DNA of 63,589 nt, filler included, from Collodictyon triciliatum (taxonomy: Eukaryota): assembly GCA_043381765.1 (NCBI GenBank). It is 7 parts of 7 records of this genome, joined end to end, with 100 filler letters (N's around TTAATTAATTAA, not from the genome) between each part and the next. Parts side by side here need not be neighbours in the genome. Positions count along the whole stretch, not along the records: positions 1 to 9,475 come from JBHJMP010002995.1; positions 9,576 to 19,062 come from JBHJMP010002996.1; positions 19,163 to 28,631 come from JBHJMP010002997.1; positions 28,732 to 38,203 come from JBHJMP010002998.1; positions 38,304 to 47,817 come from JBHJMP010003001.1; positions 47,918 to 57,374 come from JBHJMP010003004.1; 1 more part is not named here. One strand, given 5' to 3'. The notes below the pieces were generated by a model. The model searched no databases, was not told where the DNA came from, and saw nothing but the letters and a program-made list of their open reading frames with translations. Of this stretch, positions 1 through 63,589 are shown piece after piece (the stretch's first letter is position 1; each line of letters starts with the position of its first letter). A program made the position numbers and the translations under genes.

Positions 1-198
1 TGTTTGTTTGTTTGTTTGTTTGTTTGTTTGTTTGTTTGTTTGTTTTTCGTTTGTTTTTTTTTCGTTTGTTTTTTTGTGCCCTAGTCCAAACGTTTGTGGA
101 GACTGAAACCACCCTGACACGAAGAATAATACTTGCTGCCGCCACGGCCGACCTCTTTGCAGAAGCACAGACAAGGTTGGCAGTTGTCATCTCCGAAG

Positions 199-2728
199 AT
201 GGTTTCCTACGGCGTGGCAAAGGTCTTCACAGACAACGTGAGAAACCGCGCAACCTTTTTCAACTCCTTCTTGAGACCCTGTCTATTGTGCTCCACACCG
301 TTTGGCACTTTGGCATTTTTCTCGAATGAATGAAAGAATGCCGCTCATACTCGCTTCGACAGACTCTGGGGATGTTGCTTGCGCGACTGTGAACCATATG
401 ATTTTTTTCCTTTATTCGATTCAAAGTGGTGAACCATATGATTTCAATATGTTGATACTTAAACACCTGACGTTCTATGTTATGTTCTCATTTTTCTCTT
501 TACTCCCAGAACCCTTTTGTATTCTACCATCCTTTGTATTATCTTTTTTTAAAAAAAAACCCCCATGAAGTTCTCAACGTGCGTATTTCTTGTCACTAGA
601 CTGCTCGTATCAGCTGTATAGACTTCTCGGGCGATGGCGAATACGTTGTAACATGTAGCGAAGATGCTTCCATCCGCGTTTATAATGCCCTTCTGGGAAC
701 GTGAGAGGCTTTGTTTTTTTTTTTTTAATTTCAACCTATGGCTTCATCATCATTATCGCAGGACATAGACCTCATCATTCCGCCCATATCGTGAGAACTA
801 ATCTTTAAAGGAAAAAAAATCGTCGTTATATTTCTATTTTTGTGTGTGTTTTCATTTTTTTTTCTCTGGTAGTGCACGAACCACAATCTTCAGCAAAAAG
901 TACGGAGTCAACCTTGTAAAATGGACGCATCACAATTCGAGCGTAATCGTGTCTTCAAATAATCAGTGGGAGCGTAAGTTTCTTTTTTTATTTTAAGTAC
1001 TCTGAGTAATATTACCAGAATTTATAGCAAAATTTGCTTCATTTTTTGCTGTATCAAAACATTTCATTTCCCAAGATATGTAGTAATCGACTTATTATTT
1101 GATTTTATCCCAGCATTGAAATCACGCTTAATTGCATCATTTCCTTAATTATATTATTCAACATGATTGAATCTATTGAGCCGTCTCCCAAAACATTATC
1201 TTCGATATACATATTAATTCAATTGAATAAATGTTTTTTTTTACAAACTATCTTTTTTTATTTTTAACTACAGACTCCATTCGATACTTATCCCTCCATG
1301 ACAATCAGTATCTAAGACAGTTTACAGGCCACAGAGAAAAGTGAATTTTTCATCAGCTGATGCTTTTGATTTGGATGAGCATATATATATATATATATAT
1401 ATACTCATATTTTTTATTTAAAAAATAAGGGTTCTTTCTCTTCACTACAACCCGTCCAACGATACATTCATATCATCATCTGCAGACAAAACAGTCAGAT
1501 TGTGGGATATCCGGACTGAGTTGTGCCAGGTTATTGAGACAGAAGAACACCTCACTTAATATTATTATGAAAGAAATGGAATCATGGATGCCTCAATTTT
1601 TTCATATCACCCTTGCATGAGGACATAGTAGAGCATCTCTGTGTTCTTTTTGTCTTCATATGCGTCTCCTGCAACGCATTACTACTTTGAATCCGAGAGT
1701 GAATTTGCTCCATCTCTATGCAGGGACTCATCCACACACCGGGACAATCAGTCTCGGGCTTTGACCCATCCGGCACGGTTTTTGCCACTGCTGTCCACGA
1801 TTGTGTGCGCCTCTACGATGTTCGCTCGTGTGATAAGGTGCGTTATACTTGGTCATTGTCTCATGAACATACAAAGCACGCGAGTTGGTAGTTTGTATTG
1901 GGTGTATATGACTTTCTTTCGAATGGTCGCTAGCTAGTCAGACAGCGATGGGAAAATTGGTATGATGGTTAGTTTGTGTTCTATCAGATTGCTTCTAACG
2001 ATTGTTTTTATATATTTTTAATGAAATTGGAAATCTTTGAAGGGCCCCTTCTCGGTCTTTAATGTAAATGACAGCCAAACAAGTCAAATACACACCATCA
2101 AATTTTCTTTGGATGGAAAAATGTTACTAACAACTTCGGTGTCCGGATTGATTCGCGTTTTGGATGCATATGACGGAACACAAGTGAATATAACCTTTTT
2201 CTACTATCACCAGCATTTCTGTTGTGTTTATTCTTGTGGACTGCGTTTCTCGACCTCTTTTTTTTTTTTCAATCCCCATCACTTTTCTTATCCATCTTCC
2301 AAAACAGATTCAATCTATCAAGCAACCCATCGGAGCGGAGAGCTCTGCCAAGTTTGAATCCTCCTTCAGCCCCGACGGAAATTATGTGACTTCAGGTTGC
2401 GATAAATCATCATCGACAGAGACCTTTCGTCTTCTCGTTTTATCAGCACGATGCTCATCTCATACTTTCTTTTTGTTTTTCCTTCACCCTTATTTTACTT
2501 TATCCACATCTCATTTTAACGACAGGCTCGCCCACCGGTGCCGTCCATCTGTGGCTTGTTGAGAGCGGAGAGAAAGTTGCGGAGTGGAAGGCACATAACT
2601 CCGCCGCACTGTGTGTCCAGTGGAACCCTCGCAAGTGGATGTTTGCAAGCGCATGTCAGCACCTGGCTTTTTGGCTCCCCATGGAAAACTCATCGTTGTC
2701 CCACACTCGCGGGCGCAGCGGAATATAA
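199..2728 (+). CDS. WDR82: WD40 protein WDR82/Swd2 (COMPASS/CPF subunit), about 9 exons; an upstream exon may exist
   Basis: Spliced exons read VSYGVAKVFTDN / ISCIDFSGDGEYVVTCSED / IFSKKYGVNLVKWTH / SIRYLSLHDNQYLRQFTGH / DTFISSSADKTVRLWDIR / FDPSGTVFA..VRLYDVRSCDK-GPF / ESSFSPDG / VQWNPRKWMFASACQHLAFWLP. These follow WDR82 motif order; GT-AG junctions; TAA at 2726-2728. Confidence 0.93.
389..444 (-). mobile_element. 24-bp retro-insertion (LINE 3' end plus A-tail) with 16-bp TSD, in a WDR82 intron
   Basis: gtgaaccatatgattt at 389-404 and 429-444 flanks ttttcctttattcgattcaaagtg, which matches the LINE 3' terminus at 42817-42847. Confidence 0.85.
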
Positions 2729-3164
2729 ACATGAATAAGCTAAGACGGACCTGAAGGGATACATATTGTTGGTGTGTGTATATCTCTGTCTTTTCTCTCT
2801 TTCTTTCAATTTTTTCTTTCTTTCTTTGTGCTGCGATTCTCAGAATTATGATTCTTTTAAATATGGTTATGTTATGAGAGCAAGAAAGAGATAAGAAGGA
2901 GAGAGAGAGAGAAAATGGTAACAACTGGATGTGGTGTCATTTGCAAGCGCCCGATTAACACGTATTGTTTTTGTTGTTTTCTTTATATCTTTATTTCTGG
3001 CTTGGTTTGGATGCTGCAAACGAGGATTGATAGAGCCTTCTGAATCAAACCCCTGATTCTTTACGGTCAGCGGGTGGGATAGAAAGGAGCATGTCGAAAC
3101 GAATGTGCGAAAAGGAGAAATAAAAAAAAAAAGCAAAAGAAAAGAGGGGATGTCAGATTGCCAC

Positions 3165-3791
3165 TTATCGCGGTTGGTCAAGCGTTTGCGAGGAACTCTG
3201 GTTTGATGCGACAGTGAAGAGCACGGAAACGGGGTCGCTTAAGCACGGCCTTTTTCGAGGGCGAATGGGCTCCAGGTTTGCAGCAGATTCGGGCGAAGAG
3301 AAGACAGAGGATGAAACATTCGGAAAGATGGGTGCGTTTGGGACAAAAGAGGGACGTGTTGTCTGCTGCGTGAAGAGAGAAAAGGGCGACTGTGTTTGTT
3401 GTTGTGTTTGTTGTTGTGTTTGTGTTTGTGTTTGTGTTTGTTGCTGATACTGTTGGTGTTCTTGTGTTTGATACCGATGCTGTGTTTGTTGCGTTTGTTG
3501 ATGTTGTGTTTGTTGCTGGGAAAGAAGAACAATGTCTTCGCCAACTTCATCAAGCTGCTGCGCAATGTATGTTGTGAGCATGTGGACGGGGATGGACTCC
3601 CAGCGATTCAACTGGGCCAGGTGGACGATGTATTGGCGCAGTTGCGTGTATGCCTCTTGGAAGCCGAGTGCCGACTGCAGTTGCTGAGTGCGATGTCCTG
3701 TGCGGTAGAGCTGTGCGAGTGACGCTGCGGCTGCGCGGAAGGAATCGAGCAGTTGTTGTTCCGAGTCGCTCATGGTTGGCGTGTGATCCAT
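3165..3791 (-). CDS. Intronless Q-rich protein with HAPSTR1/C16orf72 (DUF4588)-like N-terminal helix
   Basis: LLDSFRAAAASLAQLYR...ALGFQEAY resembles the FxxAAxAVTxLYK...GYQ motif; followed by a Q/T tract and a basic RPRKRP motif. Confidence 0.65.
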   Translation of the reverse strand: MDHTPTMSDSEQQLLDSFRAAAASLAQLYRTGHRTQQLQSALGFQEAYTQLRQYIVHLAQLNRWESIPVHMLTTYIAQQLDEVGEDIVLLSQQQTQHQQTQQTQHRYQTQEHQQYQQQTQTQTQTQQQTQQQTQSPFSLFTQQTTRPSFVPNAPIFPNVSSSVFSSPESAANLEPIRPRKRPCLSDPVSVLFTVASNQSSSQTLDQPR

Positions 3792-3978
3792 ATCGTCGAC
3801 CTTCTTCCTGTTGTTTGTTATTTTTTTATTTATTTTTTGTGGTTTTTTTTTGATTTATTTTAATCTTTTTTTTTTTTGATTGTGATTGCTTTTGTGTTCT
3901 TGAGTTTTTTTTTATTTTTATTTTTATTTTTTTTTTTGGTTTATTGGGAGCAGAAAGATCGCCGCACAGACGGAAGGG

Positions 3979-5863
3979 ATGAACAAGGCCGACGAGGACG
4001 TTGGGCCGGAGAAGGCTTTGGAAGCAGAGAGGGAGGAGGGAGAAAAGAGCACGGAGATGGCGGAGGCGGAAGAACTCGAGGATGCCGAGGACTTTGAAGA
4101 CGCGGAGGAAGTCGAGGAGGAAGAAGACGAGGAAGACGCAGAGGACGAGGACGAAGCCGAGGACGAAGAAGGCGAAGGCGAGGGCGACGTGCATTTGACT
4201 GTGGTGGCCTTGAACGAAGATGCAGCGCCAGAGATAAAACCCGCTCTCAGAAAGGGCGTTGGCCGTGGCCGGAGAAAGCAGAATGCGACTGAGCCCGTCG
4301 CACCGTTGACTCTTGCGTCCGCCTCGCATGTCCCAACTATTCCGGTCTCCAGAGTCAAGAAACTTGCAAAGCTGGATCCTGTGCGTTTGCGTATTTTATC
4401 GGCTTATTGATGTATTGATGTATTGATGTATGGATTTATTTATTTATTTATTGTTTTCATGATGTATTTTTTTCATGTATTGTTTTATTGTTTTATTGTT
4501 TTATTGTTTTATTGTTTTATTGTTTTATTGTTTTATTGTTTTATTGTTTTATTGTTTTATTGTTTTATTGTTTTATTGTTTTATTGTTTTATCGTTTTAT
4601 CGTTTTATCGTTTTATCGTTTTATCGTTTTATTGTTTTATTGTTTTGTTTATTATTGATGTATTTATTGATGTATTGATTGATTGTTTTATTAATTTTTA
4701 TCTGTTATTATTTATTGATGTATTGATTGATTTATTGGTTGATTTATTGATTGATTTATTGATTGATTTATTGATTTTCGGTTTTATTTTATTATTGATG
4801 TATCGATTGATTGTTTTATTGATTTTTATCTAATTTTTATTGATTGATTGTTTTACTAATTTTTATCTATTATTTATTTATGAATTTATTTATTTATCGA
4901 TTGATTTATTGATTGTATTGATTTTCGGTTTTATTTTATTCTTCCTCTTAATTTGTGCAGATAGGGAGTTTTGGCTTGTTTATGTTGTTGTTTTTCTTGA
5001 AGCGAAACGTGCACTGCCCAAGTTCACCAAGAAATCAGACACATGATTCATCTTAATGCATCACATGTACAGGACACGCGCGTGGTAACGAATGATGCTG
5101 CATACCTTATAGCAAAGGCGTCGGTAGGTTACCCACGCACAGTCCGACTGTTTACTAACACTTTTTTTTCTTCTTTTTTCTACGATATTCACTTTCATGT
5201 TATGTGTCAAGAATCATCAGTGACCCATCATCTTCGAAAGACAGGCTGCATTCTTGCTGTAACCCTTTCATCGTCGAATACTTCACATCTGATGTAAACT
5301 TTTGCTTTGATTCGTCATTCGTAGGAGCTTTTCATCGAGAGGTTTGTGGGTGAGGCACAGAAGCACGCAATGCGGGAGAAAAGGAAAGGAGTTCATTATC
5401 GCCATCTAGGTACTATGGAAATCCTTCACTAATAGGTGTTGATTCATCGTATCCCGTTCGAATATACATATATACTTTGTGAATCTCCTTTTCATAAAAT
5501 TATTGCAGCTGCAACTGTGGCGCAGGACGACGCTCTCAGCTTCTTGGACGGTTAGATACTCCTTTGAAACAAATGCATCTTGAAGTTTATTCTTACTCAT
5601 AGAATCTCATGTCGTTAATCACGCTCTGATGCGATCAAATTCTTTCCTTTTGTATTTTCCTCTATATTTTTCTGTGAAGATGGTGCATAAGGACAAACTC
5701 ATCATTTATTTTGCACAGTATCTCTTGATGTAGCAAACTACCGCTCTTGACTATGAATTAACCCTTTTATGACCCACTCAACCTTGCAGAATTAATTCCT
5801 CAGCAACACACAAAAAAGCAACGCACCGCTTTGATTCAGCAGCTGCAAAAGTCTTCATCATAG
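3979..5863 (+). CDS. H2A-like histone-fold protein (POLE4/Dpb3/CHRAC1/NF-YC family) with acidic N-terminus, 5 exons
   Basis: Exons give IPVSRVKKLAKLDP / DTRVVTNDAAYLIAKAS / ELFIERFVGEAQKHAMREKRKGVHYRHL / AATVAQDDALSFLD / ELIP...; TAG at 5861-5863. Confidence 0.88.
4410..4940. repeat. AT-rich compound micro/minisatellite (ttttattg and ttgattta units) in intron 1 of the histone-fold gene
   Basis: Direct tandem repeats visible in the sequence. Confidence 0.9.
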
Positions 5864-6084
5864 TTTACAAAGATGCACTTATTCTAGGAGAAAACGAAAA
5901 AGAGAATTAATACGAACATAAACAAAACAACATAAACACACAATCATTCATCGGTCTACCCCATTTTTTGGCAACTGGCGTCCCAGTCCGCCAATTCATT
6001 TCATTATTTTTATGCCATACAGCATAGCCACCATTCAGTGATGTCCTTTCCAAGAATGACTTATTCTCTTTTTAAGACGAATTG

Positions 6085-9000
6085 TCAACGGCTCAACGAA
6101 ACGGAGCCGTTTGGATACAAACCTGCACAAAAAAAAAGTAGACATACAAATCAGAGACATAAAACACTTCAAAGGAAAAAAGATAGGGAAAAAAAAAAGA
6201 AAATCGAGGAGAAAGAAAAACAACGAAAAGAAGAAAGCATAGAAAGCATGTTGGGAAAATATACCTGCTTGCAAAAAAGTAACATCGCAAAGCTGCTCCT
6301 CTTTGTAAATCACTCTCGGATACGCGGTGGCAATTTTAAAGTCTGAACTGCGCAACTCCATCGCGATTCGTGCGTGAAGAGAGGAAAGGGTTTCCATGGG
6401 ATGCGCTTCGTGCCGGATTGTCCTGCCGTCAAAAAGCCGAACCTTTCATCGCATATGCGAACCGTCGTAGAAATAAAGAATCATTATTTCACATGGATAT
6501 CCGTAAAAGAAATCACCAAAGTTGACGGTGATAACATTAATAATAGTATTATGGACTGTGAAGGTGATCTAGTTATGTATATGTGCGGTTTGTAAGAATG
6601 TTTGTTTCTCTTTTGTGATTTTGTTTACTTGCACAACACACAACGCAGACGGGTCAGACGGACTCAAAGAGGATGGTTTCGATGTTTCTCTCTGTGATTC
6701 TTGCTTCTGTGATTCTTGCTTCTGTGCATGCGATGACAAAGGAGATACAGATGAAGTGTGCGTTTGTGGTTGCGATGATGTTGTTTTTGTAATAGCTATT
6801 TCTGGTACACTTGATGTCTCTGACTGCAGATTTCGCTTCTGTTTGATTTATAAATGTTATTGCCACACCACAAGAGAACAAGTCTTCGACATGTGCATGA
6901 AAGAGTTCATTGAAAAGAGATTCCCATGGGCAAAATAGATAACTCATCGAGGCAGAAGGGTTCCTTGCACCCATCATTACGAACGAGATTATATTTTTGA
7001 TTGATGTGCTGGTTTTAAATTCGCTTGGCTAGGAGCCTCAGACGATGAGACATTCTGCATAGAAGTATAAGAAGAACGGGCAATCGTGATTAAGTACACA
7101 CTTGCTTTTGGTTAGCTCTGTCTTCCTCCATTTGGCGTCGGATTCGCTCGCGGTGTGCGAGGTCTGCTTCTTTCTGCTTTCGTAATGATTCGAGCGTCTT
7201 CGCTTTCTCGGCATTAATTCTTTGACGCTCTGACTCATCATCAACTGCTTGCGCAGAGACTGGCAGTTCCGTAGAATTTCTACTTGGGGTTTTGGGCTCC
7301 TACAGAAAACCAAGAAACCTTAGAATACATCTTGGTCTTATTTGCCAGATCGACCTGTCTTTCTTAGGAGCATTTCGTTGTTGTAAATGAGATTCGTTCA
7401 ATGCACTTACGATATTGGCTTCACGCAGTCTAATGTAAAGACCAGAATAAGTTCGGGATGATGGAATAAATCCAAATGTCTTTTTTTTTAAAAAAAAATT
7501 CACTTCATTGTATATACCGATGCACAAACTTGATTCGCGGCGCAGATTCGTATAAGCGTTGTGAAGAAAAGTAATCAACAAGAACAGAGTCAGATATTTC
7601 TTGGTCGGCATCTCCATCACCGGAATGTTGGAAAATCCTTTGCAAGAGGTCAACAATATAAAAAAAAATAAGTAAGGATAAAAAAATTAAACTAGCAATC
7701 TTCCCAAATCAGGCGTGCTCATAGAGAAATAAAATCATCAGATGCGTACCAATCAACGCAGATATTTAAGTCAGAATTTTTCGTATGAACAACAGATTTC
7801 TGTGCAGCCAAGACAGAGAACCCCATTTTAACAAGCTCTTGAACCTTTGAAAAAAAATCATAAAAAATGTGAAAACACAATCGATAGAAAGTGGACGTTC
7901 TATTCGTTTCAATATGTATGACCACAACCGTGACTATGATATTTACCAGAGCAAAAAGCAAAATCGATAGAATATGGCGACCACTTGCAAAAAAGTAATC
8001 CATTCAGCGAGATTTCAAAGCAGTATTTTGAATTGAAGGAGGGGTGGGTGGTAAAATAACAGAGAGATACCTTCGGGTTACTGGCAACATCCAGTGGGTT
8101 AAATTCTCTTAAAACCCTTGAAAACTCTTTCAAACCAGTCTCATGAGAAAACTGGTCAGCCTGGTTCTGCGTTTCAAAAAGCATACCAGTCTGTTTGCAC
8201 TGAATAAATGATTTCTTCGGATAGACCTGGTTTATGCACAATCAAATTAAGATAATTGATATTTAAACATTTATTAAAATTTAAATATGAAAAATATCGG
8301 CAAAGATAATGGTGACTAATAATATATAGAAAAAAAAGCTGAAAACCGATTCGATCGGACGCTGCTCGCTTTTTTCCTGGAGAACAGTATGGCTACTTGT
8401 TGGATTGCCTGTTGGATTGCCTGTTGGATTGCCTGTTGGATTGCCTGTTGGATTGCCTGTTGGATTGCTTGTTGGATTGCTTGTTGGATTGCTTGTTGGA
8501 TTGCTTGTTAGATTAATTGTTGGATTGCTTGTTGGATTGCTTGTTGGATTGCTTGTTGGATTGCTTGTTGGATTGCTTGTTGGATTGCTTGTTAGATTAA
8601 TTGTTGGATTGCTTGTTGGTTTGCTTGTTGGATTGCTTGTAATAGCATCCTTCTTGAGTGGCTCCTGCGTGGGTATTGTCTTCAGAGGTAGTAAGCGAAG
8701 TTCCTTCTTCCTCTTTGCAATCATGTTCAGTCTTGTTTGAGAAAACTTTTCCAAAAGGACACTTCTGGACTCGCCCACCGAAGAATCGCCATCTAATGGA
8801 TTATATCGTTATCATCACACCAGAGATTTCTTACACTATTTGAAGCGCATGTGATAAACACGAACCAAAAGAACATACATTCTAGGGAAAGTTTTTCTTA
8901 CAGGCAAATCTTCATCAAGGAGATAAAGTGGTAATAAGGGTCAAGAATAAAAGTATAACGAATCATACAGCCAAGAACGTTTCCACGCAGCTTGTCACCG

Positions 9001-9128
9001 ACCGTGCATTTTGCAAAAATCTGCCGAATCATTTCGTCATCAGCACCGGTGATTCCATCAATTTTCTGTCCACCACGAAAGAACAGAAGCGAAGGCACGC
9101 AACGAACGCCAAACATCTCTGGTATGTC
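6085..9128 (-). CDS. p97/Cdc48 cofactor-like protein: thioredoxin-like half, NPTS repeats, degenerate ZnF, UBA, coiled coil, UBX (5' end not resolved)
   Basis: FGVRCVPSLLFFRGGQKIDGITGAD (Trx C-half); CKQTGMLFET...ETGLKEF; VQELVKMGFS..AQKSVVHTKN...VDWIFQH (UBA); KEADLAHRERIRRQMEEDR; VRLFDGRTIRH...FKIATAYPR...FLQAGLYPNGSV (UBX); TGA at 6085-6087. Confidence 0.82.
8397..8641. repeat. Coding 12-bp tandem repeat (ccaacaagcaat in gene sense), about 20 copies, encoding (NPTS/NPTG)n
   Basis: ttgttggattgc repeated; in frame in ORF 8281..8778. Confidence 0.95.
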
Positions 9129-9475
9129 CTGTTTCAGTGATGCATTCATGCATTTTAGAAAAGAATGGTGAAAGAAATAGTAAGCCTTTAACGAAAGCAT
9201 AATGAGTGGTGACAATCATGAGGCGCACCAACACATAAACTCGAATACAAGAGCGAAGACATCAAAGTGCACTTCTTGATGGATTTAATTACAATTTGAA
9301 CGAGTGGATGTTGCCCTTTCTTTGCTTTCTATTCTTTCTTATTCTTTCTTATCTTTTCTTATCTTTTCTTATCTTTTCTTATCTTTTCTTTTCTTTTCTT
9401 TTCTTTTCTTTTCTTTTCTTTTCTTTTCTTTTCTTTTCTTTTCTTTTCTTTTCTTTTCTTTTCTTTTCTTTTCTT

Positions 9476-9575
9476 NNNNNNNNNNNNNNNNNNNNNNNNN
9501 NNNNNNNNNNNNNNNNNNNTTAATTAATTAANNNNNNNNNNNNNNNNNNNNNNNNNNNNNNNNNNNNNNNNNNNN
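9476..9575. other. Artificial contig linker (44N-TTAATTAATTAA-44N)
   Basis: 100-bp six-frame-stop linker, identical at six sites. Confidence 0.97.
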
Positions 9576-9698
9576 ATTCTTTTTTTTCTTTTTTTTTTCT
9601 TTTTTTTATTCTTTTTTTTATTCTTTTTTTTATTCTTTTTTTTATTCTTTTTTTTATTCTTTTTTTTATTCATTTTGTTAATTTACTGCGAGAACAGG

Positions 9699-12600
9699 AA
9701 GACATCGTCTCATAGGATGCATACATCACGTGACAAGGTGAAATTAATTTAATGATTTCTATCACTTAAAATGTGATTTTCCCTTTTCTAATTGCTTTCT
9801 CCTTAATACCAAAACAAAATGGCACAATAGCAAATTGGAATGCAAGGACTTTACGATAATATCGATGAACCCAAGCCTGATGCAATAACGTAGGAATCTA
9901 ATCCAGAGTTTGCGTATATTCCTCATTGAAGTACTTTCTTGCTTTGAATAGTGATGACTATCAGACTTTCTGGTTTTCTTAAATTTTCAAACCCAGATTT
10001 GCCGAGCCGGTATCTATAGTTATATCAAGCAACAAAGAGAAAACAACGCAAAGGAGAGCAACAGATTCTCATGACCAGAGAAGGCCTTTTCAATTCCAAT
10101 CTGACCGACCGCCGCATGCCATGAATCCCAGCGTTGCTGATAAGGCGCATATTTATGAAAATCATGACCATGTCATGAATACGAAACCCTCTTCCACGGA
10201 ATATTATCTTTCAGGTACCCTCACTCAACCCGAGACAGAGTTGAAAGAGTCCTCGTCACAAAACGCGTCTATGAGTTTTCTTTCAAGTAGAACTACAGAT
10301 ATTTCACTTGCAATGCCAGGGCCCAATCCAAACAAGAAAGCAGCCGCTCGTACTTCTTTGGTTAGTATTCCATCTTTCACTATGGCTCCACCACCAGAAT
10401 ATACCAACCAATTTATCAGCTCATCGCATCCGCTCGGCCATCTTCTCCAAAACACATCATCGCATTCCTCTCCAGAAAGAGACTCAGACTTGCTTAAAAA
10501 GAAATCCGCTTCAAGCATGGCACATGGTCAATCAACACTTGGAGATGTTGTGTTGCAAGATGCCCTTAGTCCGCCAGAGCGTCAGAAACCGAGCACAAAA
10601 ACAGCTCAAAACACGAATAATCCAATCATTTTTACTCGAGACCCTGTGTCTCCGCCAATGAGAGCTGCATCCAAAGCTAACACTCACATAAAGACCGCAT
10701 TGCGCCCAAATGTTCCATGGAACGCCGGAGAAATCCACACCAAAGAGGTCAAGAAGTCAAAATCACCTCAAATCCATATACCTCCACCGTCGACGAAAAC
10801 GGGCTTGGTGGGTGACATAGAGGGAATAAATCGCTTCCTAGAAATAGAGAATCAAGTGATGAAGGCAGAGGCTGAAAAAAGCAGCAAAGACAAAGACTAT
10901 ACCAGTCTAAATGAAAAGGCATATATACCTGCGGTATCCCCGCCCAACCGCTTTGAATCTAATCCAAAGTCGGCACTGGACTCTCCAAATCAATCACAGG
11001 TGATGGAAAATACTTTATCGTTCCAAGAAAGCTCCATGATGACTGTTGAGCAGCAGCAAAGATTTATTCAGGATGCAAAATCCAGAGTTCTGCTACTTCA
11101 TCAATCTTTACTTGATTTACAGGGTAAGCAACATATCGCACACCATCGAAAATATTTATAGATGGTTTACTCTTTACTTGAAATACCCATGAGATATAGA
11201 ATTTTCAGATATTTTACATATAAGAGCGATTTTGCTTTGATTGAAGGCAGAACCAAGATTTTTACACGAAACGGTAACCTTGCCATGATTATGCTGATGT
11301 AGTCGGAATCCAGACGATACCAGTTGAAAAATATCCTAGCGTCCAGGAAATGACAAAGACTGTTACATCGAGTATATTTTACACGAGGCAGGTGAGAGCA
11401 TCTCTAGACGGTATTTGGTCGAATATTCGTGTTGTGCAGGTACTATTTATTTTTCGTGGTGATGACAGGAATTACAACGACGTAAATAAAATAAAAAAAA
11501 AGTTGCCATCCTGGTGTGTAAATAGAGACAGAAATCGTGTTGGTATTTTGTGAGCTCGTATTATGTAACGGATGATTTCAATCGTAGGTTTCATTCAATA
11601 ATATGACTGAATCAAATCACAAGATAGCGCTGGAAAATAGAGTCTTGCAAGAAAAACTACAAAATCAAAAAGCGGATATGCAATCGTTTCTAGAAGAGCA
11701 AGAATTACTTATATCTGCGTATCAGGTTCTCGCTCTGCTTTATTCTGATTAGAATCATAGGAAAAAAATTTCAGAATTTGAAGTTTTTTCACAACATATG
11801 TAATTCTTAAAAGTAAAAAAGAGTATGTAATGATCGACGGAACCAATCACGATGTATTTTCTAAATTAAAAAATATTCAAAAGGATGTGATGAATCGAGA
11901 TTACGAAAAGATACGGAATCTCAGTTCGCAACTTGCCTCTGCTGGGATTTCCATTCGGTCTGAATCGCGAGCTCTCGGCGGGAGCTCTGGAAAGAAGGAC
12001 TCTGAAAGCTCCATCGACTTGCTTCCTGCAATAACTGATGATATGATAAATGTCAGAGATATCGAATCCATTCTTGGAGAGACGCATGGTTCAACAACAC
12101 ACAGGGCTGAAACGATTCAAAATGGACGGCGTTCTGGGCTAATCGTCAATTATATTCGCAAGAAGGTGACGGAGATTCTCTGTCAGATTGAATTGAAAGG
12201 AGGCACCCAGAGAATGCAGTTTCTTGCAGAGAGAGATGAGTTAGTTCGGCAACTCCAATCGAAAACGGAGAAAATTGAGGATGAAAATGAGATGCTCAAG
12301 ACTCATGTTTATGGAAACTTAAGACAAAAACTAGAGCACTTGCAGAAGATTGTTTTTGCTTTCGAGGCGATTCGTGAGAGAATGGAAGAGCGAGCCAGGG
12401 CAGATTCCGAGGAGGTTTTTTTTTCTTACGGCACAATTTAAAACAAACAAAAAATTAAAATAAAAAATCTAAAATCCTACATAATCACAACAACTAGATT
12501 CGTTCTCTAAAGGAATATATGGCCCAACTTGAACTTCAAATTACGTTTATGAAAAATTCGGGGATGCAAGCGCACGACGCTGACAAGAGAAAACTTTTAA

Positions 12601-12816
12601 GTCTTGTAATATTGCTTCATTTTCATTTGCCTTTTAATTGCTATTAACTTTATTATTTTTATTTATTTTTTTTTGCACTTTTTCGGTCACATTATCATAT
12701 TCCCTTTGTAAATTATTTCTCACAAGAGTTGAATCGTGAAATATCTTTTGCAGCTGTACGAAAGAGATTGTGAGTTGGCTGAGAAGGAATCAGCATTGGC
12801 GCGAATGAACCAGTAA
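9699..12816 (+). CDS. Hypothetical multi-exon protein with S/P-rich disordered N-part and coiled-coil C-part; ends uncertain
   Basis: Long exons ~9998-11122 and ~11830-12414, plus short GT-AG-bounded exons encoding heptad-like E/K/Q/L sequence; no family recognised. Confidence 0.6.
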
Positions 12817-13950
12817 GCTGCCTTTTTCTCTCTGCAATATTGAATGATGAAGCAGAGCAAGTAATTCGGCGAGTGCACATAGATGGCATCAAGGGAGCTC
12901 CGCAACTAATATGTTCAACACATCACACGCCTCCTTACGAGGATTATAGTATGAAATAAAAAGAATCAGACATACATGAAATGATGAAAAAAAAAAAACT
13001 CGTAATTTTGCGGTAGAAAAACATGATATTTGACGCTATCAACAACAAACTTTCTCTATAAATTCACATGTGAGCCATTGATGAACAACAGTATTTAGTG
13101 TATTGGCGCAGAAGACAGAATTGTTCATCTAACGTAATGGAAAAAAACAATGATTTCCCATGTTCTGCTATGTAATTGTTTTGCGGCTCATATTTGTAAA
13201 CTCCTTGTATCAAACAGTGGTGCAGGATAAGAATTCAAAGAATTTGAAAAGCGATGCTTCCATATTAATTCTTTACTTTATTAAAATAAAATAAAAAGGC
13301 ATGGAGCAATGTTTTTAGGCCTTTTTTTTTTTTCTTAACTTTTATTTTTTCAAAATCAAACAGGTCAAAGAAAAAAGAGCAACACAGGAGTGATTACGCT
13401 TAATTTGAAGGAGGGAAAGACCGATTTTTTGATAATTTTTTTTGATACAAACGGTCCTATTTCTTGTCTGCATTTGGTTTTGCTACAGTCATCAACTTGG
13501 GAGGGTCCTGTGGGATATATCATGCAGTTTAATCACGACCCGTCAGATTCTAACGTTGGAAATAGGAAAAGAAATGATGCATACACTGGCGATATTCATT
13601 AGTCGTCGATGACGGGCCGTAAAGGCTACTAGTTGCTCCATGGAACTGAGGTCGCTCACATCCGGTCTGATAATGTTCTCCTGCGGAATAGGGAAACAGT
13701 GTTGAAATGGAGATGAAAGAGAAGAAGGAATTATTCGATATCAAATGAACTACAGCTCATGCTCTTTGGAAGTTTCCCTGCGTAACTATCATCAAATCTC
13801 CAAAGCTTCCATGCCTCAACCAAAACCAAAGAAAAAAAAAGGAAAAAAGGAAAAAAGAAACGATATTGGTCAAAGAAATTAAAATTGTAAAACACTTTAA
13901 AAAATGAATAAACAAAGTACATCTCCTTTCTATAAATCACAAATCACACA

Positions 13951-14850
13951 TCACAAATCACTACCGACCTCCAGCGTGCGATGGATGGATATAACAAACT
14001 CCCGCAAGGTGGGCCTGTCCTCCGGCGCACGACGAACGCCAGGAGCTATCATGGCCTTGAGAACATGGTCCTTCACCGACGTCAGCGAGTAGCTCGCGCG
14101 CGGCTTTGACTTCCTTGCCGCCACACAGAGGCAAAAATGCGCCAGATAAAACACCACGGTCTTTTCGCCGGCAAGCTGGCCCATGCGGATGATTTCCGGA
14201 GCGCGAGTCGGATACGCACGCACAGGATGACTGCGGATGGAGCTTTTCAACGCAATGGACTCGCGCAGAGTGCGGAGCTGATAGTCCAGCAGCAGCAGGC
14301 GGCGGGAGGAGCGGAAATAGAGGACGTTGGACGGCTCAATGAGCTCCTCATGAAGGGTGATGCGAGGCTCGTTGATGCGCGCAAAGCCGGTCTGCAGAAA
14401 GAGAAGCGCATCGCCCAGCTGCGCGGCAATCTCGAGCTGCTCCTGGCGATCCAGCGGCTCGTCCGAGAGCGGGCCGTCCAGATACATCGGCAGCGGCGGG
14501 CCGTCCACATGCGGCCGCACAACCTGCAGGTGGCAGTTGTGTGTGTAGACGCCCAGATATGGGACCAGGCTTGGGTGCGGGCCGAGCCGCTCCAGCGCAC
14601 GCATTTCCTCGCACAGCTGCGTCAGAACCTGCTCCGCGTCCATGAGCCCTTCGAAAAAGACCTGCCGCACGTGGACGGATTTCGGGTGCCGCAGATGCAG
14701 CGGAACTTCCGAGTGGTTGTGCGTCTCGTGGAAGTGCTCGCTGTAGCTGATCGGGTGGAGATGCTCGAAGCCCAGCCCGTACGAGGCGGGCGAGAAGTCC
14801 GCTGCTTCCGGCTGCTGGAATGCCCCTGTTTGTGCGCTGCTGGGCTCCAT
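13951..14850 (-). CDS. Protein-kinase-fold pseudokinase (TKL-like); may splice to further exons at 13530-13830
   Basis: EEMRALERLGPHPSLVPYLGV, EIAAQLGDALLFL, EPSNVL, LLDYQL, TRAPEII, PEDRPT mark kinase subdomains III-XI. Gly-loop, VAIK Lys, HRD and DFG are not conserved. Confidence 0.8.
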   Translation of the reverse strand: MEPSSAQTGAFQQPEAADFSPASYGLGFEHLHPISYSEHFHETHNHSEVPLHLRHPKSVHVRQVFFEGLMDAEQVLTQLCEEMRALERLGPHPSLVPYLGVYTHNCHLQVVRPHVDGPPLPMYLDGPLSDEPLDRQEQLEIAAQLGDALLFLQTGFARINEPRITLHEELIEPSNVLYFRSSRRLLLLDYQLRTLRESIALKSSIRSHPVRAYPTRAPEIIRMGQLAGEKTVVFYLAHFCLCVAARKSKPRASYSLTSVKDHVLKAMIAPGVRRAPEDRPTLREFVISIHRTLEVGSDL

Positions 14851-15333
14851 GTCCCTTGGTTCCTGTTCGGTAGTTGTTGTTCTTGTTGTTGTTGTTGTTG
14901 TTTTCTTTCTTTATGCTGTTTCGCCTTTTCCAAGTCCATAGTCTTTTTCTCTTTTTTCTTTTCTTTTATTTTGAGATATTTTGAGTTTGGCGTATTGATT
15001 CTTCGTTCTGATTGATGTCGGTGTACAATCGGCGTTCGGATATTCCAGATTTGAGTACTTATCCGTATTATTTGATAAAATCATGTGTCCGTAAGTTTCA
15101 TATTTTCATTGAATGTTTACTATCGACCTCTGCTTTTTATGGATTATGTTTCGGAATTTGTCCACCATGAGATTTTTTTCACTTCCATCGATTCATTTTG
15201 TGATTTTATTCTTTTTTTTTTTTTGCTCTTGTCTCTTTGATTTCTTTTCATTCATTCAGTGATTTTTTTTATTCTTGTTTTTTAGAATATGTTTGGTGTG
15301 TTTCTTTTAGTTTTTTTGGTGAGTGGGCCATTA

Positions 15334-18865
<3,532 letters not shown>

Positions 18866-19062
18866 ACCTTGCTAAACAAACAAGTAGATCACTTAACCTC
18901 ATGGTTCCTTCTTTTTTCTTTTTTCTTTTTTTCTTTTTTCCTTTTTTTTCTTTTTTATTTTTTCCTTTTTTTTTCTTTTTTTCTTTTTTTCTTTTTTTCT
19001 TTTTTTCTTTTTTTCTTTTTTTCTTTTTTTCTTTTTTTCTTTTTTTCTTTTTTTCTTTTTTT

Positions 19063-19162
19063 NNNNNNNNNNNNNNNNNNNNNNNNNNNNNNNNNNNNNN
19101 NNNNNNTTAATTAATTAANNNNNNNNNNNNNNNNNNNNNNNNNNNNNNNNNNNNNNNNNNNN
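19063..19162. other. Artificial contig linker
   Basis: 44N-TTAATTAATTAA-44N. Confidence 0.97.
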
Positions 19163-19349
19163 ATTTTTGTTTTTATTTTTGTTTTTATTTTTGTTTTTAT
19201 TTTTGTTTTTATTTTTGTTTTTATTTTTGTTTTTATTTTTGTTTTTATTTTTGTTTTTGTTTTTGTTTTTGTTTTTGTTTTTGTTTTTGTTTTTGTTTTT
19301 GTTTTTGTTTTTGTTTCTGTGTCTATGATAATGATAATGATAAGGATCA

Positions 19350-22300
19350 TATTTTCTTCGTAGCTTCTATCGTGCAGTGAGGCCGCTATTGGAATGAAGA
19401 AAAGATTTACTCACGCTTCGAATCCTGATTCCAGCGACTGGTAGGGCAGCATTAGTTGCTCAAGTCTGCGGGGCTTTAGATAATTTGAAAAGAACACTTG
19501 AAGTTTGCTCACATCCTATTGATGTGGGTTCATGCTCATTATAGGACAAATAATTTGTCTCAGAGGTAGACGATTGCGTTGGAGGTGATTAGATAGGTAT
19601 AATCTCGGTTATCCGAGTACTTTGAGCGTTAGTGCTTTTGACTCCTGGTCTTGTGTGTATCGATTGGCCGGAATGCTCCCTAATATTTCGTCCACAATTC
19701 TCTCCAGACATAATTCGCTCTAAAACATTGGTTAACAAAAGGCTGTAAGTATGGTAAAATACATGACTTGGCGTCTAGGACGAAGAGAAAATGATAGTCG
19801 GCGCTCTGCTTTGTTAATCCTGACCATCGACTTCATGTAGAATGCCAACAAGGATTGCGAAAGCTCCTCAAAGTAATCTTGCAAGGTTGCTATAACCACA
19901 GTCATTGGGTCCTCCGATTTCCTATGAAGGATAATTCGTGTTCATCGTACCTCGTTCTATCAACATTTGGACTTTAGTAGAAACCCTTTTTTAAAATAAA
20001 GATTAAAGAATTTGTTTTGTTTCATGTTCATCGTTGTGGTGGTATGTGTTCACCAATCCTTTGAATAGAACACAGGGAAAACTCCAGATAAGTCTGCACA
20101 TATGAGATCGACAAGTATTTTGATAGGTATTTTGGTGCAATCAGAAAACCCTAGTTGAAAAAGATTGTTTTTTTCGGTAAATATAGTACAATTCAGAATG
20201 ACGTTTATGAAACTATAATTATGAAAACTGTTTTCCTATTGATATATCATTGAAAGTTGATCCAAATAAAGTGCTGGGCTCCACCTTTTGCTATAACGTC
20301 CCAATCTATCTCTTTTGACTCCTTTGTGATGAAATAAGTCGAATAGGTCTCTTGGAATTCGGATGTTAAGCTAAATGATTCAGATTAAATCACTAAATAT
20401 CAAATCAAATCAAAGTACCATAGCACAATACCATAATTTCACGACAGTCAAGTTTGTGATTGATTTCGACATGAAGGTAAGATGTAATTACTCAAAACAA
20501 CGATCACAATTGTTGATTGATGCGACCACTTTTTCTAAGGCTACAGTTTTCTTTTCGTCTTCCATAAACGTGGTATGAAGAGGAATAAAAAGAATTTTAG
20601 CATTTTATTTGATGCGAATGATTAGTCAAAAAAACATAGAAATAAAAATATTTCCAGTAAATCGAAAGAAAAAAAACCCCTCCATGATTGGTACGTTGCA
20701 GAAAGATCTGCTGGAAAAGAACCCAAGACTATTGCACACTCCATGAGGACGTTACATGTAAGCTATAGAATTGATGAGTATGCAATTAATGTAGGTAGAA
20801 CACAAAATCTCAACTGTCAGGACGATGGGTTAAAATTCTATTTTATTTTAACTATTTGTCGTATTATTACCTATATATTATGGAGGTAGTAATACGACAT
20901 TTATATTATATTATGATTTTGATTTTATCATACCTCGTCACTGCCTTGTTTGATGGCCAAGTCGACTTGCTGCTCCAGCATATTAAATAAATCAGATGGG
21001 AAATACGTAAATAAGCGCCCTTCCACATGAATGGGAGCAGCATTCTCGTCTTGCGACAAAATGTTTTTGTACCACGTTCCGAGCTTTTCCTTTTAAAAAA
21101 TAGTGTATTTAGAGTCTTCTTGCAGCGCTTAATATGACGCTTTATCGCACTCCGATTAAGAAAGTGAAAACAAGAGCTGATGTCGTATGTAAGAAACCGC
21201 AATAGGAAAATTTATAACAATTTTTCTTTATATTAAAGAACCTTGAGATGTAATCTGTAATTGTCAATCAGTATCGGTGTATTTTGTCGTAGTGGTGGCT
21301 GAAGGTTTTCTAACCCCAATATCTGTACACATCGAACTTCATACTCTGCAATCCAATTGACTGTAGTTGAAAGTGATTACGATGGGGTGTTAATACAATT
21401 TATTTGTGAACCTAGCCGAGCTCATTGTTGGCTCTTCAATGAATAAAGACAAAATAAATGTAGAAGTAGTTTGTTCAAAAAAAATTGGATAATCATATTT
21501 TTGAAATTAGTGTCCGATTAATTGAATGTCATACAGACTGCGCAAATTACTTTCTATCTATAAAAGATTACTCAACATAACCACTTCCAAAGGTTTTAAT
21601 TCGGAGGACTTTGCGACAAGGGCACCGATGATTTCAAATACATGGCTTTGATTTCGAAAAAAATTATTGTATTGGCATTAAAAAAAAAAAAAAACGAGTA
21701 AGAGAGTGCTTTGGTTGTTCGATGATTGCCGTTTTATGTGGAAAACATTGTTATGTATTTCTTTCCAGAGTGAGGAGCTAAATGTTAAAATTACTTACAC
21801 ATGGAATAATTGAGCGTGGAAGTTGTAAATATCATACCTGGAGAAAAAAATGAAATGGTGGTATATAAGTATTCCCTATAGCTGAATTTCGAAGAGGGAA
21901 ATTAGAAAGTAAAATAAACCAGATAAAATAATAATAAAACTTTATTTTTCTCCCACAGTATGTGTATTATTTAAAGTGAAACACACTTCTCTGGGAAAAT
22001 TGGAACCATGTCATCCATGATAGGTATCAGTCCATCGATAATCCTATCCAACTTTCATTCATAATTTAAAGAAAATTGTAAGTATGTGTGTATTCCAAAT
22101 AATATAATTGAATAAATCATTATACTAATATTTCAACTGTGAAATGTATGTCCAAAGTCATTAGAAATATATTATGAAGTGTATGTTGCTGCCAATTCAC
22201 AACAAAATTAATTTTCTTCACAGTAGTAAGTATCCTATGATTTCTATTCGTAAGCTCTAAAGAAATATACCATCCCAAGCTTCTCTTGAAAACTTAGTTC

Positions 22301-23915
22301 ATCGCTGATAATGGCAAATTTGTTATGGCAGGAATCTTCCAATATCTGCATACTACGCTCCATAGACTTTATGGGCTTATGTTTACCTGTAACGACCCGT
22401 GTGTGATATCATGAATATTATAGACCCATGTCTTAAAAGTCCTTCATCCTCGTGTGCATATTCAGTTTTTGCACACACGCACTTTTTTACATCAAAAATT
22501 GAAAAAAATAGTTACCGTCGTATGCCCTTCCAGCTTTCTTCATTTCTTCAGCCAATAGACGATGTTTTCTGTCTTCTCTTTCATCTGCCTCGATTATTCG
22601 AAGGGCTTGTATCAAAGATTCCGGTTTTTCCTTCAGAAAAAAATCAAAGCATGCAAAAGGTATGTGATCTTGTAGTGAAGGCGTTTAAGATATTACAGAG
22701 TAACAGCCGAAATTTTGGCTCATGAGAATGTAAAGCTTTGGTTTGCATTGATACTCTTCTGATGCTCAAAACATTAATCAAATCACCTCCTAGATTGAAT
22801 GATATTTTGTAATGTTGCTTAAAACAGGGATATCTCCCATACCTGTGCATGCGATTCAGCTTGGGTCAGTACTCCTCTGATTCTTTCCCATAGAGTTCTC
22901 TTCAATCGGTCAATAATGTCATACTTTTCCTTTAAAACAACCATCACGTCTAAACGAGATGAGTTCATTTGCAAAGAGGAGGAACGTCCTGAATCCGCAT
23001 TTCCAGCAGCCATATTTTGCAAAAAGGCTGATCGACCGAGCTCCAAGTCGCGGATTTGCATATGTACATATAATAGCTGCGAATCATCTCCGATTAATCT
23101 CTCCAATTCTTCTACCTTTTGGTTTGAAATAATGAAAGCATGATTAAAGGTTAAAAAAATCAAAAAATATGAATTGCAATAACTAAACAGGGCATATTAT
23201 GTGTTCTGATTATTGTTGTTAGCATGCCACTATGAAGTATTTTAAAAAAGAACATGCACAATCAAAAAAATTTTAATATTATCCACGGTACCTTCTTTGG
23301 CAGATTTCTTATCTTTACCAGCTCGTTTGATATGCGCGTAAGGTTGTTTCGGGTAACACTGACGCTGCGAACAACCGGGTATTTTCCCAGAAGCTTCTCA
23401 CATTCTTCATAAAGTTTGTCGATTTTCACGAAGCTAGAAAGGATCACGTTTAAACAGAAATAAATTTTGAAATAAATAAACAAAGTAATTACCTAAATGA
23501 AAGTAATTAATATAATAAAAGTAAACATATGGATGAATACTTAGACAGATAAATCGACAGATAAATAGATAGATGAATATATGAATATGTAAATATGTAA
23601 CTAAAATCATAATCAATAAGTTGGGATAACAAGATACTTGCGCTCGATCTCGTCGATCATGGTATTTGTTTGCTCAATCGTCTCTATGGCCCGCTGCGCA
23701 TTCTCGAGCTGAACCTGCACAGCCGTCTTGAGTTCAACCTCGGCTGAGTCCTTCTTGCGAACAAACTCAGCTTTGAGTGAGTCCAAACGATCGAGATGTT
23801 CTGGCTGGCTGAGCAGACGGCTGAGTTCGTTCAAAGCTTCGTCTCTCCAAAGCTCTTCGAATCCCGATCCGCCTCTGCCGCGCGGTGACTCGGAGTTCAG
23901 CGCGTGACGAAACAT
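19350..23915 (-). CDS. SEC6: Exocyst subunit Sec6/EXOC3, many exons; 3' end approximate
   Basis: N-terminus EALNELSRLLSQPEHLDRLDSLKAEFVRKKDSAEVELKTAVQVQLE, then KYPVVRSVSVTRNNL and LLYVHMQIRDLE, typical of the Sec6 N-terminal region; helical exons continue to ~19400. Confidence 0.87.
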
Positions 23916-24229
23916 GGCTCCCGCCTTGAGTGTGTCAGCGTCTACGCGAAAGCAACCTGCGTGTTTTGCACGACTCTAGTCTGCCTGTCCCTTCCAAAAG
24001 ATAGCAGAAGGATCAGCAAGTGGACAGGGAGTGATCCGTGTGTTTCGGAGCTCTTTATTCGCTCGCTAAGTCTTTGACGCCGTTTGGAAGATAACGCGGC
24101 TTGGCAGTATGTGACGGGTTAGTGTGGTGGCCGAATGGGCATAGATAGGCAGGTGGAGGGCAGGCTTCTCGGCTGCACAGTTGTGCTCGTTGTTGTATAG
24201 ATGCATACGTATTTCTGATTTTCCAAAGG

Positions 24230-27200
24230 TCACCAGTCGGCTACTTTCAGTCCGATGTCACGCGCGTTTTCTCCAGCTGCGTTTGGGTTAGTTACGCTGG
24301 CAGAGATTGACGCAAAGTAGAGTGAAAACTCGGCTGCTCCAATCGTCACCTTCTTCTGCCGATCTTCGAACTCGATACCTTTGTCCGTGCCGATGAGGCT
24401 CTTTGTGATGTGGGAGACATCCACGCGCCCAGGGCTGCCATATGACTCCATCTTGGATGCAATATTCACGTTCTCTCCCCAGATGTCGAACACCTACCCA
24501 TATATTGGAGAGTGATGGAATTGAGGATAAAATAGATGGGTGGAGAGAGGGGGAAAAAAGAAGAATGAATAAAGAAGGAGGATAGTGTGAAATAATTATA
24601 ATAACCACTCGGTTCGTCCTTTACTTCTTTTTTTTTTTTATTTGTGGATTCGCATAATATAAGTTCACTGAAAATAAAATGGGATGGAAAAGAAAACCAT
24701 TTTCGATAACCCTACAAGGCCCCCAACGACCGCTCCGCTGTGTACTCCGATTCTCATATTCACTCGAAGTCCCTCGATGTCGGGTAAGTCTTGCACGATT
24801 TTAATCATTCCAAGCCCCATTTTAACAGCAATCTGAATATTAATGCATTTGCATAAGGAAACTCTCGGTAATTTTTTGTTTTAAAATATGCCGCTGGGAT
24901 TATAAAATGTTTTTTTTTTTTCATAACGCCCCATAATGCACAGAATATTATAATCCAGGAGTGGATGTACCTCTGCGTGGTCGGGTCGAGGGTAGGGAAT
25001 GCCGCATACAGCCATGTAAGCATCCCCTTTAAACACAAGGAAGAAAAAATAAGAGCTGCCGTTATCATTTTTGTTCATGTTGCATGAAATAACTGAGGAT
25101 AGACATAGTATGAAGCACACATCTTACCAATTGTTTTAATTTTTTCCATTCCAAGCTGCTCTCCCAAAGTATCAAACTAGTATTGATTCAATAATGATTT
25201 ATTGATGTCAGTTCTATAAAATATATATATAATGCTAAATATAGATGTCAACGCCATTAATGATGAATTTACTGCCAGTAACTTGTAAAGAAAATTACTT
25301 GAGAGAAAAGGCTATTCAACATTGTAACAATACTTCGTGCATCAAGTTTAGAGGACAAAACTGTGAAACTATGAGCCAATTAAGCATTCTTCTTTAATAA
25401 GTATTCCTCTTCTGTAACCAAAAAGCATACCTTTTATTCTGCCACCACCTTCTTCGTGCCGAACAAAAAAAATCACGTAAAATTTTCAATGGCAATCTTA
25501 TAAAAAAAAATACCCGACAACGTCAGCAAAGAGTATACTGGCATTTGGGTACACATCAATGAGCTTTCCTCCACCCTCTCTCATTTTATTAATCACGGAC
25601 TCGGGGAGGATGTTGTCTTTTATAGTATAGATGATTAATCTTAGTGACAAAAAAAGTCTCATTCAATTCGACATGAAAAATAAATCCAAAAATTACGTAG
25701 TAGTCGCTCCGATTCCTCTCTTTGCTTCATGACACGCTCCCTCTCTTCATCAGCAATCAACGACAAGAGGAACTCGAATCTGCGTTGATTTTGTATTACG
25801 TTTAGGACTATGGAGGTTTCAACAGCAAAATAATAGTAATAATAATAATAGTTCATCATATTTTGATATATTAATAAAATTACCTTGCGTGTTTTTCAAT
25901 CTCCTTTGCTGTGACAAATCCAAAGAGAATGATAAAGAAATAAAAGGCTAATGAAGTTATATCAAGTCCAATTGAGCTGTTAACCATGATGCACTCGAGC
26001 TATTTATAATTATCAATTAACTTCCCGTCTCGTAATATAGACTTCATTTTCCCTCATGTATTTTCTTAAGCAAAGTGTTTAAAAAACACACAGATTCATA
26101 CCACAAAGACAAAGAAGGAACCAAACAGAATGACACCGGATTTTCGATAAGGAACTTGAGATGACATGAAGATTATGATGCTGTAAATCATCAAGAAAAA
26201 GTAGCAATAGCGAGCGGACCTGGTCGTCCATGTTCTGTTTAAATCATCGATTTAATTAAGATAATAAAAAAAAAGAGGCGTTTTAACAAATATTATAGTG
26301 CACGCAATACCAGCCCGGCATACTCTATCTCGGATGAAAATCCTATTTTCTATTTTTGTCACTAAAGATTACCTAAAGACTCCAAACATTACAAGGAGGC
26401 AGAGGTGCAGAATGGTAAATGCCCAGTAACTGTATTTGTGAGCATGCTTGGGAAGAAAAGACGAGAGGCCCAGTAATGCTGCCTTTTTTTTAATAATAAC
26501 AAGAATGAAATATTCTATCAAGAAAGGTAAAATGTTACTGACCCTTAGCTTACAACCGTCATTTCTCAAATAAGAACGTGTGCGCAAAAATTGTGGTAAA
26601 ATACTTACATTTAGTCCTATTGAAGGCCCTATCCCCATGTAGTATAGGGCAATGTTCTTGCTGTCTCCATCAAATAGCAAGACATCAACTCCAGATAATA
26701 TTTGAATGGCAAGTATGTACCCAATGAATATCATCGACCTTTCTTGGCAGAGCTCATCTTGAAGTGCGCGGAATTTGGCTTCGTGTTCTTGGTTGACAAA
26801 ACGAAGCATTCCTCTCTTCGATTCTACCTGACTTTGCAACATATCATCAACCTCTTTTATTCTTCTGATGAGTGCCTCCTTGGCCTTTTTCTTTTTCTTG
26901 TCTTTGGGTCCTCCTTCTTCCTGCTGATATTTCTCTGCATCCTCCTCTGTGTATTGAATTAATAAATATGAAAGGTTATCTGGCTCATTTTTAAACTTAT
27001 TTGATTATAAATTAAGCGTTATGATTATATTTCAAATTGTAAGAAATGACTAACCCTTCTTTTCATCTAAATATTCCATATTTCCATCCTCAGTAGTTCT
27101 CGGTGATGAAGCTCTTGGAGACGGTGTGGATGCTAATGTTTTTCTGTCGAAAAGAAGTAAATTTGACGTGTTCAGTTCCGTACTATCTGGTGCGCAGATG

Positions 27201-28494
27201 GACACTTAGTGATAACAAGATGGAATATGTTCATAAGTCTGATTTGACTCACTTAGACAGGAGGTAGTAAGTTTGCATCTCTCCTTTTCCTTTTACTTGC
27301 ATCGCTGGTCTTTTTTCAAATTCAAACTCACTCTTGAGCAATTCGTAAAACTCCGAAGTTGTGTGAATCTTTCCTGACTCCCCGTGCGACTGCATTCGAC
27401 TTGCTTTAAACGGATGTGAGATATAAAAGAAGAGCATAGTAAGTCATCTAGCTACATATGAATGATAAGCTTTGTATTATTATCAAGGGCATCTTGTCTG
27501 TCAAAGAAATGACTAAATTACCTGTGTTAACTGAGTCTCCCCATAAATCGTATAGGAACTTAGTTTTCCCTAGAACACGATGAACGAGGGTTAATAGATG
27601 TTCTTTACAGAAATTTTTAAGACGGAAAATGAAAAATGGTTCAATTCTTGAAATCTTTCTACCAATTACTCCAGCCACCACAGGTCCAGTGTGAAGCCCA
27701 AGGGTAATTTGAATAGGCTTCTGCTTCATTATACTCAATCCGTCCACCTGATTTGTATGCAATTTCATCAGTGTCGCTTGAGGTAATTACGTGTCTAAAT
27801 AGACCTGAATAAATATATCACTTACTGCCTTCATCATATCCATAGCATATTTGGCCATAATTCGAGCACTTTCTTCAGGTGCCAGCGCTTCAGGTAGTCC
27901 GCATCCAACCAAGTAGGCTAATAAGAAAAACTGGTGTTATTGATTTTGAAACAATTGCTCACCTATCATACATATCTCTATGTTTATGAATTCAAACCAT
28001 CCCCAATCGTCTTGATTTTTTCCACTTTGTACATGTGAGTCAGGCGGTCAAAAGTAGAGACTATCTCACCAAGAAGGTTTACGGCATCTATTGGAGGCAT
28101 GGAGCGAGCAATGTCTGTCCAGCCTACCAAATCTGCAAAGAGAACAGTCACGTGTCCGTATCCATCTGATATGACCTTTTAGGATTATTTTTTTAGAAGA
28201 AAATAGTATTTTCCCATTACTTATAGCTATGAGACAGCAATAAAATAAATGATTATTCGAACAACATTGCTGTGAAAAAAAAGGAACCTCCTCTCCATCC
28301 ATAAGGCGACGAGCTATCTTGTTGGGTAGAATGTTGAGGAGTAGCTTCTCCTGTTCCGATATAAAGATAAAAACGAGCTCATGTCGAAAATATAATAAAT
28401 TCATATCTATTTTTGTTTAGGTATAATACGCACAGTAATGGCTTTTTCTTTGACAACCTCCTCTGTATGCTTCAATATACCTGCTCTTCTGGCC
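24230..28494 (-). CDS. Class III adenylyl cyclase with two catalytic domains separated by a transmembrane block; 5' part lost at the linker
   Basis: Domain 1: LLLNILP..VTVLFADLVGWT..EKIKTIGDAY..GLHTGPVVAGVIG..YDLWGDSVNTASRM..VKGKGEMQTY. TM helices at ~25880-26740. Domain 2: NILP..ILFADVVGFT..EKIKTIGDAYM..IGVHSGAVVGGLVG..FDIWGENVNIASKME. Lys/Asp specificity residues indicate ATP. Confidence 0.93.
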
Positions 28495-28533
28495 TAAAGG
28501 ATTGTATTTTTTTTAAAAAAAAAAAGGGCATTG

Positions 28534-28631
<98 letters not shown>

Positions 28632-28731
28632 NNNNNNNNNNNNNNNNNNNNNNNNNNNNNNNNNNNNNNNNNNNNTTAATTAATTAANNNNNNNNNNNNN
28701 NNNNNNNNNNNNNNNNNNNNNNNNNNNNNNN
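28632..28731. other. Artificial contig linker
   Basis: 44N-TTAATTAATTAA-44N. Confidence 0.97.
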
Positions 28732-30156
28732 AGAAAAAAAGAAAAAAAGAAAAAAAGAAAAAAAGAAAAAAAGAAAAAAAGAAAAAAAGAAAAAAAGAAA
28801 AAAAGAAAAAAAGAAAAAAAAGAAAAAAAAAGAAAAGACAAAGGCACTTATCCCGATTTGCAAGATGATTATTTGGTAGAAATAGCAATTATAAACAAAA
28901 CCTAACACAATCATCACAGGTTCCCAATCCCGATGGACGCTCCCAGAAAAGAAGAAAAATATGACCTGCGAAAGCTGCGTCAGGAGTTAACCGGGGGCCC
29001 GATGAAATATGACTACCCGGGGTCTTCTAACAAGGTGGCACATCAATACGGCCGAAAAAAAAGGCCATAGAATCAAATCATGCTCATTAACTGTGAAAAT
29101 AAAATAACCCTATATATTCTCGTGTTCCTCCTGTGGTTTATGAATGCACAAACCAACTGAATTCTCATATGCCCCATGCATATTTCTATAAAATCAACTT
29201 TCTTCAAGTAAATTGATATGCTAGATAATATATATATACCATCATCACTGTTATTTAACCCATGGCCAGACGACAATTCTTCCCTCGACTGCCGCAACAC
29301 CAACATCTTCTACATCAAAACAAAAATCATCAGAGTCCCGCTCATCGGTAAAATCCTCCTCATTTACACAATTATATCATATAGACAGATAATTTAGTTC
29401 CTTTTTCGGGTATATTCTCTAATCTTCTGATAAAATCAGAATACTCATTGCGAAAGACTAAACATTTCTTTAAAGTATACAAAGACTATTTGTGTGTATT
29501 TTGCTTTTTACTCCCACATTTTATCCTTTATTCTATTAGCTTTACACATTATATGCTTTGTTTTTTCTCTCCCACGCTCTACCTGGTTCTTTCCAACGTA
29601 CTCTCAAATGAGCGACTTATATTAATGAGTATGGTACTCGTAGGGAATACAAAATCTTCCCCAAATCAAGTCGCCTGATCCGATAATTGGCCGTAATTAT
29701 CTTATAATATCTTATATATAATTTAGCACCACACAAACGCTATCTTTTCTATTTATCATACCCTATTGGGAATACCAGCCGTAACGCAGTATAAGTAAAT
29801 CTTATTGTATAATATCTAAAAATCATCCTTAATTGACCCCTCATAATCGTTATAGCAACTCCAACCAGGGATGATGAATACTCACCAGATGATGTATGAA
29901 TCCTTTTTTTTTAATTTCTTAACCTAAACCCCAATTAAATTGTGTCTATTTGATATGTTGTCAATTTAATATGAATCGATACCCAGAAAGAACATCACCA
30001 TGAAGACAATGTACCCCATCCTGGAAGCAATCAAAACTCTGATCGACTGGGAGATGCAGGCCCTTTGTAAGAAAACTTAAATATTCAGATCACAATGAAA
30101 AACACTATGATATATTCTCGTGTCGGCTTCAAAAATAATTTATTCACACGAATTAA

Positions 30157-30607
30157 NNNNNNNNNNNNNNNNNNNNNNNNNNNNNNNNNNNNNNNNNNNN
30201 NNNNNNNNNNNNNNNNNNNNNNNNNNNNNNNNNNNNNNNNNNNNNNNNNNNNNNNNNNNNNNNNNNNNNNNNNNNNNNNNNNNNNNNNNNNNNNNNNNNN
30301 NNNNNNNNNNNNNNNNNNNNNNNNNNNNNNNNNNNNNNNNNNNNNNNNNNNNNNNNNNNNNNNNNNNNNNNNNNNNNNNNNNNNNNNNNNNNNNNNNNNN
30401 NNNNNNNNNNNNNNNNNNNNNNNNNNNNNNNNNNNNNNNNNNNNNNNNNNNNNNNNNNNNNNNNNNNNNNNNNNNNNNNNNNNNNNNNNNNNNNNNNNNN
30501 NNNNNNNNNNNNNNNNNNNNNNNNNNNNNNNNNNNNNNNNNNNNNNNNNNNNNNNNNNNNNNNNNNNNNNNNNNNNNNNNNNNNNNNNNNNNNNNNNNNN
30601 NNNNNNN
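30157..30607. other. Intra-scaffold assembly gap (451 N, no linker)
   Basis: Plain N run without the TTAATTAATTAA core. Confidence 0.95.
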
Positions 30608-30685
30608 CTCTTTCTCTTTCTCTTTCTCTTTCTCTTTCTCTTTCTCTTTCTCTTTTAATTTTGAAGGAATCAATTTCTCGAATAA

Positions 30686-33600
30686 ATGGACGCCCTTATT
30701 CCTTCTCTATCTTCTTTCATGCAGGAGCTTCAGTCCGGATTTGCCAGACAACAGGATGAAATTGCTCAATTATCCAGTAGGAACAGAGATCTTGAACAGC
30801 AATTTCTGGTGATCAGGCTTGGTGAATCGGTTGGTGATATTCAATTCTGTTGTAGTAAAGGACATATGTCTTGCACTAAAACATACCGGAATGAAAGGAC
30901 TCATTTCATGAACTACATATCACAATACGTTTCCTAGGTTGGGAAAGTCAAAGGAAAAGAGGGAACTGTTGATATGGAAAATTTTGTTGGCCAAGGATTA
31001 TTTCAGCAGAATATGGGAATTTCTGGGTCTCCTCGTGGATCAAAGAAGCAAGGAGTAAAATTTTTCATTTTTTTCATATATCTCGATTAATCGATTATTT
31101 TTATAGACGACCAGAAAAACTTTGAATTCAAAACTATTATTAACAAAACACCATCAATAATTTTTTTCCACAAGTGATATGTGATATTTTCCAGCTTTTT
31201 AACCTGGTTAATGAATAGATGAAAGAAAGTAGAATGAGGGAGCAAGACCTTAAGGAAGTTACCTCTCGATTTGAGCACCAAATTGCTGATATTCACATAG
31301 ACTTATCCAAAAAGCAAGCAAACATGGACCGACAATCATTTCAAATCCATACGATGAAAGAAAAGGTCTAATCAACCTTCTTAACCCTATCCTTTCAATT
31401 TTTCTTTAGTTAGCTGTCGTATTTTTTTTTCTGTGCACTAAAAACAAAATATAGATGCGACTTCCTTTTTTTCCCCTTCTACCAATTCATATTATCCTTC
31501 TTGGACTACAGATGGAATCGATTGACGTTCGAGAGGAGATGAAAGATACACGAAAGAATGTTGATACTCAAGGGAACTCGTTAAAAATTTTACAAGGACA
31601 AGTGGCTGATATTTTAAGTGACACACGAATAAACGAACTTCAGATTGGATTTCAGGACCTGAGTTCAAAAGTAATTTCATCCACAATTTGTCATATTTAA
31701 TAAAAACTCGAAATTTGCAATCACATATAACACTAATATCATACAATATATTCATTTTATGTCCGATAATTAATATTTTTTTAATCCATTAGTTCTGTAA
31801 TTAAACGTAGCATGTCCTGTATGTGCGATGTTTTGATATAAATGTAAATGATTTTTCTATTCAACACACATTAGTTTAACACACTTCAAACAAGAACAAA
31901 TGCTTGGTTTACAGACCTTTCTGCGCAATTTGGTGCTTTGAAAGAAGAGGCTGCTCAGCATAAAAACATGATCTATGAAAAGCTATATGAAAGGGTTCGC
32001 GAGGATATTGCTAGGCAAACAAATCGCTGTTTCAAGGTTACCATTAGATGTGATTGTTTATATATATCTTTCACTCAATAATACATAAAACAGAATGTTC
32101 ATGTGTATAATTTTATAGGAACTGAAGCTTCTATCAGACCACTGCAGCATGAAATTTGATTCTTATGACTCTGATATGAATTATTTTCGTGATGAAGTTC
32201 CAAGGAAGGTTTTTTTTTTCCTCCCAGGAATTAGTTTTGTTGAAAAGAATAAAGAGGAAAAAAGCAAATTGTGCATTAGAACATCGTAAACATACAATTT
32301 ATGGATTGTAGGTCGACAGAGAAGACCTGGTAACAGGAATAGCTGATGTTGACCCAACCAAGTAAGTTAAAAGCTTAGTCCTTCTTACAAAATCTTCTCT
32401 GTCCATTCCAAAACATATATCGAAAGATTCAACCCTGTCTCTGAGACATGTCCTATCTTGTAGGATTACCAATTTTCGAAGTTTACTGGTATCACAAATC
32501 CTTCAAGAGATTCAAGACGGATTCGATGGGTCACTTGGATATCACTCAGGAACTGATGTATCATTCCTGATTGGAGATATGGGAAGTAAGTAGATTTATG
32601 CCTGTCTTATTATTTTCGTTTTTTTTTTCCTTTCATTTTTCTCTGAGGTAATAACCTCTTCGATCAATGATAACAAGTATTCAAGTGTACATGTTCTCAT
32701 AAGTGACTACTCATTTTGTTAAAAGTCCCGAGGATGAACCAAAAGAGTCGTGAATCCATATCTTTGGGCCATAAAACGGAAAAAGAAAAGCAGCAATTCA
32801 GTCTCAGGTATGAATCGGCAACTTTCACTCTACGTAATCTCTATCGTTTTGCACAAATTGAAAGGAAAAATAAAATATTTTTTTTCGCAAGATAAACACA
32901 TCACATTATTATCAATACCAAAATTATTATCCTATGTTTGATTCAAAGTTCAAGACAAATTTCGAATAATTGCTTTCATATATTATTTCTGCGTTCTAAT
33001 ATATCCATGACTCATCTAATTCAAATAGCCCTGAACTTGCACAAGCTACTTTTGAGATGGGAAATTCGAAATCTAGAATGCAATCAGTAAAAGAAACACC
33101 AGAGCAATCAGAAAGCACAAATCCGGGAAAACAAAAATCAAGTGGCAGGGCATCTCCAATATCAAGAGCGTATGAATATTTCATCTGTTGTTCTAAAGTT
33201 TTATCATAGTCACCCACTTGTTGCGGCTCTGCCATGCATTCCAATCTTGATACCAATAAAAAAATGGAATGACAAACAGTGATAATATGTAAAGTAAAAA
33301 TTAAATCACAGCTATTATTAGTAGTATTGTTATTTTATCGCCAATAGAATTGAGATATTTCTATTGAAAAAATAATAAAATAGGTTGTCTCCTGAACTGT
33401 CGGAGTCTCAGAAGCAAGGCCCAAGATCGGACAAGGCTAGTGTGTCGGAATCAAATCCACAAAATACCCCTTCGAACACCATGCACAGGATTGCATCAGA
33501 ATATGAAATGGAATCTCCGAAACACACCAACGATAATCTGTCCAGTACCCCGACCAATCCGGAGTATTCCAGAGCATCATCTCCTAAAGCAGATGCATCG

Positions 33601-35070
33601 AAGGATTCATCATTTCAGCAAGATACGCAACCAAACCAGGCTGAGAGACTTGCATCTGTTGGTGTGATTTGATACCAAATCTAAATCTGATGCAATTTTC
33701 TTTTAATTATTTTATTGCATACACAATAGGTTATGTAGCCTTCGAATTACTTGGTGCTCCCATAAACAACATTATTTTTTTTTATAATTATCTCACTATT
33801 ATTCCATTTTAGCAACACCAGTAGCGATAACTCCGCCCGAAATCAATTTTCCGCGCGATGGGAAACCACAAACTACTGCGCATGTAATTAAATGAGCTTT
33901 TTTTTTATCAATAATACGCATATATATGTCATGATATCCAAAAATGAATAAAAGTGGATTAGAAACCAATATTAGTAAGTTTGAGTTGTGATTCAAATAG
34001 AAAGATATTGACATCAAACAAGAAGGGAAATATAAAAAAAGAGAGAGCATAAAATGTGAAAGATAAATTTTTTTCTTTTTAGCTAATTGCCTCTAGCATT
34101 TATAAACTAAATGATACACTTTTATATGAATATCACTTTGCTCACACAGATGTCCACGCATATTCAATCTGTGCTAACCAAATTTTATGGTGTCAGTAAG
34201 TATTCTCGGTCTCAACCTCGATTCTATCATTAAATCACTTTACTACAATCAAGAGGAAAAAGAAAAAAAAAGCTCATTGACGTACTTGAAAACTTGAAAA
34301 AAATGCCTACAGTGGACATTGATTCTGGAGAGCAATTGAAAGCGCTTCTTCATCAGCTCATTCAAAAACTTCAAAAATTGCACACGGTTGCATTTTACAC
34401 TTACATAGTTCGATAAAATTCAATTTTGACGCCAAATAAATAAGCTGTTCAATTTGTAATTCCAAACCAAAAGATTTTTTGTGAGTTTTTTTCCCTCCTC
34501 CATAGTCTGATTGAAATTCATATACCCAGGTCGTTAATTTAAAGATGTTTCGTCACGAAGGCCGAATTGAGCTGGAAAAAAAGCTTTCGTCATCCATATT
34601 TGAACAAGTATACTTCTTTTTCTTTACCTTTGAGCAAGTATGGTTCTTTTCCTAATATTAAGTTAAATTTACTTTTTTCTATTTTTGTGTTGCTGTAAAT
34701 GATTGTAGGTCATGACCAATCTATTGCACCAATTGAAGCACAATCAGTTGGATATAAACGTGGAGATTCCACGTAATCAGACAAAGTCAAAGGCTAACGC
34801 CCCAAAGTCGAGATTAGAAAAGGTTGTGTCTTTATGCTATAAATAAAACATTTACCTACTGAACGAGACTGACTTTGTGTCATATAGGTGTTGCTTTTTT
34901 ACATTTTCTCTAATATGTCATCGCCTTTACTCTATTTTGTACAAGAGTTAATAATAAACCGCGAGATACACTCCTGATACGATAAACACGAATATCAGCA
35001 GACACCTGTCATATCACCAGCAAAGCGAGCCAGTACAGCACCACGACGTGATGACATGCAGTCCAGGTAA
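30686..35070 (+). CDS. Hypothetical multi-exon coiled-coil protein (possibly more than one gene)
   Basis: GT-AG-bounded exons: MDALIPSLSSFMQELQSGFARQQDEIAQL, MESIDVREEMKDTRKNVD, FGALKEEAAQHKNMIYEKL, and an S/P-rich exon at 33385-33662. Confidence 0.5.
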
Positions 35071-35254
35071 TTAAATAATAATAGCTTAGTAGACCAAAAA
35101 AAAAAAAAGAGAGAGAGAGAGAGAAGGAAGCGTGGATCGGATTGTATGGTTTATTGTAATACCTCTCCTCAAAAAAATATTATTGCTAAAGTTGTTCTTA
35201 CGATCACTTTAACTGCACCGAATCATATATTCAATTAAGGTTGATATCTCATCT

Positions 35255-35358
<104 letters not shown>

Positions 35359-37010
35359 TTTGGAAATGTCTTTTTATTTGACCCCTTTCTTCTTTTTCTC
35401 TCGCTCTTAATAGGATGGAGTATTTCCCCACATTGTAATGACCTCCAAGCGTTGGGATAGCTTTCTTGAAAGTACACAAATTCACGTATATACCCAAAAA
35501 TTGTTACTGCCTGGCTTCTGCATTTCTTTCTGTTGAACATAATTTCTCATCGAGTTCATAATAAGTGACCGCCAATCGACATTGAGAATTATTTATTGAC
35601 ACAGGTGCAGCCATCATCTCGAGTCTGACTCGTCTCGCTCTCAATTCTTTTTTCTTCACCACAACCATTTTCTTTGTCATCTTTGTCCTCTTTCAAACTC
35701 CCGCGCACACGAACGCAAAGATGTTGGTGGGTGGTATCTCTGGGATCCGGTTAAGTGGGAATTGCATCCATCAATAAGCTTCTGGGGAATGAAGTGAATT
35801 AAAATAACCATATGACACATGCGCGCCTGTGGACTGATGATTTGTATCTGATGGTGTCTTGATCTTGCCGAACGCATTAAGTTCGGGTTGCTCATACCAG
35901 AGCCGGATTTTCCAGAAGAAAACAACGGTAAACTGGAAGCAACGCCCCTTTCCACATAAGGTTGAACAAGATTTTCCCCATATAGAAAAAGAGATAGGCC
36001 AAGTATGGCAAATGACGAAGTATCCATTTTTGAAACCCGGAAATGAGCCCGAAATCATGACGTCATACCGGATAAGTGACCAAATTAATTTCAGCGAAAG
36101 TATATCCACATGTGGAATAAGTTCTAAATGGGCTATATCAGATGGAAATAGAAAGAGGGTATATACTGTCCCCTGGAGCACAGGGACATAATGAAAATAC
36201 AGATGTGGAAAAGACCTTATTTTTCTCTATCTGGCACATGGTCACGGCCTTATCCGATAAATATAGATATATTCAATGAATTATCCAAACACTTGGCCAT
36301 ATTGGTCAAGTGGAAAACTTCTTAATCAATCGAAAGATGCCTTTTTAGTAGGTTGTGATCTTACTTACTACCTATTAAGGAGAAGAGGAAAATTCCATAT
36401 AAACACAAAGTTCCTTTATGAAGCGAATGCTGCTGTTGTCCAATATCCATAAGAGGTTTGAAATTCGTTGTATAAGTCCCAAAAGAATCACATGTTGGCT
36501 CCAGGGCAAGCACACAAGGCGGCTATTTTTAATGAATTTGAATGACTTTAATTTTCGCTATCGACTTTGGTGTTGCTATTGCCTGGTTGGTGGCTATTTT
36601 TCTTTTCGTCTTTCTTTCCGTCTTTCTTTCAGTCCTATTTTTTTTTTCTTTGGCAAACTCGAGTCAGGGCTATTTAGCGACTCTCACTCACTCGCCCGTT
36701 TCGCCAGCACACTCGCCCGGGTCTCCCGTGTGTTCTTAAAGAGCGAAAGAGCCCGCTGCAAAAAGCAGAGGGATTTGCCGGCCGCCCGATTGGACACTCG
36801 CCGATGAAAACAGCGCCCCAACTCGAGACACGAAAGAAATAGTCCAGAAGAGCCGGACGAGGGCAGAAACCAGAGTCGGACGAGCCGGGAGGAAATAGAT
36901 TGATGAGAGGGAAAGAGAAAGACAGAGGAAGAGCGCAGCCATCCAAAGCCAGTCGCCGCAGCTATCCTCCACAGCGACTAATCCTTTTTCCCTTCTGTAG
37001 AGTAATCGCC

Positions 37011-37598
37011 ATGCAGCACTTTCGACTCCCGCTCGCCGCAACGCGCACCCCCGAGCCCATGGAACCACGCATTGAGCACAGCTTCTCCTCTTTGCAGAGC
37101 ACACCGCACACATGGATTATCCCGCCGCTGCGAGACTTTTCCACGCAACTACCGCAGATAGACTTTCAGGCGACTTCTCACCAGGCGATTTCTCTTCAGG
37201 CGATTTCTCCCCAGGCGATTTCTCCCCAGGCGATTTCTCCCCAGGCGATTTCTCTTCAGGCGACTTCTCCAGCCAAGGCCAAGACGCGTGGTGGGCGGCC
37301 CCTGAATGCGTTCCTCCTGTTCTGCCTGGAATGGCGTCCCCGCGTGCGGCAGCAGGACCCTTTCAGCAACAACAATGAGACTAGTCGCACACTCGGGCGT
37401 CTCTGGAAACAAATGCCCGAAGCGGCGCGTCTTCCGTACCAGCAGCGGGCACACGCCCTGCGCCAGTCCCATTGGGTCGACGTCTCCCCCCACGACTTTT
37501 CCGCCGCCCGCGACTTGTCTGCATCCTCGTCTGTGGCCCTGTCCACGCCCACGTCCACGTCCACGTCGGCGCCCCTCCGCTACTCGTTTGCTTTGTAG
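37011..37598 (+). CDS. Sequence-specific (SOX/TCF/MATA-type) single HMG-box transcription factor
   Basis: RPLNAFLLFCLEWRPRVRQQDPFSNNNETSRTLGRLWKQMPEAARLPYQQRAHALRQSH matches the RPMNAF..R....P..N.EISK.LG..W..L...K.PY...A..L...H consensus. Confidence 0.88.
   Translation: MQHFRLPLAATRTPEPMEPRIEHSFSSLQSTPHTWIIPPLRDFSTQLPQIDFQATSHQAISLQAISPQAISPQAISPQAISLQATSPAKAKTRGGRPLNAFLLFCLEWRPRVRQQDPFSNNNETSRTLGRLWKQMPEAARLPYQQRAHALRQSHWVDVSPHDFSAARDLSASSSVALSTPTSTSTSAPLRYSFAL
37167..37271 (+). repeat. Coding 15-bp tandem repeat x7 encoding QA(I/T)S(P/L/H)
   Basis: caggcgatttctccc units just upstream of the HMG box. Confidence 0.92.
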
Positions 37599-37804
37599 AT
37601 ACTTTTCCTCAACCTCCTCCTCTATGTTCCTTTTTTCCTCCTTCTTGTTTTCACTTTTTTTTTGTTGTGTCTTGTCTTGTTTTGTTTCTGACTCCAAACT
37701 TCTTCGTCTGAGCGATGCTCCCCTCGTAGCCTGACTTATTCTTTCATCGGTGCCTTAACCTGGACTATAAACATCTATTTCTATAATTAATTTAGTTCGT
37801 TGTG

Positions 37805-37867
<63 letters not shown>

Positions 37868-38203
37868 TGATTGGCTGTTCTGCTTTGGCAACGCGCCTTG
37901 TTCTCGCTTAGGTTTCTGTCAGTTGTTTGGCTGCTTCATCTACTGTTGCGGCCGACGGATGAGCTGTGTGTTTCTTTCCGGTGGGCAGAGAACGTTCGGT
38001 TAAACCTGTGAGCGCACTGATGGTTATTTGTTGTGCTTCACTCCTTCTGGCCGGTTTTTTTTTCCCCATCGCGCTTCTTTTCGCGTGGCTGTGTGAGCTA
38101 ATAGGCAGAAAATGAAATGCAATATATGGGATCGATGGCGGATAATATAATTGCAACCTACTAACAAAAAACAAAAAAAAACAAAAAAAACAAAAAAAAA
38201 CAA

Positions 38204-38303
38204 NNNNNNNNNNNNNNNNNNNNNNNNNNNNNNNNNNNNNNNNNNNNTTAATTAATTAANNNNNNNNNNNNNNNNNNNNNNNNNNNNNNNNNNNNNNNNN
38301 NNN
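38204..38303. other. Artificial contig linker
   Basis: 44N-TTAATTAATTAA-44N. Confidence 0.97.
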
Positions 38304-40132
38304 TTTTTGTTTTTGTTTTTGTTTTTGTTTTTGTTTTTGTTTTTGTTTTTGTTTTTGTTTTTGTTTTTGTTTTTGTTTTTTGTATTTTTGCCAGTACTTT
38401 TTTTTTTCCCTTGAATATGGCGCGTGTCTAGTCTCCACTCCCCTGAATGTCCGGGCTGTCTCTATCGCCTGTACATGAATGCATGTAGAGTTAGATTGTA
38501 TTGATACTTTATGTTGCTCGTTCAGACGGTCGTCACAGTGCACACACCGAAGGACTTAAGCGATGTAAGACCTCCCCCACTGATTGCAAATTTCAGAGGC
38601 GGATGTATATTCATTGTATAAATCCCAAGAAACAAGGTTATGAATGTGGCCTGTGTTCTCTTCCAAGGGATTCACTGGACTTTTAAAAACAAGGCCGTTT
38701 CATTAAGCTGATCCAACAACCTCCGTCAGCACTATCTCGTAGGGGTGGATATCTCATTAGCTATCTTCTCTTAAGCCAATTTGGTACTTGGGCATGGTCG
38801 ATTGAGCTTGTTCAAAAAAAATTCTGTGGCGCCAGGGGTCAGGCCAGCTTTTCATGACACAAACTGCAAGGCGACAGACGTATTGTAGATGCTTCAGAGG
38901 GACATTACAAAGTGATTATAGCCTTCTGTTATCAGAAAAATAGAAACAAAACAGCCCCAGCTATGCTCACAGATTCAAAAACAAATGTGAATGGAGCTAA
39001 AAGCGAATGAACCGAAAGAGCCTTTTTTTTTAATCTTTTTTTTGTGAAGTCCTCTTGTGATTCTTAGTGATGCCGAGTGTCGCAAGCGAATAGATGGTCG
39101 GCGGGCTGATATGCCTTTTGGCCCTTGCGCATAACACATGCGACATTATTTTCTTTGTTGATTTCTTTCCATCACCAGATTTCTGAATTCTTGCGTATTG
39201 CAGCGAAGACTGGGCTTCTGTTCCGTAGGAATAACCCAGGCGCTGTCTGGATAATCGAATAATCGAAAAGAACCCGAGAGTCTCGTAGAATAAGTCCAAA
39301 AGACAAGCATAAAGAAACAATGTGCAAAGGAATGTACAATATAGGTAGAATCATAAGGCTACACGGTAAAAATGACCCAATATGTATTCATCTTGCCGAA
39401 GATAAACCCATATATGGTGAATAGGCGCACGCGCAGCGAGGTCAATTCGCCAGGTATGCCAGCAGCAATCCGCGAAATACTTCCTTATTGAATTTGATAG
39501 ATGTGGAAAATAAATAATTATTTTCTATATTTGGTTGAATATCCTTTCGGTTGTGGGTCGGGTCGATACATAGACATATTTGGAAAATCGATTCCAGCAT
39601 ATTTCCAGCACCGAAAGAATAACGATAGCTGTATCGAAAATATGGGCATATTATCATATATAATAATATATTCGATATTTTTTTTTAATTTTGGCTTCTA
39701 TAATGACTAAAAAATTCTGATTATAAAATATAAATTGATTATAAATTATATTCCACATATATTACGATTCAGACCGTTTCGCTTAACAAATTTGGCGACT
39801 TCCGTTACTCCAAATTTTCCTTGTTTGTGCCAGAATAAGGCGAAGTGCGACGCGGCACACAGATCCATCTCTCACATCGATATGTTTGGGCCCTACCAAC
39901 CCACTTCCAATCAAGTTCTGTTTCTTCCTTTTGTTTTATTTCTCATTTCTTGATCGATTCTGTGTCTTGGCCTGCTGGAAACAGCGGCGGCCAAAAGGCA
40001 TTGAAATAAAAAAAAATTACAATGTATTCTCTATTATCATATTAAAGATGCGTACTTTCGTGTGCATTTACTCTTATTTCATTCTATCGTGTATACTCTT
40101 AATACCGGCCTGTATTTCTGGACAGATACATC

Positions 40133-42653
40133 ATGGAGGTTGAATCATCTGCCGACTGGGAGCTTTCCTTCTATTCTGTCACACACGTAGCTGCGAATGA
40201 GTTCCTTGTGAAACCACACTCGCCAAAATCCAAGGTGGATTCATATACCTGCTTTTTTTTCTTCAAGTTTTTGTTTTCTTTTGTAATCCCTCTGTGCTCC
40301 ACATCCCCAATGACTGGTTTCCTGGTAGTCGCAATTGTATTCACCTTTCCTTAGTCTCACCCTGCTAATTTTTTATTTCATAATTTCCGGTTCTCATGAT
40401 GAATTTCACATATTTTTTTACCTTCAGCAAAGGCTTTGGTTGTGCCTAGCTAAGTTTACTATCGTTCAATAGAGCGAAGCAGGAAAACTTTTTCCAGTAA
40501 ATGGGTCTGAAGCCCAAAGCCCTACCAGCGTTTCAAATACACCCACATTCCGGACGGCTGCAAGTGGGCAGACTCACAAACAATCTGGTGCTAATCACGG
40601 CGGAAGCTCATTTCGCAGCCGAAGTCACTCGGAGAAAGAGAGTGGCCACACCACGCGCCCTGACGTGCACCAATCCTTATCACAGATGCCAATGCATCAT
40701 CCGAATCAGACTCATAACAAAGAGCACGCTTCCCAACACCTTTTGGCTGATTGGGAAATTCCCCGAAAACAAGATGGCCATAAGAAGGTGGATACTTTGT
40801 TTGAAAGCAACGTTCCCCGTCATATGCAGCATTGGGCTACTGTACGTTTTTTTTTGTTTAGTTAAGAAAGATAAACAAGAGTATATATGTTTTAAACCTC
40901 TTTAATAACTTTTGATTGTAAAAGAAGTCGGGAAAATTATAAAATTATGATAACAATCGTCATTGTGATACAATTTGGCATAAACGAAAAGGCCATTTTA
41001 TAAAAAAAAATTAATCAGGGTGCAAATAAATCATCACTATATTATGCTTACACTTGAATTTATGTTCTGTTTACCAGATCGACCATGGATCAGGGCTTTA
41101 TGATTTTATGTCTCCGTCAAGGTTGATGGGTAAACCGATTGTATCACCAAGAGAAATTCCCCAAAAGATTAGCACTCGAGGAAAATCAGTGGTATTATGC
41201 CACTTGTCTATATATGTTTTAATTTGCAGTGAATTTTTAAGATGTAATTTTTATATGCATAACAAAATAGCCAATCAAATACAGATTACACACGGACCTG
41301 AAGCTGGCTATAAGCCAAAAGGTTTGTAAAATGTATACTTGTAGTAGTCTTCATCGATATGCTGGGATTGACCATTTCCTCCTTATCCATGTATGATATA
41401 TGTGTCTTGATTATTGTGTTGCATAATAATTAGTAGATATACCGTTTTTTGGATGTCTCTTTATTCTTTATTAACACACAATCAACACTAGGGCAATCTA
41501 TTTCACTTCCAGACTTAGTGCACTCAAGTAAGAGAGAGTCATTCAACCTACACCCCACTGGAGGGAAGAATAGCATGCCAGAGAATTCCCCGATGATATC
41601 TCCGTTGAAGGGTAGGCTTTATTTGTAAGTACTGCAAATAAGATCTTCTGGGTCAAGTAAGGTCATTTCTATAATACGTTTCTGTAGGGAGATTGAAGCC
41701 GTCATATGTCAAAATAAATTATGATGACATTCCCATCCCTCAAGGTATGCCATTAGAAATATCATTGTCTGATTTAAGAAATGTACGACTTAAACAATTG
41801 ACCTAAACACACTTGTCTATTTTTTATCCTTCCTTTCTGTTTTGTGCATAATGGCGGGGATAAAAAAGACTTGTCTATTATCACACAGTTTTTTTGACTA
41901 TGTATGCTCCTAAAATTGATAATGTAATTTGTCCAACTTCAAGAGAAAATCAAACCAGCCCAAGCAAGTGCTTCAAAGAAAAAGCCAATTAAAAGTATCC
42001 CAGCCGGGCCAACTGACGATGAAATAATTAAAAAAGCATTGAAGGGTACGATCTTGCTGGCCGTTGTTCTCTGGATTATAACAGAATCTTTAATCCGTGA
42101 TTATTTTTTTTTTACAGAGCTTGTCAATTTTAATTCAGAAAATTAAACAAATTTATCGCTCTGCGATGTCTATTTCGTACTTATTTGATAATCATAAATA
42201 ATTTTAGAGCAATTCAAAAAGTATGATCTGAATGGAGATGGTGTAATATCTAGAAAAGAAGCCGCTATGCTTTTGGAGCAGAATGTCGTCGATCAGGTAT
42301 GATTGTGTTGCATATCTTTTTGGTTCTTTTTCTTCATTTAAACTGGGCATCAACATATCACGAACTTTTCAGTCATAGATTGTTCTCATCTGGACTCTAT
42401 GCATATAAGGAAATATAACCCACTTGCATCATTTCATATACTTCTCTCCCTTGAAACTAATTTCACATTTTTTTTTCTATTTTCTTAAATCGAACAGGGC
42501 GCTGATATCAAAATTGCACTCGATTTCATCTTGTCGAAGATGGATTTCGATCAAGATCAAAAGATTAACTACCAAGAATACGAGCGATGCGTTTTGAAAG
42601 AACCCCTGCTCAGGGGATGTTTCGGTGGCTCTGGGCTCCAAAATAGATCTTGA
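40133..42653 (+). CDS. Multi-exon protein with disordered N-terminus and C-terminal EF-hand pair (NCS/calcineurin-B/calaxin-like lobe)
   Basis: QFKKYDLNGDGVISRKE and LSKMDFDQDQKINYQEYERCVLKEPLLRGCFG; TGA at 42651-42653. Confidence 0.78.
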
Positions 42654-42816
42654 GAAGTCCGAGAAGAATATAGGAACACTGTTGTGGGTTGAATCCAAAT
42701 GCCTTGGTTTTCTCAAAGCTTTGGGCATTGAGTCTAAAAGTACAAATGAAACCGCCACAAGTTGCTTTTGGCGACTCTCATACCGCCAGAGAGATTAGTG
42801 CTTACTTTGGGTAGAC

Positions 42817-43695
42817 TTTTTTTTTCCCTTTATTCGATTCTAAGTGTAGCGAGGTTATGCCATACAAAGGGGCGGGATGGGAGCGGATGGGAGAGAGCAA
42901 ACGCGAGTAGGAGAAGACACTACCGTGGAGAGGGTAGCACTGGAAAGAAATCAGTGATAGCGAGCTGGTCAGGTGGGCGTCCCAACTGGTTGATTGGTTG
43001 CGTGGGTAGCAGGGGTTGGATGTGCTGTGGGAGATATCGCACGACACATTCCCACATCTCTCTTCGCTTGCGGTCAGAGTAGCGAAGAATGCGAGCGTGT
43101 TTCAGCAGGCTGTTCAGGAAGCTGTATTGCACGAGGCTTTCAAGCCGGGATACATCATTTTCTCGTTCAGGTGGATAACTGGAGCGAGAGAATGCACGCA
43201 CACTGCATAAGGCCCACAGCATATGTCCCCTTGTGACTGTCCAGAGTATCCTAGAGTCGTGGGTCATTTGGTATTGTGGGCCAAACATGATGTCTGACGC
43301 CCTGAGTCGGTTGGGAGCATAATCAAGCTCAGAGAGCATCTTGTGGGTCGATTCTGTCATTTTTTTGAGCAAGAGAGTACTTCACAAATGTGTGTTCGAT
43401 AGAGTCATCTCCGCTATGGCACATGGTGCATTCTGGAGAGGTCGCTGCTGCATGGACTACGCGCGCACCTATCCACAGCTCTCTGTTGGAGATATTGAGA
43501 AGTAGGGTGAGGTGTTTCGGGAGAAGCTGGGGAGGGGGGCTTGCGTCTCTGAATGAAAATCGTGCTTTTTTTGATTATGCAAAGTTCTTCTCTTCTTGGA
43601 TTATCACTTGTTTGAAGCACGAAGAAGCCGTCTCCTTCTCTCCACCCGGTGTTGCAACGGCCTCAGGCAAAGTATGCGCTCTTGTGATAACTTGA
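42817..43695 (-). mobile_element. 5'-truncated, decayed L1/Tx1-like non-LTR retrotransposon: ORF2 C-terminus, 3'UTR and A-tail
   Basis: LLPKHLTLLLNISNRELWIGARV...PECTMCHSGDDSIEHTFVKY is a zf-RVT-like CCHC knuckle with the last Cys as Tyr; one in-frame stop and a frameshift; ends AATAAAGGG(A)9. Confidence 0.82.
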
Positions 43696-44387
43696 GTATA
43701 TGTTAAATTTATATTAATTCAGCTCAAATACTTTTTAATTATTCATATCGATTAGGCTTAAAAAAATCAATGATATAACAATCTTGCATATTTTCCGCAT
43801 TAAATAACCCTCATATGGAAATCTACCCTAGCCACTTTCCTATTTTATACCAAATATCCTTAAGGAGAAATGTCACGAAATGAAATTCAGATGATTTTCT
43901 AAAAAAAAGGACGCGCAAAACCTCGTTGCCAACCCTGTGCATCCGCTCGCTTCCAAATCAGTCCAGTCGGGGCTTAGTTTTCCGGCTTTTTTCTTGCCAA
44001 GGCCCGGTAAAACACTAGAACTCGAGCTTCCACTGGGCAGTCTCTGGGAGCAACTTTCCATAGGCGGATGAGCCTTTGCCATAAACAAAATGTTTCTCGC
44101 CACACACAAGAGCAACCTACCTTTCGCCGGGCAGCCACACAAAGGAGCAGGCAGGTATATGTAGATGGAGTCATCTCTTGATTTCTGGGAGAAGACAGAC
44201 CTTGGACAACAACCACGTATCTCCACCCAACGCAGGAATATTCTAGTTGCCGGCGGCACACAAGCCGAAAGACAAATCCATGCGAAATTACCGCAAGGCA
44301 GCATCATGAATTACACCTTCGACTATAACCATCCAACTACATATTAATCAAAGTAAATACACACAACAGACATCCACACTAAGTGCA

Positions 44388-44927
44388 ATGGTCCCCCCTT
44401 CGTGTTTCGTTCTTCAAGTGTCGTCATACCTCCAGTCCATCACTTCGCGGCAGCCCCTTCACCAAACAGTATTTGATCAAGTATCTTCAGCTTGCAGAGA
44501 GACCTCTGTGAACAGTTTTCCAATAGTTCAAAGTGTCCTTTGTCTTCTTCACAGGGCTGAGGAGTACAACGTGACATCCTCAACAGTGATTACAAACTCG
44601 GTGTTGTACGTCCATCGCTTCCTCCGAACGACTCAATCACAGCTAACCGCAGAGAATGCTATCCCGATACTTACCATGGCCTTGTGCATCGCCAACAAGT
44701 TTTGCGAAGATACACCCTACGATAACAGAACATTCTCGCAGCTGTCTGGAATCCCTCTTAAGATATTAGGCCAGCTGGAGATATACTTCCTTAGTGCCCT
44801 TCGTTTTCGCCTTTCTGTCAATATTGAGAGCTATAAGCGTTTGCATGAGGCATTTAGCACCCCGATTGAAGTATCAACTCAACTCATTCTCTCATCTACC
44901 CAAGTGTCGCTTTCAAACTCGAAGTGA
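44388..44927 (+). CDS. PHO80/Pcl/cyclin-U family cyclin, intronless (copy 1)
   Basis: LYVHRFL...ALCIANKFCEDTPYDNRTFSQLSGIPLKILGQLEIYFLSALRFRLSV cyclin box. Confidence 0.9.
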   Translation: MVPPSCFVLQVSSYLQSITSRQPLHQTVFDQVSSACRETSVNSFPIVQSVLCLLHRAEEYNVTSSTVITNSVLYVHRFLRTTQSQLTAENAIPILTMALCIANKFCEDTPYDNRTFSQLSGIPLKILGQLEIYFLSALRFRLSVNIESYKRLHEAFSTPIEVSTQLILSSTQVSLSNSK

Positions 44928-46798
44928 GCCTACAAAATTCGATGAGATGGCGATAGTCATTATTTTTTTTTTCCGACGACTTCTTCAAACTCCTGGCATC
45001 ACTCCATGCACCTGTAAGGCTGGAGAGAGAAAGACCTATACTGCAGCCTTTACCTTCGGTAGCTCTTTACTTTGACCCTCAAAGATAACCATCTGCCAAC
45101 TCATAACCATGATCTTGTGATAGATAATGTTCTTGTTAGAGACATCAAACTCTCATGTCCAAGGGCTTCTTAATCGCGTGTAATTCCACAATAAAGTATT
45201 TGCTAGCCGAAGAGTGATACCTGCATTCTTTTTTTTCCGGGTAATGTCTATTTAACGCAATAGTATTGACCGTAGTCGTGTCGGGTTTGGATTCTATTAC
45301 TGCATCCCATAACCCAATTATACAAATATAGTGAAAGTAGCTCCACTAGTAGGTTATTGCGACACAAAAATTATGTAAGTAGAGAGTAAGGAAGTATTAC
45401 TCTGACTTAGCGAAGCACATAGTAATAATCTATACTTAAAAAGCGCTTCTCAGGGATATTTCACAGAAAAGTGAGAGCCTAACACCACCAGGAGTTGGTT
45501 TTTACTCCCAGGATGAAGGTAATATCAGAGGGAAAAACGGATCATCAGAAATAGTTGAATGTTTGCCACAAAGCCCTAGGGATTAAGTCAGACACGAATG
45601 ATAACGAATGATTCGAAAAATGAAAGTAAAAAAGGATCCATTAAAAAACCTAACATATCTAGCATCACTCAGCTGAAAGATGAACGAACCAGCGAGATTT
45701 GCGCGATTTTAGATAAAGTAATTTGTAATCGTGTTCATCTAGCGATTAAGTTGGATTCCAACATTGCTTCGAATGTGCTGTTGTGATGAAGGTATCCAAA
45801 TGACACCATTCATAGCCACGCGAATAACTAGAACCTTGCCGCATCTCAAACACTGGGTTTTGCGTTGCTTGTGCTTCATTTGGCGAGCTTCCACCTTTGG
45901 TGCCATCTTGGAATTATAAATTACCGTTTTCGTTAGAAAAGTAGACCGAGTTTCGATATATTTGTTTACAGCTTCAAAGATATTCCAAGAAACTTCGACG
46001 AAGGCTGACCAGATAAGAATTCTCGTACCCAGGGTACGACAAATAAGTCCAACAACAAAGTCTCATCCCAAAACACAAGAATTTCGTTGGAAGGAATGAC
46101 GCCAAGGAAAAGAAAAAAAAGGAGCACAATTCAGCAATTGATATCATCAAATACCACACAAAGAGAGCGTAGTATTTAAACAAAAAAATCGGTGTAGGGG
46201 CAAACATTATTTTGAAACCATTAAGGCAGTGAATACTATGTAACAAAGACGAGTATATACTCGATTTTCACGAAAGTAATAGCGGGCACGTATCAACCGC
46301 AAATTGTATTGCCGGGCGTAGCTCCATTCCTCCGGGTATTCTAGACACTTTTCCAAATTCGACCGCACGTTTTGCTGATTGCCATTATTTTACAGAAGTG
46401 AAGTAGAATGATATGAACCTGAATGTGGTGATGTGAAATCAAATCAAATCAAATCAAATCAAATCAAATCAAGATGGACTTGATGAGATTCTATATTTCC
46501 AATTGACCAAACATTTTCGTTTCTGATCCCTCGAGAGAAAGATTCCGCCTTCTGAGTGTCTAAACATCTTGAAGTTTGAATCGATAAAATATGAGAATAC
46601 TTATTCGAAACTTGCTGCGCGCAAGGGACCCTTATCGACTCGTTTATTCTCTATTTCTCAGCATCCAACAACCCATTTATGATTTTTTGTTCATGTATTA
46701 TTTCATTCATGCAATTCCCCCTCAATATACAAGAGGCGACCAGAAACTCTTAGAGTCGCATTTCTATACAGAGCAGTCTCTCCTAAAGTAACCAGGCC

Positions 46799-47341
46799 AT
46801 GTCTGCTCAGCCGCCTTCTTTTTTTGTGCTGCAAGTGGCCTCGTATCTGCAATCTATCACACTTCGCCAGTTGATTCAACAAACAGTGTTTGATGATGTG
46901 CTTGGCATTAATAAGAAGTCAAAGGCACCGGCGATCATCGTCCCAAATATTTCACAGCTTCTGCAGCGAGCTCAAGAGTACCAAGTTGCATCCCCGACAG
47001 TTGTCATACACTCTGTTCTCTATGTACACCGGTTTCTTCGAAGCACACATTCACAGCTGACAAATATAAATATCGTTCCCATGTTTACCACTGCATTGTG
47101 TATCGCAAACAAGTACTGCGAGGATATCCCTTACAACAATCACACCTTTTCACAACTTTCTGGAATCCCGCTGAAGATTTTGTCCAGACTCGAACTTCAC
47201 TTTGTTGGCGCCCTTCGTTTTCGACTCTACGTTAACAACGACAGTTTCCAACAACTATTTGATGTATTCCTTCCTCTATCGTACAGGGCAAAAGACCAGG
47301 AATATGTCGCACAGATAAACAAAGACTATCATACTTTTTAG
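46799..47341 (+). CDS. PHO80/Pcl/cyclin-U family cyclin, intronless (copy 2)
   Basis: LYVHRFL...ALCIANKYCEDIPYNNHTFSQLSGIPLKILSRLELHFVGALRFRLYV; colinear with copy 1. Confidence 0.9.
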   Translation: MSAQPPSFFVLQVASYLQSITLRQLIQQTVFDDVLGINKKSKAPAIIVPNISQLLQRAQEYQVASPTVVIHSVLYVHRFLRSTHSQLTNINIVPMFTTALCIANKYCEDIPYNNHTFSQLSGIPLKILSRLELHFVGALRFRLYVNNDSFQQLFDVFLPLSYRAKDQEYVAQINKDYHTF

Positions 47342-47560
47342 GCCGCCCTAACTCACATTATTGTGCCTACAAATCTTTTGTAAAAGCCTGCACATTCTTT
47401 CCCAAAGCCCAAACTTTTTCTATTAATCTATCTGATAACCTAGCTGGTTTTTTAGAGCCTGCAATAAAAGCAATCTTGTGTTTGAAATGAACTGATCCTT
47501 ATCATCATCGAACCTGTCAACACGATTCGGCTGTCATAGCTCTCTTTTGTCCTCTGGTTT

Positions 47561-47649
47561 ACACTTTTCATGTTTTTTCTTCTCTCCTTTATTAGATCCA
47601 AAGCGCAGCGAGGTTATGCCATACGAAGGGGCACACACTTTTCATGTTT
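47561..47649 (-). mobile_element. 59-bp retro-insertion of the LINE 3' end with perfect 15-bp TSD
   Basis: acacttttcatgttt at 47561-47575 and 47635-47649; the insert matches 42827-42873 at 41 of 47 positions by eye. Confidence 0.88.
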
Positions 47650-47817
47650 AAACAAATATTATCTGAGCCAATCGCCTCTCTGTACGGCCTTATCACTACC
47701 TATACAAGTAACAAAGAAACGAAGAATCTAAACTAAAACAAAAAACAAAAAACAAAAAACAAAAAACAAAAAACAAAAAACAAAAAACAAAAAACAAAAA
47801 ACAAAAAACAAAAAACA

Positions 47818-47917
47818 NNNNNNNNNNNNNNNNNNNNNNNNNNNNNNNNNNNNNNNNNNNNTTAATTAATTAANNNNNNNNNNNNNNNNNNNNNNNNNNN
47901 NNNNNNNNNNNNNNNNN
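47818..47917. other. Artificial contig linker
   Basis: 44N-TTAATTAATTAA-44N. Confidence 0.97.
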
Positions 47918-49560
47918 CGCTATATTCGGTGGTGTACTTGACTGATTCATTCTCTTTTCCTCGGGCGAGGCTTTATCTTCGACGGTTTCGATATTTTTTG
48001 GTGCGCCAGTGATTGCAGGATGAATAACCGGTGTTTTATGTTCACCTACGTTTCTTTTTCTTGGATAGGAAGGTGTTTCTCGCTGGGAGTCGCAAGAGTT
48101 TTGACAGCAGGTCTGCTCCCATAAACAGTACTTGAGTATAATTTGTCGTTCCCGAAGCTTCAAGGTGCTCATTTTCTTCTTCAGCGGAACTTTCTATGAT
48201 GAAGACGGGTTGGATGGACTGTTGTTAATCCAATCCCGAGTCTGGGACTTCTCTTCTTATGGATTGCGCAGTACTTGCTGAAGAAAGAGTCTCTTGGGTG
48301 GTTCCAGGAGCCATGACCTCTAAGGAGGCTAGTGGATGTGGTTTGCTGGGTGCCATTATGCTGTTTCCCGATTCTGTTACCGAGTTGGCTTGGGTTTCCC
48401 TTTCCTCGGCGTCCTCTCCATGATTTAAATGAGAGCTTGGTGAGATATAATCGACTTTGGGTGGCTGGTAATGTTGGAGGCTAGCGATGTTTCCTCCACT
48501 TGGAAAGAAGTGATTCAAATACTGATATTTCTTCCTCTGTGTTCACTGGTGAACTTGATGAAGCGCTTTCGGGAAAATCGCCTGGTGTTTCGTCCATTAT
48601 TTCGATATCCATTTCTTGATTTTGGGAGGCTCCTGAACCTTTTCCTTGATTATGACATCGAGCACTTCATCCACGGATGTCTTGTCGCGATTTCTCCCTC
48701 TGCCATTAAAGGACGACGCGTGTTGCCTTTGGCCTTGTTTGTGGGCTCTGGGCTTGTTTTGCACAGACGATTCCTGCACGGTTGGCCAGTCTTTAGCAAA
48801 AAGATCGGCTACTTTTGTGTTGAAGCCTGAGAAGCGAGTGGCGGTGTTTTGTTTGTCGGTGGCCGCTTGATTGGTGGGCATCGGCTTGGCAGCAGTAGCT
48901 GTTTTTTTTGTGGTTTGTGGTTTGACCTTGTGTGTCATTCCCTTCTTTGTTGGGGAGAGTTGATGGGATGTCAGACTCTTTGAGGGCGCGTATCTCCACG
49001 CGACAGCGTCTGCCATGAATGACGACAAAGGGAGGTATTTTCCTCATTTTTTCCTGTTCTTTGTCAAACGTAACGAGTGCACCATTCATACATATTCCTC
49101 CAGGCTTTGTCCAGCTGACTTTGATTGGGGTGAAGTATTCGCTGCAGGCCTTAAAAATATCAGTCCAGCTGACCCCCAGCGGTATGTTAGACAGGTGCGC
49201 AACCTTTGTGACAGTTTTTGCTGACATGGGAGTGTATTGGTGATTGAGGAGCTTAAACGACCCCTCCTTAATGAAGGTAGCTGCGTTTTCTTTTCATGGG
49301 AAGGCGATCCTGAGTCCAAGGGCAGGGTTGTCTACCATTAGAGTTACGTCCTTCTCGTAGCACTTTCGGCCTTCCATCACAGCCCGCAGTTGCTTGCACA
49401 TATTACTACGGTTTTCGAAAGAGAGAACGGGACATTGTTTGCCCCGAAGGCGGACAAAGCAGTCGTCTTTAAAGAGTTCGTTCACAATCGCACTTCTTTA
49501 TCGTGGTATGTCAGCCGCAAATGGTCGATCGGGAGGTTCCGTTTCCCGATGCAAGCTCGA
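47918..49560 (-). mobile_element. Decayed Tx1/L1-like ORF1 (RRM-type), with stops and frameshifts, running into the linker
   Basis: ORFs 49294..49485 and 48793..49227 share a frame across one stop: GLRIAFP*KENAATFIKEGSFKLLNHQYTPMSAKTVTKVAHLSNIPLGV...EYFTPIKVSW...NGALVTF...IPPFVVIHGRRCRV resembles Tx1 ORF1; a long low-complexity tail follows; no introns seen. Confidence 0.65.
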
Positions 49561-50334
49561 CCCTGCACGAGGCTGACTTTCGCCATAAAGCTCATGTCTC
49601 ACTGAAGTCCATCGATGGTTGAATTAAACAGGAAGTGACAATATCTGACCATAGAGGGTGAAAAGAATCCGGACTTGTGCCAGTTATGCACGCATTCATT
49701 GTGGCTACAGGCCAAACCGCAGGATGCAATTCCTTATTACCGACTACTTCTCTGCCACCCGGCCACCAAGTGGCGTCCATGCAAACGATGGCTAGCGACC
49801 CAAAGCCAGCATCTCCACCATCCTGCACAAAATTGAAAGGAAGAATTAAAAAAATGCACACATTCATTGTGTACGCTGGTGTGCATATGGCTTGTTGGCG
49901 CCATCATGGGTACTTTTTGGATCCAGATAATCGACTAGTACACCCACTTGACTAGAACAAAAGCAAACATGCAGAAAATCGTCTTTCTGGTTAGCTTATA
50001 TCTCTCATTCTTCTAGCCAGCGGGTATTGAAGAGCCAACCCAACACAAAAAAATTACACAGAATAGCATGAAAAATAAGAGGAAGAGGTGACGATATTGA
50101 CGATGATGATGATGATGACGATGATGATGATGAAATACCAAATAATCGATCTCATTATATACGTAAAAGATACACAGGTAAATGAAGAAATATAAACAGT
50201 CAAGACTTTTGTGTAATGAGTTCATTTAGAATGACAGGAATTCGATGGAAAGAGGAAGAGGAAAGGGAAACGGAAGAAGAAAGAGGTCACTGCTATTCCA
50301 GAAAAGATTTCTTTTTTCTGTGCTGCGGCCCAAG

Positions 50335-51087
50335 TCATGGGATATGATCGAACGCCTGTGCATCCCGACTGGAAGGGCAGCATGCGTGCGTGCGGAAGAT
50401 GGCCACAAGAAGAACGCCAAAGAAGGCACCGAGGAGCGCCGACAGCGGCAAAAGGGCGGCGAGACGGGGCAGCAACTGCGTGATTGCAAGCTGAGTGGCA
50501 AGGAGGGCGGCTGCGAGGAGGACTCGTGCAGCTGTGGCTGTGGCTGTGGCTGTGGCTGTGATTGTGGCTGTGGCTGTGGCTGTGGCGGGCGGTATGGGGG
50601 CCAGGACGACGCGGACGCAGCAGACGCAGGAGGGGAGGGCGCGCGCAAGGACGGAGCGCAGGACAGGGGGGAGGAAGATGTAGAGGGTGAAGACGGCGAG
50701 GGCTGCGAGGGTGCGGGCCGCGCGGTCGGACGAGAGGCTGCCGTCCTGCGCGTCGAGCACCAGGCCCAGCACAACGAGGCTGGCAAAGCCGCCGGCCACC
50801 CCGGCCACCTCGCAGAGCCCCGCCGCAGCCCCCGCCGCGCTGCCGTCGCCGCACTCGCCCGTGCCGAAGCACCCCAGCTGCACCGCCGTCTTCACGCGGT
50901 ACGCCTCGCCGCACACCTCGCAGGCCGCCGCGCTGTCCGGCCGCCCCCGCTGCTCCGCCCGCGCGCGCACCCACCGCTCCAGGCACGCCCCGTGCACGCC
51001 CCCGACGCTGCCGCGGCACCCGCACAGCCCCACCAGCACGCCCTCCCCGCCGCCTCCGCAGATCCGGCACTCCTCTGCGCCGTCCAT
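50335..51087 (-). CDS. MARCH-type RING-CH (RINGv) membrane E3 ubiquitin ligase, intronless
   Basis: CRIC...LCGCRGSVGGVHGACLERWV...CEVC (C4HC3), followed by several hydrophobic helices. Confidence 0.9.
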   Translation of the reverse strand: MDGAEECRICGGGGEGVLVGLCGCRGSVGGVHGACLERWVRARAEQRGRPDSAAACEVCGEAYRVKTAVQLGCFGTGECGDGSAAGAAAGLCEVAGVAGGFASLVVLGLVLDAQDGSLSSDRAARTLAALAVFTLYIFLPPVLRSVLARALPSCVCCVRVVLAPIPPATATATATITATATATATAARVLLAAALLATQLAITQLLPRLAALLPLSALLGAFFGVLLVAIFRTHACCPSSRDAQAFDHIP

Positions 51088-51189
51088 CGCCTGCCTCCCG
51101 CTGCCTTCTCTTCCGGGCGCCCTGCCTGCAAAGCTGTCTCCGTGTAAACGCGCTTAGTGCCTGTCCCCGAGTGTTCCGATCACTTTCCT

Positions 51190-51330
51190 CTCTGTTCTGA
51201 TCTCATTCCCTATGATCTGATCTCTTTCCTGTCTGTTCTGATCTCTTTCCTGTCTATTCTGATCTCTTTCCCTATTCTGATCTCTTTCCCTATCCTGATC
51301 TCTTTCCCTATGATCTGATATCATTCCCCC
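51190..51330. repeat. Pyrimidine-rich minisatellite (ctgatctctttccctat-like, 18-22-bp units) upstream of the MARCH gene
   Basis: About 7 degenerate tandem units. Confidence 0.85.
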
Positions 51331-52712
51331 CTTTCCGGTCAGATCCGATCAGAACTGTTTCTTTTCTGTCTTCTTTTTGCATTCAATCTGTTGGCGGTCG
51401 TCCTTGCTGACCGTCTCTTCGAGTCTCGTTCTGATCCCGCAGGCCTCGCAAAATAGGTCCTCCCGACGAATTCGGACTCGAGGTGGTGCCGACCCTGCCC
51501 ATGGATAAATACTCCTCCCCGTTGTTTGGTTGTTTCGAAGACACAGACTCCTGTACCCTTCCGTTTTTCTTTTTCTCTCTTCTCTTCTCTGTTGTTTACT
51601 TTCCTTTGCTTTCTCTTCCAGAGGGAAAAGTAAAACACCAAAAAGCTGGACATGCCTTCTAACCTCGCCCTTTCCGCGCACGTATTTTCTACCAAACACC
51701 AAACAAAAAGGCATCATGACGGCTCTATGTCCTCCTATGCAGAACGCCTACAATAAGGTATAGATTGAATGAGACGTAAAGAAACCCAGAGAACGCAATA
51801 TATCAAAAACATTTCATTTATTCCTTCCTGTACTGGAAGACTCAAAAACCATATTTTATTATAATTAATACTGATAAATAAAGAAATCGGTCTCCGTCGC
51901 ATGTAGGCTGCTTTGGAGGCTCAGGACTGCAACATCAAGTATTTCTTGCGATTTCCGAGTGCTTTCACTATTCGCAGACAAGTTTCACATCGTTATCAGA
52001 TAAACGTATGGGTTTTGGATTTAATAAGATGATTGGAACACCCTAATGTATACCCACATTTCATTATATCCTCTTTTTAAAGCTCTTACAACTGGCATTT
52101 TTTTTAACCCTCTATATTTTTTTCTAGACTGCATATTGTATTCACTGAATATTTAAATGAAATAGACAACAGCCGTGCAAGACTGTCTAACTGTGTGCCT
52201 TTGTTATCATTGTGCTATCTGCCAAGACTCCCGAGAAATCCAAAGTCGACACTCTTCAATTCATGCGGGTAGACAGAGAAGCTATGTCCCAACCAATGCG
52301 TGGGCGGCTCGAGAGATGAAATGAGTAATTACATTGTATGAAGAAAAACGATTTCTGTTTACAAGTAATAATCAGGGACATGATATACATCTTCTTGCAG
52401 ATTGCGCATTATCTTTTGATCAGACTTTGAATATATAAATAGATCAATAAAACATTTTTTCCCAACATAAGAGAGAAAAGAGAAGAGTAGTCGCCATTTT
52501 CACTTTTTTTTTCCCCATTATTTATAACATGAATAAAAATTACATGACTTGTACATATAATTTCATACCAATACCTTGGTCTTGTACATATTTATATATG
52601 CTTTCGATTTATTTTTATGTATTTATTAAAAATAAAAAGGGAGAAATGTATTAGAGGCTAGCATGTTTGGTAATCCTCTTGTTATTTCAGTCTGACATGT
52701 GTATCATTAATA

Positions 52713-54520
52713 TTAGCATGCCGAATTATGATAACAATAACAAAAATAAAAAGGTAAGACGATATCGTTGACTAAAGAAGATAAATAAATACCAAATGTA
52801 AATGGATCTCCTTTTCGAAGTTTGGATTTTAATGTTGGTTCCTTGTAAGAAATATATGATGCAGAAATCCTGGAGCTTTTATGTGATAACCCCTCCTCAC
52901 TTACTGAACCTGTGGAAAAACTCAGCCCGGGAATATCATCGTCCCTAATGTTCCTCAATAATGAACTTTTCACTGAAGAAAATTCCATGAAAATATTGGA
53001 ATCACATATGGCTCATACAGACTGATTAATTTATAGTATAATACCTTGTATTTCTTGCTTGCTTTCCCTTGGAGGCATTCTGAAGGTCATTTTCGTTTTC
53101 CTGTTTACAGAGCGAGCATTGTATATGATGACTTGAGGACGAAAAAACAAGATAAGATCGGTGTTCTCCTATGTTACTGAAGTCAACCTTATCCTTTTCC
53201 TTAGTTTTGAGATGCACCTTTCCTAGTTTTATTTTAAAAAATAAATAAATTGTACTCCAGGGAAAAAAAATTTTTTTCCTTTATTCGATTCAAAGTTACT
53301 CCAGGGAAAAATTAAAAGGTGATGTATATTAGACCAGAATTGCACAAACCGATTGGAATGTCTTCCTTTTCTCCTCTCCGAATTTCTAGTTGTTGTTTCC
53401 CCTTTAACATGAGGTAGAGATGGAAAAAATAAAATGAGAACTCTTGTGCAACTCTTAACTTTTAAATGTATTTCTGTATGAATCGTATGCGAATCACGAG
53501 GCGTAGTAAATGTGCAAGATATTTTATACTGTCACCTCAGAATCAAAGTTTGCACTAAAAATTTTGTCTCTTAGTGCTAATATTTCCGCTAGTGATGATT
53601 CTTGTAGTTCCTTGTTATATTTTGCATACAATCATAAAGATAATGTGCGATATAGTCACATGTACCCATACACCTGATATTAATTACATCGACTTTTAAA
53701 ATACGTGATGCTTTTTCACCAAAGATTGATTCTGAAGTTGTAGTCTGGCTAGTTGTTGCGCTATTTCTATATGGGAGAAGAAAAAAAAGATAAGGTGATT
53801 GGGAACATATGCCCATTTCTTTCGATTCACTTTGTAAATTATCGGTATTACCATGATTTTGCTGGAGATATTGCTTCTTTGCTGCAATCGAACAGGATTG
53901 TTCATATATTTTGGTATCAAGGAATGAAGAGATAGGATTAGAACTTTGAAGTAACCTACTCCCTTTATATTCGTGAATACCGTTCCCCACCTTCCTGCAA
54001 TTCTAAGTGAAGTCTAGCATTTTCAGCTTCCAGTTGATGTTCTCTCAGACTAATAGCATCTAATTGAATTAATACTCTTTTACAAAAATAAACCTTATCA
54101 TTTCATGAGTGAATAAAAAAAAATTGGTTGGTGGATCCCTTCATCTATGCAACTTAATTTCTCGACATCAGTATTGAAAGAAAATTAGGAGTTATGAAAT
54201 GAGAGTAGACGTCATTATTACCTACTGTCGCTGATAATGATAAGCAGTCACCTCTATTTGCTCCTTTCCTTGGGTGATTTGGCAGATATTGCATTCCCTC
54301 TTTTTTTCTTCTTCTTTTTCTGAACAGACCTCGGCCATACCGAAACAAAATGTTTTAATAGGTCACCATGAAAGAAAATTCTTTCATGCATGTGCTGATG
54401 GACTCACCCGTTTCTTTTGAGGCAGCATCCCTTTTGTATAATTACAGAGTTGGTATCTTTATGCACCCTGGACTGCGTTTCAAAATTGTATGCCGGATAA
54501 TGGTGCGGCCATGAATGCCC
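52713..54520 (-). CDS. Hypothetical multi-exon low-complexity/coiled-coil protein; boundaries uncertain
   Basis: Splice-bounded segments such as DAISLREHQLEAENARLHLELQE and MEFSSVKSSLLRNIRDDDIPGLSF; no family recognised. Confidence 0.35.
53253..53313 (-). mobile_element. ~26-bp retro-insertion of the LINE 3' end with ~17-bp TSD
   Basis: tactccaggg(a)ntt on both sides (A8 vs A5) of tttttttcctttattcgattcaaagt; core identical to the 405-428 insert. Confidence 0.85.
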
Positions 54521-54869
54521 ATAGACTCACCTTTTTCTCCCTACCGTTTATTAGTTTTTTTTTCACAATTTTTTAACGTCCACCTTTTCTTTCTTTTTTA
54601 AAAAAAAATATATATATAAAGTTTCTGTGTGTTTTAGCGTTTCGAGTGTCGTGAAGTCACGGTGCTGTGGGGGTAACAAACTGCGGTGTAGCCCCCAAAA
54701 AAAAAAAAGAACGAACGAGGCCGGCAAGGTACGATACTTATGAACCATACTTTCCACATTTAGATAATAGACAACAAAGGCTCTGTCTTTGCGCACATCT
54801 GCTCGTCTGATATTCGTGTGTCGCACCCTTCTCGGCGAAAAGGAATAGCCAGGATACCAAGGCAAACAC

Positions 54870-54929
54870 ACTACCACCGTTCTTTTTTTTTCTTCCTTTT
54901 ATTCGAATCAAAGAAACTACCACCACTCT
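54870..54929 (-). mobile_element. ~32-bp older retro-insertion of the LINE 3' end with degenerate 14-bp TSD
   Basis: actaccaccgttct and actaccaccactct flank (t)n-cttccttttattcgaatcaaagaa, 48 bp upstream of the BRF2-like ATG. Confidence 0.7.
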
Positions 54930-54977
54930 AAACACAAAGGCATCTGCACACACAGATAGGCCGAACACAGAAACAGC

Positions 54978-57168
54978 ATGGACAGCGACTGGGACCTGCA
55001 AGGGGAGGCGGAGGCCGAAGAGAAGATTGATGGAGGAGCAGAGGAGGAGGTTACGAGGCGGAAGAGGAAGAAGCAGAAGGAAGTGGAGCGGGAGAGGGAG
55101 AAGGAGAGGGAGAAGGAGAAGGAGAAGGAGAAGGAGAAGGCAAGGGAGGCGGAGAAGGAGGCGAAGGCGGGCGGGGAGCGGTGCGCAGGGTGCGGGGCGG
55201 AGGACTGGGTGGAGGTGGCGGAGGACGGGACGGAGTGCTGCGGTCAGTGCGGGGTGCAGCGCGGGGACGGGGCGCTGACGCAGCTGCAGGAGGGGGCGGG
55301 GGAGGTGCAGTTCACGGAGGCGGGGACGCGCGTGGCGGCGGGGGTGCGCGTGGGGGCGGCGCGTGCGGGGGCGCACAGCGGGGTGCGCAGGGCGCTGCGG
55401 TCTGTGCGGGGGACCGCCTTTGTGCCGCCGGCCGTGGTGGACACGGCGCTTGCCGCGCTGCCCCGCGTGGTCCAGGCCCGGGTCGCTGCCGGCCGGCCGT
55501 CCGCCGCCGTGGCCGCCGCCCTCCTCTGCACGGCTGCGCGCCGCCACGGCATGCCGCTGCCCCTGGCCCACGCCGCCGCCCTTGCCCAGTCGCCGCTGCA
55601 GCCCGCCGGCCGCGCTCTCTTGGCCCTGCGCAGAGCCCTGCCCGACCTGCTGCCCGCCCCCGCCCCTGCATCTGCATCGGACCCCCGCTCCCATCCCAGC
55701 CACAGCCACAGCCACAGCCACAGCCACAGCCACAGCAATCTCAGTCCCACCCCCCACGACCTGCCCGCCCTGCCCGTCGCGGCCCTCCGCCTGGTCGAGC
55801 GCTGCCTCCTCGCCGTCCTCCCCCCCGACGTCCTCCCCCCGCACCCGCTGCAGCCCGACCCCACCACCGCCCCCGACCCCCGCGTCTGGCACCTCCGCCT
55901 GCGCGACCGCATCGCCAACCTGCTGCGCTGCGCCTCCGCCAACCTCATCCCCGACGGCAGACACCCCACCGCCGTCCAGTGCGCTGCCATCGCCATCGCC
56001 CTGCAGGTCCCTTCCCCTCCCCTCTTCTCTTCTCTTCTCTTCTCTTCTCTTCTCATCTCATCTCCTCTTCTCATCTCCTCTTCTCCTCTCCAAGGCCTAC
56101 GCCCTCTGGACCCCCGAGAGGCAGGACGCCCTCATCCAGTTCCTCCATGTCTCCGAGGTCACCTTCCGTCTGCGCTTCAAGGAGCTGCGCCGCTACCTTG
56201 TCCATCTCACAAAGTCTCTCCCGTGGGGCCACGACACAAACATCAGGACAATCCATCGCCACTACCAGTTTCTCCTCGAGCACATTGTAAATATACACGC
56301 ACAAATGGTCCGCACCGCCTCTCTCCAGTCCGTCCTCCCTTCCTACGGCGCAGCAGAAATGACTCTGCCGCCAGAGGCGTTCCGCTTCGCATGCAAACGC
56401 AAGCATGAGCTTCAAGACCGTCTCGACTCTGCACGCGCTCGTCTCGACCTGTGGGCCACCTCCCAATCCCCTGCCTTGCCAGTGGCCCACCAGACAACCA
56501 ACCTTTTCCCACAACACCCACATCCATCACAAGCCACATCCCAATCGGCCTTGCAACCCACAGAGCAATCGTATCCGCACCTCCCCTCACAAACACTGGC
56601 ACAAACAGAGCCCCCGTCGGAACCACCACAAAAGTCGTCCGGTATGGTATCCTCTCTCCCCAACATGACCCCCAAGGATTCGTACGACTATTTGTACATG
56701 CCTCGGAAGAAAGCAACCACCGACTCAAAACCGGACCGCCATGATGTGGACATTGAATGCCTACTTCTCCAGGGCGTACCTGTGGACGTCATCTACAAGG
56801 AAGGAATCACCGCCGCATTCCGCCACATCCAACCAGCAGACAACAGCCACGATGCCGTAGAGTCAGAGTTGGATTTGTGCATTCGCTCAGGCGACCAGCT
56901 GCAAAAGTGGTCCCAACAAACTGCGGATTGGGACCAGTACGAACCTTTAGCTAATAGGCATGTGACCGATTCCACAGCTACGCAGTCCAGCCACACAACC
57001 CAAGCCCCTTCAACCCGCAGAGGCTCTTCAAGAGCCCCATCTCAGTCATCCCGTGTCTCTCGCGTCTCTTACGACTACCTCTCTTCAACACAATCGCAAG
57101 TATCCACGGACACCATACCAGAAGCCCTGGTCCATCTCTTGCGTTCTCGCTCTTCTGCCATCCAATAA
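54978..57168 (+). CDS. TFIIB-family Pol III factor, BRF2-like; 2 exons (intron 56007-56094), ~700 aa
   Basis: Zn ribbon CAGCG...CGQCG; cyclin folds GRPSAAVAAALLCTAARR and DGRHPTAVQCAA; RFKELRRYLVHLTKSLPWG; DIECLLLQGVP; ESELDLCIRS. The intron is phase 0 and joins ORFs 54978.. and ..57168. Confidence 0.8.
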
Positions 57169-57374
57169 GCGTCATGTATCTTTTCTTTCTTTCTTTTTTT
57201 TTTCACCCCCAACCCGAGCCCCTGTCGATTTTTTTTTCTTCCTTACATTTCCACTCCTTCCTTTTGAGTTGCTCCGCATCCCACAACCCAAGAGGAAAAT
57301 GAAAAAAAAAATGAAAAGAAAAGAAAACCATGTTGGTAAATTGAGGGTAGTTAAACACCCAATTACCTGTGTCT

Positions 57375-57474
57375 NNNNNNNNNNNNNNNNNNNNNNNNNN
57401 NNNNNNNNNNNNNNNNNNTTAATTAATTAANNNNNNNNNNNNNNNNNNNNNNNNNNNNNNNNNNNNNNNNNNNN
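57375..57474. other. Artificial contig linker
   Basis: 44N-TTAATTAATTAA-44N. Confidence 0.97.
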
Positions 57475-57476
57475 AA

Positions 57477-57557
<81 letters not shown>

Positions 57558-57559
57558 AA

Positions 57560-57907
57560 CACAACGCGAGTTGACCCTATTTCCACCGATCGAGTAGCAC
57601 CAACCATCCCACTTTGTGAAGAGTCCGTCTGCAGCAGAGCAGCAGCGACGTATGACGGAGATCCGTAGATCGTCATGGAAGCAGGACGGTTCGTGGGCTG
57701 CATCGCGACTCCAGCAGGCCATTCTGCACGGCCTGTGTGGGCCGCCAAAGCCTGCTGACCCAACGAGCGCCTCTGATCCAACATCGGCGTGTGTTTCCCT
57801 GGACCTGCCGCGGTCGGGACGGTCAAAGTGCTCCGGCGTGGTTGTCCTCCGCTTTGTGGGCCGATCACGAAGGCTGGGGTTGATCCAAACTGCGCATTGC
57901 CGCTCAT
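57560..57907 (-). CDS. Possible first exon of an unknown gene, truncated at a poly(T) tract and the linker
   Basis: Open GC-elevated frame from ATG 57907 encoding S/P/G-rich sequence; no motif. Confidence 0.35.
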
Positions 57908-58437
57908 GATTCTCAGCTATATGAGTGGCCTTGTGATCAGTGCCTTGCACTCTTTCTGGGTGTTTGGCAGAGGGCCGAAAGCGAGTCACAGTTTTCTTTG
58001 ATGTGAGCGGTTTCGCAAAGCATGTCTGCCGAAGGCCTTTTCTCCGGTTCAAAGCTGATTCATGGCTCTGGGCAGAACGATGTCCACAAATAGTAGCCGA
58101 TTGGTATCAGAAATGCGGTATGATATTATATGTGGAATTTATAGTATAAATTTTTTCTATTTCTATAATCTGTTTGGCACCATAATGTTTTGATTATCTG
58201 ATATCTTAATATATAATCCATATTATCTCAACTTTTGACCACCACCAGGGCAAAGAATTTGTGCCTTCGTTCTAGCCGTGTGATTTCTACGCCACGACAA
58301 AGAATATTTTCGTTTATTTTGGGTGATCGGCGGACTACACTGATAAAAAAAAAGAAAAAGGAGGAAAGAAAAACTAGAAAGAAAAGAAGCCGACAGGACA
58401 AAACGACGCCGGGATTGAGAAACGCGAGAGAGTAAGC

Positions 58438-60228
58438 ATGGAAAGGAGCGCAGAAAGCCGCACTGATCGAACGAAACAAGCATGGCTCGACAGCGGGCTC
58501 AACCAACAACCCCGCGCCGAAAATGAGGGCCTCAGTCAAAAAAACTACATCAAGCTAAACATCCATCGATCCACACGGCCAATCGAAAAGCGCATTACGC
58601 TACTTTCTCTGCTGATTAGAAACGCGCGGATCTACAATATCGTCAGTCGCCTATCGCGCAGTAACTTTATGGTTGTTGTGATGCTTCTCTTGTGGTTCTT
58701 GTGCATGGCAAACTTTCTTGCGTACATATTGCGCAGGCCCCTCTTCTCGGCCGCTGTGTATGTGCCTGTTCAATTACTCTCCACTCTGATTTTCAGTGTG
58801 CATCACTTACTGCACATCCGGGTCGGTATTGTCAAGGCCTTGGCCACCTCTTTCAACTTCTGGTTTACCATGTGGAATGTGTTTTCGTTGCATATATGCA
58901 TGATTCTGATGTGGGATTTTACGCATGAAGTGATTTGCTTGGTTTTGCATTCGATTTCTGGTGTAGTTCTCATTTTGGTATTTTACGATGCCCACAGCGC
59001 AAAGCATCTCAACATCATGAAAGCAACTCTCGTCGTTGGGTTGGCCTCGTACATACCCATCTTCATATTACTACTGTTTAAACTGGTTGAGTTTGAAACG
59101 GAACATATCTTATTTGATTCTCAGGGAGTCCAGCTGATCGACGTTCGGCTTCAGGCACTGGACAACTTGTCTACGATTATTATCTACATTCTTCGCATAA
59201 CCTACACCCATGTCGTACTCAAAAAATCAACCACCATTGTCTTTCTTTCTCATTTCTATGAGATAGATGAGAATGATTTAAAAAGGCGAAGGAAGTACAG
59301 GCGCAACAGTACCACAGAGCCAACCGAGCCAAAAGTCCACCAGCCGATGAATCTGGAGGGTGATGAAATCAGTCAAGCTCATAAGGAACCAAGCAATCGC
59401 GCCAGAGAAATTGAGGAGGATGAGGATGGTCATCAAATACAACAAGATTCTCGTATGTTTAGGCTCCCAATTGAAGATGGACAGCAGAACCAAACAGACT
59501 CTCGGCAATACCTGGCACTGGGAATCATGAAGAGCAACGTCATTGAATACAACCTACATCACACTATATTCCACAGAGTCTTGGCAAAGAGATACCCGTT
59601 TTTCGTGAGGGCATTAAAGACAAAGAATCACGCATTCTTTGGCGTATTCTTTGCAATAGTTGTCCCTTTTTTTGCATACTCGCTATCCATGGGGGTAGAT
59701 TTCGGACCTGGTTACTGGTACACTGGGCTGTTTGTAGTGTCCGTGGGAATCCTTCTCGGTGGAGCGATTATGACTGTGACGTGCAATTTAATCATGCTCC
59801 GCCACATGTTGTTCTCTTTCGACTATTGCTACGTGGCGTTTCTGATGCTCAAAATCATCGTCTCCTCGGGCGTCTTGTGTGAGTGGGATTTGCGGGTTGT
59901 CTTCTGGCTCTACTATGCACTGAACCTGCAATGGTGTGTCATGATTGACACTTTCCACATCAGCACCCGGAAGCTGTCCCACATGATTATACTGGCGTCT
60001 CTTTGGTGGGTTGTGTGTGGCGTTATGTGCAAATGGGGCATCGGAAAGACCTTTGCACAAGACCGCTTCATCGAGTTCCGCGGAATGCAGCTAATATCCT
60101 CCAGGATTACGCTTTCCTCCTCTCTCTTCTCGGCAAGTCTGTTTGCTGTTCGTTTCGTTTGGAGCTATTACAAAAACAATCGGCGCATCCTTTTTATGAC
60201 TGAGAACGTGAGGGCCGAGGACATGTGA
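58438..60228 (+). CDS. Intronless multipass membrane protein (596 aa) with two homologous hydrophobic halves
   Basis: Two blocks of ~6 TM helices separated by a charged loop; repeated motif IVKALATSFNFWF vs MLRHMLFSFDYCY. Confidence 0.85.
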   Translation: MERSAESRTDRTKQAWLDSGLNQQPRAENEGLSQKNYIKLNIHRSTRPIEKRITLLSLLIRNARIYNIVSRLSRSNFMVVVMLLLWFLCMANFLAYILRRPLFSAAVYVPVQLLSTLIFSVHHLLHIRVGIVKALATSFNFWFTMWNVFSLHICMILMWDFTHEVICLVLHSISGVVLILVFYDAHSAKHLNIMKATLVVGLASYIPIFILLLFKLVEFETEHILFDSQGVQLIDVRLQALDNLSTIIIYILRITYTHVVLKKSTTIVFLSHFYEIDENDLKRRRKYRRNSTTEPTEPKVHQPMNLEGDEISQAHKEPSNRAREIEEDEDGHQIQQDSRMFRLPIEDGQQNQTDSRQYLALGIMKSNVIEYNLHHTIFHRVLAKRYPFFVRALKTKNHAFFGVFFAIVVPFFAYSLSMGVDFGPGYWYTGLFVVSVGILLGGAIMTVTCNLIMLRHMLFSFDYCYVAFLMLKIIVSSGVLCEWDLRVVFWLYYALNLQWCVMIDTFHISTRKLSHMIILASLWWVVCGVMCKWGIGKTFAQDRFIEFRGMQLISSRITLSSSLFSASLFAVRFVWSYYKNNRRILFMTENVRAEDM

Positions 60229-60732
60229 GCAAAAGAGCGAAAGAATGAAAAAGAAAAAGAGAAGGGTCTAATTTCGCCTTGTAATATCCCCTTGTTTCCA
60301 TCTTCTCATACCGTGTTATCTGATGTGTTTGGAAGATTGTATGCTCATCCAGATTCTTTGAGAGATGATTCAGAAAATATGTGACTTTCTGGAGAGAAAA
60401 AAATGAATAAAAATATAGAAAAATCAATCATACTGGCTGTAACGTCCGCCAGCCGAGATGTTCTGGTTGCGTATTATGTCTTGCAGTTTTTTTCTTCTTC
60501 CGTCACATAGGATGACAAAAGTGTACAAGGGAAGGAGTTAGATCTGTTTATACTAATTTGTTTGGCTGCTTTCGTGACTTTTTTTTTCTACAAGTTATAT
60601 ATATTCTCCAAAAAAAAATGAAAATGAAAATGAAAGCGATGATATGATTAGAATAATTATCCTAACACAACTTCAAGTTTATTCGTTAGCTAGTGCTAGC
60701 AACAGGCTGCTTGTTTGGAGAGCGCATAGTGC

Positions 60733-63302
<2,570 letters not shown>

Positions 63303-63442
63303 TCTGGTATGGGAGGTTTAATGCACTGGACTGACTGACTGACTTTGTTGATCTGCAAAAAGTTTCTTCGGAATGGAAAGGTGAATGGTTCCGATGAGCG
63401 CACTGCAATCTAGAGAACAAATATCGAGAGGATTTTCACGAA

Positions 63443-63589
63443 GAGAAAAGAAAAGAAAAGAAAAGAAAAGAAAAGAAGAGAAAAGAAGAGAAAAGAAGAG
63501 AAAAGAAGAGAAAAGAAGAGAAAAGAAGAGAAAAGAAGAGAAAAGAAGAGAAAAGAAGAGAAAAGAAGAGAAGAGAAGAGAAGAGAAGA
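63443..63589. repeat. (AAAAG)n/(AAAAGAAGAG)n microsatellite at the contig end; most contig ends here are microsatellites
   Basis: Similar tracts at 1-46, 9345-9475, 18910-19062, 19164-19315, 28535-28631, 28732-28835, 38304-38380, 47735-47817 and 57476-57555. Confidence 0.95.

What the first reader, a model, noticed from the sequence alone, without database searches (positions are those of the whole stretch)
389..54929. Family of ultra-short (24-59 bp) TSD-flanked retro-insertions copying only the tip of a LINE 3' end
Seen: the element-sense motif (CA)CTTTGAATCGAATAAAGG(A)n occurs at 405-428, 47576-47634, 53271-53296 and 54884-54915, each between 14-17-bp direct repeats, and at the 3' end of the ORF2 relic at 42817. 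Three of the four stop within ~3 nt of the same position, just past a possible mini-hairpin CTTTG-AATCGAA-TAAAG. Three inferred empty sites read TTT|A in element sense. Established: variable TSDs, an A-tail and TT/AA targets are hallmarks of target-primed reverse transcription by L1-type elements. Inference: either RT aborts at a fixed structural block or host restriction point, or a discrete ~20-nt micro-SINE is being mobilised. Four copies in ~63 kb of unrelated contigs suggests high genome-wide abundance that repeat finders would miss.
Basis: partly seen in the sequence, partly recalled or inferred. Interest (0 to 1): 0.75.

Follow-up and report, generated by a model that had tools for sequence, protein, structure and literature searches.

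The report
Tiny LINE-tip insertions, sharp 18-base stop
In this unnamed eukaryote, a jumping gene (an L1-like LINE) has pasted only its last 18 or so bases plus a short A-tail into thousands of places, which shows that its copying step often halts at one fixed, very early point.

Summary
Confirmed and extended genome-wide. All four window inserts sit between 14-16-bp direct repeats and copy the 3' tip of an L1-like LINE ('family A'). Exact tip counts in the 75-Mb assembly fall from 2268 (16 nt) to 1830 (18), 745 (20) and 507 (24). In 101 sites picked on the last 8 nt plus tail, 88 of 94 family copies carry at most 42 nt. Stops per base reach 0.31-0.35 at 18-19 nt against 0.03-0.05 further away. 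One tip sits inside a LINE copy whose six paralogues are empty. The inserts form a nested series, so they are not a discrete micro-SINE, and the hairpin is negligible (-0.3 kcal/mol). A SINE-like family C shares only the last 16-18 nt with A, so the stop coincides with the likely recognition element, but a spike in C itself is not shown. A second LINE (B) also leaves mostly <50-nt copies, with other modes. Best reading: copying aborts at the edge of the protein-held 3' tip. Main rival: the RNA was trimmed to that edge first. Earlier scan notes saw the same inserts elsewhere in this genome; in the summaries I saw, none gave genome-wide counts.

The parts
389..404 (.). Target-site duplication, left copy (16 bp) of insert 1
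   Evidence: exact repeat with 429-444
405..428 (-). Insert 1: last 20 nt of LINE family A plus short A-tail
429..444 (.). Target-site duplication, right copy of insert 1
42817..43547 (-). 5'-truncated LINE family A copy (~730 bp): ORF2 C-terminal part (open frame 42920-43381), 93-nt 3' UTR ending in the tip, A-tail
   Evidence: (91-93% identical to the best genomic copies); the longer copy L062 carries RVT_1 and zf-RVT
47561..47575 (.). Target-site duplication, left copy (15 bp) of insert 2
47576..47634 (-). Insert 2: last 47 nt of family A (older, several substitutions), 2 extra 5' bases, A/G-rich tail
47635..47649 (.). Target-site duplication, right copy of insert 2
53253..53267 (.). Target-site duplication, left copy (15 bp exact) of insert 3
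53271..53296 (-). Insert 3: last 19 nt of family A plus A7 tail
53297..53311 (.). Target-site duplication, right copy of insert 3
54870..54883 (.). Target-site duplication, left copy (14 bp, 12 matching) of insert 4
54884..54915 (-). Insert 4: last 18 nt of family A (one substitution, one extra A), 2 extra 5' bases, tail
54916..54929 (.). Target-site duplication, right copy of insert 4
49686..49871 (+).
17938..18022 (-).

Best explanation
What they are (shown, about 0.95): dead-on-arrival 5'-truncated copies made by target-primed reverse transcription of an L1-like LINE. The endonuclease nicks a loose TT|AA site, the nick primes on the RNA's short A-tail, a second nick about 15-18 bp away gives the duplication, and the cDNA is joined after only a few bases. 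Why they stop at 18-19 nt (inferred): the last 16-18 nt are the RNA element that the LINE protein holds at initiation. The enzyme copies what it already holds. Once that anchor has become RNA:cDNA duplex it must take in upstream RNA with no specific grip. About half of the complexes that reach this point fail and close the insertion. The rest stay fragile to about 45 nt and then become processive.
For: Spike: stops per base at risk are 0.03-0.04 at 10-15 nt, 0.09-0.11 at 16-17, 0.31 at 18, 0.35 at 19, 0.14 at 20, 0.03-0.05 at 21-40 and under 0.01 beyond; 40 of 86 copies of at most 40 nt end at 17-19 against 11.6 under a fitted geometric law, p = 1e-13. Genome-wide retention per 2 nt is 0.81, then 0.41, then 0.82, while 13 long copies anchored upstream differ at positions 19 and 20 in only 1 and 0 cases. 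Family C (~300 bp, 170 first-look candidates) is unrelated to A upstream but shares the last 16 nt exactly and 17 of the last 18: the shared stretch ends where the spike lies. Sharing of 3' ends by a SINE and a LINE is the published sign of specific 3'-end recognition (PMC3472496, passages). Human ORF2p holds 15 nt of single-stranded RNA ahead of about 5 primer-paired nt (PMC10830416, passages); here tails are short (5-9 in 34 of 45), so the tip itself would fill such a channel (inference by analogy). Top-strand nicking early, with premature second-strand synthesis as the route to 5' truncation, is proposed in PMC7617806 (passages). Family B shows the same two phases: 49 of 54 copies at most 52 nt, only 2 under 17 nt, hazard 0.004 beyond 52.
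Against: Family C shares the tip but a spike in C is not shown: 63 of 128 C-type 18-nt matches extend to 22 nt, against about a third for A, and C's higher divergence (72-91% to the query) plus stray A tips could explain that loss; those loci were not inspected. Family B's modes lie elsewhere (42 nt in 7 of 42 TSD-flanked copies, 33 in 5, 24 in 4). Peak-class junctions are mostly blunt (20 of 33 without extra bases) and microhomology of 2 nt or more is not enriched (4 against 2.3 expected), which fits run-off from a short RNA equally well. A minor mode at 11-12 nt (8 of 94) is unexplained. No protein-RNA binding was measured. Five C-type copies in the 101-site sample were scored against A references and inflate the 16-18 bins (four at 16, one at 18).
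Confidence: 0.45

Rival explanations
1. The RNA is shortened before copying. A host nuclease (5'-3' decay stopped by the bound LINE protein, or a site-specific or small-RNA-guided cut) leaves an 18-19-nt polyadenylated fragment still held by ORF2p, which is then copied to its end as a complete template. The scars would record host defence.
For: Junctions look like run-off: of 48 short copies with a perfect TSD, 18 are blunt, 12 share 1 nt and 13 carry 1-6 extra bases. TSDs are tight, 50 of 64 at 15-18 bp (detection needed at least 13). In human cells discrete TSDs and little microhomology mark full-length rather than truncated insertions (PMC11702581, passages). Family B has an exact stop at 42 nt, as a cut site would give.
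Against: Longer truncated copies have equally tight TSDs, so tightness does not single out the peak class. One-base microhomology is mildly enriched in one count (17 of 35 against 10.3, p = 0.013) and not in another (13 of 33 against 10.4). No RNA data were available.
Confidence: 0.3
2. A ruler on the DNA side: the complex jams after a fixed total cDNA length (about 25 nt with tail) because of the geometry of the nicked target, whatever the RNA sequence.
For: Tip length and tail length are weakly anti-correlated (Spearman -0.23, p = 0.13, 45 copies).
Against: Tip length alone is tighter than tip plus tail (variance 1.7 against 4.5 in 32 copies of 16-21 nt). Family B stops at other lengths with longer tails. 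Tails drift after insertion, so the test is weak.
Confidence: 0.1
3. The 5-bp mini-hairpin formed by positions 2-18 blocks the enzyme or lets the cDNA snap back.
For: The modal 5' base is the first base of the predicted stem. The main C variant breaks one pair of this register and lacks a clear spike. Stem-loops and bound SRP9/14 coincide with Alu truncation peaks (PMC4666360, passages).
Against: -0.3 kcal/mol, empty centroid structure, 75 of 200 shuffles fold as well. The cDNA of 18-24 nt plus tail has no predicted fold. A protein-stabilised stem-loop as the recognition element is not excluded and belongs to the best explanation.
Confidence: 0.08
4. A discrete ~20-nt micro-SINE with its own master locus is mobilised.
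For: Half of the short copies begin within two bases; family C shows that other RNAs ending in this tip are mobilised.
Against: 5' ends form a nested series (11, 14-21, 28-35 nt and longer) that continues the LINE sequence. Extra 5' bases are heterogeneous and only 1 of 13 is a single G, so there is no cap signature and no shared leader. Eighteen bases cannot hold an internal Pol III promoter (established knowledge).
Confidence: 0.05
5. Ordinary random 5' truncation, with the peak made by motif-based ascertainment, assembly or selection against long copies.
For: The assembly is fragmented (14,576 contigs) and long copies are often cut at contig ends, so the short-to-long ratio is probably overstated.
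Against: The sample was anchored on the last 8 nt only, so 10-17-nt copies could be seen and are the minority. Neither assembly nor selection can favour 18-19 over 13-17 and 21-25 nt. A motif-free scan of about 400 kb of fetched loci (chosen by motif) found 48 A-tailed TSD-flanked inserts, 44 classed as this tip and none a bare A-run.
Confidence: 0.02

Closest known systems
5'-truncated insertions of human LINE-1 made by target-primed reverse transcription (PMC7617806, PMC10830416, PMC11702581; passages read)
   Same: APE endonuclease + RT + C-terminal zinc knuckle; best solved-structure match of the related ORF2 in L164 is human L1 ORF2p, E 7e-45; TT|AA-type target, TSDs within 7-20 nt, A-tail.
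   Different: About nine in ten sampled copies carry under 45 nt and over a third end at one of two adjacent bases; tails are only 5-9 A; a specific 3' tip is shared with a non-autonomous family.
Alu 5'-truncation peaks at stem-loops and SRP9/14 sites (PMC4666360; passages read)
   Same: Non-random truncation points explained by RNA structure or bound protein; little microhomology.
   Different: In Alu about 16% of copies are truncated, near 45 and 170 nt from the 5' end. Here truncation is the main outcome, 18-19 nt from the 3' end, in the autonomous element itself.
Stringent SINE/LINE pairs of the L1 clade, e.g. Chlamydomonas SINEX-3_CR with L1-1_CR (PMC3472496; passages read)
   Same: A non-autonomous family (C) shares its 3' end with an L1-type LINE and both end in A.
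   Different: The shared end is 16-18 nt here against about 80 nt; no compensatory stem changes shown; C's tRNA origin is not confirmed.

Membership tests
L1-like LINE (parent, family A) | APE endonuclease N-terminal to the RT | tested here: met
   Exo_endo_phos + RVT_1 in the ORF of L164 (RT 80% identical to family A); endonuclease-like stretch upstream of linker and RT in family-A copies L172 and L159
L1-like LINE (parent, family A) | RT followed by C-terminal zinc knuckle | tested here: met
   RVT_1 E 3e-17 and zf-RVT E 2e-7 in L062
L1-like LINE (parent, family A) | A-tail, variable 7-20-bp TSD, TT|AA-type target | tested here: met
   TSD 13-19 bp in 63 of 64 perfect cases; T at -1 in 29 of 45 and at -2 in 25 of 45, A at +1 in 38 of 45 (absence of A at -1 is partly forced by the method)
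L1-like LINE (parent, family A) | Single-copy empty target before insertion | tested here: met
   Tip inside LINE copy L172: six other distinct copies carry the 16-mer once; empty paralogues also for L115 and L212 (two further hits there were low-complexity or poor)
L1-like LINE (parent, family A) | ORF1 and RT phylogeny placing it in the L1 rather than Tx1 or another clade | not tested
   No full-length copy retrieved; the named protein search found nothing; no tree built
SINE (for the 18-nt inserts) | Small-RNA-derived head with Pol III promoter | tested here: not met
   The inserts consist wholly of LINE 3' sequence plus 0-6 extra bases in the short class
SINE (for the 18-nt inserts) | Discrete unit with one 5' end | tested here: not met
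   Nested lengths from 11 nt upward with a spike
tRNA-derived SINE (for family C) | tRNA-related 5' head | tested here: inconclusive
   A- and B-box-like words about 40 nt apart near a start shared by three copies (box consensus recalled, from no call); ARAGORN found no tRNA in 6 loci and Rfam gave no tRNA match in 16 loci
tRNA-derived SINE (for family C) | 3' end shared with a partner LINE | tested here: met
   Last 16 nt identical, 17 of last 18
Stringent-type LINE | 3' UTR element required for retroposition | not testable with these tools
   Needs a retrotransposition or in vitro assay
Stringent-type LINE | Conserved 3' stem-loop with compensatory changes | tested here: inconclusive
   Weak stem in A; the main C variant breaks that register but one C copy folds in another; no covariation count made

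The most novel reading that the evidence does not exclude
The thousands of scars are a genomic footprint of a discrete checkpoint in target-primed reverse transcription. An 18-nt 3' RNA element is both the whole recognition signal of this LINE (enough to mobilise a SINE-like RNA) and the exact point where copying is stopped, by the enzyme's own initiation-to-elongation switch or by a host nuclease that trims LINE RNA down to the protein-protected tip, so that most retrotransposition events end as 25-bp duds.
Probability: 0.45. Interest if true: 0.8.

Novelty: new variant of a known kind. Interest (0 to 1): 0.6.

Why it matters
The cause of 5' truncation of LINEs is an open question (PMC4859970, passages). 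Here one family supplies on the order of two thousand natural events with a base-precise mode, a second LINE with other modes, and a SINE-like family sharing only the tip. That makes enzyme abort versus RNA trimming testable with a short RNA and one protein. An 18-nt cis signal would be very small for specific 3'-end recognition and of use for RNA-templated gene insertion. Each event adds about 40 bp including an AATAAA word and is too short for usual repeat annotation (inference), so such scars may be overlooked in other genomes.

Tried and rejected
Empty alleles in reads: six runs listed, none on record as RNA, best share 0.23 (no RNA holder listed). Four laid on window 47918-57374 covered mostly repeated parts, and no listed piece or joint bridged the two inserts (tables cut), so polymorphism is untested. 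Metagenome scan of tip plus tail: 2 matches, one long family-A 3' end (L284) and one without evident TSD or upstream homology; no independent sample of short copies. Named homologue search with the RT among longer proteins: nothing. Periodicity of family B lengths (about 9-10 nt): p = 0.03 against a smooth null but 0.42 when spikes are moved at random, so rejected. Cleavage of the cDNA by the element's own endonuclease: the best target-like site would give 14 nt, seen in 3 of 55, rejected. Cap-derived G: 1 of 13, rejected. Excess microhomology in longer A copies (5 of 9 against 1.2) is biased by how classes were defined and is not used. Family C first looked like a long element; its upstream extension proved to be a separate 2.5-kb repeat. 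Motif-free scan of 210 kb chosen blind (20 contig stretches plus the window) gave only 7 non-tandem-like family inserts, too few for a distribution. Literature: ten searches returned no paper describing a LINE whose copies are mostly an 18-nt tip; most were seen as listings only and the library lacks most subscription journals and Repbase. Earlier-findings look-ups by words and by relatives returned nothing outside this genome.
Full report
Setting. The window is seven contig pieces joined by N spacers from a 75.4-Mb, 14,576-contig eukaryotic assembly, G000. Pfam hits for presenilin, cyclins, an HMG box and a kinase show a eukaryote; I did not determine the lineage.

Observation. The 18-nt motif has 7 window matches at up to 3 mismatches against 0.21 expected. 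The four short copies lie between direct repeats of 16, 15, 15 and 14 bp (the last 12 of 14) and carry 20, 47, 19 and 18 nt of the element. The fifth ends a 730-bp relic at 42817-43547.

Parent element. The relic has 1302 first-look candidates in G000, the best 89-94% identical. Copy L062 carries an RT and a zinc knuckle followed by a 93-nt 3' UTR ending in the tip. A related ORF2 in L164 has endonuclease and RT domains and matches human L1 ORF2p best among solved structures. Family-A copies L172 and L159 have an endonuclease-like stretch ahead of the RT. The parent is an L1-like LINE; its exact clade and ORF1 were not tested.

True insertions. One 18-nt tip lies inside the RT region of LINE copy L172 between two copies of a 16-mer that six other distinct LINE copies hold once. 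Paralogues lacking the insert were also seen for L115 and L212 among 203 sites queried.

Genome-wide test. Exact matches to the last 16, 18, 20 and 24 nt number 2268, 1830, 745 and 507, controls 0. Retention per 2 nt is 0.81, 0.41 and 0.82. Long copies are conserved at positions 19-20 (1 and 0 differences in 13), so the drop is truncation, not divergence. To avoid motif bias I anchored on the last 8 nt plus tail: 2364 matches, control 103. I examined the first 100 listed places plus one bystander. Of these 101, 94 match the family for at least 10 nt, 88 of the 94 for at most 42 nt, 34 end at 18-19 nt, and 55 of 101 have a TSD scoring 12 or more against 1 of 300 shuffled pairs. The chance of stopping per base is 0.31-0.35 at 18-19 nt, 0.09-0.14 at 16, 17 and 20, 0.03-0.05 at 10-15 and 21-40, and under 0.01 beyond. 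A geometric law is rejected (40 of 86 at 17-19 against 11.6, p = 1e-13). Caveats: five family-C copies inflate the 16-18 bins; long copies are cut at contig ends and probably under-counted; the sample comes from the first 213 contigs. Scaling gives roughly 2000 short copies with this exact 14-mer (my estimate).

Junctions. Among 64 sites with a perfect TSD of at least 13 bp (of 168 scanned), 50 are 15-18 bp. Of 48 short copies, 18 are blunt, 12 share one base, 5 share two or more and 13 carry 1-6 extra bases, one of them a lone G. One-base overlap is mildly enriched in that count (p = 0.013) but not in a second. Tails are 5-9 nt in 34 of 45. Tip length is tighter than tip plus tail, so the stop is tied to the RNA sequence more than to total cDNA length.

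Two other families. Family B (1082 matches of a 14-mer, control 10) is a second LINE with a zinc-knuckle C-terminus 41% identical to A's (the Pfam score just under the cut-off). Of 54 sites, 49 carry at most 52 nt and only 2 fewer than 17; exact modes lie at 42, 33 and 24 nt. Family C is a ~300-bp element unrelated to A except for the last 16-18 nt. Its head has A- and B-box-like words (consensus recalled), but ARAGORN and Rfam do not call a tRNA. C also leaves short copies: 28 of 30 loci selected on a 21-letter pattern match for at most 82 nt. Whether C has the 18-nt spike is unsettled: 63 of 128 extend to 22 nt, a loss that divergence could largely explain.

Mechanism. Shown: target-primed insertion of nested LINE 3' ends with a sharp mode. 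Inferred: the stretch that A shares with C, which by published precedent marks the recognition signal (PMC3472496, passages), ends exactly at the mode. Human ORF2p holds about 15 nt of single-stranded RNA ahead of about 5 paired nt (PMC10830416, passages), and early top-strand nicking allows premature closure (PMC7617806, passages). I therefore favour abort at the edge of the protein-held tip (0.45). RNA trimmed or cut to that edge before copying fits the blunt junctions equally and is the main rival (0.3). A free hairpin is too weak, though the mode is the first base of its stem. A discrete micro-SINE and ordinary random truncation are contradicted.

Comparison. It works like human L1 5' truncation and resembles the protein- or structure-linked peaks of Alu truncation (PMC4666360, passages), but differs in that truncation within 45 nt is the main outcome and has a two-base mode. 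In vitro R2 products showed no preferred truncation points (PMC13000458, passages). Ten literature searches found no description of such a family; the library is incomplete and I read no supplements. Earlier notes of this scan report the same inserts in other pieces of this genome; one says the genome-wide test was not done. I saw only their short summaries.

Verdict. Real, abundant and sharply non-random; a new variant of a known process rather than a new class of element. Interest 0.6.

Noticed in passing
L150:611-3133, L122, L050, L212, L084, L101, L092, L066: An abundant ~2.5-kb repeat with a shared end and broken frames encoding a Fanzor1-like protein (piece from L122 matches solved Fanzor1 structures, E 5e-12).
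   Followed up: partly
L258, L267, L268, L270, L272, L273: Six family-C copies begin directly at one end of the Fanzor-like repeat, with different sequence after the tail in four of them; one amplified composite or repeated targeting.
   Followed up: partly
L147:1840-3200; family tips: Families A, B and C, and a possible fourth short A-tailed insert in L147, share the word TTGAA 14-16 nt before the tail.
   Followed up: partly
L053, L106: Two A tips carry 18-20 nt of foreign sequence, both ending in a T-run, between the TSD and the tip; template jump or captured RNA.
   Followed up: no
sample: Minor mode of family A at 11-12 nt (8 of 94), unexplained.
   Followed up: no
window 4934-4951 (-): Worn family-B-like tip next to an 8-nt tandem array.
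   Followed up: no
window 44310-44927 and 46787-47341: Two nearby cyclin-domain frames, possibly a local duplication.
   Followed up: no
L159:2700-3701: Frame that reads like an LTR-retrotransposon integrase beside a family-A LINE (by eye, not scanned).
   Followed up: no
L284: A public metagenome contig holds a family-A 3' end nearly identical to the window's relic.
   Followed up: partly
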